From assembly GCA_043797265.1 (NCBI GenBank), contig JAZDPV010000018.1:1-64000 (forward strand): a DNA stretch of 64,000 nucleotides, written 5' to 3'. The notes beneath the pieces were generated by a model. That model was given only the letters and a program-made list of their open reading frames with translations, was not told the DNA's origin and did no database searches. This DNA is from an archaeon (lineage in GTDB: Archaea; Nanobdellota; Nanobdellia; Pacearchaeales; GW2011-AR1). Positions 1 to 64,000 of the stretch are shown piece after piece (positions within the stretch are counted from its first letter, which is position 1; each line of letters opens with the position of its first letter). The translations under genes were made by a program, and so were the position numbers.

Positions 1-4
1 GGTG

Positions 5-183
5 TTTGATTATGATAACTAAAATATCGGGGGCAGGTTTTTTTAGATTATGCAATGACAAAGTCCTTGCGAATAAAAAATCTGGTGATTTTTGATTATG
101 ATACATAAAATATCGGAGGCAGGTTTTTTTAGATTATGCAATGGCGAAGCCCTTGCGAATAAAAAATCTGGTGATTTTTGATT
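5..183. repeat. 86-bp tandem repeat (2 units plus start of a third), each unit an imperfect hairpin
   Basis: tttgatt(atg) recurs at 5, 91 and 177; the two units are nearly identical; hairpin centres gac-AAA-gtc and ggc-GAA-gcc. Confidence 0.9.
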
Positions 184-653
184 TGGATATTCAAATTTTG
201 ATTGGGTTGCTGTTGACGATTTTGCCTGTTTTTGAGTTGAGGGGCGGGCTGCCGATTATAATTGAATATGCGATTAGAAGTGGTGTTTCGGTTTGGCCGT
301 ATTTTTTGTTGGTGTTGATTTTGAATATTGTTGTTATATTTTTTGTGTTTTTATTTTTTGATTTTGTGCATGGAGTTTTAATGGGGTGGCGGTGGTATAG
401 AAAAGTTGTTGGCGTAGTTTTGAAAAGGTTGCAGAAGAAGGTGGATAAAGTTAGGGTGAAGATGGATAAGTGGGGTTATTTTGCGTTGATGTTTTTTGTT
501 GCGGTGCCTCTTCCTGGGACGGGAGCGTGGAGCGGGACGATGGTTGCGTGGGTTTTGGGGTTGAATAGGGTGAAGAGTTTTTTTGCTATTGCGGCCGGAG
601 TTGTGATTGCTGGATTTATTATTTTATTTTTTTCGCTTGGGCTTCTTAGTTAA
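183..653 (+). CDS. small multi-drug export family (COG2426-like) membrane protein
   Basis: PVFELRGGLP and FVAVPLPGTGAWSG motifs; likely TTG start at 183 after GGTGA (the ORF-track start at 141 lies inside the repeat). Confidence 0.8.
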   Translation: MDIQILIGLLLTILPVFELRGGLPIIIEYAIRSGVSVWPYFLLVLILNIVVIFFVFLFFDFVHGVLMGWRWYRKVVGVVLKRLQKKVDKVRVKMDKWGYFALMFFVAVPLPGTGAWSGTMVAWVLGLNRVKSFFAIAAGVVIAGFIILFFSLGLLS

Positions 654-1160
654 GTTAATTAAATATTTTATGTCGGAGTAGATTGGGATTGATTTGATTT
701 TATAAATTTTCACGATCATGAGCCAGGTGCCGACGACGAAAATGGTTGATATTATGTGCCACATTATCCAGTGAATTATTTGAAAATGGGTTGACTCGGA
801 TATTGTGACAAGGATTAAGATTCTTAAAACGTTTAGGGAAAAAAGTATGGCGATTGCCGTCAGAATTGTTTTGGCTCTTGTGGCTGGCTTGATATCTGGA
901 GTCGAAAGTATGAGAATGAGCAAAAGATAGAAGGCGGCGCCAGCGACGCAAGCGGGGATAATTTGAATTGTTAGGTCGGTTAAACCAATAAAGTTGCCTA
1001 TTAGTGTTGTGGTCGTGAAGATTGAAAGGATGGCGGTCGTTATGTAAATTGTTAGCGGAGTTAGAATTGCATAGATGATAAATAGATTGTTTATGCCGAG
1101 TAGAATAAGGACAAAATATCTGGCGAACATCCCGATGATTATTGTTTTTGATTGACTCAT
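624..1160 (-). CDS. archaeosortase/exosortase family protein (pacearchaeosortase-like)
   Basis: Multi-TM protein with IIPACVAG (Cys), NVLRI (Arg) and a later His, in exosortase-like order; adjacent to an S-layer-like gene. Confidence 0.75.
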   Translation of the reverse strand: MSQSKTIIIGMFARYFVLILLGINNLFIIYAILTPLTIYITTAILSIFTTTTLIGNFIGLTDLTIQIIPACVAGAAFYLLLILILSTPDIKPATRAKTILTAIAILFSLNVLRILILVTISESTHFQIIHWIMWHIISTIFVVGTWLMIVKIYKIKSIPIYSDIKYLINLTKKPKRKK

Positions 1161-1191
1161 AGAATTACATAGATTGATTGTTTAAAACCTT

Positions 1192-2970
1192 TTAGAATTG
1201 TGGTTTAACTTGTCTTCGGGAAACTCTTACTATTAGTGCGAGGAATATTAGAATTAGAACTATTATAATTCCCGTGATTAAGTAAAGCGTTGTGTTGCTA
1301 ATTCCCGAGAGAATGGTTGGCTTGTCTTTAATGTTTATTACGGCTGATTGGCTGACTGTTTGTCCGTTTGAGATTGCGTTGATTTTAAATGTGTGTTCGC
1401 CCGTCGCTGTTGGGACGAATGTTATTGTCACGTCTGTTGATTCTCCTTTCTTGATTGATGCTGTTAGTGGGGATATTGTTGTTGATTCTGCCCACGATTC
1501 GAGTCCCGATGTCGAGATTACGAAATTGTTGTCTTCGCCGTTATTTGTTATTGTGGCTTTTATGATTACTTGTTTTTCTATTGTCGTTTCAGATTCGAGA
1601 TTTATTCCGATTGTTGCCTGTATAGGCACTTGGCATGATAGAATTTCCAACCCGATTGAAAAACTGTCGCCTTGTTCTTCTGAGCTGTCGTCGTATGCTT
1701 TTAATTCATCAAGTTCGTCTTCGCTGTCGTCATAATCGTAATATGTGTAAATATTCAGTTCTGCGAAAGACTTGTCTACTTTGTCCGGAATTGTTATGTA
1801 GAATACTGCTTCTTTTCCTTTCTGGTTGCGCAAGTTGTCTATCACGTATTTTTCACTGATTCCCAATTTTGAATTTTCGAGCATTACCAAAACTTTGTCT
1901 TCGTCGTTGCCGCCTGTGTTATATACCATGAATCTTATTTCGACGTCTTTGTCGCCGCAAGATGCTTGAACATTAGGCAGATTATCTTTTACTATTATTG
2001 ATGCTCCATCGTTTGGGATAACTGAAAATTCGAAGTATGTTTCGTCGTCATTTGTGAAATCTCCTGATGTGGAGGCGCATTCTATTTCTGGATTTCTGTC
2101 GTCGTATGCTCTTACGTATATTTTATAATCTCCGCTTTCAAGGTCAATTGGAACTTCTGTGATTTTAAAAATTACTATTTCTTCGTCGCCGTCGTTGATT
2201 CTGCCCAAATCGATTGTATCATCGTTCAGGTTCATTTTTCTTTTTGTTATTGTATTGTTGTTTTCGTCCACTATTTTCATTTCTACTACGACGTTGTTTA
2301 TGTTGTCGTTGCCCGTGTTCTCTATTGCGACTTCAATTTCTATTTCGTCCAAGTATTCCCATTCTGTGTCGTCACCTTTGCCGTTATTCATGACATCGAA
2401 ACTTGTAATTTCGAGGTGTCCTTTTTCGCCCGAGAAATCGTTGCAGTATTTATAGTTGGAAGGGAGCGAGTTGTATGTGCATGAGCCGTCGTCTTCCGTT
2501 GCGTCTGGGTCATAGTTGTTTGCGTCTGGGTCTGTGCAACCGAGGATTGTTTCTTCTGGTACTGTAGAATTTGCTGTGAAACTTTTTTGTATAGTTCCCA
2601 AGAGTTCTCCAGTGTTATCATTGTAGACGTTTGCTTTCAAATACCTTGAATGAGAACCTGTGTAACCCAAAGGAATTGATAATGTTGCTGAGAAATCTGC
2701 GGATGCGCCATTTATCATTGTTGAATTATCTTCTAATAATGTCCATACCGTGTTAAAAGAACTTGATGTATTTACCCATTCAAGTAATATTTTTGTGCCG
2801 TTGTTGTTTTCGACTGTTACTTCAACATTGTAAGAGTGTCCTGGAATTACTGGATTTGGCAATCCTGTTTTAATATTAATAGAAACTCCTTCGACTGCTG
2901 CGTTCACGACGGCAAAACTTAATAGTAAAACTGTTAAAACTCCGATGTTAAGCAAAGTGTTTTTTACCAT
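1192..2970 (-). CDS. putative S-layer/cell-surface glycoprotein
   Basis: Signal peptide, acidic beta-rich CARDB-like repeats, GCTDPDANNYDPDATEDDGSC motif, several N-x-S/T sequons, C-terminal TM helix plus basic tail. Confidence 0.75.
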   Translation of the reverse strand: MVKNTLLNIGVLTVLLLSFAVVNAAVEGVSINIKTGLPNPVIPGHSYNVEVTVENNNGTKILLEWVNTSSSFNTVWTLLEDNSTMINGASADFSATLSIPLGYTGSHSRYLKANVYNDNTGELLGTIQKSFTANSTVPEETILGCTDPDANNYDPDATEDDGSCTYNSLPSNYKYCNDFSGEKGHLEITSFDVMNNGKGDDTEWEYLDEIEIEVAIENTGNDNINNVVVEMKIVDENNNTITKRKMNLNDDTIDLGRINDGDEEIVIFKITEVPIDLESGDYKIYVRAYDDRNPEIECASTSGDFTNDDETYFEFSVIPNDGASIIVKDNLPNVQASCGDKDVEIRFMVYNTGGNDEDKVLVMLENSKLGISEKYVIDNLRNQKGKEAVFYITIPDKVDKSFAELNIYTYYDYDDSEDELDELKAYDDSSEEQGDSFSIGLEILSCQVPIQATIGINLESETTIEKQVIIKATITNNGEDNNFVISTSGLESWAESTTISPLTASIKKGESTDVTITFVPTATGEHTFKINAISNGQTVSQSAVINIKDKPTILSGISNTTLYLITGIIIVLILIFLALIVRVSRRQVKPQF

Positions 2971-3150
2971 GTTGTAATTTTGGAGTTACTATGGTTTATA
3001 AATATTTGTATATTTTTTTGCATGTTTCGTAAGGTTTAAATATTTGTTTTAGATTGAATAATGATGGTGAATGAAATTGCGGAGGCAGGGTTTAGATTGT
3101 GAAGCTTGCGCTAAAGCGATAGCTTGCTCAAAAATCTAAGATTTTTTCGG

Positions 3151-3519
3151 ATGGTGAAGTCGAGGGAGAATTTGTTGGGGGCGTATGCTTTTTTGGTTGG
3201 CGTGATTTTGGCCGTCGGGTTTGGATTGTTTAATCGGTCGCTTGAGTCGGCTGGCGGGATGTTTTATTCGGCGCTGGTTATTATTGGTTTGATTGTCGGG
3301 TTCATGAATGTCGGGGATAAAAATTCGAGCACGTTTTTGATGGCGAGTGTTTCGTTGGTTATTGTCGGGGCACTTGGGGCTGAGCCGTTGAAATATATTG
3401 CTTTGAATAATTATGTTGTGACTTCGTTGAGGAATGTGCTTGGTTCGTTGCTGGTTTTGTTTGTGCCGGCGACCATTATTGTTGCGTTGAAAACGGTTTT
3501 CGCGATGGCGAAGATTTAG
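3151..3519 (+). CDS. hypothetical 4-TM membrane protein
   Basis: Hydrophobic ORF; ATG at 3151. Confidence 0.7.
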   Translation: MVKSRENLLGAYAFLVGVILAVGFGLFNRSLESAGGMFYSALVIIGLIVGFMNVGDKNSSTFLMASVSLVIVGALGAEPLKYIALNNYVVTSLRNVLGSLLVLFVPATIIVALKTVFAMAKI

Positions 3520-3540
3520 TAAATTATGAAAGGAGGTAAA

Positions 3541-3735
3541 ATGGAAAGAGGCGTGTTGGGTTGGATAACGATAATTCTTGTGATAGTTGGAGCTATTAAC
3601 TGGGGTCTCGTCGGTGTTTTAGATGTTGACTTAGTAGATGTTGTATTAGGGTCAATTTCTTGGCTGGCGACGACGGTATATATTTTAATAGGACTGGCTG
3701 GTATCTGGGAATTAATAACGTTGTTCAGAGAATAA
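3541..3735 (+). CDS. DUF378 family small membrane protein
   Basis: LVIVGAINWGLVG...VYILIGLAG signature; SD GGAGGT before ATG 3541. Confidence 0.85.
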   Translation: MERGVLGWITIILVIVGAINWGLVGVLDVDLVDVVLGSISWLATTVYILIGLAGIWELITLFRE

Positions 3736-4165
3736 TTAGAAATTATTTTTGTTAATTTTTATTTTTATGTTGTGAATGTTTCTGTGATAGTTGGGGTTGG
3801 GTAGGGGAAGATTTATAAACTTAAAAAAATCTGTTTCATTACTTAGTTAAGACGTTTAATTAAGATTGTCTGAAATAATCAGATTCGATTATCATACTCA
3901 TATATAATATAAGATAAATCGCAACAACCCTTTTAGGGATACAAGAAATAACACGGAATAATTTTCTGTTTTGACTCTCCAGAGACGCGATATTGAAATA
4001 GAATTAGGAAGTTCTATTTTAGCTGGAGGTTTCATTTTAGCGACGAGGTTTTGTGGGTATTTACCTATGGAATAACCTCTTGATATACTCGTGCAAGAAA
4101 TTCTTGTGGGCAAAAAACAGACGTGAGTAAAAGTACGAAACTAATGGAATGCTGGGAGGTGTATT

Positions 4166-5320
4166 ATGAAACGAAAGATTTTGTTTAGTGCTGCGGCGCT
4201 GATGTTGATGATATGCGTCGGTGCTACGGCGGGTGATGGAACTGCGAGTGGCGGTGAAAGTCCTACTGCTGGTGGTTTTGCGTTGCTGGGTTCTAACACG
4301 GATGTGGAGGCGAAACAGAGTGTTCAGTTGGATAACATGGTGGGAAGCGCCAGAGTAAATGTCAATCCGAAGATTGACGCGAGTAACAGGGTCGAGAACA
4401 ACCCGGACCAGAAGACGAATGCTGCTGCGCTTAGCGTCGGCTCTAATGTGGTTAACTTCGGGGGAGCCGAGGCGCCGGAGTACAACCAGAATGTTCCTGG
4501 AATTCCTGGGCTTTATCTTCCGTATAGTGTGCCCTTTAGCCAACTGCCAGAGGGTGGATATTTTGTGCGGGACCCTCTTTCCGGAGTTCACCAAGGATGT
4601 TGCACAATGGCAGATGTCCCGGTCTTCCTCAAGTATGCGAGAAATGTCTTTGGATATTGGGTGTGGGAGAACAAGCCTTTCACGATTGACTCTAATGGGC
4701 AGGTGTCGTTGGCGGTCAAAATGAAAGGCAGAGTGCCGGTGTCGTTGAGTAACACGATTGGTTTCCGCAGGGCGGGGCACTTCAAATATGCGATCAATGT
4801 CAAGAGTGCATATCTGTCTCGGCCGACCTCAGAGAAACCTCGTGTGTGGATTGAAGCCGCGCTGGATAAGGGTGTGGTGTTTGATTTGCCGACGCTTATG
4901 GAGAAATACTACTATGTTGGTCAGGTTGTAGTCGTTGGCGACATTGGTATTCTTTCCAGCCAAGTCATCGAATTTGCGGAAGGGTTGGCGTTGGTCGGGC
5001 ATGTGGACGTTGGGCTTCTGACGAATAGCGTCTTGCTGAAGAATTCGACCATGGCAGTGCAACCCGGAATGTCTGTTGCGCAAGCTACGCCCGATATTGG
5101 ACTAGGAGGACTTCTTGCTGCGATCATCGGCGAAGCGAAGATGAAGGGGAATCAGTGGGCGGCACTTTGGTTGTTCACTGAGATTCCTGATGGGGTTGAA
5201 ATCGAGCAAGTCCCAGCAGGGGTGAAAGCGGCTTACAAACTCAATGGGAATGGGAATGGGAATGGAAAGCCGGTGCAGCAGGAAGGTCCCCCACCCGAAA
5301 TACTCACGCAGCGACGGTAG
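4166..5320 (+). CDS. secreted hypothetical protein
   Basis: SD GGAGGTG, N-terminal signal peptide, 384-aa ORF with no recognised family. Confidence 0.75.
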   Translation: MKRKILFSAAALMLMICVGATAGDGTASGGESPTAGGFALLGSNTDVEAKQSVQLDNMVGSARVNVNPKIDASNRVENNPDQKTNAAALSVGSNVVNFGGAEAPEYNQNVPGIPGLYLPYSVPFSQLPEGGYFVRDPLSGVHQGCCTMADVPVFLKYARNVFGYWVWENKPFTIDSNGQVSLAVKMKGRVPVSLSNTIGFRRAGHFKYAINVKSAYLSRPTSEKPRVWIEAALDKGVVFDLPTLMEKYYYVGQVVVVGDIGILSSQVIEFAEGLALVGHVDVGLLTNSVLLKNSTMAVQPGMSVAQATPDIGLGGLLAAIIGEAKMKGNQWAALWLFTEIPDGVEIEQVPAGVKAAYKLNGNGNGNGKPVQQEGPPPEILTQRR

Positions 5321-5535
5321 TTTCATTTCAAGAGGGAAAACAACTATGAGGAATAAAGATCCGCCTATCTAGGACTCCGAATCTCCGAAGCGGTTTTACT
5401 TTTGAGAGAAAGTATAAATCTCTTCCCGTTTTAAAGTGAGAGTGGGTGATCTCTCGCAATGTTTTGCTGCATTGTGTAGCGGGCATGTCCAAGGAAAGAC
5501 TGCGTTAGCAGTTTCAAACTGAAAGGAACATTGTC

Positions 5536-6171
5536 ATGAAGAAGTTACTATTTCTCGTCGTGGTTTCGGTCCTGAGTGTTACTTCGACATTCGGCGCGGT
5601 TCAGGAAGACCAGATGCAAGCCCTTTTTGCCAATCTCGGTATCGTTAACATGAGCAAGGGGGTGGACACTGGTTGTGCCGTGGCCCAGAGCAATTTGCAA
5701 CAGCAGGCTTCCGACGGCAAGAACCTGGCTGCGGAAAGTATGTCCGCGTTTATCATGGAAGCTGGTACTGTGGCGGGTCCGGGAACGCTCCTGATGGGTG
5801 GCTCCGTAATGGAAGGACAGACACAGTTGGCCGCGGGAAATGTCAAGAGTCAAGAGCAGGGTGCATCGATTTCACTTGACACTCTGGCTGCGAAGACCGG
5901 GAAGGGAACGGCCATTACCTCCAATAACACGGGCATTACCACTGCCGACCAGGTTCTCGTCGGTGGTGGCGCTACGACAGTCAATTCGTTGGCTGCGGCT
6001 GCGAGTCAGTTCGTCGGGATTGGTCCGGGTTGCAGTAATCCGGCAACCGTCATCGTGAACACGGATATTTGCGTGGGGCAGTCCCAGACCGTGGTCACTC
6101 CCTGCCAACCGCCTCAACCGCCGTGTCCGCCCCAGCCCCCCTGCCAGCCCCCCTGTCAGCCCGGCTGCTAA
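5536..6171 (+). CDS. secreted G/A/S/T/Q-rich protein with Cys-Pro-Gln repeat tail
   Basis: Signal peptide MKKLLFLVVVSVLSVTSTFG; C-terminus PCQPPQPPCPPQPPCQPPCQPGC. Confidence 0.75.
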   Translation: MKKLLFLVVVSVLSVTSTFGAVQEDQMQALFANLGIVNMSKGVDTGCAVAQSNLQQQASDGKNLAAESMSAFIMEAGTVAGPGTLLMGGSVMEGQTQLAAGNVKSQEQGASISLDTLAAKTGKGTAITSNNTGITTADQVLVGGGATTVNSLAAAASQFVGIGPGCSNPATVIVNTDICVGQSQTVVTPCQPPQPPCPPQPPCQPPCQPGC

Positions 6172-6489
6172 GGGATTTTGTCGGACAGCGTGGGAAAGAG
6201 CGCTCCTTTTCTGGTTTTGTGTTACGTGGGCGAAATCGTCTCCTTTCAATGGCAAGGCGGATAGCTTCGGAGTAAAGGGGTTCAATGACGTTTGGGTAAT
6301 ATCAATTCTGGGGAGGGGCGCTCTATTTTTCTATCTCTTTAGAAGGTAGTGGTTGTAAGTTGATGTAATGTGGGGTGGGTTTAATCTTTTCAGCCACGTG
6401 GTTGGAGATGGTTGACCCATCCTGCATTTTTGTTTATATATTTTTTGTCTCAATGTATATGCTCTAATATGGCATATTGCAGAATATAC

Positions 6490-7140
6490 TTAAAGAAATT
6501 CTAAGATGTCGGCGAGGTTGATGATTCGTTTGTCATCGAGGGCGAGGCCGGGGCAGGAAGTGTTCACCCAGATTTTTATTTGGGGAAAATTTTCTAATTC
6601 GGTTGGGTTGATGGTGTCGCCCTCGAAAATGTAGACTTTCTTTTTTAGTTTTTCTATTTTTTTTCTGATTTGTTCTATTGTTTTATTTTTTTGTCCGGGC
6701 TTTGTTGAAATGAGGAGCCCGACTGTATTTATGGAGAGGAAAATCTTTTTTTTTGCGAGCGTCTTTTTTTTGTGCAACTCTATTTCTTTTTTTTTGATTT
6801 TGGTAAGGTTTTCCGTGTCGAAAATGTAAATTTCTTTTTGAATTTGGATGGCGTTGTTGATTGCGTGAAATTTGCCGTCGGTGATTATCAGGATTGTGTC
6901 TGCTGATTTGTCGAGGGCCGATGAGTTGCAGCCGAGGACGTGTGCTTCGTGATGAGCACCCTGCTTGATTATTACTTTTTTTCCTTGTTTCTCCAGATAT
7001 GTTTTTACTTTTGGGATTAGGTCGATGTATTGGATTGTTGCGGCGAGAGAGATTGTTTTGCCTTTTAGTTCGTTGAGTAATTTTAGATTTATGTTTTCGT
7101 CCTTGAATTTTTTTTTGGCTTCGATGAATAAGGGCTTCAT
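6490..7140 (-). CDS. dph2: diphthamide synthesis Dph2-family protein (short form)
   Basis: TIQY, HVLGC, DGKFHA, STKPGQ and NTSCP motifs. Confidence 0.8.
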   Translation of the reverse strand: MKPLFIEAKKKFKDENINLKLLNELKGKTISLAATIQYIDLIPKVKTYLEKQGKKVIIKQGAHHEAHVLGCNSSALDKSADTILIITDGKFHAINNAIQIQKEIYIFDTENLTKIKKKEIELHKKKTLAKKKIFLSINTVGLLISTKPGQKNKTIEQIRKKIEKLKKKVYIFEGDTINPTELENFPQIKIWVNTSCPGLALDDKRIINLADILEFL

Positions 7141-7177
7141 TATATAAGATAGTAGAATGGTTTTTAAAATTAAGCGA

Positions 7178-7576
7178 TTAGAATCTTTCGATTTCGTCGG
7201 ATCTTGTTGGGATACCTTGATTTTCTGCCGCGCCTTTTTGGATGTCGAATACTTTTGACGGTGTTGCGATTACCGTGTTTTCGCCGAAGCCCGCGATTTT
7301 ACCGTCGAGTGCTTCTACTGTTTTTTTGATTTTTGATATTGCTCTTTTTAGTTCGATGACGTCTTTTGATTTTATGGGCTTGATGTCGATGATTGCGATT
7401 GTGTAGCCTTCCCGAAGTGCGTTCAGTATTGGGCTTATGTCTTCATATACTTTCAAAATGAATGTTTTAATTAGAATTTTTGAACTTGATTTTTCTTGCT
7501 CGAGGTCTATTTCTATGAAATCTGGAGAATAGTTGTCCTCTTTGCCCATCATCCTTTTTAATCTGTCGAATACCAT
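7178..7576 (-). CDS. sepF: cell division protein SepF (archaeal, DUF552)
   Basis: ILNALREGYTIAIIDI...ELKRAISKIK...GKIAG...VIATP. Confidence 0.85.
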   Translation of the reverse strand: MVFDRLKRMMGKEDNYSPDFIEIDLEQEKSSSKILIKTFILKVYEDISPILNALREGYTIAIIDIKPIKSKDVIELKRAISKIKKTVEALDGKIAGFGENTVIATPSKVFDIQKGAAENQGIPTRSDEIERF

Positions 7577-7626
7577 TACATATTTTTATTGCATCAGTAT
7601 TTAAATATTTATGTGGTCGAGAAATG

Positions 7627-8001
7627 TTATCTCTGGATTTTTTTCATTACTTCGTCGCGGATTTTTTCTATTCTTTCTGAGAATTTTTTTTCCTGTTCGT
7701 TGATTGTTTTCATTCTGGTGTCGATTAATTCTTTTTTCTTTTTCATATCTTTTAACATTTCTTCTTTTGTTGTTTTAACTATGACTTGGTTTCCGATAAT
7801 CCGCAGAATTTCTTCTTTTGTTTTTTCAACTTCTTTGATTATAAAATCGGTTTCGTTCGCTTCCATTGAGAATGCGTTTTTTTGCATCAGAAGTTGTTGA
7901 AAAGATTGCTCGAGCATTTGGAGTTCCTGAATTTTTTGCTGGGTTTCTTCGTCTAAGTTTGCGAGCGGATTTTCGTGGGTGTGATTATGTTCTTTTGACA
8001 T
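7627..8001 (-). CDS. pfdB: prefoldin beta subunit
   Basis: Coiled-coil/beta-hairpin/coiled-coil pattern; usual rpl37ae-rpoP-pfdB neighbourhood. Confidence 0.85.
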   Translation of the reverse strand: MSKEHNHTHENPLANLDEETQQKIQELQMLEQSFQQLLMQKNAFSMEANETDFIIKEVEKTKEEILRIIGNQVIVKTTKEEMLKDMKKKKELIDTRMKTINEQEKKFSERIEKIRDEVMKKIQR

Positions 8002-8138
8002 TAGTCTGACGACACTGTTTTCATTTTAGTTCGTGGTTTGTAGAAAATTCTGGAGCCGCAGTTTGGACAGACGAATCTTTTTTTGACGTCGTCTGATTTT
8101 ATTTTGCTCCCGCATGAAAAACATTTGTACATGGCCAT
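8001..8138 (-). CDS. rpoP: DNA-directed RNA polymerase subunit Rpo12 (P)
   Basis: Not in the ORF track; translated by hand as MAMYKCFSCG...VCPNCGSRIFYKPR (45 aa zinc ribbon). Confidence 0.9.
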   Translation of the reverse strand: MAMYKCFSCGSKIKSDDVKKRFVCPNCGSRIFYKPRTKMKTVSSD

Positions 8139-8181
8139 GGTATTTTTTGATTATTGGGGTTTTTAATTGTTTATGTATTGG

Positions 8182-8391
8182 TTATAAGTGGAAGGTCCCG
8201 CCGGCGAATTTTTTATTGCATTTTTGACAGAGCCAGATTGCTTTTGCCTGGCGTTTTGCCCGACCTTTGCAAAATGGACATTCTTGTCGTATTCGCTGTT
8301 TTGCTTCCACGGCTATGAGTTTTTGTTTTATCTTCCCGTAACCTGCGCCAAATCTTCCTGCGCTTCCGATTTTTTTTCTTTTTACTGTCAT
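8182..8391 (-). CDS. rpl37ae: 50S ribosomal protein eL43 (L37Ae)
   Basis: GSAGRFGAGYG, CPFC...IWLCQKC...FAGG. Confidence 0.95.
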   Translation of the reverse strand: MTVKRKKIGSAGRFGAGYGKIKQKLIAVEAKQRIRQECPFCKGRAKRQAKAIWLCQKCNKKFAGGTFHL

Positions 8392-8481
8392 GGTAAGTTT
8401 ATTAGAAATTGGTTTTTAAAGATTTGGTTTAAATTTCTGAAAAATAAAAATATTAATATTGTTTTTAATTGGAAATATATA

Positions 8482-8578
8482 TGGGGATACCCTACTCGCA
8501 ATTTGCATTTCGCAAAACAATTTTAGTTTTAATTTTGCTCGAAGCGAATTGCTCGGGATTTGATTTCAAATCCGAGTA
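8482..8578 (-). repeat. tRNA-Pro 3'-end-like fragment carrying the ~61-bp hairpin element
   Basis: tggggataccc and ggatttga resemble the tRNA 3' end and flank 8495-8555, which is nearly identical to 8711-8771. Confidence 0.75.
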
Positions 8579-8615
8579 CTATTTAATTATTAGATTGCTT
8601 TGCAATCTAATCTTA

Positions 8616-8688
8616 TGGGGCTACCCGGATTTGAACCGGGGTCGCGAAGTCCCAAACCTCGAAGGCTACCAGACTACCCCATAGCCCC
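8616..8688 (-). tRNA. tRNA-Pro(TGG)
   Basis: Cloverleaf: GGGGCTA/TAGCCCC acceptor stem, CGAGG-TTTGGGA-CTTCG anticodon arm, CCCGG-TTCAAAT-CCGGG T arm. Confidence 0.95.
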
Positions 8689-8697
8689 ATGTTGTTA

Positions 8698-8831
8698 TAG
8701 GGCTACCCTGCTCGCAATTTGCATTTCGCAAAACAATTTTAGTTTTAGTTTTGCTCGAAGCGAATTGCTCGTTTAGACCAGGGGTCGTGAAGTCCCAAAC
8801 CTCGAAGGCTACCAGACTACCCCATAGCCCT
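8698..8831 (-). pseudogene. second tRNA-Pro(TGG)-like copy with a ~61-nt structured insertion in the T loop
   Basis: 5' two-thirds nearly identical to 8616-8688; acceptor AGGGCTA/TAGCCCT and T stem CCCTG/CAGGG still pair. Confidence 0.75.
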
Positions 8832-8863
8832 ATAATTATGAGGCGATTTTTTAATTAATAAAG

Positions 8864-9529
8864 TTATTCCTTTTTTTCTTTTTCTTTTTTCTTTTCTGGG
8901 GCTGGAGTTTCTTTTGTTGCAACTTCGGTTTTCTTTTCTTCCTCGGCTGCCTTTTCTGCTTCCTCGGCTTTCTTAATTGCTTCTTGTTCTGCTTTAATTC
9001 CTGCAAAATATTCGTCTAATTTTTTTTGTTTTTCCGGGTCAATGTTGGTTTTTTGTGCTTCTATTTCGTCTTTGTATTTTCCTTCTGATATTTCTTTCAA
9101 AATTTCTTTTGGGTCTTTGCTTTCAATCAGAACTCCGAGGGCCTGGCATGTTCCGATTACGGATTTTACCGACGCCATAAATGTATTTGAAAGCAGGCTG
9201 TTGTGTTTTGCTTTTGCGACCGAAATTACCTGTTCTATCGCGAAGTTCCCGACTTTTTGTTTTAATCTTTCGCTGGATGCCTTTTCGATTTTGAGTTCTT
9301 TTTTTATTAGTTCTGATGTCGGCGGGGACATTACTTTTATTGAAACTTCTTTTGTTTTGGGGTTGATTGTTAGATGGACCGGGACGGTTATTCCTTTGAA
9401 TTCTGATGTTGCTGTGTTCACGTCGGAGATTACCTTCCCTATGTTGATCCCCATTGGCCCGAGTTGTTGTGCGACTGCCGGACCTGGTGTCATATTCCCG
9501 CCTTCGACCAAAAGTTTAATTAATGTCAT
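8864..9529 (-). CDS. rpl11: 50S ribosomal protein uL11 with charged C-terminal extension
   Basis: LLVEGG..TPGP...LGPMGIN, PPTSELIKKEL. Confidence 0.95.
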   Translation of the reverse strand: MTLIKLLVEGGNMTPGPAVAQQLGPMGINIGKVISDVNTATSEFKGITVPVHLTINPKTKEVSIKVMSPPTSELIKKELKIEKASSERLKQKVGNFAIEQVISVAKAKHNSLLSNTFMASVKSVIGTCQALGVLIESKDPKEILKEISEGKYKDEIEAQKTNIDPEKQKKLDEYFAGIKAEQEAIKKAEEAEKAAEEEKKTEVATKETPAPEKKKEKEKKE

Positions 9530-9558
9530 TTTTGATTTTTGAAAAGTTAGTTTAAAAA

Positions 9559-10251
9559 CTATTCCTCTTCGAGCTCCTCCCGTCTTATTACTCTTATGTT
9601 ATCGAGTTTTACCGTGACTGGTATTGGGACTGCTGCCCCGAGAAGAGAGACAACGCATTCGTTTTTTATTTTGTCTATTCTGACAACTTTTGCTTTTTCA
9701 TTTTTGAATGGTTCGGAGATTATTTCGATGATGTCGTTCTTTTCGATTTTGATGTCGGCAGCGACGGGTTCGAGCATTTGTTTTATTTTGTCGTAGGTGA
9801 CGGTCTCCCCGATTATCCCCTTGACGTATGGCAAATTAAAGACCGCGTCTTCTGCGTGTTTGTGGTCTGGGGATTCTAAAAAGATATACCCTCTTAGCCC
9901 GTGCGGTCGAGCAATCGCGTAGATTTCTATTTTCTTTTTCTTGACTTTGTCGGCAATCATTTCGAGCGCCTTGTCTTCTTTGTTTGTTGTAACCTTGACG
10001 ATATAGATTTGGGATTCAAATTCTCTTTTTGGTTTTGGGGCTTCCGTGATTTTTTCTTTGGCTTCAACTTCCTGTTCTAATTCTTTTTCTTCTTCGGCAA
10101 GTTCTGCGGCGGTTTCTTCGATTGTTTCTTCTTCTGGAATTAGTGATTCTTTTTTTGAGCCCTTGATTTTTGGGGCAAAAGTTTCTTCAGCGACGCGACT
10201 ATTGTCGTGTTCTTCGAGGTAACTGAATTCGTCGTCGTATCCTATTGCCAT
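9559..10251 (-). CDS. spt5: transcription elongation factor Spt5
   Basis: NGN domain (LRGYIFLE) plus KOW (IISEPFKNEKAKV); secE-spt5-rpl11 order. Confidence 0.95.
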   Translation of the reverse strand: MAIGYDDEFSYLEEHDNSRVAEETFAPKIKGSKKESLIPEEETIEETAAELAEEEKELEQEVEAKEKITEAPKPKREFESQIYIVKVTTNKEDKALEMIADKVKKKKIEIYAIARPHGLRGYIFLESPDHKHAEDAVFNLPYVKGIIGETVTYDKIKQMLEPVAADIKIEKNDIIEIISEPFKNEKAKVVRIDKIKNECVVSLLGAAVPIPVTVKLDNIRVIRREELEEE

Positions 10252-10328
10252 TATTTGCTCCAACTAGCTCTTAAAAATCTAAGAACTAGATGTTAGTATT
10301 TGATATTTCTCATTTAAAAAGATTTTGG

Positions 10329-10511
10329 TTAGATAAATATTTTCATTGCTACTGAAATTGTGAAGCCGAGAGCGCCGATGACAAGAAGCCCGATTGCTGA
10401 AACTTTTGAGATTGTTTTGAATTCTGACATGGTTGGTTTTTTCAGGAGTCGCCAAACTCGGAGATATTTGTGGTATTGCGGGGATAATTTTTGTAATAAT
10501 TTTCCTATCAT
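10329..10511 (-). CDS. secE: protein translocase SecE/Sec61-gamma
   Basis: YLRVWRLLKKPTMSEF followed by a TM helix. Confidence 0.9.
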   Translation of the reverse strand: MIGKLLQKLSPQYHKYLRVWRLLKKPTMSEFKTISKVSAIGLLVIGALGFTISVAMKIFI

Positions 10512-10541
10512 ATTAATTAGAGATAATTTGGGTTTTTAAAA

Positions 10542-11654
10542 TTATTCGTCGAGAAATTCTATACCGAGTTCGCCTTCCATGTCTTTTCGTCGGGCTTCCT
10601 CGATTGGGATTCGTTCGCCGGAAATTTGCGGGGATTTGACTCCTGTTATTATCACCATGACTTTTAGAGATTTTTCCATATCTTTGGAAATTTGGGCTCC
10701 CGAGATTAATTTGGCATCGGGGGAAAGTTGTTCGCCGATTTTTTGAATTATTTGCTTGTATTCTTCGAGTGATAGGTCTGTGCCGCCGATGACGTTTATT
10801 AGCGCTCCTTGTGCATTTTTGACGTCGACGTCGAGGAGTGGGTTGTTCAGGGCTTTGTCTACTGCTTCCATTGCCCGGTCGCTTGAGTCCGACTCGCCTA
10901 TGCCGATTAATGAGACGCCTCCGTTCGCCATAACTGCTTTAATGTCTGCGAAGTCGAGATTTACAAGTCCTGATGATGTCACGAGTTCTGTGATTCCTTT
11001 GACTGCATTTGTCAAGATTTCGTCTGCGACTTTGAAAGCTGTTGGGAGTGGTAAGTCTGGTGCGAGATCGAGAAGTTTGTCGTTTGGGATTACAATTAAT
11101 GTGTCGACGATGCCCTCCATCCGTTCGAGTCCTTCCATTGCGTTTTCGATTCGTTTTGCTCCCTCGACGGTAAAAGGAAGTGTCACAACGCCTATTACCA
11201 ACGCTCCTTGTTTTTTTGCGAGTTCTGCCACGACTGGTGCTGCCCCCGTTCCTGTTCCGCCTCCGAGTCCGCATGTTACGAAAACCAAATCAGAATTTTG
11301 AAGTTTTTTGCTTATTTCTTGTTGTTGTTCTCGCGCGGCTTCCTGTCCGATTCTTGGGTTGGAGCCGGCTCCAAGTCCTTTTGATAATTCTCGTCCGATT
11401 AAAATTTTTTGGTCGGCGTTTGTGTAGAGCAGGTCTTGGGCGTCAGTATTTATTGCTATTATTTCTCCGCCCCTGATTCCAATTTCTCGCATTCGTGAAA
11501 TTGTATTTCCGCCGGCGCCGCCGATTCCGATTACTTTTATTCGAGCGGCTTGTTTTTTTAAAATTTCTTCGAGTTCTCTATCTATTTCTGAATTTGAATG
11601 ATTTTGTGAGATTTGCATTGAATTTCTGTCGCCTCTTCCTAGGATATCTTCCAT
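10542..11654 (-). CDS. ftsZ: cell division protein FtsZ
   Basis: GGAGGN, GGGTGTG, NLDFAD. Confidence 0.98.
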   Translation of the reverse strand: MEDILGRGDRNSMQISQNHSNSEIDRELEEILKKQAARIKVIGIGGAGGNTISRMREIGIRGGEIIAINTDAQDLLYTNADQKILIGRELSKGLGAGSNPRIGQEAAREQQQEISKKLQNSDLVFVTCGLGGGTGTGAAPVVAELAKKQGALVIGVVTLPFTVEGAKRIENAMEGLERMEGIVDTLIVIPNDKLLDLAPDLPLPTAFKVADEILTNAVKGITELVTSSGLVNLDFADIKAVMANGGVSLIGIGESDSSDRAMEAVDKALNNPLLDVDVKNAQGALINVIGGTDLSLEEYKQIIQKIGEQLSPDAKLISGAQISKDMEKSLKVMVIITGVKSPQISGERIPIEEARRKDMEGELGIEFLDE

Positions 11655-11686
11655 CTTTTTTGGAAAGAATTTGGGTTTATAATAAT

Positions 11687-12397
11687 TTATGTGGTCGAAA
11701 TATCGTCTTGAATGGAATGCTGGTGTTTAGGAAGATTTTTGTCTGTTGCTGCAGGGCTTGATTTGATAATTTTGGATTCTGTTTTCATTCCTAAAATCTC
11801 TTCGAATTTTGATGCGAAAATTTTTATGAATGGTTCGAATTGTTTTTCGATTTCGAAAATTATTTTTTTGTCTTCGGTTTTGAAATTGAATTGTTTTTGA
11901 AAGAAAAAATCTTGGAGTGCGTTGATTTTTTCTTTTTCGTCGTCGATTAGGCGGTTGATTTTGTAGGTGTATGTGATTTCTTTGCCGGCGAGCGGGTTGT
12001 TGAAGTCGACGAGAGTTCGGCCGCGGTCTGATGATAAAATTTTGACCAGTTGGCCGTCGAGGGAAAGTTGCATTCCTTTTTGCGGTTCGATTTTTTGTTC
12101 GTGAAAATGTTTTGCAGGAATCATCCGGACGAGTTTTGGGTTTCGTTTGCCGAAAGCGTTTTCGGGTTTTAAATTTAGGATGTATTGTTTATTTATTTCT
12201 TTTCCTTCGAGATCGGCGTCGAAACCGGTTGGCAACATTTTGTGTCCGATGGATAGGATGAATGGTTTTAGTTCTTTGATATTTAATTCTGCTTTTTCTG
12301 CGTCGGCTTTTATGTTTGTGTCGAAGATTTCGTTTGTGTTTGAAATTTTGCCGGTGAATTCAATTTCGATGAAGTCGTTCTTGTTTAGTTTTGTCAT
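11687..12397 (-). CDS. slyD: FKBP-type peptidyl-prolyl isomerase (long archaeal SlyD type)
   Basis: IFDTN, PENAFGKR, VDFNNPLAGK. Confidence 0.9.
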   Translation of the reverse strand: MTKLNKNDFIEIEFTGKISNTNEIFDTNIKADAEKAELNIKELKPFILSIGHKMLPTGFDADLEGKEINKQYILNLKPENAFGKRNPKLVRMIPAKHFHEQKIEPQKGMQLSLDGQLVKILSSDRGRTLVDFNNPLAGKEITYTYKINRLIDDEKEKINALQDFFFQKQFNFKTEDKKIIFEIEKQFEPFIKIFASKFEEILGMKTESKIIKSSPAATDKNLPKHQHSIQDDISTT

Positions 12398-12480
12398 TAA
12401 AATTTTTTGTAACACAGGTTTTTAAGGTTGTTGGGTTGAGTTGGGAAGTTTTATAAACGAAGTTTTTTTCTACCTTAATT

Positions 12481-12870
12481 ATGGTAGCGAGGGTTATTGA
12501 TGCGGCGGAGATGCGTGTGGGGACTTTTGTGATGATTGAAGGTTCTACTTATCAGGTTAGAAAAGTTGATCATTCTAAGACGGGAAAGCATGGGCACACG
12601 AAGGTCAGGTTTGAGGCGGTGCATATTGTTACTGGGAAAAAGAAAGTTGCCGTGGTGCCTGGACCGGACAAGTTTGAGGTGCCGATGATTGAGAAAAAAC
12701 AGGCGCAGGTTCTTTCGGTTGTTGGGGATAATGTTAGTATTATGGATAGCGAGAGTTATGAAAATTTTGAGTTGGTCGTGCCGGAGGATTTGAAGGGAGA
12801 GATTAAGGATGGAGTTACCGTCGAGTATTGGGATGTTGAAGGGGAGAAAATTCTAAAGCGAGTGCTTTAG
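12481..12870 (+). CDS. eif5a: translation factor aIF5A
   Basis: SKTGKHGH hypusine loop. Confidence 0.97.
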   Translation: MVARVIDAAEMRVGTFVMIEGSTYQVRKVDHSKTGKHGHTKVRFEAVHIVTGKKKVAVVPGPDKFEVPMIEKKQAQVLSVVGDNVSIMDSESYENFELVVPEDLKGEIKDGVTVEYWDVEGEKILKRVL

Positions 12871-12967
12871 AATTTTGGTGGCTCGTTAGCTTTGCTAACA
12901 GGGGGCTCGACTTCGTCGGGAGGCTCAGCTTCGCTGGGTGGCTCATCGACTTTGTCGATGGAGACTT
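12847..12967. repeat. linker-plus-hairpin micro-array (linker GGNGGCTC)
   Basis: 13-bp fold-back over the stop codon, then linkers at 12877, 12901, 12919 and 12937, each followed by a different hairpin with TTC/TTT loop. Confidence 0.85.
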
Positions 12968-13057
12968 GGTGATTTTTGTTATGAGAGATTATATAAATTA
13001 AAAAGGATTTTAATTTGTTATCGGTAAATTTAAAAGGTGGGATTTTTATTGTTGGTT

Positions 13058-13222
13058 ATGGCGACGAAACTTCTTGCGGCGCAGAATCGGTTGTATAAGA
13101 ATGCGTTTGTCTGCAAGAGATGCAAGCATAAAATGAGATTGGAGCCGTTGAAAATTTTGACAGGGAAGGCGCGATGCCGGAAGTGTGGCGGGAAAGATTT
13201 TAGAACGGTGAGGAAGAAGTAG
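13058..13222 (+). CDS. rpl40e: 50S ribosomal protein eL40
   Basis: VCKRC...CRKCG...R.VRKK zinc finger. Confidence 0.85.
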   Translation: MATKLLAAQNRLYKNAFVCKRCKHKMRLEPLKILTGKARCRKCGGKDFRTVRKK

Positions 13223-13332
13223 GGTACCTACTTCATGTTTTTATTTTAAAAATTCTGAAAAATAAAATAAGAAGTAGGGTATCTACTTCATGTTTTTATT
13301 TTAAAAATTCTGAAAAATAAAATAAGAAGTAG
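13214..13332. repeat. 55-bp tandem duplication including the rpl40e stop codon, with internal palindromes
   Basis: aagaagtag at 13214, 13269 and 13324; the units differ by one base. Confidence 0.9.
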
Positions 13333-13356
13333 TTTTATAAAAGGATTTTATCTTTA

Positions 13357-14742
13357 ATGGTAATGGTGAGTTTTTGGGTTTATGATGTCGGGTTTTTGAT
13401 TTTGTTTAGCTTGTTTGTGGTTTGGTTTTTGAGTTCGAGGCGGAAGGCGCTGAGTCGGCAGGGGATAATTTTTATGTATCGGACGCAATTCGGGGTTAGG
13501 GCGATTAAATATGTCGGGGATAATTTCAAGAAGGTTTTGTATGGATTGAAATATGTGATTGTCGGGGTTGGGTTGTTTTTGATGGGTGTGATGATTTGGA
13601 TGTTGGGGCAGACTGTTTTGGTTTATTTGTTACATCCTGAGATTACGAAGGTGATTAAGGCGCCGCCGATTGCTCCGTTGATTCCGTATTTCCCGAAGCT
13701 GTTTGGGATGGAGAGTTTTTTCCCGCCGTTTTATTTTAGTTATTTTATTGTGGCGTTGGCGATTGTCGCGATTGTGCACGAATTTAGTCATGGGATTTTT
13801 ATGAGGTTGTTTAAGGTCAAGATTAAATCGACTGGGTTGGTTTTTCTCGGGCCGATTTTGGGGGCGTTTGTCGAGCAGGAAGACAAGAGTTTTCACAAGA
13901 AAAAAAATTTGGAGCAAATGACGATTTTGGGTGCGGGAGTTTTTGCGAACTTGATTGTTGCCCTGATTTTTTATGGGCTTTATGTTGCGTTCTTTTTTAG
14001 TTCGTTTGCGGCGGCGGGTTATGTGTTTGATAGTTATGCATTGGCTGTTGTTCCGCTGGATGAGATTAGTGGATTTGGTGAGCGCGGGGATTTGATTAGC
14101 GTGTTGACTTTGAATGGGACTTTTTATTTGGACGAAAATTTGGCAGTGCAAATTAATAATAGTGATAGCGGGTATTTGATTGCTTATGATGATGCGCCGG
14201 CGGTTTTGGCTGGGATGCGAGGGGCGATTATTTTGGCTGATGATATTGCGATTAAGGGGCGAGATGATTTGAGAGCGTTTTTGGACAGCAAAGAGCCGGG
14301 GGATGAAGTTGTGTTTGTGACTGAGGATGAGGAGGGTGTCAGGAGTTATGATATTATTTTAGGGGAAAGTCCTGCTTATCCGGGGATTGCTTATCTTGGA
14401 GTTGGGAACAGCGTCGGTGGAAAAGGCAGTGTTGTGAAAAGTGTTCTTGACAGGTTTATGGGATTTAGAGAAGCGTCGACATATTATAGGCCGAGTTGGG
14501 ACGGGGATTTTGTTTATTTTATTTATCATCTGCTTTGGTGGGTGATGATTATTAATTTGCTTGTGGCTTTGTTTAATATGTTGCCGTTGGGAATGTTGGA
14601 TGGCGGGCGGTTCTTTTATTTGGCAGTGTTGTCGGTGACTCGTTCGAAGAGTGTTGCAAAGTGGGCGTATAGAGTTGCGGGGTATGGGATTTTGTTTGTG
14701 TTCTTGTTGCTGATGTTTTTTTGGTTTGTGAGAATTATTTAG
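13357..14742 (+). CDS. site-2 protease (M50 family) membrane metalloprotease
   Basis: HEFSH and NMLPLGMLDGG motifs; PDZ-like insert. Confidence 0.93.
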   Translation: MVMVSFWVYDVGFLILFSLFVVWFLSSRRKALSRQGIIFMYRTQFGVRAIKYVGDNFKKVLYGLKYVIVGVGLFLMGVMIWMLGQTVLVYLLHPEITKVIKAPPIAPLIPYFPKLFGMESFFPPFYFSYFIVALAIVAIVHEFSHGIFMRLFKVKIKSTGLVFLGPILGAFVEQEDKSFHKKKNLEQMTILGAGVFANLIVALIFYGLYVAFFFSSFAAAGYVFDSYALAVVPLDEISGFGERGDLISVLTLNGTFYLDENLAVQINNSDSGYLIAYDDAPAVLAGMRGAIILADDIAIKGRDDLRAFLDSKEPGDEVVFVTEDEEGVRSYDIILGESPAYPGIAYLGVGNSVGGKGSVVKSVLDRFMGFREASTYYRPSWDGDFVYFIYHLLWWVMIINLLVALFNMLPLGMLDGGRFFYLAVLSVTRSKSVAKWAYRVAGYGILFVFLLLMFFWFVRII

Positions 14743-14776
14743 GTAAAATTATAAGGGATTAATTCGTTTTTGATTT

Positions 14777-15739
14777 ATGGATAATTGTGTCGGGGAGAAG
14801 TTGAAGAAAATGGGGTATGCGTTGGTTGGTGGAACGAGCGCGGTGCAGATTTGCCGATGGACGAAAAATAGTTTGCGAGGTGACCGAGGATGCTGGAAGG
14901 AGAAATTTTACGGAGTGAGTTCTGCGGGATGCTGTCAGATGACGCCGTCGGTAATGTGGTGCGAGAATCGGTGTTTGCATTGTTGGAGGCCGATTGAAAT
15001 GAATCTTGGAACAGAGTTGCCGATAATTGATGAACCGGTTAATATTTTGAATGGGATTGTTGCGGCGAGAAAAAAATTGTTAGAGGGGTTTAGGGGGAGA
15101 AGGGGAATTAATGTTGAGAAATTGAAGAAGGCGATGGAGCCGTCGCTGTATACGATGAGTTTGTCCGGGGAGCCGACGCTTTATCCGAGACTTGGAGAGA
15201 TGTTTAAAGAGATTAGGAAGAGAGGGGCGGTTTCTTTTTTGGTAACTAATGGATTGAATCCTGAGGTGTTGGCTGGATTTAAAAAAGATGAATTGCCGAC
15301 GCAGATTACGGTTTCAATGAACGCGCCGAATGAGAAATTGTTTGGGATTTGGCACCGGTCGATGAAGAAGGATGCGTGGAAAAAATTTAATGAGACGTTA
15401 GATGTGATTAGGAATTTGAAGGGGGAAGTCCGGCGCGTGATTAGATTGACTTTAGTTAAGGATGAGAATATGTCGAGAGAAAATGTTGGGGAGTATTGTA
15501 ATTTAGTTAGGAAGGCGGAGCCGGATTTTATTCATGTTAAAGGATTCAAGTCGATTGGGTATGCGAGAGAAAGGTTGGGTTATGACAAACAGGTTTGGTT
15601 TGATGGGGTTAAGGAGTTCGCTTTGAAGATGGAAAAAGAATTAGTTAAAGATGGTTTTAAAATTTCGGCTGAGGATAGGAGATGTTGCGTCGTCATGTTG
15701 GCGCGAGATGGGGCGAAGTTGAAGATTACAAAAATATGA
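14777..15739 (+). CDS. taw1: 4-demethylwyosine synthase TYW1/Taw1 (radical SAM)
   Basis: ICRWTK, CWKEKFYG, CENRCLHCWR, SLSGEPTLYP. Confidence 0.93.
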   Translation: MDNCVGEKLKKMGYALVGGTSAVQICRWTKNSLRGDRGCWKEKFYGVSSAGCCQMTPSVMWCENRCLHCWRPIEMNLGTELPIIDEPVNILNGIVAARKKLLEGFRGRRGINVEKLKKAMEPSLYTMSLSGEPTLYPRLGEMFKEIRKRGAVSFLVTNGLNPEVLAGFKKDELPTQITVSMNAPNEKLFGIWHRSMKKDAWKKFNETLDVIRNLKGEVRRVIRLTLVKDENMSRENVGEYCNLVRKAEPDFIHVKGFKSIGYARERLGYDKQVWFDGVKEFALKMEKELVKDGFKISAEDRRCCVVMLARDGAKLKITKI

Positions 15740-16079
15740 TGCCGTCTTTAGTTAGGGCAGTGAAGCGGACGCCGACGGGAAGTGAGAGAAGCGCAGACTG
15801 GAGCGCCATGTGTTCTTTGCCGTTGCCGGATGCGATTGAGAGTGCGACTTCGAGGCCGGAAAATTTTCCCTTGAGTTTTTTTTCTAAATCTTTTTTTAGG
15901 TTGATTAGTGATTTATCTGGGTCGAATTCTATGAAATCGAATGGCCTGTCGTGGACTGTGAATTCTTTTGCGAAGGTTGGGCCGACTATTATTACTTTTT
16001 CCCATTCGCCTTTTTGCATTAGGCCAGAGACTTGTCCCCATGTTCCTTTGCCGGTTGAGAGGAGTGCTACTAGTTCCAT
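15726..16079 (-). CDS. conserved hypothetical protein
   Basis: Globular 117-aa ORF (LSTGKGTWGQV...SGNGKEHMAL) with codon bias matching other minus-strand genes. Confidence 0.7.
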   Translation of the reverse strand: MELVALLSTGKGTWGQVSGLMQKGEWEKVIIVGPTFAKEFTVHDRPFDFIEFDPDKSLINLKKDLEKKLKGKFSGLEVALSIASGNGKEHMALQSALLSLPVGVRFTALTKDGIIFL

Positions 16080-16163
16080 TTTAAAAAAATGATTGTGGAT
16101 TATTTAAGGATTTATGTGATGGATGATAAGTTTTATAAAGTGAGTTTTTGATTGGGTTGTACT

Positions 16164-16200
16164 ACGGGAGTAGGAGACTTCGGTCGCAAATTACTTCTGT
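16164..16200 (+). promoter_or_regulatory. uL1-binding autoregulatory RNA site in the rpl1 leader
   Basis: Stem acgggagta/tacttctgt enclosing GGAG-AC-UUCG-GU-CGCAAA, resembling the L1 target motif; TATA-like tttataaa at ~16132. Confidence 0.8.
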
Positions 16201-16206
16201 TATATT

Positions 16207-16827
16207 ATGGAAATTAAGAAGGCACTTGAGGAACTTAGGAAAGGGAAGAAGCGGAAGTTTGTGCAGACGCTGGATTTAATTGTGAATTTGAAGAATTTTG
16301 ACGTGAGGAAAGAGGCGTTGAATAGTTTTGTTTCGGTGCCTCACGGGGGCGAGAAAAAGTTGGCTGGGTTTTTGACGAAGAGGTCGAAGCTGATTGATAG
16401 CATTACCGAGATGGATTTTGAGAAGTTTAAGGATTTGAAGGATATCAAGAAGTTGGCGAGGAGATATGACGCGTTTATTGCGGTCGCGTCGATGATGGGA
16501 AAGATTGCGACGAAGTTTGGACGAGTTCTTGGACCGGTTGGGAAGATGCCGTCGCCGCAGGCCGGGATTATTCCGAAAGAAGAGGATGCGATGATTAAGG
16601 TGATGATTGAGAGGATGAACAAGTCGATTAGAGTTAGAAATAAAGAGATGGCGATTAAGTTGGGGGTTGGGAAGGAGAGCATGAGTGATGACGAGTTGGC
16701 TGAGAATGTCGACGCTGCGATTCAGGGGTTGGAGAAGTTGCTGCCGAGGGGGAAAGATAATATTCGGGAAGTGCTGATTAAATGGACGATGTCGAAGCCG
16801 GTTAAAATTTTGGAGGCGGGAAAGTAA
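16207..16827 (+). CDS. rpl1: 50S ribosomal protein uL1
   Basis: RKFVQTLDLIVNLK, GRVLGPVGKMP. Confidence 0.97.
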   Translation: MEIKKALEELRKGKKRKFVQTLDLIVNLKNFDVRKEALNSFVSVPHGGEKKLAGFLTKRSKLIDSITEMDFEKFKDLKDIKKLARRYDAFIAVASMMGKIATKFGRVLGPVGKMPSPQAGIIPKEEDAMIKVMIERMNKSIRVRNKEMAIKLGVGKESMSDDELAENVDAAIQGLEKLLPRGKDNIREVLIKWTMSKPVKILEAGK

Positions 16828-17639
16828 TGGTGGGGCAAAAAAAGGCGCACGTTTCGGAAATTAAAAAGCGGAAGGTCGTGGAGTTGGCGGGGCTGATGAA
16901 GTCGAAGACTGTGATGGTTATTTCGGTGAAGGGTTTGCCGTCGGCGCAGTTTCAGGATATTAAAAAGAAACTGAGGTCGAAGGCGCGAGTGCAGGTTGTC
17001 AAGAAGAGCTTGGTGAATTTTGCGTTGGAGCATTGCGGGATTAAAGAGTTGCATGGGTTGGTGCCTTATGTTGATGACTCGACGGCGATTTTGTTTAGCG
17101 AGCGGGATGCGTTTGAGATTTCTGGGATTCTTGCGGATGAGAAGAGCCCGGCGAAGGCGAAGGCGGGGCAGATTGCTCCTCATGATATTGAGGTCAAGGC
17201 GGGGCCGACGGATTTGCTGCCTGGTCCTGATATTTCTGCGTTGAGTGCGGTTGGGCTGACGCCGAAAGTCGAGGGCGGAAAGATTGTGATTATGAAAGAC
17301 AAGGTGATTGTTAAGGAAGGTGGTGAGATTAGCGAGAAGTATGCGTCGATTATGGCGAAGCTGAATATTATTCCGTTTGAGGTCGGCGTTGAACCGGTTG
17401 CGGCTTATATGGGTGGGAAAATTTATGTTGATATAAAGATTAATAGAGCGGGGACATTGGCTGAGTTGGTTGAGAGTTGTGGTCGCGGGTTGGCCTTTGC
17501 GGTTGAGATGGGAATTGTGAATTCGGAGAGTTTAGATTTTATTTTTAGGAAAGCGGTTTGTTATGAGGGCGCGATTAGTGGGTTGATTAAGGAAGGGGTT
17601 AGGAATGCTGAAGAAGTAAAAACTTCGGAGGAAAAATAA
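16827..17639 (+). CDS. rpl10: 50S ribosomal protein uL10 (P0)
   Basis: AKAGQIAP.DI.VKAGPT..PGP. Confidence 0.95.
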   Translation: MVGQKKAHVSEIKKRKVVELAGLMKSKTVMVISVKGLPSAQFQDIKKKLRSKARVQVVKKSLVNFALEHCGIKELHGLVPYVDDSTAILFSERDAFEISGILADEKSPAKAKAGQIAPHDIEVKAGPTDLLPGPDISALSAVGLTPKVEGGKIVIMKDKVIVKEGGEISEKYASIMAKLNIIPFEVGVEPVAAYMGGKIYVDIKINRAGTLAELVESCGRGLAFAVEMGIVNSESLDFIFRKAVCYEGAISGLIKEGVRNAEEVKTSEEK

Positions 17640-17690
17640 AAGTCAAATGAAAACATTTGTCATGTTTTTATTTTGACCCCAAAATAAAAA

Positions 17691-17975
17691 ATGGAATATA
17701 TATATGCGGCACTTTTGTTGCACAAGGTTGGGAAGGAAGTCAGCGAGGAGAACTTGAAGAAAGTTATCGCGGCGACCGGGGCTGACGTTGATGAGGCGAA
17801 AGTGAAGGTGCTTGTTGCGTCCTTGAAGGGCGTTAACATCGACGAGAAGTTGGCGAACGCGTCTATTGCTGCGACTCCGGTTGCTGGTGATGTGAAAGCG
17901 GAAGCACCTAAGGAAGAAAAGAAAGAAGAACCTCGGGCCGAGGCGGCTGAAGGTTTGGCTTCATTGTTCGGATAA
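17691..17975 (+). CDS. rpl12: 50S ribosomal protein P1 (aL12)
   Basis: [11 protein letters not shown]...GLASLFG. Confidence 0.97.
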
Positions 17976-18058
17976 GTTAGAACGCTACGCGGTAGAACGA
18001 AAACTTCGTTTTCGGTAGAACGGCTATTGCCGGTAGAACGCGCTTCGCGTGGTAGAAT
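17976..18058. repeat. linker-plus-hairpin micro-array (linker GGTAGAA)
   Basis: gttagaa at 17976, then ggtagaa at 17991, 18014, 18032 and 18051, separated by four different hairpins. Confidence 0.85.
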
Positions 18059-18224
18059 AACTTTGAATGGTGAGGCTAAGTTAGCGTCGCTGTTTTGACT
18101 TGAAGCCAAATTAGATGGGCTTTGGGTTTGCTTTGAACGAGGAAGTCTTGTTAGATTTGTTAGGGTGGTTTTGGATGTTCTGGGGAATATAAGTTTTTAT
18201 AAATATCGTATTCTGTGAAGAAGA

Positions 18225-18647
18225 ATGGAGAAAGTTAATATTATTTTTACTGGTATTGGTTTAGTTGTTACCCTTATCACTTTTATTCTTGTGATTAGTG
18301 GTTGGTCATATCAAGTCATGACGAATAACAATATAATTAAAGCCAATCTAAAATATGAAATAAGTGATAATTTAAGAAAAATTGATATATTTTTGGAAAT
18401 TTATGATAGCGATATAAAAACTACGGGGAAATTAGAATTTAGATATTTGGAGAAATATAGAGATATATCTAAAGATAAAAACATAAGAGATAAATTGGCA
18501 AAAATTATGTCAGATATACAAACCTATAATAATGGAATAGATTTAATTAATAATAATGAGGTTGATAAAGTTTATAGGACTATAACACAGAATAGCAATG
18601 CTGAATTAATAAAAAGCAATTTAGAATTTATAAGAGATCTTATCTGA
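18225..18647 (+). CDS. hypothetical membrane-anchored protein (AT-rich)
   Basis: N-terminal TM helix; ends 7 bp from the tRNA-Ser 3' end. Confidence 0.65.
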   Translation: MEKVNIIFTGIGLVVTLITFILVISGWSYQVMTNNNIIKANLKYEISDNLRKIDIFLEIYDSDIKTTGKLEFRYLEKYRDISKDKNIRDKLAKIMSDIQTYNNGIDLINNNEVDKVYRTITQNSNAELIKSNLEFIRDLI

Positions 18648-18654
18648 TTATGGA

Positions 18655-18735
18655 CGCCCGCACTCGGAATCGAACCGAGGAGTCCCGAAGGACCTGGTTT
18701 TCAAGACCAGTGCAATACCACTATGCGATGCGGGC
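18655..18735 (-). tRNA. tRNA-Ser(TGA)
   Basis: GCCCGCA/TGCGGGC acceptor stem, CTGGT-CTTGAAA-ACCAG anticodon arm, variable arm GTCC-TTCG-GGAC, GGTTCGATTCC T arm. Confidence 0.95.
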
Positions 18736-18786
18736 TATTGTTTTTTAATGGATAAGGTTTTTAAATTTGTTTAGGTGCTGGGTTTT

Positions 18787-19374
18787 ATGGGCTCGAAGAT
18801 TTTGAAGAATAAGTTTGTCGCAATATTTATAATGGGTATTTTGATTGTTGGGTTTACGTTATTTGTGATGAAAATGGTGGATAATGTGTTCCCTGAAAAT
18901 GTGAAGGTTAGATTGGAAACTAATTATGGGGGCATCGTTGTAGAATTATATTCGGACATGCCGATAACTGCTGGGAATTTTAAATCGTTGGCTGAGAAGG
19001 GAATTTATGACGGCGTGATTTTTCATAGGGTGATTCCGAATTTTATGATTCAGGGTGGAGATCCCACAGGAACTGGGTTTGGTGACCCGAGTATTCCGAA
19101 GATAAAGGATGAGTTTGTCGCGGGGCACTCGAATATTCGCGGGACGATTGCGATGGCGAACGCGGGGCCGAATACCGGAAGTAGCCAGTTTTTTATTAAT
19201 TTGGTTGATAATAGTTTTTTGGATTATGACAAAGAGCCGTTGACTTCGAAGCATCCGGTTTTTGGCGAAGTTGTCGAGGGGATGGATGTCGTCGATAAAA
19301 TTAGTGGGGTTGCGACGGGCGTTGGAAATAGACCGGTTGAGGATGTTGTGATTGTTAGGGCGAGGGTGGTGTAA
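18787..19374 (+). CDS. cyclophilin-type peptidyl-prolyl isomerase with N-terminal anchor
   Basis: FHRVIPNFMIQGGDP, MANAGPNTGSSQFFIN, HPVFG. Confidence 0.95.
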   Translation: MGSKILKNKFVAIFIMGILIVGFTLFVMKMVDNVFPENVKVRLETNYGGIVVELYSDMPITAGNFKSLAEKGIYDGVIFHRVIPNFMIQGGDPTGTGFGDPSIPKIKDEFVAGHSNIRGTIAMANAGPNTGSSQFFINLVDNSFLDYDKEPLTSKHPVFGEVVEGMDVVDKISGVATGVGNRPVEDVVIVRARVV

Positions 19375-19869
19375 TTAACTATTAGCACCTTGGATACATG
19401 AAACTTTTAATCCTTGATTTACTCCCTGCTCGCTGACCTTTTCGCAAATTGAGATATCTTTTTCTACAAATGCTATTCCACTAAAGCATCTATCTTTAAC
19501 TGCTAAGCTGTAAGAATCATTAGATATTTTTTCGCAAATTGAGATATCGTCTAATTTTTCTGCAACTCTCATTAAACAATATAGAGATTCGTCATAAATT
19601 TCAAGTTTCCAACATACCTCGCTATCAATAGTTTTTATGGCAACTTCTTCATAACAACTTGTTTTTTTATTTTTATTTGGCATATTGTCGCAAATTTTAT
19701 AATCCTCTTTGCTGATTGCTAGATTTTCTATACAATCAATTTTATCATAATATGAGTCTCCATTGCAATTAATACTTGTTTCGGAATCGTTTTCCCAGAG
19801 ATTTATAATTATAATTCCAATAAAAATAATTAATCCTATTATAATTCCAAATAAAATGGATTTATTCAT
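19375..19869 (-). CDS. membrane-anchored Cys-repeat surface protein
   Basis: TM anchor followed by repeated C..(A)...D..IC.K units. Confidence 0.7.
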   Translation of the reverse strand: MNKSILFGIIIGLIIFIGIIIINLWENDSETSINCNGDSYYDKIDCIENLAISKEDYKICDNMPNKNKKTSCYEEVAIKTIDSEVCWKLEIYDESLYCLMRVAEKLDDISICEKISNDSYSLAVKDRCFSGIAFVEKDISICEKVSEQGVNQGLKVSCIQGANS

Positions 19870-19899
19870 AAGGAGTTGAGGAACAAATATTTTATAAAC

Positions 19900-21378
19900 T
19901 TATCTAGGTCTAATCGGTTCAAACTCTTTGATAAATTTTAGTCCGTCTTTAAGTTTGTTTCGGCTTTCGGAATAGAGAGTCAGAACTGGTTCATGTTTTT
20001 TGATTTCGCCGACGTGATTGTGAAGGTAGACACCGGCGGATTTTGTTTCGGGAGTCCCGAGGATGCGGCAGAGCGAATTTATTTTATTGTTGTCTATCGA
20101 GATTATTTTTCCTGATTTTTTTGCCTTGATTATTTTTTTGAATTTTCCGAGTTTCAGATTTTCAATTCGTTTGTCGAAATCATTTTTTTTGTTTTGCGCG
20201 TTGATTATTTCCTTGAATTTTTCGTAGGCTTTTCCCGATGATAAAATTTCCTCGACTTTTTGTCTTGAGTTTTTTATTCCGCAGAGGCTAATTAGTTCTG
20301 ATGATAATAGCAATGATTTTTCTCTTAAATCTTCTGGGGCACCTCTTTTGTTTTGCAAAACCCTTAACACGTCGAGCAATTCAAGAACTGGACCGATTCC
20401 GTTCCCGATTGGCTGTGAGCCGTCGGTATAAATTACTTTTAGTTTTAATCTGAAAATTTTTCCAACTTTTTCGAATTTTCTGCCGAGTTTTTTTGCGTCG
20501 GTTAAATTGTTTACTTTTCCTCCCTTGCCGTATGGGATGTCAATCAAAATATATTTCGCGCCGGCTGCAATTTTTTTTGACATGATTGATGCGATGAGTT
20601 GTGGCTCGATGTCTAAGTTTAGTAATCGTTCGACTTGGATTATTTTGTCGTCGGATGGCGCGAGTCCGAGTGAGCCACCCCAAGTCAAGCACGCTCCGGT
20701 TTTGCTGACTACTTTTTTTATTTCCTTGATTGAGAGCTCGACGTTTGAGATTGTTTCGATTACGTCTGCTGTTCCTGATGCTGATGTTATCGCCCGCGAT
20801 GATGTCTTGGGAAGAATCAGCCCTGCTGCTGCGCAAATAGCGACGACGATTGGGGTTGTCCGATTCCCGGATATCCCCCCGATACAATGTTTGTCGGCAA
20901 CATATTTTTCTTTAAATTTTAATTTTGAGCCAGTTTTTGTCATTGCTTTTGTCAGGTTGATTGTTTCTTCCAAATCCATTCCACTTATTTTTTCGGCGGC
21001 TGTGAAAAATGCAATTTCGGCTTCGGTTAAATTATTGTGCACTATTTCTGAAATTAGAAATGTTATTTCTTGCTTGTTTAATTTTTGGCCGGAAAGTTTT
21101 TTCTTTATTAGATGTGAGGCGTCGGATAATTCGGACACGCTGACTTCGACGACTGATTTGTTTTTTAGTTTTAGTATGCTGCTTAATTCTTGGGATACTC
21201 CTAATTCGTTTTCTTTTACTAATTTTGAAAAGATGTCTGTAACGGCGTAGATCTTTTTTGAGTTTGTTATCGCGATTCTGTCGTTGACGAAGACGTTTAT
21301 TTTTTTCGCGGTTCTGTCGTTCAGGATTGCTACTGGTCGGCCGGCCAGCCAATTAAAATTTTTAATTTTTAATTTCAT
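19900..21378 (-). CDS. deoA: AMP phosphorylase (thymidine phosphorylase family)
   Basis: DKHCIGGISGNRTT, KTSSRAITSASGTAD, SIMSKK, plus the extra N-terminal domain of AMPpases. Confidence 0.93.
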   Translation of the reverse strand: MKLKIKNFNWLAGRPVAILNDRTAKKINVFVNDRIAITNSKKIYAVTDIFSKLVKENELGVSQELSSILKLKNKSVVEVSVSELSDASHLIKKKLSGQKLNKQEITFLISEIVHNNLTEAEIAFFTAAEKISGMDLEETINLTKAMTKTGSKLKFKEKYVADKHCIGGISGNRTTPIVVAICAAAGLILPKTSSRAITSASGTADVIETISNVELSIKEIKKVVSKTGACLTWGGSLGLAPSDDKIIQVERLLNLDIEPQLIASIMSKKIAAGAKYILIDIPYGKGGKVNNLTDAKKLGRKFEKVGKIFRLKLKVIYTDGSQPIGNGIGPVLELLDVLRVLQNKRGAPEDLREKSLLLSSELISLCGIKNSRQKVEEILSSGKAYEKFKEIINAQNKKNDFDKRIENLKLGKFKKIIKAKKSGKIISIDNNKINSLCRILGTPETKSAGVYLHNHVGEIKKHEPVLTLYSESRNKLKDGLKFIKEFEPIRPR

Positions 21379-21381
21379 GAT

Positions 21382-22398
21382 TTATTTATTGAACAAATCT
21401 TTTAATTTTCCTTTTTGGTAGAATTCTATAATTATCAGCACGTAGGCGAGAATGAGCGGGCCGAGGATGAGCCCGGCAATTCCGAAGAAGTATAATCCGC
21501 CTATAGTCCCGATGACGCTTAGAGCGATTGGGAGATTTGATTGTTTTGACAGAATGTATGGCCGCAATAAGTTGTCTATCATTCCTATGAACAGGGCGCC
21601 GTATAAAAGTAGAAATATTCCTGCGAACGTTTGATTGGAAAGCAGAAGAAATATGCTCACGGGCAACCAGACGAACCATGAACCGAGAATTGGAATTATT
21701 GAAACGAGACAGGCGACAAATGTTAAGATTATCACATTTGGGACTCCGAGAATAAATAGTCCCACTCCCAAGGCTAGACCCTGAATTATTCCGATTAGAA
21801 CTTGGCCGAAAACTATTGCGTTAGTTATGCCCCTGAATTCTTTTAGGAATTTTTTTTCTGTTTCTTTAGAGAATGGGGAGAGTGTTGATAGATATTGTTT
21901 TAATTCGTTGCTGTCCCTGATTGCAAAGTAAAACGTGAAGAGGAAAACCGCGAATTGAAGAAGGAACGACGGGAAATTGATTAGAAGATTTTTGAATTGA
22001 TTTAGGAATGCCGAGAATGTTTGTCCGATTATATTGTCGATGGATTTTCCAATTGTGGCTGATAAATCGCTTTGGGAAAATTTACTGAGGAAATTGACGA
22101 AATCGAAGCCTTGAAGTTGGACATATGTGTTGAAAGCCTGTTTGATTATTATCGGGACGAAATATAATACCGGTATCACGATTATGATGGTTAGGCCGAT
22201 CATAAGAATTAAAGCCGGGATATTTTTGCCGCCTACTTTCGATTTTATTTTTTTGTGCACTGGGTTGAAGATGTAGGCGAAGAGGAGTCCGAAAATTATT
22301 GGGATGATTATTGGTTTTAAAATGAAAAAGGCGAGGACAAATATCCCTATGATTATTACCCCGACGATGCCACGCTTTATATCTTCGTAATCTGCCAT
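21382..22398 (-). CDS. AI-2E family transporter
   Basis: IDNLLRP, GGLYFFGIAGLILGP. Confidence 0.9.
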   Translation of the reverse strand: MADYEDIKRGIVGVIIIGIFVLAFFILKPIIIPIIFGLLFAYIFNPVHKKIKSKVGGKNIPALILMIGLTIIIVIPVLYFVPIIIKQAFNTYVQLQGFDFVNFLSKFSQSDLSATIGKSIDNIIGQTFSAFLNQFKNLLINFPSFLLQFAVFLFTFYFAIRDSNELKQYLSTLSPFSKETEKKFLKEFRGITNAIVFGQVLIGIIQGLALGVGLFILGVPNVIILTFVACLVSIIPILGSWFVWLPVSIFLLLSNQTFAGIFLLLYGALFIGMIDNLLRPYILSKQSNLPIALSVIGTIGGLYFFGIAGLILGPLILAYVLIIIEFYQKGKLKDLFNK

Positions 22399-22473
22399 AA
22401 TAGTATATGAATTTAGAACTTATAAAGTTTAGTAGTTAGGTAAATTTATAAATTGGATTTCGTATTTTGGTTT

Positions 22474-23178
22474 ATGAGTGTTGTGAAGAAAATTTTTGAT
22501 GGTGTTTTTGACGACGAGGTGCACGGGGCTTTTTTGAAATTTGGGCGGGGTGGGTATCGAAACAAGTATTTGCTCGAGGGGAAACGGCAGTCCAAGAACT
22601 GGGGGGTCAAAGCCGGGGCCGAGTATGTGAATTTTTTGGTGAGGCGGTGCCTGGAGAAAATTAATGGGCGCGTCGCGGTCAAGGGGGTTATTGTTTCGAC
22701 TTTGGATTTGAAGAACGAGATTAGTTTTGATATTGTCAAGGTCGGTAATTTTCAGGGGATTCGGAAAAATGTGATTGATAGCGAGGTTGAAGCGTCGGAG
22801 ATTTTGAAACTGATGGATAAATTTCCGAGGGTTTTTTTTGCGCTGAGTTTTGGCGGAGGAGATTTTATTTTGAAGATTAAGGCGAAGGCGCCGAAAAATG
22901 GGAAACCGGGAAATGGCGACGATAAACCTGTTGTTGATTTTTGTTCTTTGAAGACGGGAGATAAATTGCTTGTTGATGATTTGTTTTTTGGGGCTGGAAA
23001 TTTCAATGAAGTTAGTGTTAATCACACGATTGAAGTGCGCGAGATTATTTATCCCGAGAATGCCGACGAATTGAAGCCAGAGGAAGTTCGGGAGTTGTCG
23101 AAGAGGAAGGGGATTGTTATTAGGAATGTTTTGGTTGATGGAGTTTCGAAGGAATGGAGAGCGGAGTTTGTGGCGTGA
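22474..23178 (+). CDS. conserved hypothetical protein
   Basis: 235-aa ORF with plus-strand codon bias; TATA-like tttataaa ~20 nt upstream. Confidence 0.75.
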   Translation: MSVVKKIFDGVFDDEVHGAFLKFGRGGYRNKYLLEGKRQSKNWGVKAGAEYVNFLVRRCLEKINGRVAVKGVIVSTLDLKNEISFDIVKVGNFQGIRKNVIDSEVEASEILKLMDKFPRVFFALSFGGGDFILKIKAKAPKNGKPGNGDDKPVVDFCSLKTGDKLLVDDLFFGAGNFNEVSVNHTIEVREIIYPENADELKPEEVRELSKRKGIVIRNVLVDGVSKEWRAEFVA

Positions 23179-23420
23179 TTGAGCCAATTTAACTTGTCTG
23201 ATTTTTGTAATTTTTTAATTTGTGCTTCGGCTTTGCAAGCGTCGGAGCGGTTGAGATATTGTTTTGTTGCTAATAATTTTTTGAATTTTTTTATTTTCAC
23301 ATATTTTGAACCTTTGCCTCCGGCGTGGGATTTCATTCGTTTGTCGATGTTGTTTGTTGTGCCGGTGTAGAAAGAGCCGTCGGTGCATTCGAGGATGTAG
23401 ACGAACCAGTGAGATTTCAT
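23049..23420 (-). CDS. GIY-YIG nuclease family protein (UPF0213-like)
   Basis: WFVYILEC.DGSFYTG.T...R...H..G.GSKY...A.K.E..IK. Confidence 0.9.
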   Translation of the reverse strand: MKSHWFVYILECTDGSFYTGTTNNIDKRMKSHAGGKGSKYVKIKKFKKLLATKQYLNRSDACKAEAQIKKLQKSDKLNWLNHATNSALHSFETPSTKTFLITIPFLFDNSRTSSGFNSSAFSG

Positions 23421-24067
23421 TAGTCATTTAGTCCTTTTTGTTTTGCGCAGGATGGGCAGATTAGAGCGGTGTCTTTGAGGGACATGTAATATCGGTTGCC
23501 TTCTTCGAGAATGTTGTTGAATTTTTCCCAGCCTTGCTCGATTGTCAGTTTGCCGTCGACAACTTCTTGCGGGACTCTTGACGCCTCTTCCAAAAGTTCT
23601 ATTCTTTTCTTGAATATCTTGTAATGGTATAAATTTGGTTTCGTTGTTTTTGATAATTTTTTTTGACAGAGGAAACATTTGGGTTGGGTTATCAGGAGTT
23701 CTTGCTCGCGGACCGCCCATTGAAACTGGAAGTCGGCGTCCTGAATTAAATGTTTGTAGTTGCCGATGCCGCCGAGTCTTTTGAATTTTAAATTTATTTC
23801 TTCTTTTGCGTCTTTAATATTTGTTGTTATTTCCCCGATTTTTTTTGAGTAGCGCCAGATTATATACTTTTTATTTTTGTCTGGCGTGATTGACGGCTTG
23901 CCAATTCTATATCCTTTTGAGCCGGTTTTTATTTTTCCTATTGTTATTTCTTTTTTGCCCTGCTTGATTTTTTCTTTTTTTTCTTTTAATTTTCTTTTTA
24001 TTGTTTTTTCTTTTTTTGAGATGTAGCCTTTTTCGCCGGGTAGAATGTCTGGAGTTTTTATTGGCAT
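23420..24067 (-). CDS. basic zinc-binding protein, possibly degenerate HNH-like fold
   Basis: CFLC...LYHY...LICPSC; stop/start overlap with the GIY-YIG gene. Confidence 0.6.
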   Translation of the reverse strand: MPIKTPDILPGEKGYISKKEKTIKRKLKEKKEKIKQGKKEITIGKIKTGSKGYRIGKPSITPDKNKKYIIWRYSKKIGEITTNIKDAKEEINLKFKRLGGIGNYKHLIQDADFQFQWAVREQELLITQPKCFLCQKKLSKTTKPNLYHYKIFKKRIELLEEASRVPQEVVDGKLTIEQGWEKFNNILEEGNRYYMSLKDTALICPSCAKQKGLND

Positions 24068-24142
24068 TTTGTGTAGAGGGATTTTGGGTTTTTAAGAGTT
24101 GGGATAGTTAGATTTATATAGGGAGATTTGTGTTTGTTTCTG

Positions 24143-24289
24143 GTTCGATCCAAAACTTAAATGTTTGGGTCAGGAGAATTTTGCGATTGGTTGGTCGCGA
24201 TAAGCGCTTGAGTGCTATCAAGTTGGTTATCAAGTAGTTGGGCTACTGGACACCGCTCGGTGTACCCTAAAATATAAAGGGCAAATAAA
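24143..24289 (+). promoter_or_regulatory. structured 5' leader of the ribosomal superoperon
   Basis: TATA-like tttatata at 24113-24120; about five consecutive hairpins, several with G-U pairs, before rpl3. Confidence 0.55.
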
Positions 24290-25234
24290 ATGACAGACAA
24301 TAATGGAATACGAAGTGGAAGTTTGCAGTTTTACCCGAGGGTGCGGGCGAAAAAAGTTTTGCCGAATGTGAATTGGAAGCCGGTAAGGAGAGACGGTGTC
24401 GGGTTCATGGGATTTATTGGCTACAAGGTTGGGATGGTTTCTGTTTGGGCGAAAGATAACACTGCTGATTCGTTGACGAAGGGGAAGAAGATTGTTATTC
24501 CGGCGACGATTGTCGAGTGCCCGGTGATGAGAATTTATTCTGTCCGATTTTACAGGAATGGGAAAGTTTTGAAAGATGTCGTTGTCGCGAATGGGAAGGA
24601 GTTAAAGAGGAAGGTAAAGGTAGGGAAGAAAGTTGGCGAGATTAAAGACGATGTTGAGTTTGATGATGTGAGGGTGATTTTGTCGTCGGGAGTTGGGATG
24701 ACCGGGATTGGGAAGAAGAAGGTTGACTTGATTGAGGTCGGGATTTCTGGGAGCAAGGATGAGAAGTTGGCTTTTGTAAAAGAGAGAATTGGGAAAGATA
24801 TTTTAATTGGGGATGTGTTTTCTGTGGGGTTGGTCGACGTGAGGGGTGTGACAAAGGGGTATGGGACGATGGGTCCGATGAAACGGTTTGGGATTTCTTT
24901 GAAGGCGCACAAGTCCGAGAAGGGACGGAGGCGGCCAGGTTCTTTGGCACCGTGGCATCCGGCGAGAGTTACTTTCAGAACGCCGATGATGGGGCAGACG
25001 GGTTATCATAGCAGAATTAATTATAATAATTTAATTTTGAAAGTTGGGAAGATTGGCGAGAAAGATATTAATTTGAAGGGTGGGTTTGAACATTATGGCG
25101 TCGTGAAAAATGATTATTTGATTTTGAGAGGTTCGATTCCGGGGCCGAAGAAGCGGGGGCTTGTGATTAGTCAGGCGATTAGACCGACGAAAATTGTGGC
25201 GAAAAAAAAGTTTGAGGTGATGGAGTTGAGATGA
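24290..25234 (+). CDS. rpl3: 50S ribosomal protein uL3
   Basis: RSGSLQFYPRVRA, GYKVGM, VTKGYG, GQTGYH. Confidence 0.98.
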   Translation: MTDNNGIRSGSLQFYPRVRAKKVLPNVNWKPVRRDGVGFMGFIGYKVGMVSVWAKDNTADSLTKGKKIVIPATIVECPVMRIYSVRFYRNGKVLKDVVVANGKELKRKVKVGKKVGEIKDDVEFDDVRVILSSGVGMTGIGKKKVDLIEVGISGSKDEKLAFVKERIGKDILIGDVFSVGLVDVRGVTKGYGTMGPMKRFGISLKAHKSEKGRRRPGSLAPWHPARVTFRTPMMGQTGYHSRINYNNLILKVGKIGEKDINLKGGFEHYGVVKNDYLILRGSIPGPKKRGLVISQAIRPTKIVAKKKFEVMELR

Positions 25235-26055
25235 TAGCGAAATTATTTGACAAGAGTGGCGAGGTGAAGGGCGATGTTGATTTGCCGAAATGTTTTGGGG
25301 CGAGAGTCAGGAAGGATATTTTATTGAAGGTTTTTGAGGCGCAGAAGGGAATTTATTCGCAGGCGTATGGGGCGATGGAAGGGGCAGGGGCTCAATATTC
25401 AGCGTCGGGGATTTCGAGGAAGAAGAGGCACGCGTGGAAAGGAACTTATGGGAAAGGCATTTCAAGAATTCCGAGGAAGATTATGTCGAGGCATGGAGCG
25501 TCGTTTAATTGGATTGGGGCGACTGTTTCAAATACTCGAGGTGGGCGAAGACCTCATGCTCCGAAATCCGAGAAAAATCCATTCAAGAAAATTAACAAGA
25601 AAGAATTGACGATTGCGTTTAGTTCGGCGTTGAGTGGGAGCGGGAAAAACATAATTATTTTTGAAAAGAGTGTTTTGGATTTGAAGTCGAAGGAATTTTT
25701 TGGTTTGTTGAAGAAGATATTTGGGGACGCTAAGATTTTGAAGGTCAAGAGGATTCGGGCCGGGATTGGGAAAATGCGTGGGCGAAAGTATAAGTCGAAT
25801 GCGGGTTTGCTTTTTATTATTGGTTCCGACGAGAAAATGGCAAGGAAAGGAATTGATGTCGTTGGCGTTGGTGATTTGAGGATAAAGGATTTGGTGCCGA
25901 ATGGTGAGGTTGGGCGGATGATTTGTTATTCGGAAAATGCTGTGAAAGAAATTGGTTTGAAATTTGAGGGGAAGAAAAATGGCTCACGGATGAACACAGA
26001 TAGACACGAATTAAAGAAAAAGGAAACTAAGAAAAAAGCTGGGGGGAAGAGATGA
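25231..26055 (+). CDS. rpl4: 50S ribosomal protein uL4
   Basis: GISRIPR, TRGGRRPHAPK, IRAGIGKMRGRKY. Confidence 0.97.
   Translation: MIAKLFDKSGEVKGDVDLPKCFGARVRKDILLKVFEAQKGIYSQAYGAMEGAGAQYSASGISRKKRHAWKGTYGKGISRIPRKIMSRHGASFNWIGATVSNTRGGRRPHAPKSEKNPFKKINKKELTIAFSSALSGSGKNIIIFEKSVLDLKSKEFFGLLKKIFGDAKILKVKRIRAGIGKMRGRKYKSNAGLLFIIGSDEKMARKGIDVVGVGDLRIKDLVPNGEVGRMICYSENAVKEIGLKFEGKKNGSRMNTDRHELKKKETKKKAGGKR
25975..26018 (+). repeat. AATGGCT + 3x10-mer (CACRRATRRA-like) element, copy 1, in frame in uL4
   Basis: cacggatgaa cacagataga cacgaattaa. Confidence 0.85.
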
Positions 26056-26306
26056 AGACTATTATATTGGAGAAGGTGAAGTCGACGGAAAAAATTGTGC
26101 GACAGATTGAGGCAGAGAACGTTTTGGTTTTTGTCGTCGATAGAGCGGTGGACAAGTTGGAGATTAAAAACGAGGTTGAGAAATTGTTTGGCGTGAAAGT
26201 GGTTAAGGTTCGGACGCACACTTTAAAGAACAAGAAGATTGCTTATGTTAAATTGAAGTCGGATTATCCCGCGGTGGATGTTGCGACGAAGTTGGGGATG
26301 ATGTGA
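26052..26306 (+). CDS. rpl23: 50S ribosomal protein uL23
   Basis: TEK....E.EN.LVF.V...K.AYVKL. Confidence 0.95.
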   Translation: MKTIILEKVKSTEKIVRQIEAENVLVFVVDRAVDKLEIKNEVEKLFGVKVVKVRTHTLKNKKIAYVKLKSDYPAVDVATKLGMM

Positions 26307-26421
26307 TGAAATCGGATATTTCATCTGGTGATATTTTTGTTTCGCAAAAATGGAGATATGACGCTTTGCGTCGAGGAGATAATCGCTTCGCGATTGGTGA
26401 TACGACTTCATCGTGGATGAA
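26305..26421. repeat. linker-plus-hairpin micro-array (linker WGGWGATA)
   Basis: Hairpin over the stop codon, then linkers at 26326, 26351, 26374 and 26395, each followed by a hairpin. Confidence 0.85.
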
Positions 26422-26444
26422 GATTGATGGAGGTTTGAATTGAG

Positions 26445-27143
26445 ATGGGCAAAAGGATAATTCAGCAGCGACGGGGAAAGGGCGGGCATGTTTACAAGAC
26501 GAGAGAGGAGGCGGGGAAATTTAGGCCGGGATATTTGTCGAACATGGACGGGGAATTTGAGTGCGTGAAATTGTCGTCGTCGGTTGGGCATTCGGTTCCG
26601 ATTGCGAAGTTTATTTCGAAAGAGGGGAAGGCGTTTGAGAATTTTGCTGTGAATTTGTTGTATGTCGGGCAGAAGATTGTTTTCGGGGGGAAGAACGCCG
26701 GGGATGTTGCGCGACTTGGTGATTTGAAAAGTGGTACTGAGATTTTTAATATTGAACACAACCCGAAGGACGGCGGGAAGTTTGTCAGGACTGGCGGGAA
26801 TTTTGCGACGATTATGGTTAGAGAGGGAGATGTGGTGAAGGTTATGTTGCCGTCGAAGAATGTCAAGAAATTTAATGTTGATTGCCGGGCGACTGTCGGG
26901 CGGGCGGCTGGGGACGGGCGGTTGGATAAACCGATTTTGAAAGCGGGGAAGCAGTTTTATATAATGAAGATGAAATCAAAGTTGTGGCCAAGGACTTCTC
27001 CTGTTAAGATGAACGCGATTGACCATCCGTTCGGGTCTGGACGAGGGAAAAGAATTAAGAGCAAGATTGCGAAGAGGAATGCGCCGCCAGGAAAGAAAGT
27101 TGGGATGATTAGACCGAGAAGGACGGGGAGGAAGAAGAGATGA
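26445..27143 (+). CDS. rpl2: 50S ribosomal protein uL2
   Basis: MGKRIIQQRRGKG, MNAIDHPFG. Confidence 0.98.
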   Translation: MGKRIIQQRRGKGGHVYKTREEAGKFRPGYLSNMDGEFECVKLSSSVGHSVPIAKFISKEGKAFENFAVNLLYVGQKIVFGGKNAGDVARLGDLKSGTEIFNIEHNPKDGGKFVRTGGNFATIMVREGDVVKVMLPSKNVKKFNVDCRATVGRAAGDGRLDKPILKAGKQFYIMKMKSKLWPRTSPVKMNAIDHPFGSGRGKRIKSKIAKRNAPPGKKVGMIRPRRTGRKKR

Positions 27144-27213
27144 AATCTTTGATTTCATCAGTTCGCTTCGCTGGAAGTTGGAAGTTCGCTTCGCTGGAAG
27201 TGGGGCTTCGCCC
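27139..27213. repeat. stop-codon hairpin, duplicated GCTTCGC unit and GGGC-TTC-GCCC hairpin
   Basis: gatgaaatc-ttt-gatttcatc; agttcgcttcgctggaagt at 27160 and 27183. Confidence 0.8.
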
Positions 27214-27251
27214 GACCTGGATTATATTTGGCTTGGAGGGATTTAGCTAAG

Positions 27252-27644
27252 ATGGCGGAATTAATTAAGAGGAGCAAGGATAGGTTTTATCGAGGGAAGA
27301 AAGTCGCGGATTTGAAGGATGTTGATATTCGGGAATTTGCGAAATTGACGAAGGCGAGAGCGAGACGGGCGTTGTTGAGAAATTATGATATTGTCGAGGC
27401 GCTTGTGAAAAGATGGGAGAGATATAATGTGAAGAAGAAACCGATAAGGACGCATAATCGGGAAATTGTAATTGTGCCGAAGATGATTGGATGGACTATT
27501 GGAGTTTATAATGGGAAGGAATTTTTGAAAGTTGTTATTAGTGAGGAGATGTTGGGGCATCGGCTGGGAGAGTTTGCGATGACGAGGAAGGTTGCTAAAC
27601 ATACAAGCATTGGAGCGAAGAAGGCGCCGAAGGAAAATGGATAA
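27252..27644 (+). CDS. rps19: 30S ribosomal protein uS19
   Basis: IRTHNR...VYNGKEF...MLGHRLGEF. Confidence 0.97.
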   Translation: MAELIKRSKDRFYRGKKVADLKDVDIREFAKLTKARARRALLRNYDIVEALVKRWERYNVKKKPIRTHNREIVIVPKMIGWTIGVYNGKEFLKVVISEEMLGHRLGEFAMTRKVAKHTSIGAKKAPKENG

Positions 27645-28149
27645 AGAAAAAACTGGCGAGATTGAAAAAGAAGTTGTTTCCGAAGAGAAGAAAGAAGAGA
27701 AGAAAGATGTGAAGAAAGAAGTCGTGAGGGGGAAAGTTGTGAAGAAAAATATGGCATTCGCGAGAGGGGCTGGGTTGAATGTTTCGCCGAAGCAATGTAT
27801 TTGCATTTGCAAAGTTATTCGGGGGAAGAATCCGGATGTTGCTGTTGCGCGGCTGCAGGATGTTATCGACGGGAAAGGGGTTATCCCGATGGCTGGGCTG
27901 GAAGTCGGGCATAGAAAAGGCAAGGGGCTGGCGGGCGGGAGATTTCCGAAAAATGCGTGCAATGCTGTTATAAATATTGTGAAGCAGGTTGCGGCGAATG
28001 CTGTCGTTGCCGGAATTGAGAATCCGGTGATTGCTGTTGCCAAGGCTGATAGGGCATCGGCTCCGTTCAGGCGTGGAGGGCGAAGAGCGAAGAGATGTAA
28101 TCTTTATTTAGAAGTGAGAGATAAAACTAAATTGGCGGGGAAGAAATAG
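27637..28149 (+). CDS. rpl22: 50S ribosomal protein uL22
   Basis: VSPKQ..IC..IRGK, GRFPKNA. Confidence 0.95.
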   Translation: MDKEKTGEIEKEVVSEEKKEEKKDVKKEVVRGKVVKKNMAFARGAGLNVSPKQCICICKVIRGKNPDVAVARLQDVIDGKGVIPMAGLEVGHRKGKGLAGGRFPKNACNAVINIVKQVAANAVVAGIENPVIAVAKADRASAPFRRGGRRAKRCNLYLEVRDKTKLAGKK

Positions 28150-28847
28150 TGGAAGAAAAAGCGTTTGTTGGAGTGCGAAGGGATGAGTATAATATTCGGG
28201 AATTTGTAAAGCGGATGTTTGGGATGGGGAAAGTTTCGCGAGTGAGGATTGAGTATACTCCGGTTGGCGAAAAGGTTGTCGTGGCGACGCATAGACCTGG
28301 TTGGATTATCGGGAAGGGCGGGGAAAAAATTAATGAGTTGACCGAAATTTTGAAGAAGCGGTTTAAGATGGAGAACCCGCATGTTGATATCGAGGAGATT
28401 ATGAAGCCCGAGTTTGATGCTCAACTGGTTGCCGACGACATTGCTTTGACGCTCGAGAGATTTGGGGCGCAAAAATATAAGGCGTCGAGTTATCGGGCTT
28501 TGGATAGAATTAAGAAAGCGGGGGCTTGGGGGGCTGAGTTGAGATTGTCAGGGAAACTGCCGAGCGACAGGGCGCGGAGTTGGAGATTCGCGTTTGGTTA
28601 TTTGAAGAAAACTGGCGACGCTGCGAGTGTTGTTGATAGGGCTGAATCTGTTGCTGTTACAAAGCAGGGCGTTGTCGGGATTAAGGTTGCGATTTTGGCT
28701 CCGGGGGTTAAGGTTTATGACCAGATTGTAATTGACGAGGATTTTATGAATCAGATTAAGAAAAACGCGACATTTGAGGAAGTTGAGGAGACGGTTAAGA
28801 AAAAGAAAAGAAGTGTGAAGAAAAAAATTAAGGAGGGTAGGAAATGA
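28149..28847 (+). CDS. rps3: 30S ribosomal protein uS3 (GTG start)
   Basis: RPGWIIGKGG KH domain; SGKLPSDRAR. Confidence 0.97.
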   Translation: MEEKAFVGVRRDEYNIREFVKRMFGMGKVSRVRIEYTPVGEKVVVATHRPGWIIGKGGEKINELTEILKKRFKMENPHVDIEEIMKPEFDAQLVADDIALTLERFGAQKYKASSYRALDRIKKAGAWGAELRLSGKLPSDRARSWRFAFGYLKKTGDAASVVDRAESVAVTKQGVVGIKVAILAPGVKVYDQIVIDEDFMNQIKKNATFEEVEETVKKKKRSVKKKIKEGRK

Positions 28848-29038
28848 TGGCGGAGAAGAAAATGACGGTTAAGGAAATAGATAAGAAGATTATGGACTTG
28901 AAGATTGAGTTGCTGCGGAATCCGACGAAAAAGGGAAAGATTAAAAGGGAAATTGCGCGGCTTCTTACCATGGGGAACCGAGAGAACAGAGAATTAAAAA
29001 TGAAGACTTTAACTAAACTGGAGGATGCGAAGAAGTAA
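28844..29038 (+). CDS. rpl29: 50S ribosomal protein uL29
   Basis: LKIELLR...IKREIARLLT; operon position. Confidence 0.85.
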   Translation: MMAEKKMTVKEIDKKIMDLKIELLRNPTKKGKIKREIARLLTMGNRENRELKMKTLTKLEDAKK

Positions 29039-29337
29039 TGGATATTTGTCCGAAGTGTGGACTGCCTTTGGCGGCGTGTGTCTGCGGCGAGATTGCCAAG
29101 ACGCAACAACAAATTGTTGTGAAGACCGAAAAAAGGCGTTTCGGAAAAGTTAATACGATTATAACCGGATTTGATAATGGCGTCGACGTTAAGGATCTCG
29201 CGAAGCGGCTCAAAATGAAGCGGGCTTGCGGTGGCACGACGAAAAACAATGTTATCGAATTACAGGGAAATCACAAAGGTCACATTAAACCGATTTTGGT
29301 TGAAATAGGATTTAGTGAAAATCAGATTGACGATTAG
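29038..29337 (+). CDS. sui1: translation initiation factor aIF1 (SUI1)
   Basis: CPKCGLP..CVC, ACGGT, IELQGNH. Confidence 0.95.
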   Translation: MDICPKCGLPLAACVCGEIAKTQQQIVVKTEKRRFGKVNTIITGFDNGVDVKDLAKRLKMKRACGGTTKNNVIELQGNHKGHIKPILVEIGFSENQIDD

Positions 29338-29366
29338 CGCGTTTGCGTGAGGTGATAGAGAATAGA

Positions 29367-29714
29367 ATGGCAGAGAAAAAGGTAAGGAAGAAAATAGAAA
29401 TAAAGGTCGAATGTAAAGATAGACTTTGTCCTCGGCATGGGGATAGGAAGTTGAAATTGAGGGGGCGGGTTTTTGAGGGGGTTGTGATTAGAAAATTTCC
29501 GAGGAGAGTCACGATTGAGTTTGAGAGGATGTTGAAGTTGCCGAAGTACGAGAGATATGAGAAAAGGAAAACCAAGATTCACGCGAGATTGCCGGATTGC
29601 ATGAAGGATGAAGTTGCCGTTGGTGATTTGATTTTGATTGCGGAGACGCGACCAATTTCGAAGATGATTCATTTTGTTGTTTCGAAAGTTGTTCGGAAGG
29701 GGGCGGGGGAATGA
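29367..29714 (+). CDS. rps17: 30S ribosomal protein uS17
   Basis: C.D..CP.HG, KYERYEKR, ETRPISK. Confidence 0.97.
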   Translation: MAEKKVRKKIEIKVECKDRLCPRHGDRKLKLRGRVFEGVVIRKFPRRVTIEFERMLKLPKYERYEKRKTKIHARLPDCMKDEVAVGDLILIAETRPISKMIHFVVSKVVRKGAGE

Positions 29715-29774
29715 GATATGCTTTGATAGAAAAAGGGCTTCGCCAAATTTTATTTAATGTTTTGGAGGTAGAAA

Positions 29775-29981
29775 ATGAAGGCGATTAGTGCGCATCATGA
29801 GTATAAGGTGGGACTTAATTCTGGTAATTGGTATGGGGTTAGAGAGAGCGGGTTGCCGAGTGATAGAGAAGTTATTGGGGATTTAGAGGATGATAATAGT
29901 GTTTTTGCCTGTGGTCTTTTTGGCATTGGTACATCTAAAATAAAAAAACCTAAAGCGAGGAATGAAAATGAAGGCGATTAG
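29775..29981 (+). CDS. 68-aa orphan ORF created by an insertion at the rpl14 start
   Basis: SD GGAGGT at 29764; begins with the same MKAIS as uL14; bounded by a 20-bp direct repeat. Confidence 0.45.
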   Translation: MKAISAHHEYKVGLNSGNWYGVRESGLPSDREVIGDLEDDNSVFACGLFGIGTSKIKKPKARNENEGD

Positions 29982-30369
29982 TGGGCGGGTGACGAGGGGG
30001 TTGAATATTGGGAGTTTGGTTGATGCGTGTGATAATAGCGGGGCGCGGATTGTAAAAATTGTGGCGGTGAAACACGGGAAGACGTCGAAGGGACGGCAGG
30101 GTTATGCGAAGGTTGCGGATTGGGTGAAGGTTTCGGTGAGAAAGGGAGACCCGAAGATGAAGGGCGAGGTTTTTGATGCGGTGGTTGTTCGGCAGAGAAA
30201 ATCGTGGCGAAGAAACACGGGCGAGAGAGTTTGCTTTTCGGATAATGCGGTTGCGTTGTTCAAGGACGAGAAGGGAAATCCGAAGGGGACGCAGATTAAG
30301 GGTGCGGTCGCGAGGGAAGTTCAGGAAAGATGGAAAGAAGTCGCTAAAATTGCGGGGAGTGTTTATTGA
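29968..30369 (+). CDS. rpl14: 50S ribosomal protein uL14
   Basis: DNSGA, F.DNA, PKGTQIKGAVARE. Confidence 0.97.
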   Translation: MKAISGRVTRGLNIGSLVDACDNSGARIVKIVAVKHGKTSKGRQGYAKVADWVKVSVRKGDPKMKGEVFDAVVVRQRKSWRRNTGERVCFSDNAVALFKDEKGNPKGTQIKGAVAREVQERWKEVAKIAGSVY

Positions 30370-30486
30370 TGGGAAAATTAAAAATTTTCCCATGGGGATA
30401 CGAGAAACTTTGTTTCTCGAGGGGATATGGCTTCGCCATGGAGATAGACGCTTCGCGTCGGGTGATTGCGCTTCGCGCGGGTGAAT
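30369..30486. repeat. linker-plus-hairpin micro-array (linker NGGNGAT-like)
   Basis: 11-bp hairpin at the stop codon; linkers at 30393, 30420, 30439, 30460 and 30479 separated by four perfect C-TTY-G hairpins. Confidence 0.9.
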
Positions 30487-30495
30487 GGAGGAAAG

Positions 30496-31017
30496 ATGAA
30501 GTCGAAATTTAATAAATCGTGGAATGCGAGTGTGAAGCCAAGGAAACAGAGGAAGTTTTTGGTGAATGCGCCGAATCACATTAGGCGAAAGTTGATGGGA
30601 GCGACGCTGGATAAGAGATTGAGGGCGAAGCATGGGGTGAGGAGTATTGAAGTTCGGAAGGGCGATGAGGTCAAGGTTATGAGAGGGAAGTTTGCGAAGA
30701 AGCAAGGGAAAGTTGGGGGGGTTGATGTTAAGAATTGCCGGATTCAGATTGATGGATTACAAAGAGAGAAAAAGGGTGGAGAGAAAGTTATGACGTGGTT
30801 CCATCCGTCGAGTGTGAAGATTGTTGTTTTGGATGATAGTGATAAAAGACGGTTTAAACGGAAAGGTTTGGAATCTGGGAAAGTAAAATTAAGAGAGGGG
30901 AAAAATGGCTCACGGATGAACACGGATGAGCACGGATTAAAGAATAAGGAAAATAGAAAAGTTGATAGAATCGTTAAGGGGAAAATAGATAAAATGGAAA
31001 AGGAGATTAAGAAATAA
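30496..31017 (+). CDS. rpl24: 50S ribosomal protein uL24 with C-terminal extension
   Basis: PRKQRK...[18 protein letters not shown]. Confidence 0.96.
30901..30944 (+). repeat. AATGGCT + 3x10-mer element, copy 2, in frame in uL24
   Basis: cacggatgaa cacggatgag cacggattaa. Confidence 0.85.
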
Positions 31018-31676
31018 TGGCGCATATAAAGAAAACTGAAATGCCGACGCTGTGGCCGATTTCGAGAAGAGGGAAGAGAAAGAGATTTATCGCTGTTCCT
31101 GCTCACGCGACTTCGAAGGGAATTAGTTTGTTGTTTTTACTTAGAGATGTTTTGAGAGTTGTTGAGACGAGGAAAGAAGCGAGATATATGACGCTGAATG
31201 GGATGGTCAAAGTTAATAATGTTGTTCGGAAGGATGAGAATTTTCCGGTTCAGGTGTTCGATGTGTTAGGGTTAGAGAAGGGTGGATTGAATTATAGATT
31301 AGAGATTGTTAATGGAAAGTTTAGGTTGAATGAAATATCCGAGAAAGAGGCTGGGGAAAAAATTGTGAAGATTTCCGGGAAAAAGGTTTTGGGCAAGGAT
31401 AAGATTCAGATGAATTTGGATGATGGGCAGAATGTTTTGAGCGGGGAGAAATTTTCCGTCGGTGATTCGGTTTTGTTTAATACGAAAGAGAAAAAAGTTG
31501 TGAAAATTTTGCCGTTAAAGAAGGGGGCAAAAGTTGAAATTGTTTTGGGAAAGCACGCGGGGGACAAGGGCGAGTTGGTTGGGTTTGAAGATTTGGCCCG
31601 CGGGCGGAATTATGAAATTAAATTGGGGGACAAGATTGTGAGATTGCCTTACAAAACTATCTTGGTGATTGGATGA
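31017..31676 (+). CDS. rps4e: 30S ribosomal protein eS4
   Basis: HIK...P..WPI.R, LRDVL, GKHAG. Confidence 0.95.
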   Translation: MAHIKKTEMPTLWPISRRGKRKRFIAVPAHATSKGISLLFLLRDVLRVVETRKEARYMTLNGMVKVNNVVRKDENFPVQVFDVLGLEKGGLNYRLEIVNGKFRLNEISEKEAGEKIVKISGKKVLGKDKIQMNLDDGQNVLSGEKFSVGDSVLFNTKEKKVVKILPLKKGAKVEIVLGKHAGDKGELVGFEDLARGRNYEIKLGDKIVRLPYKTILVIG

Positions 31677-31692
31677 TGGGGGTAGACGATAG

Positions 31693-32235
31693 ATGGTAGA
31701 TGGTAATAATGTGATGAGAGAAATAAAACTGGAGAAGGTTATTTTGAATATCGGGGGCGTCGAGGATAAATTGAATAGAGGGGCGATTTTGCTGGAGAAA
31801 ATTTCGGGGAAGAAAGTGGTGAAGGTCAAGGCGACAAAGAGGATTCCGAGCTGGAATGTTCGGCCGGGACTTGAGGTTGGTGTCAAGGTTACGTTGAGGG
31901 GCGACGACGCGCTGGAGATGGTGAAGAAGTTGTTGCCGGCGATTGATAATATTTTGAAGGAGAAGCAGATTCAGGATAATTGTTTTTCGTTCGGGATTCA
32001 TGAGTATATCGAGATTCCGGGAGCTGAGTATATTCGGGAAGTTGGGATTATGGGGTTCGAGGTGACGGTTGTTTTTAGCCGGGCGGGAAAGAGTGTCGAG
32101 CAGAAAAAAATTAAGCGAGGCAAGATGCGAAGGTCGGTTGTGACGAGGAAGGAAATTGAGGATTATGTTGTAGATAAATTTGGGACGGAAATTTTGCGGA
32201 AGGAAAAGAAGTTGGAGGGGGAAGATGAGGAATAG
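31693..32235 (+). CDS. rpl5: 50S ribosomal protein uL5
   Basis: MREIKLEKVILNIG, VKVTLRG, FSFGI.EYI. Confidence 0.96.
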   Translation: MVDGNNVMREIKLEKVILNIGGVEDKLNRGAILLEKISGKKVVKVKATKRIPSWNVRPGLEVGVKVTLRGDDALEMVKKLLPAIDNILKEKQIQDNCFSFGIHEYIEIPGAEYIREVGIMGFEVTVVFSRAGKSVEQKKIKRGKMRRSVVTRKEIEDYVVDKFGTEILRKEKKLEGEDEE

Positions 32236-32239
32236 AAAT

Positions 32240-32278
32240 AATGGCTCACTAATGAACACGAATGAACACAGATTTAAA
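32240..32278 (+). repeat. AATGGCT + 3x10-mer element, copy 3, intergenic
   Basis: cactaatgaa cacgaatgaa cacagattta. Confidence 0.8.
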
Positions 32279-32303
32279 TTAAATAGGGAAGTTGGGGGAG
32301 GAT

Positions 32304-32534
32304 ATGACGTCGAGTGATTGGAGGAAGATAACGAAGCAGTTGAGGGGGAAGCCGGCGGTGTTGAAAAAGTTTTTGAAACATAATAAACCGAAGGCGAGGA
32401 AATTTGGCGTCGCTGTTAATAAATGCGAGGTTTGCGGGCGGACCGGGGCTCATATATCAAGTTATAATCTAAATTTGTGCCGACATTGTTTCAGGGAATT
32501 GGCGGTTGAATTGGGGTTTAAGAAATACTCATGA
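32304..32534 (+). CDS. rps14: 30S ribosomal protein uS14
   Basis: CEVCG...LCRHCFRE.A..LGFKKY. Confidence 0.96.
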   Translation: MTSSDWRKITKQLRGKPAVLKKFLKHNKPKARKFGVAVNKCEVCGRTGAHISSYNLNLCRHCFRELAVELGFKKYS

Positions 32535-32580
32535 GAAGGAAAATAGATAATAGAAAATTGGAAATAGGAGGAAATTTCAG

Positions 32581-32952
32581 ATGAGTCATGATGTTGTTGC
32601 GGACGGGTTGAATCAGATAATGAACGCGAAAGCGGTGGAGAAGGGTGAGGTTGTGATTAGACGGGGTTCGAAAGTTTTGGTTAAATTATTTAAGATGATG
32701 AAAGAGTTGGGGCATATTGATTATAAGATTGAGGACGGGGATATTATTGTCAGGATTTTGAAGTTAAATGAATGCCGGGCGGTGAAGCCGAGATATTTTG
32801 TCGGGGTTGATGGGATTGACAGGTACCTTAGGAGATTTTTGCCGTCGAGAAATTTCGGAACTTTAGTTATTTCTACGAACAAGGGATTGATAACGCACAA
32901 GGAAGCTTTGAAATTAAATATTGGGGGAAGCGTTGTTGCTTATTTTTACTGA
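32581..32952 (+). CDS. rps8: 30S ribosomal protein uS8
   Basis: LPSRNFG.LVIST..G...H.EA....GG. Confidence 0.96.
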   Translation: MSHDVVADGLNQIMNAKAVEKGEVVIRRGSKVLVKLFKMMKELGHIDYKIEDGDIIVRILKLNECRAVKPRYFVGVDGIDRYLRRFLPSRNFGTLVISTNKGLITHKEALKLNIGGSVVAYFY

Positions 32953-33533
32953 TGAATAAAGATTTGATGAGAGAGATTGAAATTCCGACGGGGGTTGAAG
33001 TTTGTGTTAACGGGAATGAGGTTGTTGTGAGAGGGAGCGGAAAGGAGTTGAGAAAAAGTTTTGATAAAGGGAAGGTTGTGATTGAAGTCAAGGACGGGAA
33101 AATTGTTTTGAGTGTTTCGGGGGCGAGTCGTCGGGAATCGAAGATGATTGGAACGATTTGGGCGCATTTGAAAAATATGATTAAGGGAGTTGGCGAAAAT
33201 TTTGTTTATGAGCTGGAGATTTGCAATATTCATTTTCCGATGAACGTTTCCGTTGTTGAAACAACGGAAAAGGGTACAGGCATCAGGAATCAGAATTCAG
33301 GCAAGGTTGTGATTAAAAGTTTTTTGGGGAGAGTGAAGGAGAGAGTTGCGCGGATTATGCCGGGGGTGAGTGTTGAAGTGAAAGGGAATAAGATTGTCGT
33401 TAGTTCAGGAGACATTGAGGCGGCAGGACAGACCGCGGCGAATTTAGAGAAAGCGACGAGGCTGGTTGGTCGGGATAGGAGAGTTTTTCAGGATGGAATT
33501 TACATAACTAAAAAACCTTATAGGAATATTTAA
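32952..33533 (+). CDS. rpl6: 50S ribosomal protein uL6 with an internal ~12-aa insertion
   Basis: HFPM, GQTAANLE, DRRVFQDGIYI. Confidence 0.96.
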   Translation: MNKDLMREIEIPTGVEVCVNGNEVVVRGSGKELRKSFDKGKVVIEVKDGKIVLSVSGASRRESKMIGTIWAHLKNMIKGVGENFVYELEICNIHFPMNVSVVETTEKGTGIRNQNSGKVVIKSFLGRVKERVARIMPGVSVEVKGNKIVVSSGDIEAAGQTAANLEKATRLVGRDRRVFQDGIYITKKPYRNI

Positions 33534-33534
33534 G

Positions 33535-33885
33535 ATGGAAAGAAAGAAGCCGAAATTTTTGAGGAAGGACTGGCACAAGGAAATTAAACTCGGGAGGACG
33601 GTGAAGAAATTGCGGAAGTGGCGGGCGGCGAAGGGGAGACATAACAAGATTAGATTGAGTAGGAGAGGACAGTCGCGGAGGCCGAAGATTGGATGGTCAT
33701 TAGGGGGCAGTAGGAAGGGAGTTGGTGGTAAGTATGTTTTGAATTTGAAGGATTTATCGTCGGTAAAAAAAGGTGAGGGAATTTTGATTGGGGCCGTTGG
33801 GGGGAAGAAGAGAAAGGAAATTGTTGCGAAGGCGAATGATATGGCTGTTAAGATTTTGAATAAATATAAGGTGGTGAAAAAATGA
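33535..33885 (+). CDS. rpl32e: 50S ribosomal protein eL32
   Basis: KKPKFLR.DW...KWR..KG..NKIR. Confidence 0.93.
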   Translation: MERKKPKFLRKDWHKEIKLGRTVKKLRKWRAAKGRHNKIRLSRRGQSRRPKIGWSLGGSRKGVGGKYVLNLKDLSSVKKGEGILIGAVGGKKRKEIVAKANDMAVKILNKYKVVKK

Positions 33886-34286
33886 ATTTGGCTAAGCGAA
33901 AAGAGTTGGCGGCGAAAGTTTTTGGGGTCGGGAAAGGCCGGATTATTTTTGTGAAAGATAATTTACCTGAAATTAAAGAGGCGATTACGCGGATGGATAT
34001 TATTGATTTGCATAAATCGGGAGCAATTAAAATTAGAGAGATTAGGGGACGGAAGAAAATTGTGAGAAGGCGACATAGAAGAAGAGTTGGAAAAGTTAAA
34101 GGGAAGGTTAGTGATAAGAAGGCGGAGTATGTGATAATCACGAGGAAGTTGCGGAAGTTTGTGAGAGGATTGGTGAGGGCGGGAAAAATTAAGAGAGAGA
34201 GAAGCGGGGAAATTCGGAAAGAGATTCGAGCGCGGAAGTTCAAGAGCAAAAGACATCTTAAAGAAATTTTGGAGGAAGGGGAATGA
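33882..34286 (+). CDS. rpl19e: 50S ribosomal protein eL19
   Basis: LAA.V.GVGK.RI, AITR.DI. Confidence 0.93.
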   Translation: MNLAKRKELAAKVFGVGKGRIIFVKDNLPEIKEAITRMDIIDLHKSGAIKIREIRGRKKIVRRRHRRRVGKVKGKVSDKKAEYVIITRKLRKFVRGLVRAGKIKRERSGEIRKEIRARKFKSKRHLKEILEEGE

Positions 34287-34359
34287 AAGTTTTGGCGGGG
34301 CTTTGCCCGAGGTTGTTTGGCGGCGGAAGGAATTTAAATGATGGTTTGAGGGGATTGTG

Positions 34360-34857
34360 ATGGCAGGATTAAGGACGATGAAGCGAAGGAGAAAGGAAGG
34401 GCGGACGGATTACAAGTTGAGACTGGGGCTGTTGAAGAGCGGGTTGCCGAGGATTGTGATTAGAAGGACGAACAAATATTTTATCGTGCAGGCGGTCGAG
34501 AGTGTTGAGGCACAGGACGGGGTTGTCGCGACTATTAGTTCGAAGGAGTTGTTGAAATATGATTGGGATGAGAAGAAGGGCGGGAGTTTGAAATCTATTC
34601 CGGCTGGATACCTCACGGGTTTTTTATTCGCCAAGAAACTGAAAAATAAAAACAAGTATATTGTTGATTTAGGGATGGCCCGGACCGAGAAAGGATGCAG
34701 GGTGTTTGCCGTCGTCAAGGGGTTGATTGATGGTGGCGTGAACATTGATGTTGATGAAAAAGTTTTTCCGTCTGGGGAAAGATTGGCGGGTGAGCATTTG
34801 GAAGACGGGATTAAAGAAATGATTGTAAAAGTTCGGGAGAAATTGAGGAATGGCTAA
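34360..34857 (+). CDS. rpl18: 50S ribosomal protein uL18
   Basis: RRRKEGRTDYK.RL.LLKS, AGYLTG. Confidence 0.96.
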   Translation: MAGLRTMKRRRKEGRTDYKLRLGLLKSGLPRIVIRRTNKYFIVQAVESVEAQDGVVATISSKELLKYDWDEKKGGSLKSIPAGYLTGFLFAKKLKNKNKYIVDLGMARTEKGCRVFAVVKGLIDGGVNIDVDEKVFPSGERLAGEHLEDGIKEMIVKVREKLRNG

Positions 34858-35686
34858 GAAAAAAGTTGCGGGGGATGCAGACGTCAAGGAGCAGTTGGAG
34901 GAGATGGTTGATGTGGTGGACGCCAAGGAGAAAGTGGAAGAGGAAAAGGTGTCGAAGGAATTTGACGAGAAGGCGAAGGTCGAGGAGAGGAGTGAATTTA
35001 AACGGGAGACGAAAGAGGAAAGATTTGCGAGAGAAGATTACGAGAAGTTGGAGAGATGGATACCGAGGACTGAGTTGGGGCGCAAGGTCAGGGCGGGGAA
35101 AATCAAGGATATTGACGAGATTTTGAAGGATGGGAAAAAAATTATGGAGTCGGAGATTGTTGATTTGCTGGTTCGTGGTTTGAAGGTGGACACTTTGTTT
35201 ATCGGGCAGGCGAAGGGAAAGTTTGGCGGAGGGAAGAGACGGGCGTTCAGGCAGACGCAGAAGAAAACGAAGGAAGGAAATGTTTTGACTTTTGGAGTGA
35301 TGGCTGTTGTTGGCGATGAGCATGGGCACGTTGGGCTTGGTTATGGGCGAGCGTCTGAGACATTGCCGGCGAAGGAAAAAGCGATTAGGAAAGCGAAATT
35401 GAGTATTGTGAAAATTCCGAGGGGGTGTGCGAGTTATAATTGTTCGTGTGATGGGGAACATAGTATCCCCTTGGCCGTCGAGGGGAAATGCTCTTCAGTG
35501 GTTATTAAGTTGATGCCAGCGCCTCAGGGAACGGGGTTGGTTGTTGGGGACGAGATGAAAAAGATTTTGAGGATGGTCGGGATAAAGGATGTCTATAGCC
35601 AGACCGAGGGAAAAATCAGGACGACGTTTAATGCGGCGAAAGCGTTGATGGTTGCGTTGAATAAATTGAATGAGGTGAGAATATGA
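34850..35686 (+). CDS. rps5: 30S ribosomal protein uS5
   Basis: WIPRTELGR.V, PAPQGTGLV. Confidence 0.97.
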   Translation: MAKKKVAGDADVKEQLEEMVDVVDAKEKVEEEKVSKEFDEKAKVEERSEFKRETKEERFAREDYEKLERWIPRTELGRKVRAGKIKDIDEILKDGKKIMESEIVDLLVRGLKVDTLFIGQAKGKFGGGKRRAFRQTQKKTKEGNVLTFGVMAVVGDEHGHVGLGYGRASETLPAKEKAIRKAKLSIVKIPRGCASYNCSCDGEHSIPLAVEGKCSSVVIKLMPAPQGTGLVVGDEMKKILRMVGIKDVYSQTEGKIRTTFNAAKALMVALNKLNEVRI

Positions 35687-35750
35687 AAATCGTAGATTTT
35701 CATGGTGATAATCGTTTTGCGATTGGATGTATGACTTTGTCATGGGTGGT
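35683..35750. repeat. stop-codon hairpin plus linker/hairpin units
   Basis: atgaaaatc-gta-gattttcat; tggtgata then a hairpin; atgac-ttt-gtcat. Confidence 0.75.
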
Positions 35751-35756
35751 TGTGAG

Positions 35757-36098
35757 ATGATATTGGTCGTGAGGATTGCGGGGCAGGCGAGGAAGAAGGC
35801 GAAGGATAGTGAGACCTTGAGGCGGTTGAGGTTGGGAAAGAAGTTTAGTTGTATTCTTGTCGACGAGAAAGATGATGTGAGGATAGGGATGGTGCGAGCG
35901 GTGGGATACATGGTTGCTTACGGGAAAGTTGAGGACGATTTTGTGAAAGAGTTGAAGAAGATGCGGAAAGACAAGGATGGGGTTTATTTTTTGCATCCGC
36001 CTCGAGGTGGGTTTAAGAAGAGTTCGAAAGTTGCGACGCCGAAGGGAATCCTTGGGAAAAATGAAGATATCACTAAATTAGTGGAGAGGATGTTATGA
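35757..36098 (+). CDS. rpl30: 50S ribosomal protein uL30
   Basis: VVRI.G, TL..LRL, LHPPRGG. Confidence 0.93.
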   Translation: MILVVRIAGQARKKAKDSETLRRLRLGKKFSCILVDEKDDVRIGMVRAVGYMVAYGKVEDDFVKELKKMRKDKDGVYFLHPPRGGFKKSSKVATPKGILGKNEDITKLVERML

Positions 36099-36195
36099 AA
36101 AAATCGGGGATTTTTTCGGGCGTTAGGTTGCTTCGCTTGTGGGTGTTGGGTCACTTCGCTTGTGGGAACTTGAGTAACATTGCGGGAGTATTAAG

Positions 36196-36645
36196 ATGAG
36201 AGTTCATAAGAGGAAGAAGTCATCGAGAATTCGTGGGGGAAAAACTTGCGGGTGGGGATTTAGGCAGAAGCACAAGGGGCATGGGAATAAAGGTGGGACT
36301 GGAATGGCTGGGAGCGGGAAGAGGGCGGACCATAAAAAACAATCTGCGTTGATGTCTGATGAGAAAGGGCAGTATTTTGGGAAGCAGGGGGCGACGTCGC
36401 GAGGAACAAAAAAGAAAAAATATGAAAAAATTAATTTGTGCGATATTCGGGCTAACTTTGATGGGAATAAGATTGATTTGAGTAAGCATAAGATTCTTGG
36501 GAAGGGCGAAGGGTTTAAGGCGGAAATTTTGGCGAAGAGCGCGAGTGTGAGCGCGATTGAAAAGATGGAGAAGGCGGGTGGTCGAATTCTTATTGTGAAT
36601 TCGAAGAAATCAGGTGTCAGAAATCAGGTGTCAGAGGAAAATTAA
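36196..36645 (+). CDS. rpl15: 50S ribosomal protein uL15
   Basis: RG..TCGWG, GG.GMAG, KILGKG, SAIEKME.AGG. Confidence 0.96.
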   Translation: MRVHKRKKSSRIRGGKTCGWGFRQKHKGHGNKGGTGMAGSGKRADHKKQSALMSDEKGQYFGKQGATSRGTKKKKYEKINLCDIRANFDGNKIDLSKHKILGKGEGFKAEILAKSASVSAIEKMEKAGGRILIVNSKKSGVRNQVSEEN

Positions 36646-36692
36646 AGTTAATTCTACAAAACTTTATAAAAGAATTTTATGTTCATTAAATC

Positions 36693-38069
36693 ATGGGCTT
36701 AAAATGGTTATTGCATAATTTGCCTGAGGTTCGGGCGCCGACGGAGAAGAAGGTTAGTTTTAATGTTAAATTGAAATGGACACTGGTTATTTTGGTTGGG
36801 TTTTTTGTTCTTTGCAATATTCCGTTGTTTGGCATTACAGAGAGTGCGTTGTCGCGGTTTGAGTATTTGGCGATTTTGTTGGGAACGGATTTTGGTTCGA
36901 TTATTTCGCTGGGTATTGGGCCTATCGTCATGGCTTCGATTATTTTGCAATTGTTGAATGGAGCGGGGATTTTGAATATTGATACGAATACCGACGAGGG
37001 CAAGAAGTTTTTTCAGGGGGTGCAGAAATTGCTGGTTTTTGCGTTTGTGATTTTTGAGTCGATGGTTTATGTTTTGATGAGAGGGATTGCGGCCGAACCG
37101 GGTTTTGCGGGGCTTGTTATTTTTCAATTGATTATCGGGGGGCTCTTGATTGTTTTTATGGACGAGGTTGTGCAGAAGTGGGGCTTTGGTTCGGGGGTTA
37201 GTTTGTTTATTGCGGCCGGGATTGGGTGGAGATTGTTTGCTCAGTTGTTCCAGTTTATCGGGCCGACTGGGGCGTTTGAGGCGACTGGTAAAGTTTTAGC
37301 GATTGTTGCCGCGATTATTTCTGGAGGGGCTGGGACGGGGACTGAGGTTTTGAGAAATTTATTTCCGATTATTGCTACTGCTGTTTTGTTTTTGGCGGTT
37401 GTGTTTGCGCAGAGTTTGAAGGTCGAGATTCCGCTGGCGTTTGACAGGATTCGCGGGCATTCGGTAAAGTGGCCGCTGCAATTTTTTTATGCGGGGGTTA
37501 TTCCGGTGATTTTGGTTTCGGCTTTGGTTGCTAATTTGCAGTTGTTTGCGTCGCTGTTGCAGAATTGGCTGGGGCACGCGACTTTCCTCGGTGGATTTAG
37601 TTCGGGCGGGCAGGCAATTTCGGGTTTGTCTTTTTGGGTTCACTCTACTCCTATTTTGGAGACAATTATCACCGGGAGTTTTAGATGGATTTATGCCGGG
37701 CAGGCGGTGGTTCATATTTTGTTTTATACTTTGTTTTCGATTGTGTTTTCTTTCTTTTGGGTCGGGACTTCAGGGATGGACGCGAGGAGTCAGGCGAACA
37801 AGATTGTTCATTCTGGGATGAGCATGCCGGGGTTTAGGAAGGACGAGAGAGTTTTGGAATCGATTTTGAAAAGGTATGTGACGCCGTTGACAGTGATGGG
37901 TGGTGCGGCGATTGGGCTTTTGGCATCGGTGGCGAACTTGCTTGGGGCGTTAGTTGGCGGGACGGCGATTCTTTTGGCGATTATGATTTTGTATCAGTTG
38001 TATCAGAACATCGCGCAGCAGCATGCGGTCGACATGAATCCGGCGCTCAAGGGTTTCTTTGGTGCTTGA
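36693..38069 (+). CDS. secY: preprotein translocase SecY
   Basis: LGIGPIV.ASIILQLL, GFGSGVSLFI, PGFR. Confidence 0.98.
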   Translation: MGLKWLLHNLPEVRAPTEKKVSFNVKLKWTLVILVGFFVLCNIPLFGITESALSRFEYLAILLGTDFGSIISLGIGPIVMASIILQLLNGAGILNIDTNTDEGKKFFQGVQKLLVFAFVIFESMVYVLMRGIAAEPGFAGLVIFQLIIGGLLIVFMDEVVQKWGFGSGVSLFIAAGIGWRLFAQLFQFIGPTGAFEATGKVLAIVAAIISGGAGTGTEVLRNLFPIIATAVLFLAVVFAQSLKVEIPLAFDRIRGHSVKWPLQFFYAGVIPVILVSALVANLQLFASLLQNWLGHATFLGGFSSGGQAISGLSFWVHSTPILETIITGSFRWIYAGQAVVHILFYTLFSIVFSFFWVGTSGMDARSQANKIVHSGMSMPGFRKDERVLESILKRYVTPLTVMGGAAIGLLASVANLLGALVGGTAILLAIMILYQLYQNIAQQHAVDMNPALKGFFGA

Positions 38070-38131
38070 GCGCAGTTGGTAGTGAGTAGTTTTTAGTTGG
38101 TAGTGTTTAAAGATAAGGCAACTTTGTTGCC
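38043..38131. repeat. fold-back over the secY stop, 5x7-mer and C-TTT-G hairpin
   Basis: gcgctcaag/cttgagcgc; agttggt agtgagt agttttt agttggt agtgttt; ggcaac-ttt-gttgcc. Confidence 0.8.
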
Positions 38132-38189
38132 GATTTTTTTGACTTGGCTACTTGGATGAATTTATATATTTTGATTTGTTTTATTTTTT

Positions 38190-38555
38190 ATGTGGGATTA
38201 TAAAAAACTTGATGTTTGGAAGAGGGCGATTGATTTGATTCCTGTTGTTTATGAGTTGACGAAGAAGTTCCCAAAGGAAGAGTTGTATGGACTTGTTTCT
38301 CAAATGAGGAGAGCGTTTGTTAGTGTTTCTGCGAATATAGCGGAAGGGTGTGGGAGAAGGACTGTTAAAGATTATGTTTCTTTTTTGTATAATGCTTTGG
38401 GGAGCGTGAAAGAAGTTGAGAGCGAGTTGTATGTTTGTGAAAAGTTGGGATATATTTCTGGGAATAAATTGGATGATTTATTGAAAGAATTAGATGAGAT
38501 TGGGAAAATGATTGTTGGTGTTATTAGTTATGTTTCTAGTAAAAATATTGAATAG
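38190..38555 (+). CDS. four helix bundle protein (23S rRNA IVP / Avd-like fold)
   Basis: L.VW..A...Y..T..FP.EE.YGL.SQMRRA..SV.ANIAEG.GR...GS..E. Confidence 0.93.
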   Translation: MWDYKKLDVWKRAIDLIPVVYELTKKFPKEELYGLVSQMRRAFVSVSANIAEGCGRRTVKDYVSFLYNALGSVKEVESELYVCEKLGYISGNKLDDLLKELDEIGKMIVGVISYVSSKNIE

Positions 38556-38589
38556 ACAAATTTAAAAAGAAATTTTTGTTGTTGATTGT

Positions 38590-38988
38590 ATGACATTGAG
38601 TGAGGTGATGATTGCGAGCCCGAGGGTTTCTATCGCCGTTGTTTCGGTGATTGTGACTTTTGTTTCGACGTTGGCGCATAAGTGGTTGACGAATCAGGAG
38701 CATATGAAAAGTTTGAAGGCGAGGCAGAAGGAGATTCAGAAGGAATTGAGGGGATGTAAGGATGTAAATATTATGAAAGAGTTGAACGCGGAGATGATGA
38801 AGTTGACTGGGGTGATGATGAAGTCGTCGTTTCGTCCGATGTTCGTGACGATAATTCCGTTTTTGATTTTGTTCGCGTGGTTGAGAAATATTTTCACGCC
38901 GACGATGAGCTCGATGTGGATTTGGTATTATCTTGGATTTTCAATAGTTGCTTCGATTATTTTAAGGAAGATTATGAGGGTTGCGTGA
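38590..38988 (+). CDS. DUF106 (EMC3/Get1/Oxa1 superfamily) membrane insertase homologue
   Basis: TM-coiled coil-TM, SFRPMFVTIIP, WIWYY; usual position downstream of secY. Confidence 0.88.
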   Translation: MTLSEVMIASPRVSIAVVSVIVTFVSTLAHKWLTNQEHMKSLKARQKEIQKELRGCKDVNIMKELNAEMMKLTGVMMKSSFRPMFVTIIPFLILFAWLRNIFTPTMSSMWIWYYLGFSIVASIILRKIMRVA

Positions 38989-39790
38989 TTTTTTTAATAA
39001 ATTGTTTTGGGGTTAAGATTCCGAATTCGGAGATTACGCCTGTTAAATTTTTTAATTTTGTCTTGTCGAAGGCGGGATTGATGACTTGAATTTTTTTGTT
39101 TCGTTTGTCCCAAACTTCTTTCGAAGAACGTTTTTCTATTTTGATTTTTCTTGTGAATTTTTGTGAGACGGCGCAAGTGTATCTTGGGATATTGTGAAGT
39201 TTTGCGAGTTTAACTAAAGTGTTTGTTCCGATTTTATTTGCTAAATATTTTTTTGTTATTGCGTCGGCGCCGAAGAGAAATAGGTCGCATTTTTTCAGGG
39301 ATTGTTCGGCAGCGAGGTCGGGAGAAATTATTACTTTGATTTTTGCTTTGGCTAAATCTTTGGCTGTTTGCCGTCCTTGTAATAATGGTTCGACTTCAGT
39401 TGTGTAGACGACGAAATTCTTTTTTTGTTTTTTCTTGGCGTATTTTAAAATGTCAATTACCGTCGATGAATGGCAGTGGGTGTAGATGTTCATGTTGTTT
39501 TTGATTAGTTGCGCTCCTTTTTTCGCGATTTTGTCGTGAGATTTTTTCAGGTCTGATAGAAATTTTTTTGCTGTCAGATGCGGGCGTTTTGATTTTAGAA
39601 GAAGTTTTATTGCGTTTTGCATTAGTGGTTCGGTCGGTCGTGTCCTGAGAATTTTTTTTGCGGATTGTTTTGTCGGAATTAGAAGGAAAGCTTTGATGCC
39701 AGCTTTGGCTACATTTTCGGCTCCTTGAATTTTTATTGATTTAATGTCGTCGAGAATTTTGTTGAATTGTTTTATCGGGGGCTTTTTCAT
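38972..39790 (-). CDS. ribose-1,5-bisphosphate isomerase (eIF2B-alpha-like family)
   Basis: IQGA, RPTEP, THCHSSTV, GADAI, NKIGT, NPAFD.T. Confidence 0.85.
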   Translation of the reverse strand: MKKPPIKQFNKILDDIKSIKIQGAENVAKAGIKAFLLIPTKQSAKKILRTRPTEPLMQNAIKLLLKSKRPHLTAKKFLSDLKKSHDKIAKKGAQLIKNNMNIYTHCHSSTVIDILKYAKKKQKKNFVVYTTEVEPLLQGRQTAKDLAKAKIKVIISPDLAAEQSLKKCDLFLFGADAITKKYLANKIGTNTLVKLAKLHNIPRYTCAVSQKFTRKIKIEKRSSKEVWDKRNKKIQVINPAFDKTKLKNLTGVISEFGILTPKQFIKKITQPS

Positions 39791-39859
39791 TTAATATTAA
39801 TTAATGTTGGTATAAATATTTAACCAATAATTTATATATGTCTTTGTTTTCTTGTTTGC

Positions 39860-40714
39860 ATGATTGAGATGTTGGTTAAGCCGAAGCGGGCCGAGAGGCG
39901 TCCGTGGGAAATGTTTTTTATCGGGATGTTTTATGCGTCGGTGGCTTTGCTTTTGGTGATGTTTGTTTTCGGGAAGGATTCTATTTTGAAAGAGGGGTCG
40001 GGTTTATTGATTGTGATTTTCACGGTGGTTTGTTGTCTGCCGTTTATGTATTATATTATTAAATTAGAAGAGGGGAAGGATGTGGAGATTAGTGATTCGG
40101 GGCGGTTGATTAAAGAGCATTCGAAAGCTCTTTATGCGTTGATGTGGTTGTTCCTTGGATTTGTTATTGCGTTCGCGTTTTGGTATATTGTTTTGCCGGA
40201 GTCGGCGGGGCAGAATTTTAATTTTCAGATAAAAACTTTTTGCGCGATTAATAGTCCGTCGCATTATAATTATTGCTTAGAGCAGCACGGGATTCCTGTT
40301 GCGACTGGTGCAGCGACGGGGACTACTGCGATTTTGAATATTTTTTCTAATAATATTTATGTTTTGATTTTTACGATTTTGTTTTCGCTTGCATTTGGGG
40401 CTGGGGCGATTTTTATTTTGGTGTGGAATGCGTCGGTTATTGCGTCGGCTATTGGGATTTTTGCGAAAGAAAACTTAATGAGTTTACCGATTGGGGTTTT
40501 GAGATACATGATTCATGGGATTCCTGAGATTGGGGCATATTTTGTGGGAGCTTTGGCTGGGGGGATTATTTCCGTCGCTGTTATTCGGAGAGATTTGAAA
40601 GGGGAAGGGCTTTGGAGAATTCTGCAAGATTCATTGCTGATGATAATTATTGCGATTGGGATTTTGTTTGTGTCTGCTTTTGTTGAGGTTTATTTTACGC
40701 CGTTGTTGTTTTAG
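39860..40714 (+). CDS. SpoIIM/DUF95 family membrane protein
   Basis: IFSNN, WNASVI, HGIPEI, SAFVEVY. Confidence 0.85.
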   Translation: MIEMLVKPKRAERRPWEMFFIGMFYASVALLLVMFVFGKDSILKEGSGLLIVIFTVVCCLPFMYYIIKLEEGKDVEISDSGRLIKEHSKALYALMWLFLGFVIAFAFWYIVLPESAGQNFNFQIKTFCAINSPSHYNYCLEQHGIPVATGAATGTTAILNIFSNNIYVLIFTILFSLAFGAGAIFILVWNASVIASAIGIFAKENLMSLPIGVLRYMIHGIPEIGAYFVGALAGGIISVAVIRRDLKGEGLWRILQDSLLMIIIAIGILFVSAFVEVYFTPLLF

Positions 40715-40757
40715 TTAATTTAGTTAATTTTTTAAGGGATGATTTGTAGATTAAATC

Positions 40758-41744
40758 ATGGAATATTTGTTTTTGATTTCAGTGTTGGTGAGTTTTTTGC
40801 TGACGATTTTGGTTTTGCCGAAGTGGATTAAGAAATGTCGCGCGATTGGGATGGTTTGGGAAGATATGAACAAGTTTGGGCATCCGAAAAATGTTGCAGC
40901 GTCGGGTGGAGTTGTTGTGGTTATGGCGTTCGTGCTTGGGGTTTTGTTTTATCTTGCTTTGAAAACATTTGTTTTTAGCGGGACGATTAAAGCTTTGGAA
41001 ATTTTTACTTTACTTAGTGTTGTTTTGATTTTGGGGTTTGTTGGATTGACTGATGATTTGCTGGGATGGAAAAATAAAGGGCTGTCCGTGAATATTCGGC
41101 TTTTGCTTGCGGTCGTCGCGTCGATTCCCCTGGTTGTTATTAATGCTGGGAGTCATCTCATGAATGTGCCGATTTTTGGGGCGGTTGAATTTGGGGTTTT
41201 GTATCCGTTGGTTTTAATCCCGTTGGCTGTGGTCGGCGCTTCCACGACTTATAATTTTTTGGCGGGATTTAACGGGCTTGAGGCGGGGCAGGGAATTTTG
41301 ATTTTGGGGTTCTTGTCTTTTGTTGCTTATGCCACTGGGGCGGGCTGGCTTGCGGTCGTCGGACTTTGCATGGTTGGGGCGTTGATTGGATTTTATTGTT
41401 TTAACAAAACACCGGCTTCAGTTTTCCCGGGGGATATTATAACTTATGTGATTGGAGCGTTGATTGCGGGGATGGCTATTCTTGGGAATTTTGAGAAAGT
41501 TGCTTTTGTTGTTTTTATTCCGTATATTATCGAGGTTATTTTGAAACTTCGCGGTGGGCTGAGAAAGCAATCGTTTGGTGTGCCTATGAAAAATGGGAAG
41601 TTGAAATTGCCTTATGATAAAATTTATGGGCTTGAGCATTTGGCGATTTGGGTTTTGGGTTCTGGCGCGACGGAAAAGAAAGTTACTTACTTGATTCATG
41701 TGTTTCAGATTTTGTTCATCTTGATTGCGTTTTTGATGTTGTGA
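40758..41744 (+). CDS. UDP-GlcNAc:dolichol-phosphate GlcNAc-1-P transferase (MraY/GPT family, AglH-like)
   Basis: GLTDDL, NFLAGFNGLEAG, VFPGD. Confidence 0.9.
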   Translation: MEYLFLISVLVSFLLTILVLPKWIKKCRAIGMVWEDMNKFGHPKNVAASGGVVVVMAFVLGVLFYLALKTFVFSGTIKALEIFTLLSVVLILGFVGLTDDLLGWKNKGLSVNIRLLLAVVASIPLVVINAGSHLMNVPIFGAVEFGVLYPLVLIPLAVVGASTTYNFLAGFNGLEAGQGILILGFLSFVAYATGAGWLAVVGLCMVGALIGFYCFNKTPASVFPGDIITYVIGALIAGMAILGNFEKVAFVVFIPYIIEVILKLRGGLRKQSFGVPMKNGKLKLPYDKIYGLEHLAIWVLGSGATEKKVTYLIHVFQILFILIAFLML

Positions 41745-41778
41745 GAATGTTTTTAAATGGGAATGGATATTTGAATTG

Positions 41779-44469
41779 ATGGAGTATAATGATATAAAAA
41801 AATTTGTTTTAGAAATTGTATCTAATAAAAAATATCAGTGGATAGCGACGGTAATTGTTTTTTTGATTGTATTATTTGTAAGTTCTTCTATTAGGACTTC
41901 AAACTGGGATTTACTAAATGATTCGACGACGGGAGAAAAAATTCCGATGGCGCTTGACCCGTTTTATTTTTTGAGGGTTGCTGAAACTATTGTTGAAAAT
42001 AATGGAGCGCTACCGCAGTTTGATATGATGAGGGCTGGTGGCATTGGTGTAGAATGGTCTTCAGAAATAATGCCTCAGGTTGTTGTAGAATTATGGAAGA
42101 TGTCTAGTATTTTTGGGGATTATACACTGAGGGAGGTTGATGTTTTTTCTCCTGTTTTATTTTTTGGGATTGGTTTGGTTTTATTTTTTATTTTGGTTTA
42201 TGTTTTGACAAATTCTAAATTTGCGGGGGTTTTAGCGTCGACGTTTTTGGCTTTTGCTCCGGCTTATCTTTATAGAACTATGGCTGGATTTGCGGACCAT
42301 GATGTGATTGGGATGATTGGGTTTTTTGGAACATTATTGATTTTTAGTTTATCTATGAATTATTTAGATAAAATGAAGGATAGAAATTTTATTGGAGTGG
42401 GAATTTATGGAGTTGTACTCGGGGCGTTAACTGCTCTTGTTATTGCAACATGGGGTGGTGCTACTACTTTTCTTTTTATAATTATTCCTTTTGGATTTTT
42501 ATTGTTTTGGATTGTCAAACTTAAAGATAAAAAAAGTGTAATTGGGGATGTTGGAATTTTATTTTATGTTTCTTGGGTTATTTTTACTATTGTTTTTGCA
42601 ATGTTGCTTGGTTATAATGCGATGAATGTTATTAATAGATTCATTAGTTCGACTGGAATTATTGGAGCTGCAACACTTGGGTTTATTGTTTTAGACAGAA
42701 TTTTTATTGCCATTGAAGACAAGATTAAAACGAGAAAATATAATGAGAAATATCGAATATTATATGTACTGGGAATTTTAATAATGGCTAGTTTTTTTGT
42801 GCTTCCATTGATAGGTAAGAATATTTTTGGTTTTTTGTGGGAAATTATAAATCGGTTACTCAATCCTTTTTGGGAGGCGTCGAGACTTGATATAACCGTT
42901 GCTGAGAATGCCCGAACTTATCTGACTAGTTGGATTGTAAATACTGGGAAGACCATGTTTTATTTGTTTCTTGCTGGGATTGTTTTTATAGGGATTGGAT
43001 TTGTTAAAAATATTAAATCTATAAAGAATAAAATTTTGCTTTTATTTGGATTTTTGTTTATGGTTTCTGGAATATTGTTTAGCCAGATTTCTCCAAGTTC
43101 TGTTTTAAATGGAGCCAAGATTTTTGGCTTGAGTGGTTTATTTTATTTGGGTGGTTTTGGGATTTTTGCTTATTTATTTTTTAAGATATATTTCGAGGGT
43201 TGCGTTGATATTAATCCTATGATTATCGTTCTTTTTTCTTGGATGTTTGTAATGCTTGTTACTGGGAGGTCTACTGCTCGAATGTTTTTTGTTATAGCGC
43301 CATTTGTATGTTTTTGTGCGGCATATTTTGTAATTATGATTTTTAGATATTCTCAATTAAAAAGTAAGGATGAGGTATGGAATGTGTTGGTGATAGGACT
43401 TTTGATAATTTCTATTGTGGCCTCTTCGTTTGTTATTTATTCTTCTTATGGTTCTGCTTCTGAGCAGGCTAAGTATATGGGACCTTCGGCGGATGAGCAA
43501 TGGCAACGAGCAATGGCGTGGGTTCGGGAGAATACTTCAAAGGATAGTATTTTTGCGCATTGGTGGGATTATGGATATTGGGTTCAGACTCTTGGAGAAA
43601 GAGCGACGATTGCCGACGGGGGGCATGCTCAATCGCGATTTGATGGTAATCATAAAATAGGAAGATATGTTTTGACAACTCCATCTCCCGAGACCGCTCT
43701 TAGTTTTTTTAAGACTTTTAATATTGATTATTTTTTAATTGATTCTACTGATCTGGGGAAGTATCCCGCGTATTCTGCTATTGGTGGAGGGAATGGGAGT
43801 GATGCGATGGACAGGTATGCGGTGATTCCTGTGATGTTGGCTGATGCGAAACAGACAAGGGAAACTGCTAATGGGACAATGATTGTATATGGTGGGGGTT
43901 CTTATTTGTTTGAAGATATTGTTTATAATCAGAGTGGAAAAGATATATTCTTGCCCTCGGGAAAAGCAGCTCTTATTGCAATTGTTATGGAGTTGAATGG
44001 TAATTCTTTGGGCCAGCCCGAAGCTGTTTATATTTATAATAATATTCAAACTCGAATCCCTGTTCGGTATGCTTATGTAAATGATCAATTGATTGATTAT
44101 GGGGATGGGCTTGATGTTGTGATAGATATAATTCCTGTGGTTGATGGAAGTGGGACAAATCGAATGGGTGCTGTGATTTATTTATCTCAAAAGGTTTCGA
44201 AGAGTTTGTTTGCGCAGTTGTTTTTACTGGACGATGCGTTTGGAAATTATCCCACAATTAAAATTGCGCATACTGAGCCGAACTTGGTTGTTACTGCCAT
44301 GAAGGCTCAAGGAGTTGATGTTGGTGATTTTGTTTATTATCAAGGGTTTAGGGGCCCAATTAAGATTTGGGATGTTCGTAATATTCCTGAAGAAATTAAA
44401 ATTGTTGAAAAATTTAAGGAGCCGTTTAATGGAACGTTTGGGGCTTTGGATGGTATTGAATTTAAATAA
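41779..44469 (+). CDS. aglB: oligosaccharyltransferase AglB (STT3)
   Basis: DPFY, GFADHD, TVAE, WWDYG. Confidence 0.96.
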   Translation: MEYNDIKKFVLEIVSNKKYQWIATVIVFLIVLFVSSSIRTSNWDLLNDSTTGEKIPMALDPFYFLRVAETIVENNGALPQFDMMRAGGIGVEWSSEIMPQVVVELWKMSSIFGDYTLREVDVFSPVLFFGIGLVLFFILVYVLTNSKFAGVLASTFLAFAPAYLYRTMAGFADHDVIGMIGFFGTLLIFSLSMNYLDKMKDRNFIGVGIYGVVLGALTALVIATWGGATTFLFIIIPFGFLLFWIVKLKDKKSVIGDVGILFYVSWVIFTIVFAMLLGYNAMNVINRFISSTGIIGAATLGFIVLDRIFIAIEDKIKTRKYNEKYRILYVLGILIMASFFVLPLIGKNIFGFLWEIINRLLNPFWEASRLDITVAENARTYLTSWIVNTGKTMFYLFLAGIVFIGIGFVKNIKSIKNKILLLFGFLFMVSGILFSQISPSSVLNGAKIFGLSGLFYLGGFGIFAYLFFKIYFEGCVDINPMIIVLFSWMFVMLVTGRSTARMFFVIAPFVCFCAAYFVIMIFRYSQLKSKDEVWNVLVIGLLIISIVASSFVIYSSYGSASEQAKYMGPSADEQWQRAMAWVRENTSKDSIFAHWWDYGYWVQTLGERATIADGGHAQSRFDGNHKIGRYVLTTPSPETALSFFKTFNIDYFLIDSTDLGKYPAYSAIGGGNGSDAMDRYAVIPVMLADAKQTRETANGTMIVYGGGSYLFEDIVYNQSGKDIFLPSGKAALIAIVMELNGNSLGQPEAVYIYNNIQTRIPVRYAYVNDQLIDYGDGLDVVIDIIPVVDGSGTNRMGAVIYLSQKVSKSLFAQLFLLDDAFGNYPTIKIAHTEPNLVVTAMKAQGVDVGDFVYYQGFRGPIKIWDVRNIPEEIKIVEKFKEPFNGTFGALDGIEFK

Positions 44470-44532
44470 AATTGTATTTGGGACGTGGGCATGTTAAGAA
44501 AATTATAAAAGGTATGGTAGTTTGTAGTAAAA

Positions 44533-45639
44533 ATGAATTTGATTAAAATTTTTTTACAGTTTCCGTGGAGATATACTGATTCTTCTTATTATAAATATTT
44601 GAGGGAATTTCCACTAAAGAAAATTAGATATATTAATGAAAAAGATTTTAAATTTATTTTGAATAAGAATGAATTAAAAGTGAATAATTGGATAAAACAG
44701 TTAATAAAAAGATTAATTATAAAGTTTTGTTCGTCTATGTCGAATGCACATTATACGAGAATTAATAAAGAATACGATTTAATTCATTGTGCTCATTGTA
44801 TTAGTAAAAATAAAAGTCCATGGGTTTGCGATATAGAATTTGTTGGTCAGTTTTGGGCGTCCGGACTTTGTGGGAATTCTTCTTCTAAAAAGCATATTAT
44901 AAAATATATAATGGGGCCTTATTGCAAAAAAATTCTTGCATGGTCTAAATGGACTAGGAATGGAATTTTAAAAGAGTTCCCTGAAATCGAATGCAAATTA
45001 GATATTCTTTATCCAGCTGTTCCTCTTCGGGAGATGAAAAAACGTTCTTATTTAAAAATAAATTTGCTTTTCATTGGAAGAAATTTTGAGTTAAAAGGTG
45101 GCGTGGTTGCATTGGATATTTTTGATAAATTGACAAAAAAATATGATAATGTTAGCGCTACAATAGTTTCTGATGTCTCTAATGAAATTATTAAAAAATA
45201 TGAATTAAATAAAAAGATTTTGTTTTGCGGGTTGATGCCCCATGAAAAACTTTTTAAAGAAATTTATCCCAGGGCAGATATTTTTGTTTATCCTACTTTT
45301 TCTGATACTTTTGGATTTGCTATTTTGGAAGCTCAATCTTTTGGATTACCTGTTGTGGCAATGAAAACTCGATCGACTCATACTATTAAAGAAACAATTT
45401 CCGAGGGGAAAACTGGTTTTATTGTTGAGAATTTAGAAGCTGATGCGGTTAATAAAATTGCCTCTGAAGAAGTTAAAAATCAGATAACTGGGAAAATTGA
45501 GGGGTTAATTACTAATAAAAAAAAATTGGGTGATATGTCGAAAAATTGCGTAAGAGAAATTGGGAGTGGGAAGTTTTCTATCAAAAAAAGGAATAAGAAA
45601 TTAAAAAAGATTTATAGTGAGGCATTAAAATCTGAATAA
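44533..45639 (+). CDS. glycosyltransferase family 4
   Basis: DTFGFAILEAQSFGLPVV. Confidence 0.9.
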   Translation: MNLIKIFLQFPWRYTDSSYYKYLREFPLKKIRYINEKDFKFILNKNELKVNNWIKQLIKRLIIKFCSSMSNAHYTRINKEYDLIHCAHCISKNKSPWVCDIEFVGQFWASGLCGNSSSKKHIIKYIMGPYCKKILAWSKWTRNGILKEFPEIECKLDILYPAVPLREMKKRSYLKINLLFIGRNFELKGGVVALDIFDKLTKKYDNVSATIVSDVSNEIIKKYELNKKILFCGLMPHEKLFKEIYPRADIFVYPTFSDTFGFAILEAQSFGLPVVAMKTRSTHTIKETISEGKTGFIVENLEADAVNKIASEEVKNQITGKIEGLITNKKKLGDMSKNCVREIGSGKFSIKKRNKKLKKIYSEALKSE

Positions 45640-45700
45640 ATTTATCTTATAGGCATATTTTGAACTGATAACTATATAAAATCATTTTAAATATATTGAC

Positions 45701-46630
45701 ATGGAACAATTTCGAACTCCCATTCTTTATTTGGCTTTTAATCGTTTAGATGTAGTTAAAAAAACATTTCCGATAATTGTGAGACAAAGGCCAAAGAAGT
45801 TATTTGTAGCAGTTGATGGGCCTAGAACAAAAGAAGAAAAAAAGAAAACAGATGCTGTGAGAAAATATATTTTAGATAGCATAGACTGGAAATGCGAGAT
45901 GAAAACCAGATTTTTGAATAAAAATTTAGGATGCAAAAATGCAGTTTCTTTAGCAGTAGATTGGTTTTTTAAGAATGTAAAAAGGGGAATAATTTTAGAG
46001 GATGATTGTGCGCCAAGTGAAAGTTTTTTTAAATTTTCTGAAGAAATGTTGAATAGGTATGAAAAAAGTTCAAGGGTATTTAGTATAAATGGGTATAATT
46101 TTTTAAAGAAATTAGATATTAAAGAATCTTATTATTTCTCAAAATATTATGGATGTTGGGGATGGTCAACCTGGAGAGATAGATGGTTTGCTCAAGATAA
46201 AACATTAAATGATTATATAAATGATGTAAAAACTGGTAAATTTAAAAAAATATTTAAAAACCCAATTGAAAGAATTTGGGCGAAGAGTGGATTTCAAGAT
46301 GCTTTATTGGGCAGGGTTAGTGCATGGGATTATTCCTTTGGATATTGGCATTTTAAAAATAATGGGTTATGTATAAAACCAAAGATAAATCTTCTAGAAA
46401 ACATAGGATTTATGAAGGATTCAACACATACTTCAGGAAATTTTATAGATAACAAGTTTTATTGCTTTAGAAAATATGAGTTAAAATTTCCCTTAATACA
46501 TCCAAAAGAAATAAAAGTAAATTCGAGTGATTCAAGAAGGTTTTTTTTAAAAATTTTATTAAGGGTGTTTCTAAAAAAAATATTTTTTTATAGGCGACTT
46601 GGGAATTGGGTTATATTTAAAAAATTATAG
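45701..46630 (+). CDS. nucleotide-diphospho-sugar transferase (GT-A)
   Basis: FNR, DGPR, NLGC, IILEDDC, WGW.TW. Confidence 0.85.
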   Translation: MEQFRTPILYLAFNRLDVVKKTFPIIVRQRPKKLFVAVDGPRTKEEKKKTDAVRKYILDSIDWKCEMKTRFLNKNLGCKNAVSLAVDWFFKNVKRGIILEDDCAPSESFFKFSEEMLNRYEKSSRVFSINGYNFLKKLDIKESYYFSKYYGCWGWSTWRDRWFAQDKTLNDYINDVKTGKFKKIFKNPIERIWAKSGFQDALLGRVSAWDYSFGYWHFKNNGLCIKPKINLLENIGFMKDSTHTSGNFIDNKFYCFRKYELKFPLIHPKEIKVNSSDSRRFFLKILLRVFLKKIFFYRRLGNWVIFKKL

Positions 46631-46636
46631 TTTGCA

Positions 46637-47407
46637 TTATTTTTTTATCATTATGCCTATGTGATCGTTATTTGTTATAGTTCCTTTTTCGGGCTTATCT
46701 TTCAAGAAATTTGTGCATGCCTTCTCTACCCCGGGTAAAAATTTCCATTGATAATCGTGAATTGCAATCCTGGAATTTGTAACCATTTTGGGATAAACCT
46801 TATTAAAGCTATCAAGGATTGAGGTATAAAAATCACCATCAAAAAATGCAAAAGCTATTTTCTCAGGATATTCTTCATTGGGTATTTCTCCAAACCATCC
46901 CGTATGGATTTTAGGCAATTTTAATTTTGCAAGTTTGAAATTATTAATGAGAACTTCTTTTTCTTTTTTACAAGATCCCTTTTCATATTGATATTCGGTA
47001 TTACTTTTATCTTTATTATCTTTTTCTGGCAATCCCTCAAAAGAATCATAAACATGGAATTTTTTATTGGTCCTATAATAATCAAGCAATTTTTGAATAA
47101 ATAAAGAAGTTGTTCCGGCATTACAACCCAATTCGACGATATCTCCTTCGACATTGTCATCTAGTACTTTTTTTAAATTAGTTAAAATAATTCTCATATG
47201 GTTCTCTGAAACCATTCCTGAAAGAATCATTGGATAATCCAGTAGTAGTTTTTCGATAATATTTTTATTTTTTGTAATTCTAAAAATTATCCTTTTAGGG
47301 GTTTTTTCGATTTTTTTTAATTTTAAATAACCATATGTATAAGTTGCCCTAGTAATTCTAAAAATTTTTGGGTATTGTTTTAAGAATGTGATATATTTTT
47401 GATTCAT
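46637..47407 (-). CDS. TylF/MycF family O-methyltransferase
   Basis: GDIVELG, YDSFEGLP, GWF, DGDFY.S. Confidence 0.9.
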   Translation of the reverse strand: MNQKYITFLKQYPKIFRITRATYTYGYLKLKKIEKTPKRIIFRITKNKNIIEKLLLDYPMILSGMVSENHMRIILTNLKKVLDDNVEGDIVELGCNAGTTSLFIQKLLDYYRTNKKFHVYDSFEGLPEKDNKDKSNTEYQYEKGSCKKEKEVLINNFKLAKLKLPKIHTGWFGEIPNEEYPEKIAFAFFDGDFYTSILDSFNKVYPKMVTNSRIAIHDYQWKFLPGVEKACTNFLKDKPEKGTITNNDHIGIMIKK

Positions 47408-47561
47408 TATGATTTATATTCTTAGTTATTTATAAGCATATTGCTTAATTAAATATTTTTATTAAATCAATTAAGGTGATAGAAAAGTTTTATAAAAAGG
47501 GGTGATGTTGGTTCGCAATGGGGAAGCTGTTTAAAAATATAAAGAGGGGGATTGTAATTGG

Positions 47562-48497
47562 ATGAAAATTAAACAATTACAATTTATAATTAAAAATAAA
47601 GAATTGACTCTTCATGGGTTTGAAGTAGAAAATCTTTTTAGAACATTAAAATTCAATTATATCAAAGCAATTTTTAATGATAAATGGAGTTGTTTAAATA
47701 AAAATAAAATGATAAAGATTTTATTAATTGCATTTACAAGAAAGTTATTTGGAAAACGAGGAATAACCCCCGAAATGCAACGCGAAATTATGCCATATAT
47801 AGCAAATATTGTAGATAAAGATATTCTTTTTATTAAGGTGATTTTTGATAATAATAAAAATTTGGTTTTTGATACACTGGATATAAACACAATTGATATA
47901 TTGTACGATATAAATGATATTATTTATAAAAACCAATATAATATTTCGAAAGAGAATATGAAGGATAAGGTTGTAGTTGATTGTGGGGCAAACAAAGGAG
48001 TATTTAGTTTGTTTGCTGTTTTTCTCGGTGCTAAGAGGGTGTATTCTTTTGAACCAGTTAGTTTGTCTTATGCAAATATGGGAAAATCGATTAATTTAAA
48101 TAAAGCAGAAGAAAAGATTTTTACATTTAAAAAAGCATTAGGAGAAAATAAATATAAAGATATTGTTTCATTTAGATATACTGGAGATGGCGGGGGACGG
48201 ATCGACAATGAATTTCAATCTAAAAAGGATTGGAAAAATGAACCAGTAGAAGTTATAAGATTAGATGATTGTAAGTTGGGAAAAATTGATTTTATAAAAA
48301 TAGATACGGAAGGATTTGAAGCCAATGTTTTAAGGGGAGCAATGAAAAAAATAAAAAAATACAAGCCGATTCTTTCTTTTAGTGCATATCATAAACCAGA
48401 AGATAAAAAAGAATTACCTGAATTGGTAAATAGTATTAGACTAGATTATAAAATTGAATTAAATAAATTTTCTGAAGAAGTTTTTTATTGCTCGTAA
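47562..48497 (+). CDS. FkbM family methyltransferase
   Basis: VDCGANKG, FEP, IKIDTEGFE. Confidence 0.9.
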   Translation: MKIKQLQFIIKNKELTLHGFEVENLFRTLKFNYIKAIFNDKWSCLNKNKMIKILLIAFTRKLFGKRGITPEMQREIMPYIANIVDKDILFIKVIFDNNKNLVFDTLDINTIDILYDINDIIYKNQYNISKENMKDKVVVDCGANKGVFSLFAVFLGAKRVYSFEPVSLSYANMGKSINLNKAEEKIFTFKKALGENKYKDIVSFRYTGDGGGRIDNEFQSKKDWKNEPVEVIRLDDCKLGKIDFIKIDTEGFEANVLRGAMKKIKKYKPILSFSAYHKPEDKKELPELVNSIRLDYKIELNKFSEEVFYCS

Positions 48498-48520
48498 AAA
48501 TTAGTTTTGGAAAATATATA

Positions 48521-49129
48521 TTAGAGATGGTTTGTTTTGTCTAATAATTTTTCAGGGGTTTGAGTTAAAAATGATACATTCCTTTTTATTTTGTTTATAT
48601 TCCAATTCCACCATTTGAGTTTGAGTAATTTTTTGATTGTTTTTTCATCAAATCTTTTTCTGATTGTTTGACATGGGCTCCCTATTACAATTGAATAAGG
48701 TTCGACGGATTTGGCTACGACCGCCCCTGCTCCTATTATTGCTCCGTCTTTTATCTCTACTCCGGATAAAATCGTTGCATCTTGACCAATCCACACATCA
48801 TTTCCGATTGTGACATTTCCTTTGGAAAATTCTGTCTGGACATCTCCCCAATTAAGTCTTTCTTTAAATGGATAAGTGGAAATTTTATTTGTTTTATGTT
48901 CTCCTCCGAGAAATATTTTAACTCCTTCTGCAATAGAACAAAATTTTCCAATTTTGAGATTATTGGTTGAATTATATTTTAATATTCTCGGTGTCCCATA
49001 GGTGAATTCTCCAATATTATATTTGCTAAATAAGGGATCATCTTTGGTTTGTAATAGCGGGTTGAAAAATCTTTTAATTTTCGATATTAATATTATGATT
49101 TTTGTATTAATTTTTTTTATAGGTCCCAT
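48521..49129 (-). CDS. CatB-related hexapeptide O-acetyltransferase
   Basis: IGKFCSIA, IGNDVWIG, WWNW. Confidence 0.9.
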   Translation of the reverse strand: MGPIKKINTKIIILISKIKRFFNPLLQTKDDPLFSKYNIGEFTYGTPRILKYNSTNNLKIGKFCSIAEGVKIFLGGEHKTNKISTYPFKERLNWGDVQTEFSKGNVTIGNDVWIGQDATILSGVEIKDGAIIGAGAVVAKSVEPYSIVIGSPCQTIRKRFDEKTIKKLLKLKWWNWNINKIKRNVSFLTQTPEKLLDKTNHL

Positions 49130-49240
49130 ACTTTTTATTATACAGGGGGATATATAAATTTTTATATTGGAAGAGTTTATTAGATTAATTTTTTGAGTTT
49201 TTATAGTAAAATATATAAGAAAGATTATTTTCTATTGTTT

Positions 49241-50173
49241 ATGAAAAATAAAGTTTCAGTAATAATATTAAATTGGAATGGAAGCAAAGATACATTGGAG
49301 TGTTTAGATAGTTTGTTTAAATCGGATTTTTTGGATTATGAGGTAGTGTTAGTAGATAATGCTTCTTCTGATAAATCGGTTGAAGAATTTGAAAAAATAA
49401 AAAATAAGCGAGTAAGATTAATTTTTAATGAAAAAAATCTTGGATTTGCTTTAGGATTTAACAAAGCGGTCAAGAGTATTTTAAATAAAGAATCAAAATA
49501 TGTAATGATATTAAATAGTGATGTGATTGTTGATAAATTTTTTTTGGGAAGATTAGTGGGGCTAATGGATAAAAATGATGATGTTGCGATTGCGTCGCCG
49601 GTGGTTTATGATTATTATAATAAGAAAGAGTTGAGTAAAATGGATTTTCCAGGAAGATTTAATTTAAAAAATGGCGGAGGGGAGCCATGGTTTAAGGATG
49701 CTGATGAAATAAGGAAAATAAAAAATTCTTTTAAAGTTGATTATGGGTGTGGTTCCTGTTGGATAATAAGAAAAAAAATCGTGAAAGATGTTGGATTTTT
49801 TAATGAGAAATTTTTTGCTTATGCGGAAGAAATTGATATGGCAATGAGATTGAAAAAGAGTGGATATAATTTTTATATTAATCCGAATTCTAAGATTTGG
49901 CACAAAGTTGGATCAGCGTCGGGTAAAATTTTGGGGTTTAGACTTTATTACTCAATAAGGAATATGATTTGGATAGAGAGGATTCATGCGACGAGAAAAG
50001 AGTTTTTGTTTTTTGTTTTGAATTTTTGTTTTAAAAAATTTCCAAAAAATGTTTATAATATATTGACGCAAAAAAACAAGTTAGTGAATTTATTTAAATT
50101 TACAAAAGCGATAATTGATGGATTTTTTAAGAAGAAAGAGAAATTTTGTTCTAGTAAATTTTATATGATTTAA
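49241..50173 (+). CDS. glycosyltransferase family 2
   Basis: ILNWNG, VDNAS.D, NLGF..G.N, LNSD, EEID. Confidence 0.92.
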   Translation: MKNKVSVIILNWNGSKDTLECLDSLFKSDFLDYEVVLVDNASSDKSVEEFEKIKNKRVRLIFNEKNLGFALGFNKAVKSILNKESKYVMILNSDVIVDKFFLGRLVGLMDKNDDVAIASPVVYDYYNKKELSKMDFPGRFNLKNGGGEPWFKDADEIRKIKNSFKVDYGCGSCWIIRKKIVKDVGFFNEKFFAYAEEIDMAMRLKKSGYNFYINPNSKIWHKVGSASGKILGFRLYYSIRNMIWIERIHATRKEFLFFVLNFCFKKFPKNVYNILTQKNKLVNLFKFTKAIIDGFFKKKEKFCSSKFYMI

Positions 50174-50207
50174 TAAGTTTTATTAAGGATATTTTTATAT
50201 TTTCAGT

Positions 50208-51035
50208 ATGAAAAACAAGATAAAGGTTTTTAAGAAAAAGGCAGACGAGTTGTCTAATTTGGAGGATAAACAAGAGAAAAATCGTTTGTGGTGGGAGTCT
50301 TTGCCCATGACTTATCAAGACTGGGGTAGTAAGGAGAGAATTCCGAAGACGAAAGGAGATTTTTTAATAGCGGAGAAGGAGCTATTGAATAGTAAATTTT
50401 TAAGTGAGTTTGATTTTGGAAAATTTTCAGGAAAGTCAGTTTTGGAGATAGGTTGTGGGGTAGGCGCAGCGAGTTGTTTGTTCGCAAGAAATGGAGCTAA
50501 TGTGACGGCTTTAGACATAACTAAACAGGCGATGGAAATCACAAGGGCGAACGCCAAAATTCAGGGTGTAAAAATTAAGATGTTAAACCAAGATGTGGAG
50601 AAAATGACATTAGAAAATAAAGATTTTGATTTTATTTTTTCTTGGGGTGCGTTGCATCATTCGAAGAATACAATTAAGGCTTTTGAAAATGTTGCAAGGA
50701 TCCTTAAAAAAGGGGGTAGGGGTTTGATAATGGTATATAATAAAAATAGCGCAAGATATTATATCAATGGATTGAATTGGCTTTTTCTTAAGGGGAAATT
50801 GTTTAGGGGGTATAATTTGGAAACTGTTCAGGATTTTTATACTGATGGATATTATCATAGACATTTTACCCTAAGAGAATTGAGGGAAGAACTTGAGAAA
50901 TTTGGGCTTAAGTGTAATAAAATAAGTATAACTCATATGGGTTACAAAATGTTGCCGTTCGTTCCGAGGAGAATTGAGCAATGGGTAAAGGATAATTATG
51001 GTTGGTTGTTGGTTGCGGAATTTGAAAAAAGATAA
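50208..51035 (+). CDS. class I SAM-dependent methyltransferase
   Basis: VLEIGCGVG, FDFIFSWGALHH. Confidence 0.9.
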   Translation: MKNKIKVFKKKADELSNLEDKQEKNRLWWESLPMTYQDWGSKERIPKTKGDFLIAEKELLNSKFLSEFDFGKFSGKSVLEIGCGVGAASCLFARNGANVTALDITKQAMEITRANAKIQGVKIKMLNQDVEKMTLENKDFDFIFSWGALHHSKNTIKAFENVARILKKGGRGLIMVYNKNSARYYINGLNWLFLKGKLFRGYNLETVQDFYTDGYYHRHFTLRELREELEKFGLKCNKISITHMGYKMLPFVPRRIEQWVKDNYGWLLVAEFEKR

Positions 51036-51073
51036 ACATGTAATTTTAAAAACTCTATTATCCCTATTTTTTT

Positions 51074-52879
51074 ATGTGCGGAATAAATGGATTTAATTTT
51101 GTAAATAAAACAATTTTAAAAGAAATGAATGATTCTCTTTTTCATAGGGGCCCGGATGCTTCGGGAGAATTTTTAGATGTGAAGTTGAAGTTGTCTTTGG
51201 GGCAACGTCGTCTTTCTGTAATTGACATTTCAGAGAAAGGTGCTCAGCCGATGACTTATTCTCATAAAAAAAGGAGTGCGACAATAACGTTTAATGGAGA
51301 AATTTACAATTTTCAAGAGATAAAAAAGGGATTAGTTGGGAAGGGATATAAATTCAGGTCGGCTTCAGATACAGAAGTTATTCTTGCTTCATATTTAGAA
51401 TGGGGGAAGGATTGTGTTAAAAAATTTAATGGTATGTGGGCATTTTGTATATATGATTCACAAAAGAAAATTCTTTTTCTTTCAAGGGATAGGGTTGGGG
51501 AAAAACCTCTTTATTATTATTTTGATAGGGGAAAATTTATTTTTTCGTCGGAGATTAAGGGAATATTAAAACATGATATATCCCAAAAGTTGAATGAGGA
51601 TGCTATTGATTTGTATTTTTCGTTGGGTTTTATTCCTGCGCCATATTCAATTTATAAAAAGATTCAAAAATTAGAACAAAGGCAATCTTTAATTTTTGAT
51701 TTAGATAAAAAAGAAATTAAAAAAGAGTACTATTATGATTGGCCGGATTTTAATCCGATAAAGGATAAATTAAAATTGAAAAAGGATTTTAATGATTTGA
51801 TGATGAATTCTGTGAAGATGAGAATGATTTCAGATGTGCCACTGGGGGCTTTTCTTTCAGGGGGATTAGATTCGTCAACCATCGTAAATTACGCAAAAAA
51901 GTTTAATCAAAATATAAATACGTATTCAATAGGATTTGAGGGTTGTTTAGATGAGACACCGAGAATAGATATTTTGAAAAAACATTTTGGGACGAGGCAT
52001 CATCATAAATACTTTAAAGAAAGAGATTTCCGGGAAATGCTTAAGGATATTTTTTGTTATTATGATGAGCCCCTCGCTGATTATTCGATGTTTCCGACGA
52101 GAATGCTTTCGAAATTTGCAAGGGAAAGATTGACTGTTTCTTTAAGCGGTGACGGAGGGGATGAAATCTTTGGAGGATATCCGAGATACAAGATGGCTTA
52201 TCGAATGGAAATTTTGAGAAAAATACCTTATGTTATTAGAAAGATGTTGATGTGTTTGCCATTTGATAAATTAAAAGAAGGGCTAAGATTAAGTTTTCTT
52301 CCGAGAGAAACCTTTTATTCAGAAGCTAGAAAAAATTATTATAAACCAAAAATAACAAAAGATATTTTATCAAGTAAATTAAAAGGGTGCCTACGAAGAG
52401 CTAATGGGAATTTGGTGGAAGCTATTCGCCTAATGGATATAGAATTTTATACGTTACCAGATAATTTTTTGATGAAAGTAGATAGGGCATCAATGATTAA
52501 TTCCCTGGAAGTTCGTTGTCCTTTTTTGGATTATAGGTTGATTGAATATTCAATGAGATTGCCGACGAGATATAAAGTTTCTTTGTTTGGGGAAAAGACA
52601 TTTTTTAAAGAAATAATATCTGGGTTTTTGCCTAAGACAATAATAAAGAAAAAGAAAATGGGGTTTACTCCGCCGATTGGGGAATGGATGCAAAAAGATA
52701 ATTATAAAAAAAAACTGAGTGCGATGCTGGGCAATCTCTATAAAAAGAAAATTATTTCTAAGCAGTGGTTCGATTTTTATAAAAAAGAAATTTTTTCGTG
52801 TAATTTGATGGTTCCAAATAATTATAAAATAAGATTATTTTTGTTTTATAGATGGTGCAAATATTGGAAGGTTATTTGA
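51074..52879 (+). CDS. asnB: asparagine synthase (glutamine-hydrolysing) family amidotransferase
   Basis: MCGI, HRGPD, FNGEIYN, LSGGLDS, SGDGGDE. Confidence 0.95.
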   Translation: MCGINGFNFVNKTILKEMNDSLFHRGPDASGEFLDVKLKLSLGQRRLSVIDISEKGAQPMTYSHKKRSATITFNGEIYNFQEIKKGLVGKGYKFRSASDTEVILASYLEWGKDCVKKFNGMWAFCIYDSQKKILFLSRDRVGEKPLYYYFDRGKFIFSSEIKGILKHDISQKLNEDAIDLYFSLGFIPAPYSIYKKIQKLEQRQSLIFDLDKKEIKKEYYYDWPDFNPIKDKLKLKKDFNDLMMNSVKMRMISDVPLGAFLSGGLDSSTIVNYAKKFNQNINTYSIGFEGCLDETPRIDILKKHFGTRHHHKYFKERDFREMLKDIFCYYDEPLADYSMFPTRMLSKFARERLTVSLSGDGGDEIFGGYPRYKMAYRMEILRKIPYVIRKMLMCLPFDKLKEGLRLSFLPRETFYSEARKNYYKPKITKDILSSKLKGCLRRANGNLVEAIRLMDIEFYTLPDNFLMKVDRASMINSLEVRCPFLDYRLIEYSMRLPTRYKVSLFGEKTFFKEIISGFLPKTIIKKKKMGFTPPIGEWMQKDNYKKKLSAMLGNLYKKKIISKQWFDFYKKEIFSCNLMVPNNYKIRLFLFYRWCKYWKVI

Positions 52880-53963
52880 AAAATTTGAAAAATTTCTTCT
52901 CATATTTTTTTATCTCAAACTCTTTTAGAAATTTTCTTCTTCCTGTTATGCCCATTTTTTCCCAGTTTTTATGTTCTAAGATTTTTTTTACGATTTCTTC
53001 ACTGGTATTTTCATTTAATAAAAATCCCGTTCTCCCCTCATTGATGATTGAAGGAATTGCTCCTTCTTTGTTTGCAATTATTGGGACTCCAAACATATAG
53101 GCTTCAATTAATACTTTCCCGAAAGTGTCCATCCCTGTTGGAAGAACTAAGCAATTTGCTTTTTCTAAGAATTTGTTTTTTTCTTTGCCTGTTTTTTTAC
53201 CATGCGCGAATACCCCTTTTTTTAATTCATTTCTCTTTACAAAATCGGTAAAATATTCCTCATCGTTTTTATTTAGCCAACCTCCAACAAAATCACATCT
53301 AAAATTAAACTTTTTCTTATTTAAAATTTCACAAGCATCTAATAGATTCATCCATCCCTTGGTTTTATCCATATTTGACAAAAATAAAATATTAAACTGC
53401 TTATTTTTCTTTCTCTTTAAAAGAATATTTTTTAACTCATTGTTAGAAACTTCATTTTTTACAGCATTGGGTAAAACTCTTATATCTTTCCTTAGAATAA
53501 TTCCTCGAAGATCGTTAATTAATTCTTTTCCCAAAACAATAGCCTTATTCTCCCTATAGATGTCTTTTAATAGTTTCCTTCCAATAACACTTTTCCAGGT
53601 TTTTTTTAAAATTCTACTTCTAATATGGAATAAGATTTTTCCCTTCCGATGTTTCTTAATTTCACGGACAAACAACCAATCCCGGATTAATCCAAAAGAA
53701 TAAGTGGCGGGAACAAAATAGATAAAATCTGGTTTAAATTCTTTGATTATTTTTTTAATTTGTTTTTTGACATAAAATATTCCTTTAATTTTTTGCGAAT
53801 TAATTTTTCCTACATCTGCTATATCTTTGGAATAATTTAATTTAATGTTTTTAACTTGGAATTTGTCGGATTCCTTTAAAATATTTAGACACATTTTGCT
53901 GGATACTGCGCTTCCGTAATGCGGTGGAGGAAGGGGGCTTAAAAATAAAATTTTCTTTTTCAT
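52872..53963 (-). CDS. glycosyltransferase family 4
   Basis: PPPHYG, DTFGKVLIEAY.FGVP. Confidence 0.9.
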   Translation of the reverse strand: MKKKILFLSPLPPPHYGSAVSSKMCLNILKESDKFQVKNIKLNYSKDIADVGKINSQKIKGIFYVKKQIKKIIKEFKPDFIYFVPATYSFGLIRDWLFVREIKKHRKGKILFHIRSRILKKTWKSVIGRKLLKDIYRENKAIVLGKELINDLRGIILRKDIRVLPNAVKNEVSNNELKNILLKRKKNKQFNILFLSNMDKTKGWMNLLDACEILNKKKFNFRCDFVGGWLNKNDEEYFTDFVKRNELKKGVFAHGKKTGKEKNKFLEKANCLVLPTGMDTFGKVLIEAYMFGVPIIANKEGAIPSIINEGRTGFLLNENTSEEIVKKILEHKNWEKMGITGRRKFLKEFEIKKYEKKFFKFFK

Positions 53964-54013
53964 ATATTTTGATGAATAGAAATGATTTTAAATAGTATTG
54001 TGTCTTTGATTTG

Positions 54014-55270
54014 ATGATATTGTATTTTGATAATTTGATAACGAATATTCCCTTAAACCCTGGAATATACACCGACCTTGATGCGATAAGGGATTCCTGC
54101 AAATCTTATTCAACAAGAGATAGATATGATGTTACTCTGTACACTTTGGCAAGTTATGCAGAAATAGATTGGGAGGAGGTGGTGATTGTGTATGAGTTTG
54201 GAAAGGATATGGTTGAAAGAAAAAAAGAATTTGAAAAGTTTGTTAAGGCTTTTTGGCCAAAGGCTTATTTGTTTTATGGGAGAAGTGATAATCAAAAAAA
54301 ATTTCAGGAGAGGTTGAGATTTATTAATAAATTAAAGGGTGATTGGATTTTTTACGCTGGGAATAATGATCATCCTTTTGTTGCTCCAAATAAAAATCTT
54401 TTAAATTCTTGTTTAATAAAAGCAAAGTTACTAGCTAAAAAAAACAAGTATGTTTCCATTAGTTTTTCTCATTTTTGGGAGACGTACCATATGTCGAAAA
54501 AGGGTTCTGCTTATCGTGATTATATGTCTTTGCGTCCAAAAATACTGGAAGAAAATGATGACTATTTTATTTGTTTATTTTATGAAATATGGGGACATTC
54601 TATGCAAATTTTTAATAAAAAATTAATGAATTATATGTTGTTTTCTGAAGATTTGGGGGATGGTGTCTTTAAAAAAATAGAAGAAATTACATGGCACGAA
54701 AAAATGAAAAATAAAAAGATAAATCAAATTTCAGTGATACCGAAAGATGTTCTTTGCGATCACTTTGATGGTTATGGTCATACAAAAAATTCTCTTTTCC
54801 CTGTTCCAACGGATATATTTCCTCCTCTATTTATTCCTAGTGGATTTTTTGAAAATAAAATAAAAATTCGTTATGGGTATAATGATTATAAGGAGGGATG
54901 GGTTAATGTTAATCCCCTAATTAGAAAATATAAATTTCAAGATAAGAATGGGATTGATTTGAAAATTTCGATTGATGAAATCCCCCTATTCTGGGAAAAG
55001 AGAATTAAAAAGGTAGACGTTAATCCGAATTTAAATGAAAAACTTGTCAATAAAAAAAGAGGGGAGATAAAAAGAAAAATGAGAGATTCGTATGGGCCAA
55101 TTAAAAAAAGGAGTTGTAGATATCGCTTAAAGTATAAAATTATTTCTGGTAATTACTTACCTTATTGCGTAGTGGCCCTTTTGAGAAAAAATTGGTTAAT
55201 AAAAAAAGTGCGTCGAAGATTTTTTGCCAAGGTAAAAAAAGAGCTTGAAAATAATATGAAAAGTTTTTAA
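54014..55270 (+). CDS. hypothetical protein, possibly GT-A-like
   Basis: Long ORF inside the glycan locus; WIFYAGNNDH and HFDGY motifs. Confidence 0.6.
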   Translation: MILYFDNLITNIPLNPGIYTDLDAIRDSCKSYSTRDRYDVTLYTLASYAEIDWEEVVIVYEFGKDMVERKKEFEKFVKAFWPKAYLFYGRSDNQKKFQERLRFINKLKGDWIFYAGNNDHPFVAPNKNLLNSCLIKAKLLAKKNKYVSISFSHFWETYHMSKKGSAYRDYMSLRPKILEENDDYFICLFYEIWGHSMQIFNKKLMNYMLFSEDLGDGVFKKIEEITWHEKMKNKKINQISVIPKDVLCDHFDGYGHTKNSLFPVPTDIFPPLFIPSGFFENKIKIRYGYNDYKEGWVNVNPLIRKYKFQDKNGIDLKISIDEIPLFWEKRIKKVDVNPNLNEKLVNKKRGEIKRKMRDSYGPIKKRSCRYRLKYKIISGNYLPYCVVALLRKNWLIKKVRRRFFAKVKKELENNMKSF

Positions 55271-55292
55271 AAATTGTTTGATATTTATCAAA

Positions 55293-56456
55293 TTATAAAA
55301 AGATGCATTCAATATTGGGATTTATGTCTTTAATTTGTTCAGATATTTCCTGATTAAATTGCACGGCGTTTAAAAAAATTCTTAAATTATTTCTATCTTT
55401 GGTAATAATATCTTCGGGTTTTCTGCATATAAGGTTTGTTCCATAAAGTCTTTTGTTTTGTTTTGGCGGACTATTATCCAAAACTCCTTTGAAAATTTTT
55501 TCGTCGAGACCGTAGGCAAAAAGTGGGTGGGCAATGAGACTTGCTCCGAATAGCCAGTTTTCTTTATCTGGTTTTGCGAATGTTTTTACTTTATTAATTC
55601 TTTCTAAAATTCTTTGTCCGTATTGATCAATCATTTTTTTCGTGTATTCTTTCATGTCGCTTAATTCGTATGATGATGGATGATCAATTTTTTCCGCAAC
55701 AATCTGGATTGAGTAGTCAGTATAAAAAGATATTTCTTTGATATGAAATCCGTGTTTTAGATGCAATTGAATCCAATGTAAATTTGTACAAACTGATGTG
55801 TGTTCAAAATTTAATACATTCCCATATCCTTTTGAAAAATTATATTCTTGATTTGGGACAGTGGTGATTAGTAGCCCCCCATTTTTTAATGCTTTTCGTG
55901 AATTCTCAAAATATTCATTAAAATCCATGAAATGTTCTAGGGTGTGGCATGAGATAATTGTGTCAAATTTTTCTTTGAGTTCTTTTGCGGTTTTACTATT
56001 AAAGAGGCCGTTATGCACAATTACATTTTCTCGTGGACCAAAGTAAAGTGGGTCAAATACTTCAACCCCAGAACTATAATAACTTAATAATCGTTGAGTA
56101 ATTTTCCCTTGCCCGGCACCGATTTCTAAAATTCTTCCACTTTTGTGATGTTTTTTTATTAATTCAAAAAGTGAATTATATTGCGCTTCCCAAAACTTTC
56201 CTATTCCATCAGCATGAAAAATTTCATATAAAACTTCTGGGTCGATGATATCTTTTAGCGTTATGAGCCCACAGTCTTCGCAAATGCAAATGTTTATTGG
56301 GGCGAATTTGTCGTCTTCTCTTGGGGTGTCGATGCAAATCGGCAGAATTGGCATTTTTATATTTACGTGTGGTGGGATGCTTTCTGAGAGATTAGGAGAA
56401 GAACAAGCTGGGCATTTTGTTCTTTGGCTGATGTGTTTTGAAATTTCTTTTTCCAT
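55293..56456 (-). CDS. SAM methyltransferase with N-terminal Zn site (sugar C-methyltransferase-like)
   Basis: CPAC..C..CG, LEIGAG.G, HTLEH, FEH, FGAS, DNSP.KQ. Confidence 0.8.
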   Translation of the reverse strand: MEKEISKHISQRTKCPACSSPNLSESIPPHVNIKMPILPICIDTPREDDKFAPINICICEDCGLITLKDIIDPEVLYEIFHADGIGKFWEAQYNSLFELIKKHHKSGRILEIGAGQGKITQRLLSYYSSGVEVFDPLYFGPRENVIVHNGLFNSKTAKELKEKFDTIISCHTLEHFMDFNEYFENSRKALKNGGLLITTVPNQEYNFSKGYGNVLNFEHTSVCTNLHWIQLHLKHGFHIKEISFYTDYSIQIVAEKIDHPSSYELSDMKEYTKKMIDQYGQRILERINKVKTFAKPDKENWLFGASLIAHPLFAYGLDEKIFKGVLDNSPPKQNKRLYGTNLICRKPEDIITKDRNNLRIFLNAVQFNQEISEQIKDINPNIECIFL

Positions 56457-56493
56457 TTTTTTATATAATAAAATATTATTATAAATTTATGCT

Positions 56494-57906
56494 TTATTGT
56501 TCGAATTCTTGTCTTAGCTCTATTAATCTTTCTCTTGATGGGTGAGGCGGGGATGGAAGGTCTAGAACTGGAGCTCTGAAAAAATTGACTCCTTGGTCTT
56601 TGAATTCGTGGTCTTTGTCTATATAGCCTTTTTTGATACAAAGTTCTCTAATTTCAGTTCCGGGAAATGGGTGTAAAAATCTGACGGAGAATCTATCTGG
56701 CTGAACTCTTTTGTGTAAGGCGATTGTTTCTTTTATCATTTCTTCTGTTTCGCTAGGGAAACCAATCATATAATAGGCTGCGACTTTCATGCCCTCTCTC
56801 CTTATTGCTTCTACGGCTTCTTCGATAACTCCGTCTCTCATTGGTCGATTTAATACGTTTTTTCTTAAATCTGCATTCCCTGATTCCATGCCCATAGCTA
56901 CCATTTTGCATCCCATCTCGGCTAAAATTTTTGCTTTTCCAGATTCCCCAATAAGGTTTTCGGGGCGGCTTTGAGTAAAAAAGCCGACGCCTATATTCCC
57001 TTTATATAATTCTGCAAATTTTTCAAAATCTTTTCGAGGCATTGCTGTTACATTTTCGTCAATGAGTTGAATGTGGGTAAATCCGGGTTCTTGTTTTTTC
57101 CCCATCATTCTTCTGATGTTTTCTTCTGGACTAAAAAATCTATAATTTCCTGGTTGAATGTCCCCTGGGGCTTTCATTTTGTGTAGTGCAGAATTTATGC
57201 AATAGCTGCATTTGTGGGGACACCCTCTACTCCATTCAAAAAATCCGTAGTTTTCTATTTTGCCTTCGAATGGGCGAATCCTATGTTTTTCGCTTAATAA
57301 GCTCCAGTCTGGGTCGGGGGTTTCGTCCATATGGAGAATGGGATAGCGAGAGTTGGTAATGATTTTGCCATTGTTTGTCTTCGTAACAAGATTTGGAATA
57401 TTTGAAGTGTCTTGGTTTGTTTCTAATCTTTTTACTAATTCTAAAAGTGGTCTTTCTCCCTCTCCTACGCAAACATAATCGATTGCGGGATTTTGGATTG
57501 CTTCATATGGGACGACGGTTGCGTGTGAGCCTCCAATGATTACTGGAATTCCAAGTTTTCTTTTTGTTGGTAGAATGAAATCGGTTAATGAATGAAATTC
57601 GAAAGAAGTTGAAGTAGCGGCAATTAAATCTGGTTTGTATTTTTCTACTTCTTCGTGAAATTTTTCTGTTAAGTCGACTGTTTCTCTTGTGTGGTCATAT
57701 CCTGCAACTTTTTTGTATCCCCCTTTTTTACCTTGTCTTATGTCTATATCGTCCTCTAAAAAAGGAGAATTTTTATCTCGATAAAATGTTGTATCGAATA
57801 CCTTGGCTTCTATGCCGTTTCTTTTCAAAGCTCCTCCGAGGGTAGCTATTGATATAGGCATGAATCCGCCCTCTACCCGGTTGTGATAGACAAATATTAC
57901 TTTCAT
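56494..57906 (-). CDS. B12-binding radical SAM protein
   Basis: GGSHAT, GEGE, SRGCPHKCSYC, GMESG, GFPSET. Confidence 0.92.
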   Translation of the reverse strand: MKVIFVYHNRVEGGFMPISIATLGGALKRNGIEAKVFDTTFYRDKNSPFLEDDIDIRQGKKGGYKKVAGYDHTRETVDLTEKFHEEVEKYKPDLIAATSTSFEFHSLTDFILPTKRKLGIPVIIGGSHATVVPYEAIQNPAIDYVCVGEGERPLLELVKRLETNQDTSNIPNLVTKTNNGKIITNSRYPILHMDETPDPDWSLLSEKHRIRPFEGKIENYGFFEWSRGCPHKCSYCINSALHKMKAPGDIQPGNYRFFSPEENIRRMMGKKQEPGFTHIQLIDENVTAMPRKDFEKFAELYKGNIGVGFFTQSRPENLIGESGKAKILAEMGCKMVAMGMESGNADLRKNVLNRPMRDGVIEEAVEAIRREGMKVAAYYMIGFPSETEEMIKETIALHKRVQPDRFSVRFLHPFPGTEIRELCIKKGYIDKDHEFKDQGVNFFRAPVLDLPSPPHPSRERLIELRQEFEQ

Positions 57907-57991
57907 TTTGTTATTGTTTTTTTTTATGCTTTATATATGTGTGTATGGTTCAGAATAATTATTTTTATAAACTAAATAGGGGTGGATTATT

Positions 57992-58810
57992 ATGGTTGGT
58001 TCAACATATGGTTTGTTTATTGGAGAACTTGTTTCTGTAAGTTTGAATTATTCTATTCCTTCTCATCTTGAAAATTTAAGTGGTGATGAAAATTTAAGAA
58101 GGGTTGATTTGGAAAAATTGTCTGGGGAGTTGGTTTTGGCGGGTTCGTCCCTGGAGAAAAAGAAATCTGAGGGAACTATTTGGAGGATGGGATTCCCTGG
58201 AATGATTTTGGATGTTAATCATATTGGTCAAGCGAGATATGGAGAATTGACTGTTGATGTTTCGCCGATACATCCGCATAGAGCTGATTTGGCCTATAAG
58301 GGGGATAAATCTCTTTCGAGGACACCTGTTCCTTTGACTGTTGGTGCGATGCTTTTGGACGATGAGGGGAATGAGGTTTTGGCTGTTCGGGGTGGGAAGG
58401 TTGAGAGTGGGAAGGTTGTTTCTTTTCCTGGAGGACATGTGGATTTTGAAAATCCAAGAGTTGAGAGTCCGGTCGCAGGTTTGTATCGAGAATTTTATGA
58501 AGAAGTTGGGATGAAGTTTGATTCTTCAAACCATAAGGCTTCTTTGATTGGGGTTATGAACAATAGTGATACTAAAGGGATAAATGTACTTTATGCTCTT
58601 AAAACACCGTCCTCATTTAAAGAAATAGAGGACTCTTGGAGGAATGCGGGGGATAGATTTGAGCATGATTTGCTTTTCCCTGCTACTGGGTCGGATTTGA
58701 AAAATCTTGCGAAAGATGGGAAGATGACTCGTGGAGGTAGGGAGCTTGAGACAACTCCTTTTTTTAAGGATGTCTTTTCTCGTTATTTAGATTTTAAGAG
58801 TTTGGTTTAA
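57992..58810 (+). CDS. Nudix hydrolase family protein
   Basis: FPGGHVD...LYREFYEEVG Nudix box. Confidence 0.8.
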   Translation: MVGSTYGLFIGELVSVSLNYSIPSHLENLSGDENLRRVDLEKLSGELVLAGSSLEKKKSEGTIWRMGFPGMILDVNHIGQARYGELTVDVSPIHPHRADLAYKGDKSLSRTPVPLTVGAMLLDDEGNEVLAVRGGKVESGKVVSFPGGHVDFENPRVESPVAGLYREFYEEVGMKFDSSNHKASLIGVMNNSDTKGINVLYALKTPSSFKEIEDSWRNAGDRFEHDLLFPATGSDLKNLAKDGKMTRGGRELETTPFFKDVFSRYLDFKSLV

Positions 58811-59514
58811 TCTCCGGTATATCCATCACCGAAGGGATAATTTTTTATTGAATATTCGTAGGCTTTTGGTGTGCCTGTGTCAAACCATGTAAAATTTTTT
58901 ACTTTTAATCCTTTTTCGAGAAGTGGTTGCATACCATTTGAAATTTGAATTTCTCCGTCGATTATGCGATTATTTTTTTCTAAGGCGTCCCAAAATGGTT
59001 CATAGTCTTTGACGCCCAGTACTCCGATGTAAGCATATTTGTTGTCGGTTTTTATTTTATCGTCTATTCTGATAACGGTATCTTCGTTTAGTTTGACGGA
59101 ACAAAATCTTTCTGAGTCTTTTATTTGAGCTTTGGAAATGCCTAGCCAATTTGAATCTGGGCAAGTGATGGTTTCTTTTACCAGGGTATCTCCTGCGATG
59201 TGTACAAATGGGCACATTAGATGATTTTTGCATGAGAGTAATGAGTATCCCGCCCCTGAGCCCTCTCCGACGTATGGGCTCACTTCAACGAATGTTAGTT
59301 TTCTGTTTGGATATGCGGTTTTTAGAAATGTGATTAGGGATTCTTTTTTGTGGCCCACTGCTATTACAATTTCTATATTTTCGGGGAATTTTTCTATTAT
59401 ATGGCAGATGGTTGGCTTTCCTCTTACTGGGAGTAAAACTTTGTTGAGATGCTGGCTAAAATGTTGCATTCGACTACCGACGCCTGCTGCCAAAATGCAT
59501 ACTTTGTAATCCAT
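58807..59514 (-). CDS. sugar-phosphate nucleotidyltransferase
   Basis: Likely start MDYKVCILAAGVGSRM at 59514; K.LLPV; WFDTGT. Confidence 0.88.
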   Translation of the reverse strand: MDYKVCILAAGVGSRMQHFSQHLNKVLLPVRGKPTICHIIEKFPENIEIVIAVGHKKESLITFLKTAYPNRKLTFVEVSPYVGEGSGAGYSLLSCKNHLMCPFVHIAGDTLVKETITCPDSNWLGISKAQIKDSERFCSVKLNEDTVIRIDDKIKTDNKYAYIGVLGVKDYEPFWDALEKNNRIIDGEIQISNGMQPLLEKGLKVKNFTWFDTGTPKAYEYSIKNYPFGDGYTGD

Positions 59515-59607
59515 TTTTATATTTGATTTATTTGATTTATAAATTTTTGTGGTAAACCAAATGATATAAATGATTTTAAAGGGTAGATATTTGGTGGATA
59601 ATATAAA

Positions 59608-60345
59608 ATGGGAAAAAATAAATATTTGTCCTTGGGGGGTAAAGCTATTTTGATAACTGGTTCTTCTCGTGGGATTGGGGCAGCGACAGCAAGATTGGCG
59701 AAAGAGTATGGGGCCAATGTGATTTTGCATGGGAGGACTGATTCTGAATATTTAAGGGAATTATCAAATGAGCTTGATTCTAACTATATTTTTTGTGATG
59801 TTGGCGATGAAGATGAGGTGAGAAAAAAAGCTAGGGGTTTGGAGGTAGATGTTTTGGTAAATAATGCGGGGATTAATCCGTCGAAGACCTTTATGGAATT
59901 AACAAATAGCAACTGGAGAGATATTTTTGAAACAAATGTTTTTGGAACTGTTAATTTTTCAAAAGCGGTTATCCCTGGGATGATGGATAGGGGGCATGGA
60001 AAAATAATTAATATAGCTTCTGCTAAGGGTTATTTACATGTTCGTGGAAAACCAGCTTATGCTGCTTCAAAGGCGGCGATTATGAGATTGACTTCTAGTA
60101 TGGCTGAAGAATTTGCACCCTATATTTTAGTTAATGCTGTTGCACCAGGTTTTACTGAAACGAAAATGACTAAGAATACTATGTCCTCTAAAATTCAGGA
60201 ACAGATAAATAAAATACCTCTTAGGAGAATAGCCAATCCAAAAGAAATAGCGGAAGTCATTTTGTTTTTAGCAAGTGATAAATCGAGTTATATTACGGGG
60301 CAAACTATCGTTGTTGATGGGGGGTTTAGTATTGCAAGTGGCTAA
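59608..60345 (+). CDS. SDR family oxidoreductase
   Basis: TGSSRGIG, NNAG, YAASK, VAPG. Confidence 0.93.
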   Translation: MGKNKYLSLGGKAILITGSSRGIGAATARLAKEYGANVILHGRTDSEYLRELSNELDSNYIFCDVGDEDEVRKKARGLEVDVLVNNAGINPSKTFMELTNSNWRDIFETNVFGTVNFSKAVIPGMMDRGHGKIINIASAKGYLHVRGKPAYAASKAAIMRLTSSMAEEFAPYILVNAVAPGFTETKMTKNTMSSKIQEQINKIPLRRIANPKEIAEVILFLASDKSSYITGQTIVVDGGFSIASG

Positions 60346-60359
60346 AACGGAAAAAATTT

Positions 60360-60641
60360 TTATTTTCCGCAATAGCTTTCTCCATAAGGATAGTTTTTCT
60401 TTGCGTGTTCATATGAATTTGGAGTTCCATTGTTGTACCATGTAAAGATTTTTGCCTTGAGCTCGATTTCTTTTAATTTTTGAAGTCCATTTGAAACTTG
60501 AATTTCTCCGGTAATAATTTCTTTATTTTCTTTAAAGGCATCCCAAAAACTTTTATAATCATAAATTCCTAAAGGACCAATATGTGCGTGTTTATTGTTT
60601 GTTTGAATTTTTTGTGATTTATTTCCATAATTAATTAGCAT
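60360..60641 (-). pseudogene. C-terminal fragment paralogous to the 58807-59514 nucleotidyltransferase
   Basis: DY..FWDA...GEIQ.SNG...FTW...GTP..YE...NYP.G shared; N-terminal domain absent. Confidence 0.7.
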
Positions 60642-60685
60642 GAAGGGGATTTTTAAACACTTGTATGTTTGGTTGTTTGGTTATT

Positions 60686-60991
60686 TTAAATGAATTTTCT
60701 TTTCCAATCAAGTATGGTTTTTCGTGTAATTCTTACTCTAAAAGTTTTGTTTAGATAATAAACTGTTTGTCCTAAGCTTGAACCTTCTTCTAATATTTTT
60801 ATAGCACTTTTTATAATAATAGGGGAATATCTGAATTTTTTAAAACTATTGTCTATTGTAAAACGTTTCCGACAATTTTTACATCGATAAATTTTTTTTT
60901 CTATAGAAATATTTTTTCTTATTTGAGCAAAGCGTATATTCTTAGAATTGCAATGAGGGCATTTTTTTAGATTTTTATTCAAATCAAACAT
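60686..60991 (-). mobile_element. IS1/IS6-like transposase N-terminal remnant (Zn ribbon + HTH)
   Basis: CPHC...YRCKNCRKRF...HTH ending TILDW; no DDE domain seen. Confidence 0.6.
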
Positions 60992-61074
60992 TTTTTATTA
61001 AATTTTATTCGAATATATAAATTTATCGATAACTAAACAAATATTTATATATTAAAACATTTTGTTGTGTAGAG

Positions 61075-62703
61075 ATGAAATATAAGGTTTGTATTCTTGC
61101 TGCTGGAGAAAACAAACATGTTAGTTATGCTGAAAATTTTCATGTTGCGCTTCTTCCTATTGGGACAAAGGCGGCCATTAGCAAGATAATTGATAAATTT
61201 CCGGAAGATATTGAGATTATTATTGCTGTGGGGTATAATAGTGATTTGATTAAAAATTTTATAAATATGGTTTACCCGAGAAAAAATATAACTTTTGTTG
61301 ATATTGCGAATTATTCTGAGCCGGGTTCTGGGCCGGGACGGTCTTTGTTGATGTGTAAGAATCATTTAATGTGTCCATTTATTTTTACTTCTGCAGATAC
61401 TATAGTTTCTGAAGAAATCCCGGAGCCGACCAAAAATTGGATTGGGGTTTCTCGGATTTCTGATTCCGCAGAGTATTGTATGGCTGAAGTTGAAAATAAT
61501 GTTGTGACAAAATTTTATGTTAAGATTCCTACCCCGATGCTTTTGAAGATATCTAAAAATTATAAAACAATTTTGAATAATGCATTTATTGGCATGGCGG
61601 GGGTACATGATTATGATGTTTTTTGGGATGGGCTTGAGAGAAATCAAGAATTGGTTGCGAAAAAATTGCAGGTTTCAAATGGTCTTTCTGAATTAATTTC
61701 TCATTGTATAGAAGCCATTCCTTTTTTTAACTGGTTTTATGTTGGAAATGAAGCGGGATATAATTTTGCTAATAGATTTTTTGAGAAGAATCCCGTTATT
61801 ATTAAGCCGGATGAGTTTATTTATTTTGAAAACGGGAAGGTAATAAAATATTTTAAAGATAAAGAAATTGTTAAGCAAAGAATTGAAAGGGCATTTAGGC
61901 TTCGTGGAATTGTTCCTGAGATAGTTGATAAATCAGATAATTTTTATTCCTATGATTTTATTGAAGGACAAACCCTCTCAAAAATTAATGATGTCAAGGT
62001 GTTTCGAGAATTATTGGGATTTTGTGAAGATACTATTTGGCAAAAGAAAGAACTGAATGATGCTGATATGAGGAAGTTTTTTCAAGGTTGTAAAAAATTT
62101 TACTATGATAAAACGATGGATCGGATTGATAAGTTTTATCGGGAAAATAAAATCGAAGATAGGGAAGAAATAATTAATGGCGAAAGAGTTCCTCGCCTAA
62201 GAGAATTACTTAAGCAACTTGATTGGGAGAAAATTTCCCAGGGGGTTCCAACGATTTTTCATGGAGATATTCAGCCAGAAAATATTTTAATTTGTAAGAA
62301 GGGATTTCGGTTAATTGATTGGAGACATAATTTTGCTGGTAACATAGAATATGGAGATATTTATTATGATTTTGCCAAGTTGCATCATGCGCTTGTTGTA
62401 ACTCATGATGTAATAAGGAAAAATCAGTTTGATATTCAGAGTAATAAAGATATTATTGGTTATGATTTTTTTATGAAAAGTAATTTAATGGAATATAAGG
62501 ATATTTTCGAAAAGTTTGTTGCTGATAAAGGTTATGATTTGGATAAATTGAAGATACTCAGCGCTTTGACTTTTTTAAATATTGCACCATTACATCATTT
62601 GCCTTATAATAAGTTTCTTTATTATCTTGGGAAATATAGTTTATTTAAGGAAATCGGTCACAATAATTCTTATAAACTAAAAAATATGGCGGGTAGTGTT
62701 TAA
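61075..62703 (+). CDS. nucleotidyltransferase-like domain fused to an APH/choline-kinase-like phosphotransferase
   Basis: CILAAG N-terminal domain; HGDIQPENI, LIDW and D.YYDFAK kinase motifs. Confidence 0.85.
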   Translation: MKYKVCILAAGENKHVSYAENFHVALLPIGTKAAISKIIDKFPEDIEIIIAVGYNSDLIKNFINMVYPRKNITFVDIANYSEPGSGPGRSLLMCKNHLMCPFIFTSADTIVSEEIPEPTKNWIGVSRISDSAEYCMAEVENNVVTKFYVKIPTPMLLKISKNYKTILNNAFIGMAGVHDYDVFWDGLERNQELVAKKLQVSNGLSELISHCIEAIPFFNWFYVGNEAGYNFANRFFEKNPVIIKPDEFIYFENGKVIKYFKDKEIVKQRIERAFRLRGIVPEIVDKSDNFYSYDFIEGQTLSKINDVKVFRELLGFCEDTIWQKKELNDADMRKFFQGCKKFYYDKTMDRIDKFYRENKIEDREEIINGERVPRLRELLKQLDWEKISQGVPTIFHGDIQPENILICKKGFRLIDWRHNFAGNIEYGDIYYDFAKLHHALVVTHDVIRKNQFDIQSNKDIIGYDFFMKSNLMEYKDIFEKFVADKGYDLDKLKILSALTFLNIAPLHHLPYNKFLYYLGKYSLFKEIGHNNSYKLKNMAGSV

Positions 62704-62704
62704 A

Positions 62705-63526
62705 ATGGTAAAAAAATTAATTGATGAAACTTCGCGTTATCGTTTTGAAAGGATTTACGAAGGAGGGAGTAATATGTGTGAGTTAGGATCTACTGATAAA
62801 TTATCAACTACATTTATTCATCATGGGAGCGTTGCGTTGCGTTTCCCATCGCAAAAGAATCGCGGAGAAGTATTTAAACTTTCTCAAGGGCAGGGATTTA
62901 TTCTTGCGCCAGGAATTTCATGCAGCCTCTATAATTCTGGAAGACTTGTTGCATATACTGTTTCTTCAAAAATTGATCGAGAAAGTCCAATAGTTGAAAT
63001 TATAGAATTTGAAAGCGATAGGAAAGAGGTTGTTTTGGGGGATTTTAGGATTATTAGAGATCCGAAGAGGGTAGAAAAACCGTGGGGACATGAGTTGTGG
63101 GTAAGTTGGTTTATGAATCATCATGTATTGAAACAAATTGGGATGAGTAAAGGTATGCAATCAAGTTTGCAATTCCATCGAGAAAAACTTGAGACAAATT
63201 ACCTCGAAAGTGGACGCGCTGACGTGATCGAAGGATATAAATTAAATCCCTTAACTCCCGAGGAAGAGGTGCTAAAATCTTTAGATGGGATTAATTTTGA
63301 TGAATATAAAAAAAGAATGTCTCCTGGGGATCATTGGACCTCCCAGGCAGGAACGGCGCATCGAGTAATGGCGGTTACGGATTATTTGGCGTATGAAGTT
63401 TCAACGCCAGAGTTGGATGATGTTATTAGATTACAGGATGATTCGTGTAGAAATTCTGGGAGGATTGATTCTGAACATATGGTAGCTGGAGGTAAAAAAT
63501 GGGAAAAGACAGAAGGGGGAAGCTGA
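62705..63526 (+). CDS. cupin-domain sugar isomerase-like protein
   Basis: VEKPWG.E, SLQFH..K.ET, HRV, EVSTPE.DDV.RL.D. Confidence 0.85.
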   Translation: MVKKLIDETSRYRFERIYEGGSNMCELGSTDKLSTTFIHHGSVALRFPSQKNRGEVFKLSQGQGFILAPGISCSLYNSGRLVAYTVSSKIDRESPIVEIIEFESDRKEVVLGDFRIIRDPKRVEKPWGHELWVSWFMNHHVLKQIGMSKGMQSSLQFHREKLETNYLESGRADVIEGYKLNPLTPEEEVLKSLDGINFDEYKKRMSPGDHWTSQAGTAHRVMAVTDYLAYEVSTPELDDVIRLQDDSCRNSGRIDSEHMVAGGKKWEKTEGGS

Positions 63527-64000
63527 TTCAACTTTATATTAATGAAAAGAGAAAAATTTTAGATACTTTTCCGGTGAAAAATGTGGTTGATGCTGCTAAT
63601 TTAGTAGTGAGTACTTATCTTAATGATGGCACTGTTTTTTCTTGTGGGAATGGAGGAAGTGTCTCTTATGCTGAATGTTTGGATCTTTATTTATCGAATC
63701 ATCCGTTCGTAAGAAATGATAAGGGCCGCCCTCTTTCAGAGGATGTTAAAAGATTAAGAACTTATAATTTAACTTCTTCAAGTGGGGATTTAACGGGAAT
63801 AGCTAATGATTTTGGGTTTGGGTTTGTGTTTGGGAACCAATTAGAGGCTCAAAGAATAAAGGAAGGTGATTTAGTAGTGGGTTTTACTAGTAGTGGAAAT
63901 ACGAAGAATGTTTTATATGCTTTTGAGATAGCGAAGAAACATAATGCAAAGACTTTCGTTATAACAAAAGGCAGTGGGGGAAGCGCAAAAGATTTGGCTG
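63499..64000 (+). CDS. SIS-domain phosphosugar isomerase (GmhA-like), runs off the window
   Basis: Translated by hand: CGNGGS, IANDFG, GD..VGFTSSGNT.NV; SD GGAGGT at 63488. Confidence 0.85.
   Translation, partial: MGKDRRGKLIQLYINEKRKILDTFPVKNVVDAANLVVSTYLNDGTVFSCGNGGSVSYAECLDLYLSNHPFVRNDKGRPLSEDVKRLRTYNLTSSSGDLTGIANDFGFGFVFGNQLEAQRIKEGDLVVGFTSSGNTKNVLYAFEIAKKHNAKTFVITKGSGGSAKDLA

Follow-up and report, generated by a model that had tools for sequence, protein, structure and literature searches.

On the minus strand of the window, by which we mean the whole 64,000-nucleotide stretch analysed here, a putative archaeal promoter box is followed by an interrupted copy of a tRNA-Pro gene (copy 1), a spacer, an intact tRNA-Pro(UGG), a palindrome, a second copy of the insert that interrupts copy 1, and a 3' tRNA fragment (Table 1). 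A triple tRNA-Pro locus made of an interrupted copy, an intact copy and a 3' fragment had been proposed in an earlier sequence-only reading, and our analysis confirms it, together with the presence of the same 61-nt insert in copy 1 and by the 3' fragment. The two inserts, which we call EL, differ at one of 61 positions, and a 22-nt piece of the insert is present at exactly two places in the window; none of 100 shuffles gave a match. The GCTCG direct repeat that was said to bound the insert is found around the first one; at the second, one side reads ACTCG.

Table 1. Parts of the tRNA-Pro locus, in coordinates of the window
Feature	Position	Strand	Remarks
Putative archaeal promoter box AACTTTATTAAT	8854..8865	-	conserved; 22 nt upstream of copy-1 position 1
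Copy 1, whole (interrupted, full-length)	8698..8831	-	insert at 8711-8771
Copy 1, 5' part: acceptor, D arm, anticodon arm (UGG), variable region, T-stem 5' strand	8772..8831	-	
EL copy 1, 61-nt hairpin	8711..8771	-	5'-C GA GCAATT C GC T T...A T GC A AATTGC GA G-3'
Copy 1, 3' part CAGGG TAGCCCT A	8698..8710	-	
9-nt spacer TAACAACAT	8689..8697	-	between copy 1 and intact gene
Intact tRNA-Pro(UGG), working gene	8616..8688	-	ARAGORN; Rfam RF00005, 57 bits
Perfect 10-bp palindrome ATTAGATTGC AAA GCAATCTAAT	8589..8611	-	unique
c', TACTCGGATTTGAA	8565..8578	-	inverted copy (13/14) of intact gene's T loop, T-stem 3' strand and TA
c, TCAAATCC	8556..8563	-	8-nt direct copy, tRNA positions ~55-62
EL copy 2, 61 nt	8495..8555	-	
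3' fragment TA GGG TATCCCC A TA	8480..8494	-	rest of T stem, acceptor 3' strand, discriminator base, TA trailer
T-run TTTTTATTTTT	8440..8450	-	first oligo-T past the locus

The box upstream of copy 1 recurs at the same 22-nt spacing from tRNA position 1 in relatives that have a single tRNA-Pro, and probably works as a promoter. The intact gene matches the tRNA-Pro of three relatives (G056, G061 and G023) at 100% identity over 74-77 aligned nt. At the usual distance it lacks a TATA-like box of its own, and it is therefore probably transcribed through copy 1. The final 3 nt (CAT) of the spacer match the ancestral sequence upstream of the tRNA, and the T-run likely ends the transcription unit. 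The 5' part of copy 1 is called neither by ARAGORN nor by Rfam, and the loop after its T-stem 5' strand reads GTCTAAA, which is non-canonical. The A1-U72 pair and the CCCTG/CAGGG pairing reported for this copy are indeed there, but as double changes that would betray selection they carry unequal weight: A1-U72 is a clean case, and the CAGGG argument is weak because CA is the commonest dinucleotide after EL anyway (CA 22, TA 17, n=72). With A1-U72 and a paired T stem, there could be some constraint on the fold of copy 1.

Downstream of the intact gene, c and c' pair as a hairpin, c' matching the tRNA as a 14-nt inverted repeat (93% complementary), and the fragment right after EL copy 2 reads TAGGGTATCCCCA (8494-8482). 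The palindrome (8590-8610 in the sequence-only reading) had been taken as a member of a hairpin family. We found no other copy of it in the genome at <=1 mismatch per arm, and it therefore ties the locus to no family.

The hairpin family, its targets and its strand

The genome-wide search for the insert that had been suggested returned 23 copies, mostly by tRNA genes, in this 625-kb DPANN genome (G000); they measure 54-88 nt, 21 of them being found at E < 0.01 by a profile of 13 seed copies and two added for having the same termini. EL is a family of the whole genus, with a match at E <= 0.01 in 20 of the 24 genomes sampled (17 at E < 1e-5), while 16 genomes of other families gave just four short, weak matches. 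The exact terminal pattern was present in 83 metagenome stretches and the end pattern had no match in viral contigs. Rfam holds no family for EL, nor for the two loci C14:22043 and C12:102064, which are paralogous and resemble small stand-alone units with an AT-rich box, a 5' hairpin, EL and a T-run. Copying between loci has been recent: the EL copies at an Arg gene (C5:20320) and a Thr gene (C12:79189) differ at one position, as do those at an Ile gene (C9:477) and a Gly gene (C3:3023), and in both cases the flanks are unrelated.

The ends of EL, GAGCAATTCGC and GCAAATTGCGAG, are complementary and co-vary. Pairing at stem pairs 3-8, 10, 11 and 13 is retained in 36/40 to 46/46 distinct sequences, two of the pairs changing in a compensatory way (38 times TA, 8 times AT), and the mismatches G.A, A.G, C.A and T.T are invariant (36-46 of 36-46 distinct sequences). 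Among 72 metagenome copies with the exact pattern, the closing pair, made of the base before GAG and the last base, is C-G in 47, T-A in 20 and T.G in 2; the next pair outward has no complementarity, and the hairpin ends exactly at the co-varying closing pair. Inside these limits the inner stem and loop vary freely. Folded as single-stranded DNA, EL is modestly more stable than its shuffles (z -0.2 to -2.4). A reading of the CGAG/CGAAA internal loop as a K-turn, judged by eye, was rejected: one strand has 3 extra nt, and the G.A pairs are missing in the TTTTGCG sub-family.

EL prefers tRNA genes. Of the 23 copies, 18 have an ARAGORN tRNA within 150 nt, compared with a mean of 0.48 and a maximum of 3 in 2000 random placements, and the insertion points fall in the T loop, T stem, anticodon loop and D loop; one copy is inside the 16S rRNA gene. 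The simple insertions, in 16S rRNA and intergenic DNA, have no direct repeat, and no target-site duplication of fixed length was found, the repeats at tRNAs being variable (11-21 nt). Apart from the closing pyrimidine, which belongs to the element itself, no motif is common to the left flanks. The intact gene lies 5' of EL for 17 of the 20 tRNA-associated copies of this genome and for 23 of the 25 metagenome copies with a tRNA within 150 nt, and wherever a tRNA copy is interrupted by EL, an intact copy is adjacent. Next to EL there is often a short inverted tRNA copy, centred some 8 nt away from it, and this flanking copy (c') decays. EL runs opposite to the tRNA, in antisense, at Trp, Cys, Phe, Leu (x2), Arg and Asn. 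The pseudo-copies decay as well: the interrupted Trp copy has an extra G in its acceptor 3' strand, the interrupted Cys copy has a diverged 3' half, and Rfam calls none of the interrupted copies as a tRNA. A second hairpin family, H3, which is unrelated to EL, was also seen, in the layout c, H3, c', gene.

Among 26 relatives, the downstream site of tRNA-Pro is filled in six, with intact tRNA, short palindrome, EL and 3' fragment in that order, and is empty in the rest with readable flanks; the filled layout is also found in metagenome contigs. Copy 1 occurs in this genome only and is absent from all 26. At tRNA-Ile, 11 of 29 loci have additional 3' fragments, and genomes differ in the hairpin sub-family that occupies the same site. 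Several relatives carry unrelated small gene insertions at the 3' flank of tRNA-Pro.

All 23 copies of EL (18 loci) have their sense strand on the C-rich strand, regardless of which strand the tRNA is on; the tRNA genes themselves are split 16:15. In 16-kb contexts from relatives (five only), EL is on the C-rich strand in 19 of 24 cases, and in 18 of 19 where |skew| >= 0.1; GC skew as a mark of replication strands is here an assumption. The rule is not visible in small windows of 0.85-3 kb (15:12 in relatives, 39:41 in metagenome contigs), where skew is uninformative (median |skew| ~0.1), and the 16-kb contexts were used in their place. As to gene-strand bias as the source of the skew, a crude ORF overlap filter gave 218:264, and stop-to-stop ORFs are unreliable for this purpose because antisense ORFs stay open.

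Origin of the locus and alternative explanations

We consider it likely, with a probability of roughly 0.7, that EL belongs, with its counterparts across the genus, to a family of miniature, non-coding DNA hairpins, which would be strand-specific, target tRNA loops and leave pseudo-copies by the intact gene, and that it is not an intron. This agrees in outline with the tRNA-targeting miniature element that duplicates its target, as put forward from the sequence alone, in that EL is multi-copy, genus-wide and at tRNA genes, with the intact copy alongside. In the broken tRNA copies EL always stands beside an intact working gene, and therefore has the look of selfish mobile DNA and not that of an intron. 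As a mobile hairpin, it would act at the DNA level, probably on single-stranded DNA during replication, and would enter the loop-coding positions of tRNA genes. The targeted tRNA genes are mostly single-copy and presumably essential, and insertions would therefore be seen only where an intact copy lies beside a full or partial pseudo-copy that bears EL. The tRNA-Pro locus would represent two such events stacked. The first may have given copy 1, the upstream full-length pseudo-copy, which would hold the ancestral promoter position, and the second the downstream 3' fragment, preceded by a short palindrome probably made from T-arm sequence. RNase P would then cut the middle gene out of a transcript running through copy 1. 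Insertion and partial duplication could be coupled via an intermediate, hairpin or fold-back (template switch), that would form about 8 nt from the EL 5' end.

The location of the direct-repeat boundary near tRNA ends (+1 to +13 nt) counts against this mobile-hairpin reading, as a pure DNA mechanism does not account for it, unless selection and deletion trim the junk. Other points that weigh against it are that EL has no linked transposase, no fixed-length target-site duplication and no parent element seen in this genome, that the single-stranded hairpin is only modestly stable, that copy 1 has kept its paired stems, and that the strand rule disappears in small windows. The layout to be explained is gene, c', c, EL, fragment. 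A staggered cut, a hAT-like flank hairpin, an AAV-Rep-like nick and displacement, and fold-back priming were considered, and none yields it without extra template switches; simple hairpin-primed fold-back fits only the layout of H3. We offer tentatively, and with less confidence than doubt, the idea that EL and H3 represent an undescribed mode of DNA movement, in which a closed hairpin would be attached, at a tRNA-arm loop and in the course of replication, to a 3' end of DNA, and fold-back or template-switch synthesis would follow, primed by the paired terminus or by a restart about 8 nt away.

As to the enzyme, no transposase could be linked with EL. Only 12 of the 49 genomes of the genus have Y1_Tnp, and four EL-rich, near-complete genomes (G005, G012, G013 and G053) are without it; EL ends are absent around the single partial Y1 gene of G000, and no autonomous parent of EL was seen in that genome. 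Xer-like recombinase genes number two or three per genome, with a match in 47 of 49. We infer that EL is moved by a trans-acting, hairpin-specific enzyme, which may be HUH/Y1-like or Xer-like.

Several other explanations have to be weighed against a mobile DNA hairpin. EL could be a functional RNA, either a structured piece of a pre-tRNA leader or trailer or a small RNA freed by tRNA-processing enzymes, its G.A, C.A and U.U hairpin serving as a protein-binding site and the tRNA fragments as processing handles. The invariant non-canonical pairs are typical of protein-bound RNA motifs, the RNA folds with flanks reach z -3.0 and -4.0, EL at tRNA-Pro would be transcribed if the intact gene relies on the upstream promoter, and the two loci C14:22043 and C12:102064 resemble stand-alone units. 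We nevertheless find an RNA function unlikely: where the tRNA is on the opposite strand the transcript would have EL in antisense, with different mismatches, and orientation tracks the DNA strand in all 23 copies of this genome and not the tRNA. In addition, the inner stem and loop are variable, sub-families swap at the same tRNA-Ile fragment site between genomes, the flanking inverted copy decays, and Rfam gives no match. It is quite improbable, too, that the pairs of intact gene and fragment are integrase scars in tRNA genes, like those of archaeal proviruses and plasmids, with EL as a decayed remnant arm or as a single-stranded hairpin mobilised by Xer. A complete and a partial tRNA as direct repeats are the signature left when integrase-borne elements integrate into tRNA genes, as described in the part of PMC9897764 that we consulted. 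Such direct repeats are present at EL loci, the exchange points lie in anticodon and T loops, the Xer-like genes are available elsewhere in the genome, and the relatives' small gene insertions at tRNA-Pro fit a site of integration. Yet the repeats are separated by about 25-110 nt without a gene, and a double-stranded circle that small is implausible; the same EL is found at many different tRNAs with flanks derived locally each time; the insertions in 16S rRNA and intergenic DNA lack the repeat; and a strict orientation by GC skew is unexpected for classical integrases.

That copy 1 is a second functional tRNA-Pro whose EL is a non-canonical intron cut by the splicing endonuclease, the other suggestion of the sequence-only reading, was not borne out, and we regard it as very unlikely. 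In silico deletion of the insert did give an ARAGORN tRNA-Pro call in 13 of 320 boundary combinations, the acceptor and T-stem pairs noted above are retained, and a bulge-helix-bulge (BHB)-like register (AAU bulge, UCGC/GCGA helix, AUU bulge) can be drawn. This register, the sole one, lies inside EL, has outer and inner helices of just 2 bp and is broken in the AAAA/TTTT variants (8 of 46 sequences) and in the 16S-borne copy, all of which retain a plain hairpin by compensation. No conserved motif was found; our BHB scanner is crude and gave many chance hits in controls, and we therefore count the covariation argument only. Cuts at the register would make the T loop too long by about 13 nt, and exact removal leaves a T loop GTCTAAA(C) without T54, C56 and purine 57. 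EL is also antisense in the Trp, Cys, Phe and Leu copies, the acceptor stem of the Trp copy is broken, and copy 1, missing from every relative examined, has the same anticodon as its intact neighbour. Either orientation of EL, the decayed Trp and Cys copies and the lack of any Rfam call speak against an intron in general. Hardly credible, finally, is a repeat-induced assembly chimera in this metagenome-assembled genome. EL is often at contig ends in relatives (for example G008:C9:91, G004:C25:16 and G022:C49:185), there are N runs within some arrays, and none of the 24 public sequencing runs listed contains the stretch (0.04-0.06 of its words each). Against this, the locus is more than 8 kb inside a 91-kb contig, its three tRNA-like pieces differ by distinct, specific substitutions, and the downstream layout recurs in 6 independent assemblies and in metagenome contigs, which makes an artefact unlikely for the downstream part.

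If a mobile hairpin is the correct explanation, 0.6-Mb DPANN genomes too would carry active-looking non-coding mobile hairpins, at about half of their tRNA loci, and EL would account for tRNA calls that are odd or missing, for pseudo-tRNA fragments and for the breaking of contigs in assemblies of this kind. The undescribed mode, if true, would automatically give an intact gene, a polar partial duplicate and a palindromic joint, and the element would carry its own insurance against killing an essential target while encoding nothing. Strand polarity and palindromic joints could serve as a natural data set on replication-coupled insertion and duplication, and the enzyme, if found, would offer a hairpin-specific DNA-joining activity on a small, defined substrate.

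Comparison with known systems

No known prokaryotic element family fully matches the insertion and duplication pattern of EL, and a literature search that covered mainly abstracts and open journals turned up no report of hairpin elements that sit in the tRNA-arm loops of DPANN archaea. Integrases reportedly cross over in anticodon and T loops, and EL loci resemble the sites of integrase-borne elements in having an intact gene and a partial direct-repeat copy. These elements, however, are 9-23 kb or larger and come with both an integrase and a tRNA-end copy of their own, whereas EL has about 61 nt, locally derived fragments and an added inverted copy of the target. The tRNA introns of Thermoproteales are said to be related short inserts at many positions of many tRNA genes, the T arm included, and EL is like them, as far as the consulted accounts of their proposed transposition go, in being a set of related short inserts across many tRNA genes. 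Archaeal non-canonical introns differ in that they sit in the only gene copy, in sense orientation, within a BHB, and are spliced out to restore a canonical tRNA; EL is found in redundant pseudo-copies, in either orientation and with no conserved BHB, and none of the marks of such an intron (conserved motif, restored canonical tRNA, sense orientation in a functional copy) was seen.

Hairpins of other kinds offer partial parallels. Integron attC sites, which are recognised in the form of folded single strands, also combine conserved hairpin ends and fixed unpaired bases with a centre that is free; EL is without the attC end motifs and does not lie between gene cassettes. IS1397-type elements insert into the hairpin loops of palindromic units, and rRNA genes tolerate hairpin inserts in the form of the bacterial 23S intervening sequences; unlike EL, the former are full insertion sequences and the latter are confined to rRNA. 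EL is short, non-coding and multi-copy with terminal inverted repeats, as MITEs are, but lacks their fixed-length target-site duplication. With IS200/IS605 and their miniature derivatives (PATEs), EL shares hairpin-defined ends and the absence of a target-site duplication. IS200/IS605 reportedly use single-strand chemistry, and their copies are said to be oriented relative to replication strands; such a bias is what we see for EL in all 23 copies here and in 18 of 19 copies of relatives, provided that skew marks the strand. IS200/IS605 have two different subterminal hairpins, left and right, and a fixed target of 4-5 nt, whereas EL is one closed hairpin with just a pyrimidine-purine closing pair, and Y1_Tnp is limited to the minority of genomes given above. 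REP/REPIN sequences with their RAYT (Y1 HUH) in bacteria differ in being scattered between genes, without an aim at tRNA-arm loops and without partial gene duplications; EL, for its part, has an archaeal host, no single-copy RAYT flanked by EL was found, and the distribution of Y1_Tnp (12/49) does not follow that of EL (20/24 sampled). Nevertheless, in the parts of the published accounts that we consulted, REPINs are, like EL, short, non-coding, imperfect hairpins in tens of copies, with conserved ends that hold fixed mismatches and a variable middle, and are non-autonomous and persistent in their lineages.

The tRNA-Pro locus and its flanks

Read on the minus strand, the locus comprises an interrupted tRNA-Pro copy (copy 1), an intact tRNA-Pro gene and a 3' fragment, with a hairpin insert (EL) common to the first and the last, as the sequence-only reading had correctly described; the window has exactly two perfect occurrences of a 22-nt piece of the insert, against no match in any of 100 shuffles. 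The hairpin at 8590-8610, which had been taken to tie the locus to a hairpin family, occurs once in the genome and provides no such tie. The GCTCG repeat, also named in that reading, flanks the first insert and not the second. In the CAGGG of copy 1, CA is the usual dinucleotide after EL.

Features of the tRNA-Pro locus and related sites in the source genome (G000; C numbers are its contigs)
Feature	Position	Strand	Remarks
uL11 ribosomal protein gene, end	8864	minus-strand reading	ORF table; name from reading the translation
Promoter-like conserved box AACTTTATTAAT	8865-8854	minus	
Copy 1, tRNA-Pro-like	8831-8698	minus	starts 22 nt after the AACTTTATTAAT box
First EL insert, in T arm of copy 1	8771-8711	minus	61 nt
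Copy 1 remainder after insert, CAGGG TAGCCCT A	to 8698	minus	
Intact tRNA-Pro(UGG)	8688-8616	minus	9 nt past copy 1; ARAGORN; Rfam tRNA 57 bits
Perfect 10-bp palindrome	8611-8589	minus	
Small hairpin of T-arm sequence	8578-8556	minus	
Second EL insert	8555-8495	minus	1 difference in 61 from first insert
TAGGGTATCCCCA	8494-8482	minus	3' of second EL insert
T-run	8450-8440	minus	
eL43 gene	8391-8182		closes the region
H3 hairpin sites	G000:C5:19951-19974, C2:10719-10742, C2:9852-9875, C16:40482-40505, C18:78317-78401, C12:39046, C12:101758 (all outside the window)		
EL copy in 16S rRNA gene	G000:C14:142-200	antisense	near archaeal SSU model positions 192-200; flanks without duplication
Paralogous EL units	G000:C14:21990-22130, C12:101900-102190		AT-rich box, 40-nt hairpin, EL, T-run
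EL-type ends with different interiors (e.g. TTTGCTCGAATTTTTC...GAAAAATTTTAGAGTGAA) at tRNA-Ile T-loop fragments	G000:C9:368-432, C7:3443-3489		also in relatives' loci L165, L166, L170, L174
tRNA-Glu(CUC) called with intron	G000:C1:6090-6296		134-nt intron
tRNA-Asn called with intron	G000:C6:6601-6704		29-nt intron
CCACTAC / GGGGTAG heptamer-like short C-/G-rich tandem repeats	G000:C1:18225-18260, C16:10560-10600, C6 upstream of tRNA-Asn		adjoin several tRNA/EL loci
Partial Y1 transposase frame, IS200/IS605-type	G000:C18:86959-87294		112 aa with an HUH motif; unclear N-terminus; outside the window

No TATA-like box stands at the usual distance from the intact gene; transcription probably begins at the conserved promoter and passes through copy 1 with its EL, and the tRNA would be processed from this longer precursor. 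Reliance on the upstream promoter may account for the tRNA-like fold that copy 1 retains; the A1-U72 double change could also be due to chance (roughly 0.07, given ~7 changes). The order uL11, promoter, tRNA-Pro, eL43 is syntenic across the genus, and copy 1 starts at the exact tRNA start position of the relatives, 22 nt past the box. An upstream interrupted copy was found in 0 of 26 relatives. EL with a 3' fragment lies downstream of tRNA-Pro in 6 of these 26, in two different layouts; in the remaining relatives this place is taken by a short trailer or by unrelated small genes. The 3' flank of tRNA-Pro looks like a general integration hot spot. At the loci L030, L031, L035, L038 and L046 of several relatives, the space between tRNA-Pro and eL43 holds unrelated small protein-coding insertions. 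Perfect repeats enclose the unit in the relatives G050 (21 nt) and G043 (17 nt) and take in 13 and 9 nt, respectively, of the lineage-specific trailer, which makes the duplication a DNA-level event specific to the lineage. For the downstream unit alone, an assembly artefact is unlikely, since the unit recurs in independent assemblies.

A family of closed hairpins at tRNA genes

The source genome (624,983 bp, 18 contigs, 83% complete) belongs to a DPANN archaeon, as its FtsZ relatives, titled Candidatus Woesearchaeota, Pacearchaeota or Nanoarchaeota archaeon, indicate. Sought genome-wide, as had been proposed, the insert was found in 23 copies, 21 at E < 0.01 with a profile built from 13 copies and two by the same termini. 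Eighteen lie within 150 nt of a tRNA called by ARAGORN (against a mean of 0.48 and at most 3 in 2000 random placements), and two more belong to a tRNA-Ile array and an intron-bearing tRNA-Asn. EL prefers tRNA genes, and within them arm loops; ~15 of 31-33 tRNA loci are affected. The remaining three copies comprise one within the 16S rRNA gene, towards its 5' end, with 65 nt in place of 8 consensus positions, and two at paralogous loci without an Rfam match. The paralogous unit on C12 is preceded by four to five C-rich repeats of ~20 nt (TCCCCTCCCCGTTCC...), which might be origin-recognition-box-like. ARAGORN called only 24-31 tRNAs in this 83%-complete genome, and several isoacceptors (e.g. 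Ala, Tyr) were not found. Within the genus, 20 of 24 sampled genomes have EL matches (17 at E < 1e-5); in other families of the order, the matches found in 16 genomes came to only four, all short and weak. A strict end-motif pattern was matched by 83 metagenome stretches and by no viral contig.

The case for a hairpin rests on covariation in sequence and not on folding energy, which is unimpressive alone (z of -0.2 to -2.4 against shuffles as DNA; -3.0 and -4.0 as RNA with flanks). For 46 distinct copies taken from the source genome and relatives, stem pairs 3-8, 10, 11 and 13 hold in 36/40 to 46/46 sequences, with compensatory types that include TA 38 and AT 8 at two adjoining pairs and GC, GT or AT at pair 3; four non-canonical oppositions (G.A, A.G, C.A and T.T) are invariant, and neither length nor sequence is fixed in the inner stem and loop. 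The base before GAG co-varies with the last base (C-G 47, T-A 20 and T.G 2 of 72 metagenome instances, both positions being unconstrained in the search pattern), and one step further out complementarity is absent. EL is therefore exactly a closed hairpin, 5'-Y GA G...C GA R-3'.

EL has been copied recently between loci: copies at Arg-UCG and Thr-CGU differ by one base, as do those at Ile and Gly-CCC, and in both cases the flanks are unrelated and locally derived. At the tRNA-Ile T-loop site, at least four EL sub-families share the ends GAG..AATT / AATT..GAG with different interiors, one relative has an unrelated insert, and extra 3' fragments occur at 11 of 29 tRNA-Ile loci.

Target duplication and strand polarity

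The flanks follow a recurring layout: the intact tRNA, a few nucleotides, c', 0-4 nt, c, EL, mostly YA (CA in 22 and TA in 17 of 72 instances) and the tRNA remainder to 1-13 nt past its end. Here c repeats, in direct orientation, the 7-9 nt preceding the insertion point, at which about three target nucleotides are replaced, and c' is an inverted copy of c and the next few nucleotides of the intact gene. The palindrome centre lies 7-9 nt from the EL 5' end, constantly so at many different tRNAs and positions. Where the tRNA is on the other strand (Leu-UAG, Leu-CAA), the layout is mirrored, the 5' end of the gene being duplicated and the palindrome coming from the D arm. Pro (copy 1), Trp and Cys have full-length interrupted duplicates, Arg has a longer interrupted copy, and tRNA-Phe is preceded by a 24-nt 5' duplicate. 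EL units are in tandem at tRNA-Ile (three) and tRNA-Met (two) in this genome, and two to three times in relatives. At tRNAs, EL survives only beside an intact gene, and the interrupted copies decay: the Trp copy has an extra G in its acceptor 3' strand, the 3' half of the Cys copy has diverged, and Rfam called none of them at E <= 0.01. In one clade, c' mismatches the present T stem, which c and the 3' fragment still match; c' is thus a fossil and not a maintained structure. Simple insertions free of duplication lie in tolerated places, namely 16S rRNA and intergenic DNA.

GC skew is unusually strong in this genome (median |skew| 0.41 in 3-kb windows; contig values -0.53 to +0.44), and its sign is constant over the whole window. 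The antisense strands are stop-poor, with many long spurious ORFs. In 23 of 23 copies (18 loci, 12 contigs), EL has its sense sequence on the C-rich strand, against a 16:15 split of tRNA genes between the strands; five relatives, examined in 16-kb contexts, give 19 of 24, or 18 of 19 at |skew| >= 0.1, and small windows of 0.85-3 kb are uninformative (15:12 and 39:41). The intact gene lies 5' of EL in 17 of 20 tRNA-associated copies (the exceptions being copy 1, the downstream Arg copy and Asn), and in 23 of 25 metagenome copies with a tRNA within 150 nt. A second hairpin family unrelated to EL (H3; AAGTAACATCGAAGATGTTTCATG, with compensatory stem variants) occupies the D loop in duplicated 5' pieces of tRNA-Arg, Val and Ser genes, with inverted copies of the tRNA piece on its flanks. 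H3 shows a polarity of this kind too: all clear copies share one strand relative to skew, and of 13 loose-pattern hits 11 lie on one strand and the two opposite ones look like chance matches. Taken together, orientation and layout follow the chromosome strand and not tRNA transcription.

Origin of the layout and comparison with known systems

The sequence-only reading had left a choice between a miniature element that targets tRNAs and duplicates its target, and a tRNA-like RNA with a non-canonical intron. The genus-wide hairpin family, its concentration at tRNA genes (18 of 23 copies) and the intact copy beside it support the former in outline. An intron is unlikely, as there is no conserved bulge-helix-bulge, removal of EL would not restore the T loop, EL is sometimes antisense to the tRNA, interrupted pseudo-copies are decaying, and copy 1 shares its anticodon with the intact gene next to it. 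EL could conceivably be a functional RNA module, a role that would make sense of the unchanging non-canonical pairs and of the two loci that stand alone, but neither the strand rule nor the turnover of sub-families fits it. Integrase scars, as in the passages of PMC9897764, account for intact-plus-fragment pairs, yet leave unexplained why EL is 61 nt long, has many targets, also occurs as simple insertions and shows polarity.

As a mobile element, EL probably acts as folded single-stranded DNA during replication, by analogy with IS200/IS605, REP or attC systems, and its insertion would go together with a second, local copying of the target. The constant distance of the palindrome centre suggests an intermediate that is hairpin-capped or folded back (template switch), or else restart at a fixed distance from EL. 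Simple hairpin-primed fold-back on the nascent strand would yield the H3 layout (c, H3, c', gene); the EL layout could not be derived from it without extra switches. No enzyme could be tied to EL. Y1_Tnp, the HUH-type transposase domain, occurs in 12 of 49 genomes and is missing from several that are rich in EL, and ends resembling those of EL are absent from the 1.5 kb around the Y1 remnant in the source genome. Xer-like recombinase genes were matched in 47 of 49 genomes, many with two to three or more copies, and showed no link to EL.

We found no description of such elements in full-text searches at the level of listings and abstracts or in the PMC9897764 passages. EL works most like REPIN/REP or IS200/IS605-derived hairpin repeats, and it leaves a result like the target duplication that integrases cause at tRNA genes, but it lacks defining features of each. 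EL is probably miniature hairpin mobile DNA, which is a known kind, and there is a real chance that its mechanism of insertion and duplication is itself new.

Follow-up and report, generated by a model that had tools for sequence, protein, structure and literature searches.

Hairpin and linker arrays at gene ends in a tiny archaeal genome as a candidate family of modular DNA inserts

Perfect palindromes recur at gene ends in the 64,000-nucleotide stretch of archaeal DNA analysed here (the window), and the question is what writes these sequences and what keeps them. A preliminary description had listed ten of them; by sequence inspection, all ten were perfect and correctly placed. All lie on the plus strand. 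The 13-bp palindrome of aIF5A (12847-12876) contains the TAG stop in its right arm, and that of a 61-aa gene (13037-13222) contains the TAG stop in its left arm (13216-13234). The TGA codons of L23, L2, L14, S5, and L30 are overlapped by palindromes at 26305-26325, 27139-27159, 30369-30393, 35683-35703, and 36097-36117, respectively. The SecY stop hairpin (38043-38073) has 9-bp arms; its left arm is SecY coding sequence, and the TGA lies in the right arm. Two palindromes are located within genes, i.e., a 10-bp one in ribosomal protein L6 (33247-33270) and one in the C-terminal tail of L15 (36582-36604).

The arrays share one architecture. At the head, the stop codon of the preceding gene forms part of an A/T-rich hairpin. 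The body usually contains three to five copies of a family-specific, G-rich word of 6-10 nt, which is either tandem (7-mers) or alternates with short perfect hairpins having a GC core and a C-TTY-G loop. The tail is a (C)TTGG(Y)G motif, followed by SD and ATG or by a TATA-like promoter. The alternation of linker and hairpin, already proposed, was confirmed, e.g., in arrays with GGRGATA linkers (26326-26405, 30394-30480, and 35704-35745) and GGCTC linkers (12877-12960). At least seven linker words were found, i.e., GGRGATA, GRAAAGTTCA, TGGAAGTTC, GGCTC, GATGGTT, GGTAGAA, and TGTGAGTT, and the stems vary from unit to unit. Five linkers per array were counted by eye in nine arrays. Inspection of the sequence revealed no terminal inverted repeats; the hairpin at the head pairs locally, and it has no complementarity to the (C)TTGG(Y)G tail. 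A MITE was rejected on this ground. Intrinsic-terminator-like hairpins were rejected as well, since a T-run follows the hairpin at two sites only (38117-38140 and 13216-13252) and G-rich linkers follow the other array hairpins.

The aIF5A gene-end array (12847-12972) is composed of the stop-codon hairpin, four GGCTC-linker/hairpin units, and a terminal GGAGACTTGGTG. At the 61-aa gene, the stop-codon palindrome and the tandem duplication that comes after it span 13216-13332; the duplication is a 55-nt repeat of 98% identity with copies of the hairpin and T-run. An array 3' of the ribosomal P1/L12 gene (17976-18070, linker GGTAGAA) was absent from the earlier site list. The L23/L2 junction array (26305-26443) contains the linker GGWGATA and five hairpins, the L2/S19 array (27139-27250) a 9-bp stop hairpin and a duplicated 22-nt unit with GCTTCGC cores, and the L14/L24 array (30369-30496) an 11-bp stop hairpin and four GGRGATA-linked hairpins. 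The insert in L6 (33247-33306) is in frame and adds about 15 codons, i.e., the hairpin and four 7-mers. The L19e/L18 spacer (34283-34360) holds a 25-codon bridging mini-ORF and one GGGCTTTGCCC mini-hairpin flanked by TTGGCGG motifs. The S5/L30 array (35683-35760) has a stop hairpin and two linked hairpins, and the L30/L15 array (36095-36199) has a stop hairpin and two degenerate GCTTCGC units. The module in the L15 tail (36582-36633) is its hairpin and two copies of a 14-mer (four 7-mers). Behind SecY, the leader of a four-helix-bundle cassette (38043-38189) consists of the stop hairpin, AGTTGGTAGTG repeats, a GGCAAC-TTT-GTTGCC hairpin with T-run, GACTTGGC, and an AT-rich promoter-like stretch.

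Genome-wide, 719 perfect hairpins with a stem of at least 5 and a loop of 3 were collected. The usual loop had been given as C-TTC-G or C-TTT-G, and these are indeed the two commonest contexts (CTTCG 49, CTTTG 36; the third has 19). Against 20 dinucleotide shuffles, C-TTY-G hairpins on the G-rich strand were strongly enriched at stem ≥5 (85 observed vs 6.5±2.1), stem ≥4 (139 vs 23.9), and stem ≥6 (61 vs 1.2). Hairpins in reverse orientation (CRAAG) numbered 26 vs 5.0 at stem ≥5. By position statistics built on crude gene calls, the zone from -10 to +150 nt around stops, 12.7% of the genome, holds 49 of the 85 hairpins, and a perfect hairpin (stem ≥6) lies over the stop codon in 34/493 plus-strand genes vs 63/2465 control positions at five intragenic offsets. 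The enrichment and stop proximity that a genome scan had been proposed to look for were thus both found. The genes preceding the arrays are housekeeping genes, in agreement with the earlier placement at gene ends of essential operons. All array clusters are on the G-rich strand, 26 behind plus-strand genes and none behind minus-strand genes, so that transcription-linked and replication-linked causes are inseparable. Absolute GC skew is 0.29-0.53 on every contig.

The spacers had been suggested for comparison across relatives, and they are not invariant. The L14/L24 array was found only in this genome (G000), where the gap is 127 nt; the L24 ATG lies at most 6 nt after the L14 stop in 15 of 16 same-genus loci, and the gap is 0 nt in the closest relatives G048 and G057 (L14 identity 94% and 93%). 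No donor copy of this array was found by blastn at E ≤1e-3. SecY is 520 nt from the next gene here vs 0-178 nt in eight of nine relatives. Among 13 aligned genomes, the in-frame L6 insert is found in G000 and G054 only. The L23/L2 and S5/L30 arrays are present in G000, G048, G057, and G054 with differing units, and the L30/L15 array has an ortholog in G057. Three identical tandem units are found in G057, and duplications in G000 are located at 27160-27205 and 13214-13332. Judged from these alignments, the arrays are lineage-specific insertions, not conserved RNA leaders. Close relatives differ by gain, loss, and rebuilding of arrays, which grow by tandem duplication of units.

Where an array splits ATGA- or TAATG-coupled cistrons in an operon, a predicted mini-ORF would restore the stop/start coupling, running from the upstream stop to the next start. 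The L23/L2 mini-ORF (26306-26443, 45 codons) has TGATG at its start and TGAgATG at its end, and the L2/S19 mini-ORF (27140-27250, 36 codons) has ATGA and TAAgATG. Those of S5/L30 (25 codons, within 35683-35760) and L30/L15 (34 codons, within 36095-36199) have ATGA at both ends. In L14/L24, the open frame begins at TGATG and continues beyond the L24 ATG. Bridged spacers numbered 6/8 in this genome (0.96 expected), 9/13 in the three closest genomes (1.26 expected), and 7/16 in other congeners (0.44 expected). Frame and peptide are common to two pairs, i.e., the arrays at 26306 of the window's contig (C18) and 47299 of contig C2, and L2/S19 of G000 with L23/L2 of G054; other arrays use different frames. 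The five operon inserts carry ATG(A) or GATG at both ends, letters which mini-ORF coupling also demands, and no clear target duplication beyond the coupling-required ATG(A) was seen at the inserts. Neither the bridging mini-ORFs nor cargo genes beyond the four-helix-bundle gene had been part of the preliminary description.

These observations can be read at the RNA level. The arrays could be RNA cis-elements which evolved in place under selection, for mRNA 3'-end protection, as processing or termination marks, or to tune coupling in highly expressed operons, with stems varying by compensatory evolution. Their co-orientation with the upstream gene, their start at the stop codon, their place behind housekeeping genes, and the two terminator-like sites (hairpin and T-run) fit this reading, and the bridging ORFs indicate translation-level selection on the arrays. 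One compensatory change was also seen, in the S5/L30 stop hairpin (ATC/GAT in G000 vs ATT/AAT in G057). However, most congeners lack arrays at the corresponding junctions, array content differs between genomes with 90-94% L14 identity, and the hairpin-plus-7-mer module stands in frame in L6 and L15. Among 1177 stem pairs, 7 G·T, 11 A·C, and 12 other mismatches were found; because the finder starts from Watson-Crick seeds, mismatches of every type are undercounted, and the unbiased portion of the test is the symmetry of G·T and A·C. G·U is thus almost absent and no commoner than A·C, whereas tRNA stems of this genome have 53 G·U in 679 pairs (7.8%). Such Watson-Crick stems with no G·U excess point to a DNA-level origin. 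Sense RNA folded little better than shuffles in five of eight arrays (z -0.5 to -2.0), and the antisense strand folds more cleanly. Selection on RNA in place is therefore considered unlikely as the main account.

The only protein in the window that had been linked to the hairpins was a four-helix-bundle gene (38190-38555, plus strand), and this link held. Its product matched PF05635, i.e., 23S rRNA IVS protein or Avd-like (E = 3.6e-38), and its nearest solved relative is PDB 2gsc (E = 3.6e-22), deposited with five chains. The gene and its leader form a 520-nt insert between SecY and an EMC3/YidC-like gene. This genome has five PF05635 genes, behind SecY, RpoK, ROK, T2SS-F, and an AP-endonuclease-like gene, and all five have an array directly upstream and upstream only. 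The paralogs are 34-58% identical, each behind a different word, and leader type tracks the PF05635 clades. Copy number ranges from 0 to 16 across 49 genus genomes; outside the genus but within the order, two PF05635 genes lack an upstream array. Cargo ORFs other than PF05635 follow arrays in G054 (L23/L2) and G037 (L14/L24). Judged from gene order, the arrays double as 5' leaders of small accessory gene cassettes, which include all five PF05635 genes of this genome and, in relatives, cargo ORFs unrelated to them.

Replication errors alone, i.e., hairpin stalling, slippage, and quasi-palindrome correction in a repair-poor and extremely strand-skewed genome, would need neither inter-locus copying nor a protein. 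Several observations agree with such errors: the GC skew, the identical tandem units, in-place duplication of gene 3' ends in relatives (as at SecY in L031 and L033), and host coding sequence copied inverted as the right arms of stop hairpins (SecY here, and 13-bp stems at L23/L2 of G057 and S5/L30 of G054). However, unlinked loci share hairpins and linkers in one order. The L23/L2 array (C18, 26305) and its paralog on C2 (47299) are 85.6% identical over 111 nt with the order kept, and arrays of linker family B are located on contigs C5, C9, and C14. The PF05635 adjacency in five of five cases, and the match between clade and leader type, also stand against errors alone, which are regarded as quite unlikely.

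Substrates of HUH enzymes (REP/RAYT and IS608) carry a short word 5' of a hairpin and are strand-oriented. By analogy, the arrays may be REP/BIME-like or IS200/IS605-derived units moved by a Y1 HUH enzyme (RAYT or TnpA), with the linker as cleavage word and the hairpin as single-stranded DNA handle; the word before the hairpin and the strict orientation resemble such substrates, and the genome has one Y1_Tnp match. However, this match (C18:86959-87294), a 112-aa open frame, spans profile positions 10-121; the AT-rich island where it lies is 23 kb beyond the window, and no C-TTY-G arrays were found in the surrounding 1.8 kb. Y1_Tnp matches occur in 12 of 49 genus genomes and in two of seven array-bearing genomes, whose assemblies are 69-85% complete (G000 and G048 only). 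The linker words and stems are many, and they offer no single conserved substrate. The single Y1/HUH gene is a remnant unlinked to the arrays, and HUH movement is very improbable. The earlier proposal of an active process therefore stands in part: insertions, tandem copies, and Watson-Crick stems argue for DNA-level writing, and the inverted host copies fit fold-back or template-switch synthesis, whereas the HUH route and the expected co-occurrence with Y1 genes were not borne out. An assembly or amplification artefact, e.g., fold-back chimeras, to which only the palindromic nature of the sequences would point, has a negligible chance, for four separately assembled genomes have arrays at shared junctions, reading frames are maintained across arrays, and an independent public contig record (which may share the window's sample) is identical over 30438-30706, including part of one array.

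On balance, we lean towards reading the arrays as a family of small, modular inserts of DNA, similar in behaviour to REP, BOX, and Rickettsia palindromic elements (RPE), which also serve as leaders of small gene cassettes. The palindromes would be made and kept perfect by DNA-level copying, i.e., fold-back or template-switch synthesis, slippage, and copying between loci. RNA-pairing selection would not maintain them, and an HUH transposase would not move the arrays. Selection would act as a filter only: within genes, it would preserve the reading frame, and within operons, termination-reinitiation coupling. Until a ribosome comes from the upstream gene, the stop-codon hairpin probably masks the stop/start overlap, and the genes downstream, cargo genes among them, would then depend for their translation on that of the host gene.

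A bolder proposal, put forward tentatively as a possibility, joins the arrays and PF05635 proteins into one new system. Each array would present about five copies of one 7-nt word, spaced by hairpins, to a pentameric Avd-like protein. This protein would bring leader-plus-cargo cassettes to stop/start junctions by moving or copying them, perhaps together with the orphan DGR reverse transcriptase, or else it would control the translation relay through the arrays. The DGR of this genome is on contig C3 (VR/TR 87 nt at 83% identity, with an RT), and neither an Avd-like gene nor arrays were found beside it; a diversity-generating retroelement was rejected as the identity of the arrays for this reason. 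PF05635, the family of 23S rRNA IVS proteins and relatives of DGR Avd, is widespread and small, and we know of no role for it. If the system exists in either variant, it would be the first function for this family.

This tiny archaeal genome thus appears to carry dozens of recently inserted arrays; full-text literature searches turned up no earlier account of them in DPANN or Pacearchaeota. Invasive DNA would be tolerated inside the most essential operons of one of the smallest cellular genomes. An insert would persist only where a mini reading frame hands ribosomes on to the following gene, or where the insert keeps the frame in the loop of a protein. PF05635 gains a sequence partner, i.e., a testable handle. 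The arrays are also a natural data set of palindromes kept perfect under extreme strand-biased mutation, useful for studies of fold-back and template-switch synthesis.

Among known systems, REP/BIME elements have one conserved imperfect palindrome and a conserved 5' tetranucleotide. Like REP/BIME with RAYT, the arrays are multi-copy short palindromes, intergenic, close behind stop codons, gene-oriented, and arrayed with linkers; unlike them, they have no single conserved palindrome or 5' word and no adjoining RAYT, and the host is an archaeon. Pneumococcal BOX elements are modular (boxA-boxB(n)-boxC). The arrays likewise combine a fixed head and tail with internal units that vary in number, and are intergenic and hairpin-forming. 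However, the two are unrelated in sequence; the arrays have diverse hairpins as their internal units, and they are tied to PF05635 cassettes and bridging ORFs. Quasi-palindrome template-switch mutagenesis is fold-back copying during replication. It accounts for perfect arms with no G·U and for right arms which invert adjacent host sequence, but it is a mutational process, not an element, and alone it fails on the units shared at unlinked loci and on the PF05635 link.

Rickettsia palindromic elements are described as in-frame palindromic inserts tolerated and translated within essential protein genes (PMC10969869). The in-frame inserts in L6 and the L15 tail resemble them. RPE families encode a conserved peptide, and the mini-ORF peptides here are similar between copies. 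In contrast, RPE are conserved families of about 150 bp and lie inside ORFs, whereas the units here are 20-27 nt in variable number and the arrays are mostly at stop/start junctions. The 23S rRNA IVS with an S23p/PF05635 ORF in Coxiella and Leptospira is presented as a small selfish element with helix-forming sequence at its bounds (PMC4990558). The PF05635 genes here lie behind protein genes, not within 23S rRNA, and the repeats of this genome are upstream only; like the IVS, they place a PF05635 ORF in a small element that is patchy among relatives.

Hairpin arrays at gene ends, i.e., a hairpin at the stop codon followed by G-rich words (linkers) alternating with C-TTY-G hairpins or by tandem 7-mers, are a real and unusual feature of the genome under study (G000). 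All ten palindromes named in the preliminary description were perfect and lay where it had placed them. The stop codon was inside the palindrome at eight sites, i.e., aIF5A, L23, L2, L14, S5, L30, SecY and a 61-aa gene (13037-13222), and two palindromes were intragenic (L6 and L15). The described alternation of linkers and hairpins held as well, with G-rich linkers of 5-8 nt between differing stems at 12877-12960, 26326-26405, 30394-30480 and 35704-35745, and the tandem repeats described after palindromes were found as 14-mers in the L15 tail. An additional array, missing from that description, followed the P1 gene (17976-18070). After the 61-aa gene, a 55-nt unit with a palindrome and a T-rich stretch in each copy was tandemly duplicated (13214-13332, 98% identical), and by its sequence it looks like a doubled terminator.

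The G000 assembly comprises 625 kb in 18 contigs (83% complete), and the window lies on contig C18. It holds the aIF5A gene (start 12481), the L1, L10 and P1 genes (16207-17975), the archaeal S10/spc ribosomal operon from L3 to SecY (24290-38069) and a gene of PF05635, the 23S rRNA intervening-sequence protein family (38190-38555), with a weaker match to bAvd. The ribosomal protein set was of archaeal type, and an Rfam gathering scan of the window found two tRNAs and nothing else. GC skew was extreme, with absolute values of 0.29-0.53 on each of the 18 contigs, window included. All contigs were oriented G-rich side up before counting, and the G-rich strand contained 28.5% G, 12.4% C and 34% T. 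The sense sequence of at least one real minus-strand gene, IF-2B (38972-39790), is rich in C, pointing to a skew that belongs to the strand and not to coding alone. In operon regions of relatives, skews spanned 0.05-0.54.

The C-TTC-G and C-TTT-G loops, claimed to be the usual ones, were the top loop contexts genome-wide (49 and 36 of 719 perfect hairpins with 3-nt loops). With the closing pair included in stem length, 85 C-TTY-G hairpins with stems of at least 5 were observed vs. 6.5±2.1 in 20 dinucleotide shuffles, and 61 vs. 1.2 with stems of at least 6. Of these 85, 49 were located at -10 to +150 nt of a plus-strand stop, a zone covering 12.7% of the genome, and a perfect hairpin covered the stop codon in 34/493 genes vs. 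63/2465 intragenic control offsets; the gene calls under these position statistics are crude, and the skew biases gene calling. Two to five hairpins were contained in 26 of 98 hairpin clusters.

The arrays fall into families set by the linker word, i.e., GGRGATA, GRAAAGTTCA, TGGAAGTTC, GGCTC, GATGGTT, GGTAGAA and TGTGAGTT, and one more family consists of 7-mers (GGTTTCA type) in simple tandem. At the head, an A/T-rich hairpin spans the stop codon, in many cases with the sequence ATGAAA(A)TC-loop-GATTT(T)CAT; at the tail stands (C)TTGG(Y)G, with either SD plus ATG or a TATA-like stretch behind it. Identical hairpins reappeared in separate arrays in varying order, e.g., CAGTCGC-TTT-GCGACTG on contigs C5, C9 and C14 and AATCGC-TTC-GCGATT on C16 and C18, and an entire copy of the array at 26305 was present on C2 (85.6% identity across 111 nt). 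The variable stems are therefore in part different positions of a modular element.

Other hairpin repeats were also observed. A dispersed two-hairpin element of about 120-150 nt had at least 14 copies on C2, C5, C12 and C16 (e.g., C5:10090-10141 and C16:14257-14307, G-rich orientation). It comprises GGGAGGGGAAATT-like G-rich repeats, two C-TTC-G hairpins spaced by ATATCTTT and a last hairpin of the CGCGCGG type, and TATA-like sites follow it at a distance of 20-40 nt. Its first hairpin varied by paired changes, and its second hairpin was present in only 4/48 congeners. The motif GATTGTCTT-hairpin(GTTTTTC..GAAAAAC)-GCGG-hairpin was conserved directly upstream of gene starts in several genomes of the genus (in G000 at C3:18059-18184, C9:724-773 and C12:265-308; in relatives at loci L040 and L109, S3/L29 junction). 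Outside the window, at C18:81335-81441, each 33-nt tandem repeat carried two hairpins, CCCC-TTCG-GGGG and ACCTGC-GAG-CAGGT.

In comparison with relatives, the spacers were not fixed, as had been proposed; the arrays represent insertions rather than conserved leader sequences, and junctions differ among congeners. Three sets of DNA contigs gave low-depth fragments only, which were uninformative for unit number. Operon junctions were mostly -4 to +5 nt in relatives vs. arrays of 70-138 nt in G000. The L14 stop and L24 start were at most 6 nt apart in 15/16 same-genus loci extending past L14, likewise in the relatives G048, G057 and G049, and 127 nt of array separated them in G000. By L14 identity, the nearest relatives were G048 (94%), G057 (93%) and G054 (90%). 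These three also had arrays at L23/L2 and S5/L30 with units different from those of G000, and in G057 the S5/L30 array consisted of three identical tandem units. The L30/L15 array was common to G000 and G057 only. Within L6, an in-frame insert of a hairpin and four 7-mers added about 15 residues behind the conserved HFPMNV, in G000 and G054 only among 13 genomes aligned, and a similar module was found in the L15 tail. The distance from SecY to the next gene was 0-178 nt in 8/9 relatives vs. 520 nt in G000, and the surplus DNA is an array plus the PF05635 gene. In relatives' loci L031 and L033, the last SecY codons were tandemly duplicated along with a hairpin; thus, gene 3' ends in the genus duplicate locally even without arrays.

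Selection on RNA structure was weighed against palindromy of the DNA itself. On a strand of 28.5% G and 34% T, RNA-level selection should give many G·U and few A·C pairs. Among 1177 pairs beside C-TTY-G loops, G·T occurred 7 times, A·C 11 times and other mismatches 12 times; tRNA stems (31 G000 tRNAs, ARAGORN) had G·U in 53/679 pairs. The near-equal G·T and A·C counts argue for true DNA palindromes. In sense RNA folding, 5/8 arrays barely beat shuffles (z -0.5 to -2.0) and the remaining three reached -2.6 to -4.1, and the C-rich strand folded into clean separate hairpins (z -1.3 to -5.8). RNA roles, e.g., masking of the stop/start overlap or shielding of 3' ends, would be plausible. In stop hairpins, the right arm is host coding sequence copied inverted. 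At SecY, the conserved Ala-Leu-Lys is encoded by the left arm of the hairpin, and the stems in G057 (L23/L2) and G054 (S5/L30) extend 13 bp into the last host codons. Judged by sequence, such arms would fit fold-back or template-switch copying, a known mechanism that had been proposed for these units.

At four junctions, an ATG on the upstream stop (ATGA or TGATG) opened a frame across the entire array, i.e., L23/L2 (45 codons), L2/S19 (36), S5/L30 (25) and L30/L15 (34). These frames closed on, or one base ahead of, the next start (ATGA, TGAgATG or TAAgATG). The short spacers S14/S8 and L19e/L18 were likewise bridged, and the L14/L24 frame extended beyond the L24 start. Among spacers of 40-200 nt, excluding L15/SecY (promoter) and L18/S5 (start misplaced), predicted bridging was found in 6/8 of G000 (0.96 expected from shuffles), 9/13 of the three closest genomes (1.26) and 7/16 of other congeners (0.44). 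No bridging ORF was found in the arrays at transcription-unit ends (e.g., aIF5A, P1 and SecY). Many junctions of relatives' S10/spc operons (loci L028-L043 and L106-L110) carried genome-specific small ORFs of 58-187 aa without hairpins, with ATGA or TAATG overlaps as the coupling to adjacent genes; none of 16 matched in a Pfam search. Locus L031 had two paralogous mini-ORFs of about 28 aa at separate junctions.

The link to the four-helix-bundle gene, i.e., the PF05635 gene, was borne out. An array was located within about 150 nt upstream of 5/5 PF05635 copies in G000, each array with its own different word. The copies shared 34-58% identity, and one had an internal stop. In 24 loci of relatives inspected by eye, most copies stood behind a stop hairpin, tandem 7-mers and a GC hairpin, and in four of these loci repeats flanked both sides. 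Leader type tracked the protein tree. The window's copy clustered with a copy in the congener G041 that has the same leader, but the SecY C-terminus is not encoded in the 30 nt upstream of that copy. PF05635 was found in 20/49 genus genomes (0-16 copies per genome) and in 2/56 sampled genomes of other genera of the order, neither with an upstream array. A census of triple C-TTY-G patterns across the genus was too noisy (25 matches in G000 vs. 9 in the control, and control at or above signal in several genomes), and GCTTCGC-type word patterns brought no improvement. The excess in G046 was due to an unrelated repeat with TTAAC-TTCG-GTTAA type hairpins. Co-occurrence counts therefore rest on the seven genomes with arrays actually seen, and all seven had PF05635. 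Arrays also preceded other cargo ORFs (G054 and G037), and tblastn (E<=5) beside solo arrays gave no PF05635 remnant. The nearest solved relative of the window's protein was 2gsc, deposited with five chains. Literature searches found no description of repeats flanking PF05635 genes, and one figure legend names the 23S rRNA IVP among CRISPR-array-associated proteins.

G000 has a DGR with a reverse transcriptase (RT) on contig C3 (locus L022:201-2310; VR 833-919 in the target gene, TR 1182-1268, RT 1291-2310; VR and TR of 87 nt with 83% identity), beside which were neither arrays nor an Avd-like gene; the five Avd-like PF05635 genes were dispersed elsewhere. Writing by an HUH enzyme, also proposed, is unlikely, as the sole Y1_Tnp match was a short open frame without adjoining arrays and Y1 genes occurred in 2/7 array genomes vs. 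12/49 genus genomes, in incomplete assemblies. This frame and an opposite-strand Cys-rich ORF of 171 aa lie outside the window in an AT-rich, low-skew island (C18:86200-88000), which by composition looks like foreign DNA.

The arrays followed housekeeping genes, as described. In addition to the window's ribosomal genes, the upstream genes included S12, S7, ABCE1, MCM, PCNA, RpoK, acylphosphatase, a T2SS-F-like protein, ROK and others. Of the window's minus-strand genes, 13 were checked and none was followed by an array, and no hairpin cluster in reversed orientation was seen genome-wide. With about one-sixth of genes on the minus strand, this absence is, by rough estimate, a mild departure. 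The strand bias fits the transcription strand and the replication strand alike.

The arrays are best read as a modular insertional repeat. They would arise, and remain palindromic, at the DNA level, and would be tolerated where the reading frame or translational coupling survives. They form the leaders of small gene cassettes, chiefly PF05635 ones. In behaviour, the arrays resemble REP, BOX and RPE elements.

Follow-up and report, generated by a model that had tools for sequence, protein, structure and literature searches.

How do two unrelated ribosomal proteins of one archaeon come to share a peptide encoded by the same DNA repeat, and where does this repeat come from? The question arises from a 64,000-nt stretch of DNA (the window), in which the genes encoding uL4 and uL24 each carry a copy of a short tandem element. 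The source assembly is a Woesearchaeota-like genome of 625 kb, recovered as a metagenome bin (18 contigs, 83% complete).

Three copies of a tandem 10-mer in a ribosomal protein gene cluster

In agreement with the original prediction, AATGGCT followed by three CAC-initiated 10-mers was found inside both the uL4 and uL24 ORFs (25975-26016 and 30901-30942), and a third copy was located in the intergenic region 4 nt past the end of the uL5 (rpl5) ORF (Table 1). The sequence AATGGCTCAC occurs exactly three times in the window, once per copy (sites 25975, 30901 and 32240). When one mismatch at most was allowed, the two-unit motif CACRRATRARCACRRAT gave six matches, all within the three copies, for 0.04 expected, and six or more matches were reached in 0/100 shuffles.

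Table 1. Coordinates of the three repeat copies and of the genes around them.
Feature	Position	Strand	Basis or remark
uL4 gene, insert-derived tail corresponding to the last ~30 codons	25231..26055	+	ORF, PDB phmmer
Segment from the uL4 core end to the uL23 ATG, holding copy 1	25966..26051	+	86 nt, against 2 nt in the closest empty sites
Copy 1 core, AATGGCT + CACGGATGAA CACAGATAGA CACGAATTAAAG	25978..26016	+	Inside the uL4 ORF
uL23 gene, ATG overlapping the uL4 stop (ATGA), same in empty sites	26052..26306	+	ORF
uL24 gene, C-terminal tail with copy 2	30466..31017	+	ORF, PDB homology
Copy 2 core, AATGGCT + CACGGATGAA CACGGATGAG CACGGATTAAAG	30904..30942	+	Inside the uL24 ORF
uL5 gene, 5' neighbour of copy 3	31693..32235	+	ORF
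Copy 3, AATGGCT + CACTAATGAA CACGAATGAA CACAGATTTAAAT	32240..32278	+	In no long ORF; between uL5 and uS14
uS14 gene, 3' of copy 3; the ATG that gives MTSSDW is used as start	32304..32534	+	ORF

PDB searches identified the host proteins as uL4 (E = 1.8e-21 to 9nri_BE) and uL24 (E = 2.4e-28 to 6skf_BX), the true start of the latter probably being the ATG giving MKSKFNK... Homology to solved archaeal uL4 (phmmer) ends at about residue 242 of 274 and homology to solved uL24 at about residue 131 of 183; copies 1 and 2 therefore reside in C-terminal tails, past the conserved fold. It had been proposed that three 10-mers preserve the reading frame by adding 30 nt. This arithmetic did not hold, since the inserted segments are longer: with respect to the closest empty sites, the uL4/uL23 insert measures 84 nt and brings a new G-rich stretch 5' of the uL23 ATG. 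It is thus selection acting on the entire insert, and not the three 10-mers alone, that keeps the frame.

The repeat is dispersed throughout the genome

Clusters of two to three CACGGAnnnn units were found 39 times genome-wide, as compared to 3 in a reversed-sequence control. Two of the 39 were judged to be chance occurrences and dropped, leaving 37 arrays at coding and non-coding places. This count bears out the view that uL4 and uL24 owe their common peptide to a dispersed DNA repeat, without protein homology. The copies are 88-100% identical across 30-50 nt and share non-repetitive flanks, namely an (A)ATnGCw box, an upstream TGTAACTTG/ACGACTTG or GCTCACGRA box, and a TTAAAGAAAA or oligo-T end. 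The unit period is 9-10 nt and the spacer sequence is common to the units of one array. All arrays are in the sense orientation, with one orientation per contig and no inverted partner. TRF run at a permissive score returned 1886 repeats, mostly trivial, and only a filtered set of 72 was used.

Antisense arrays were at one point noted inside three long ORFs proposed by a crude ORF caller. One of these turned out to be an unread upstream extension of ValRS, and the other two had no Pfam match and lay beside real, co-oriented genes; no array was therefore counted as antisense in a real gene.

A second repeat family, made of heptamer arrays of many different units, is present in the same genome.

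Nine copies lie in frame within protein-coding genes

In-frame copies were found in nine places within ORFs: uL4, uL24, LeuRS, ABCE1 (two copies), Kae1, a radical-SAM protein, eL31 and a Zn-ribbon ORF. All of them use a single stop-free frame (...SRMNTDEHG...), and the insert lengths are all divisible by 3. Alignments to solved homologues showed that the host proteins resume in frame and in register on either side of the copies, the LeuRS insert corresponding to a 14-residue gap in 2v0c, the ABCE1 inserts to two gaps against 3j15_B, and Kae1 residues 184-209 being unaligned against residues 181-184 of 2ivn. For the radical-SAM protein, the PDB alignment ends before the insert. Judging from the open frames, the inserts are presumably translated into the mature proteins.

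Empty orthologous sites among relatives

The gap between uL4 and uL23, 86 nt here, is at most 10 nt in 19/29 genus relatives. As anticipated, the tails are lineage-specific: an array of the CACGGAnnnn family was detected in the uL4 tail of 1/29 relatives and in the uL24 tail of 1/19, in both cases the independent genome G023, the other 18 uL24 tails being array-free and 73-151 nt long. Broad conservation of the peptide without the DNA periodicity, which would have contradicted a repeat origin, was not observed among genus relatives. Downstream of uL5, the spacer to uS14 is only 22-46 nt in 13/19 relatives, and G056 holds a decayed array at the site of copy 3. Empty sites were also seen at Kae1, with at most 21 nt in 20/29 relatives, at ABCE1 site 1, with at most 30 nt in 16/29, at ABCE1 site 2, with 39-45 nt in 28/29, and at LeuRS, with at most 18 nt in 8/28. 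G023 has arrays at the same uL4, uL24 and LeuRS sites.

In other species, the same Kae1 and ABCE1 loops hold unrelated heptamer arrays or a third element. The insertion sites are thus hot spots common to different elements, and either site permissiveness or a mechanism which is not specific to GxxExxY genes (see below) must contribute.

Arrays are associated with GxxExxY genes

The original prediction also held that similar 10-mers flank GxxExxY genes in other prokaryotes, and this proved well founded: an array was found 3' of the gene at 7/7 GxxExxY (PF13366/TIGR04256) loci of this genome, at most of the genus loci examined and, as detailed below, at many loci elsewhere. The GxxExxY proteins of this genome score ~129-135 bits with TIGR04256 (129.5, 135.4; cut-off 35), and PF13366 gave eight matches at the seven loci (53-139 bits; cut-off 22). 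Among 49 genus genomes, 12 have both arrays and gene, one has arrays only (G051, with three arrays and no gene detected), none has the gene only and 36 have neither, a co-occurrence which is in part inherent, since every gene comes with an array of its own, the genomes being in addition related. Arrays are thus patchy in the genus (13/49) and outnumber the genes, with 18 arrays for 7 genes, 26 for 2, 33 for 6 and 10 for 3 in individual genomes. Individual solo subfamilies can be paired by sequence with the 3' array of a given gene copy, for example at 100% over 35 nt or 93% over 44 nt; for the TGAA subfamily, which includes the three window copies, no cognate GxxExxY gene was found in the 83%-complete assembly.

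Whole GxxExxY cassettes are polymorphic for presence or absence. G000, G061 and G023 have the GxxExxY-1 cassette, and the genes flanking it abut in G056, G019, G024, G008, G013, G050 and G044. The GxxExxY-2 cassette lies between 50-nt direct arrays, 98% identical to each other, and is absent from G056, G061 and G044. ATGA, a stop/start overlap, is found at both borders of the GxxExxY-1 cassette, a pattern equally expected if a stop and a start codon were selected for. No target-site duplication was found at the in-gene copies, and neither a transposition event nor an excised form was seen.

The GxxExxY protein is a predicted PD-(D/E)XK nuclease, in which the catalytic D...E.K core is present. 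In 41 sequences, E36 (of GxxExxY), D75 and E85 are invariant and K87 is at least 90% conserved. The structure model (pLDDT 92.8) gave as best folds in Foldseek Cas4, lambda-type exonucleases, Hjc and I-Bth0305I (E 1e-4 to 8e-3, TMq 0.35-0.56), and a PDB sequence search with the GxxExxY profile gave 0 matches at E <=1. The function of the PDDEXK_3/GxxExxY family is given in print as 'Unknown'.

The association of gene and arrays extends across domains. A set of 80 GxxExxY loci from elsewhere, most of them of diverse bacteria, showed forward arrays upstream in 42/79 and reverse arrays downstream in 37/78 (controls: 2/72 and 1/72 for 'far', 0 for reversed), with 46/80 having arrays at both ends, inverted around the gene. 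The unit type is common to both ends at a rate of 0.64 versus 0.26 in shuffles, none of 2000 shuffles being as high. Five unrelated genomes contain 22, 24, 15, 47 and 6 triple arrays (controls 0) versus 6, 2, 8, 3 and 7 gene matches; in these genomes arrays bracket the genes, and close +/- array pairs are also found without a gene. The array-gene-reverse-array units of other phyla are ~0.5 kb long and coexist with gene-less array/loop/reverse-array units. The sole gene between the arrays encodes a ~125-aa PD-(D/E)XK protein, and no recognised transposase is found there. Among the papers listed by literature searches, none gave an account of arrays flanking GxxExxY/PDDEXK_3 genes, and four repeat 17-mers matched no paper.

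Of the 42 loci that have an array upstream, 19 have it in the open frame. That this frame is merely the native GxxExxY N-terminus was considered and is partly true, an in-frame ATG being present in or beside an array unit in 11/42 loci (MNADxxDFK...).

Origin of the repeat

We consider it reasonably probable that the repeat derives, as a gene-less ('solo') form, from a small mobile element associated with the GxxExxY nuclease, and that it is tolerated in frame. The full element would comprise a GxxExxY gene, encoding the ~125-aa PD-(D/E)XK nuclease, bounded by tandem arrays of two to three units of ~10 nt (consensus C[AG]C[AGT]GAT and a spacer of 2-4 nt). The gene is enclosed by arrays as inverted terminal repeats in bacteria and Methanosarcinales, where gene-less array/loop/reverse-array units are formed as well; in the Woesearchaeota-like genus, the arrays are direct and sense, with the gene followed by a 5' box, (A)ATnGCw, the arrays and oligo-T. 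Arrays being direct and not inverted in this genus, the bacterial terminal-repeat picture is not simply transferable. We infer that the arrays owe their mobility to the nuclease, through binding or cleavage. Solo copies would have dispersed to at least 37 places of a gene-dense 625-kb genome, and the survivors in or near genes would be those in the stop-free frame and without an oligo-T end, which would explain why unrelated proteins now share one peptide in their tails and between conserved blocks.

Arrays might instead be cis elements useful to the host and spread by selection, as a portable 3'-end module with an oligo-T terminator of the archaeal type and/or as operators for a DNA- or RNA-binding protein, phased to the 10-bp helical turn, the in-gene copies being by-products. 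Non-genic copies do lie mostly 2-150 nt past the end of a co-oriented ORF, including where the next gene is convergent, and runs of at least four T follow 22/28 of them (at least five T, 14/28); the uniform sense orientation and a period equal to one helical turn point in the same direction. This explanation is nevertheless unlikely, given the patchy distribution in the genus, the orthologous sites that are empty in most relatives and the tight link to a horizontally transferred nuclease gene. Moreover, nine copies reside within ORFs, a place where termination would do harm, and runs of five T or more follow 0/9 of these; neither an Rfam family nor an RNA structure was found, the Rfam search (evalue mode; window positions 24000-34000 and eight GxxExxY loci) yielding chance-level matches only (E 0.23-0.87). 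RNA folding also bears on the suggestion that arrays are excised from RNA like introns, for instance by the archaeal splicing endonuclease, so that the shared peptide is never made. The host flanks of ABCE1 site 1 do pair around the copy (z = -2.99), but the eight other folds gave nothing: z was +0.94, -0.84 and +0.88 for the window copies, -0.97 for a GxxExxY flank and -0.45, +0.77, +0.38 and +1.26 for four in-gene copies. Looking for bulge-helix-bulge motifs (archaeal BHB introns), we found no consistent border pairing, and a flank helix in 1/5 in-gene copies. Nor would excision need a stop-free frame or insert lengths in multiples of 3. With nine copies folded and no structure except one flank helix, the intron reading was dropped as very improbable.

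Independent slippage at each site, akin to microsatellite growth, with the shared sequence arising by convergence, would explain why units of one array share their own spacer (a feature that also fits gene conversion), and the heptamer arrays of this genome lend it some plausibility. Non-repetitive boxes common to the copies, their identity over 30-50 nt and the same core units flanking GxxExxY genes in other phyla make such convergence hardly credible. Least probable of all is an assembly artefact, in which repeats would have misjoined contigs of a fragmented and incomplete bin. On either side of each in-gene copy the host protein carries on in the same frame and register, and G023, an independent genome, has its arrays at the same three sites. 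A 170-nt contig from a public DNA run, which may be the source sample, is identical over 25904-26073 and crosses copy 1. The coverage of this run is very thin (0.13 of words matched; 16 short contigs, one across copy 1), and at this depth no variant with an empty site appeared; the public runs listed as matching included no RNA run.

Comparison with known repeat systems

Rickettsia palindromic elements (RPEs), ~100-150 bp palindromic bacterial units, are said to have been described in frame within protein-coding genes by Ogata and colleagues in 2000; we know of no enzyme gene associated with them. The repeat studied here resembles RPEs as a short dispersed repeat of a small gene-dense genome, in frame in essential genes where homologues have gaps, and giving a shared peptide. 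It differs in being an archaeal tandem 10-mer array tied to a nuclease gene family, and no palindromic hairpin was found in the RNA folds of nine copies (eight z-scores from -0.97 to +1.26, the -2.99 reflecting flank pairing).

The REP/RAYT system pairs intergenic hairpins (REPs) with HUH/Y1 enzymes of the IS200/IS605 type (RAYTs). As in this system, a low-copy gene is flanked by repeats that are also dispersed without it, and repeat variants pair with gene copies; unlike in it, the flanked gene encodes a PF13366 PD-(D/E)XK protein and not a HUH enzyme, the repeats consist of tandem 10-mers and some copies are located within genes. The cyanobacterial STRR heptamers, genome-dispersed short tandem repeats and the closest analogue of the heptamer family described above, are not known to be linked to a gene family or to reside in frame in essential proteins. 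The array-gene-reverse-array and gene-less units of other phyla recall IS elements with their MITE derivatives (review PMC10969869); here, there is no recognised transposase, no established target-site duplication and, in this genus, no inverted array partner.

If the proposed origin is correct, GxxExxY/PDDEXK_3, a very widespread family, would have a testable role as the enzyme of a compact selfish element with tandem 10-mer ends, in a pairing resembling REP/RAYT or IS/MITE but with a PD-(D/E)XK nuclease. The presence of repeats inside universal proteins (ribosomal proteins, LeuRS, ABCE1, Kae1) of an ultra-small archaeal genome matters for gene calling, protein alignments and DPANN phylogenies, and for the origin of linkers, tails and perhaps domain insertions.

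Variable domains at one LeuRS position

A further reading, which we regard as rather doubtful, is that arrays are docking or recombination sites of an in-frame cassette system, in which units of array-cargo-array type would undergo insertion, exchange and deletion at the arrays, the GxxExxY nuclease starting recombination. Among the possible cargo would be GxxExxY genes, small ORFs and entire enzyme domains, and such a system would amount to domain shuffling within essential proteins of very small archaeal genomes. Together with the insertion hot spots, array-flanked LeuRS domains point to a possible route for the gain or loss of domains in frame. At one LeuRS position, genus relatives have either nothing, a single or double serine-hydrolase domain, a hydrolase of a second type or a HAD domain, the frame being kept in every case, and the inserted domain lies between direct arrays on both sides in G044, G061 and G015. 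At this position G000 has a single array, where its near relatives G061 and G044 have array-hydrolase-array, which hints by analogy at a scar resembling a solo LTR.

Three array copies in the window

The window holds three copies of an array of tandem ~10-nt CACGGAnnnn units (table), whose positions and sequence exactly match the original prediction of one element translated inside both uL4 and uL24 and repeated after the uL5 stop codon. The sequence AATGGCTCAC occurs exactly three times in the window, at the three copy sites, and the two-unit motif gave 6 matches where 0.04 were expected. Solved archaeal chains are alignable up to about residue 242 of 274 in uL4 and residue 131 of 183 in uL24; because homology ends before the arrays, copies 1 and 2 lie in C-terminal tails outside the conserved fold.

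Array copies, related repeats and domain inserts. Plain coordinates refer to the window, C-numbers to contigs of the genome under study (G000) and L-numbers to individual loci extracted for comparison; other G-numbers are genomes of the same genus.
Feature	Location	Host	Detail	Compared site in G000	Same site in relatives
Copy 1	25978-26016	uL4 ORF 25231-26055	AATGGCT + CACGGATGAA CACAGATAGA CACGAATTAAAG; 14 residues	uL4/uL23 junction, 86 nt	≤10 nt in 19/29; ATGA is the stop/start overlap
Copy 2	30904-30942	uL24 ORF 30466-31017	14 residues	uL24 tail, array	no such array in 18/19; G023 sole carrier
Copy 3	32240-32278		starts 4 nt past the uL5 stop	uL5/uS14 spacer, 107 nt including copy 3	22-46 nt in 13/19; decayed array in G056
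LeuRS copy		LeuRS, 839 aa	insert at residue 247	69 nt	≤18 nt in 8/28
ABCE1 copy, site 1	C12:76631-76667 (L186:1310-1400, minus strand)	ABCE1, 631 aa	insert at residue 412	84 nt	≤30 nt in 16/29
ABCE1 copy, site 2		ABCE1, 631 aa	insert at residue 559	105 nt	39-45 nt in 28/29
Kae1 copy		Kae1, 363 aa	insert at residue 194	78 nt	≤21 nt in 20/29
Radical-SAM copy		radical-SAM protein, 267 aa	insert at residue 162		
eL31 copy		eL31 ORF, 253 aa, C9:8765-9526 (L039)	array within N-terminal extension		
Zn-ribbon copy		Zn-ribbon ORF (name from Pfam), 80 aa	array in tail		
Heptamer-family array	36605-36635	uL15 ORF 36196-36645	encodes tail ...KKSGVRNQVSEEN		
14-mer array	C12:61269-61303	Kae1, near C-terminus	encodes KSGVRNQASGV		
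LeuRS domain inserts, examples	L265:879-1538(-); L261:1949-2392(+); L270:1846-3012(-)	LeuRS of relatives			

A dispersed repeat family

The G000 assembly (625 kb, 18 contigs, 83% complete), in which the window is contig C18, was scanned for clusters of at least two core hexamers at 8-14 nt spacing. The scan gave 39 clusters; the reversed genome gave 3. Two of the 39, a CDC48 motif and an 8-nt-spaced pair, were discarded as chance, and the remaining 37 arrays constitute a dispersed repeat family. The full element extends past the arrays and comprises four parts: an upstream box (TGTAACTTG/ACGACTTG or GCTCACGRA), a purine-rich spacer ending in (A)ATnGCw, two to three units of CACGGA plus a 3-4-nt spacer, and an end consisting of oligo-T or TTAAAGAAAA. 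The short spacer is common to the units of one array (TGAA, CTAA, CAAA, CGAA, CCAA or TGGA). Most non-genic copies are located 2-150 nt past the end of a co-oriented ORF, and no array of this genome was found antisense in a confirmable gene. An Rfam search of window positions 24000-34000 and eight GxxExxY loci found no family for the element, and RNA folding of nine copies gave no support for structured RNA or splicing.

Array orientation is uniform within each contig. The deposited contigs are skewed in composition (A > T and C > G overall) and all 26 arrays of G015, spread over 8 contigs, are on the reverse strand; contig orientation in these assemblies therefore seems non-random, and strand counts across contigs are not to be taken as biology.

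In-frame, lineage-specific inserts

Nine arrays, those in uL4 and uL24 included, are inside ORFs, and every one is read in the sole stop-free frame. The LeuRS insert corresponds to a 14-residue gap in the solved T. thermophilus enzyme and the ABCE1 inserts to two gaps relative to solved P. abyssi ABCE1; in Kae1, query residues 184-209 stand opposite residues 181-184 of the solved P. abyssi protein. A run of at least five T follows 14 of the 28 non-genic copies versus none of the 9 in-gene copies, in line with the role of oligo-T runs as transcription stop signals in archaea.

Two of these copies showed further features. The N-terminal array of eL31, a protein whose Pfam domain spans residues 80-150, contains GGATGGAC; the in-frame ATG that this supplies (MDADSGKK...) may be the true start. 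At ABCE1 site 1 the host flanks form a 14-bp pairing that encloses the insert (z = -2.99) and that was found in none of 4 other in-gene copies folded; GATATC-like words are present in both flanks, so the pairing may be due to chance.

The sites were compared across 49 genomes of the genus, G000 included, by anchoring on flanking protein blocks, with up to 29 relatives offering usable anchors per site. Most sites are short or empty in relatives (table), and the inserts of G000 are thus lineage-specific, as anticipated for uL4 and uL24 and the opposite of a peptide conserved broadly in orthologues without the DNA periodicity. G023 carries arrays at the uL4, uL24 and LeuRS sites, as G000 does.

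Arrays accompany GxxExxY nuclease genes

The suggestion that such 10-mers flank genes of the GxxExxY family, small PD-(D/E)XK nucleases (PF13366/TIGR04256), was borne out in G000 itself. All seven PF13366 loci (six intact, one split; TIGR04256 scores of 129-135 bits) have an array 30-70 nt 3' of the gene, two of them also have one 5', and flanking arrays were likewise seen at most GxxExxY genes taken from genus relatives. Of the 49 genomes, 13 have triple arrays and 12 have the gene (both in 12, arrays only in G051, gene only in none, neither in 36); this co-occurrence is partly built in, as an array comes with every gene and the genomes are related to one another. Arrays outnumber genes, with 18 against 7 in G000, 26 against 2 in G015, 33 against 6 in G044 and 10 against 3 in G056.

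Solo arrays, that is, copies without a gene, form subfamilies whose sequences correspond to the 3' arrays of specific GxxExxY gene copies in G000. Such pairs are C7:18141 with the array of the C16:19173 gene (100% identity over 35 nt), C12:36641 with that of the C2:42960 gene (93% over 44 nt) and the Kae1 copy with that of the C16:22450 gene (92% over 38 nt). The three window copies group with those of LeuRS, ABCE1 site 2 and C12:57456, a subfamily with no cognate gene in the 83% complete assembly.

The gene cassettes themselves are polymorphic. In G000, G061 and G023, GxxExxY-1 separates a pfkB-type kinase gene from the gene that follows it; these two neighbours abut or overlap without it in seven genomes (G056, G019, G024, G008, G013, G050 and G044). 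GxxExxY-2 lies between two direct 50-nt arrays that are 98% identical, and is missing at the same place in G056, G061 and G044.

The association extends across domains. A degenerate-pattern scan recovered 587 relatives of the GxxExxY protein, of which the best 80 loci were analysed (49-88% identity; Desulfobacteria, Bacteroidota, Ignavibacteria, Chloroflexi, Nitrospirae, Acidobacteria, Methanosarcinales and others), an array being defined as at least two C[AG]C[AGT]GAT units 8-13 nt apart within 200 nt of the gene. The carriers include two cultured organisms, Flavobacterium succinicans LMG 10402 and Draconibacterium orientale DSM 25947. Among these best 80 of 587, forward arrays were present upstream at 42 of 79 loci and reverse arrays downstream at 37 of 78; the opposite orientations were rare (6 upstream, 10 downstream), a control window 300-500 nt downstream gave 2 of 72 and 1 of 72 for the two orientations, and the reversed-sequence control 0. 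For the 46 loci with arrays at both ends, the two ends had a unit type in common in a fraction of 0.64 versus 0.26 in shuffles (0 of 2000 as high), a figure inflated by the relatedness of the loci. Of the 42 loci with an array upstream, 11 have an in-frame ATG within or beside an array unit (N-termini such as MNADxQDFKHKELTE); for a minority of full elements, therefore, the stop-free frame found in uL4 and uL24 is the one that naturally codes for protein.

Five unrelated genomes, identified by way of these loci, contained 22, 24, 15, 47 and 6 triple arrays (controls 0) and, respectively, 6, 2, 8, 3 and 7 GxxExxY gene matches. Their genes are bracketed by arrays ~430-490 nt apart, and close +/- pairs without a gene occur too. 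Arrays around genes together with gene-less pairs look like an autonomous element accompanied by derivatives that lack the gene.

The GxxExxY protein and a possible mechanism

A structure model of the GxxExxY protein built from 41 sequences (pLDDT 92.8) best matched Cas4 SSO0001, lambda-type exonucleases, MGME1, Hjc resolvase and the I-Bth0305I catalytic domain (E 1e-4 to 8e-3, TMq 0.35-0.56). E36, D75, E85, Q99 and Y103 are invariant and K87 is at least 90% conserved. The protein is a minimal PD-(D/E)XK nuclease and is probably active. A sequence search of solved structures returned no match. PMC3424549 gives the function of the family as 'Unknown' and mentions multiple transfers. Our literature search, which covered main articles, found no account of repeats at the flanks of GxxExxY genes.

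We propose that the nuclease would recognise the phased 10-mers and mobilise arrays with or without the gene. As the genome is nearly devoid of spacer DNA, surviving copies would be those at gene ends, at junctions and between conserved protein blocks, and copies within genes would have to use the sole open frame and to have lost the oligo-T end. In its behaviour the element resembles Rickettsia palindromic elements, which are selfish repeats residing in frame, but its arrays contain no palindrome. With REP/RAYT systems and IS/MITE pairs it shares the combination of a gene with gene-less repeats, yet it lacks the HUH enzyme of the former and any recognised transposase as in the latter.

Domain inserts at the LeuRS site

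Where G000 has its array, the LeuRS of 15 of 28 relatives contains whole in-frame domains of 405-1167 nt, all free of stops and with lengths that are multiples of 3, placed between the catalytic core and the TTRPDT start of the editing domain. They are of three types: a Ser_hydrolase (PF06821, single or double), a second hydrolase type and a HAD fold. The domain lies between direct arrays in G044, G061 and G015 and has them only 5' in G023; the remaining 11 of the 15 carriers have none. Identity at several loci places G061 and G044 with the closest relatives of G000, so that the single array of G000 would be the expected remnant of recombination between two flanking arrays. The bolder reading built on this comparison, in which domains are exchanged as cassettes through their arrays, strikes us as unlikely; the alternative is that arrays merely settled in the two tolerant linkers of LeuRS.

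Sequence matches show the LeuRS of this archaeon (C1:3514-6033) to be of bacterial type: among solved structures, those of T. thermophilus and other bacteria match best (E = 3e-205), compared with 1e-49 for P. horikoshii LeuRS.

Other repeats at the same sites

Arrays of heptamers occupy the Kae1 site in G044, G046, G056 and G019 and ABCE1 site 1 in G061, G046, G019, G023 and G044. A third, non-tandem ~60-nt element (GCCGCACGCGGCA...ATCGGGC, translated ARGTPSE...SG) is in frame at the Kae1 site and ABCE1 site 1 of G018 and at the Kae1 site of G007 (L233, L242, L202), and CGCTTAAGAA-type tandem repeats are found at the uL4/uL23 junction of G019 and G044. As the same loops are filled by other repeats, these are permissive sites hit repeatedly by several families. 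The uL4/uL23 stop/start overlap is a hot spot, with unrelated, small-ORF-like inserts of 183-446 nt in eight relatives (L055, L059, L060, L063, L064, L067, L074, L078), and the uL5/uS14 spacer has inserts of 176-277 nt in three.

A second family of in-frame repeats in G000 comprises near-perfect arrays of heptamers or 14-mers, each ~31-35 nt long and with variable units (AGGTGTC, AGAAGTC, AGGCGTC, TCGCAGG and others). They number in the dozens, and many fall within long open frames. One makes up the tail of uL15, and the array near the Kae1 C-terminus is a near-identical 14-mer (table). No link between heptamer arrays and GxxExxY genes was seen in the flanks examined. At the Kae1 site of G056 (L232), (GCAGGTC)x4 and (AGGTGTC)x4 surround a ~39-nt duplicate of downstream host sequence (LLELSYSVKGMD), possibly a trace left by the mechanism of insertion.
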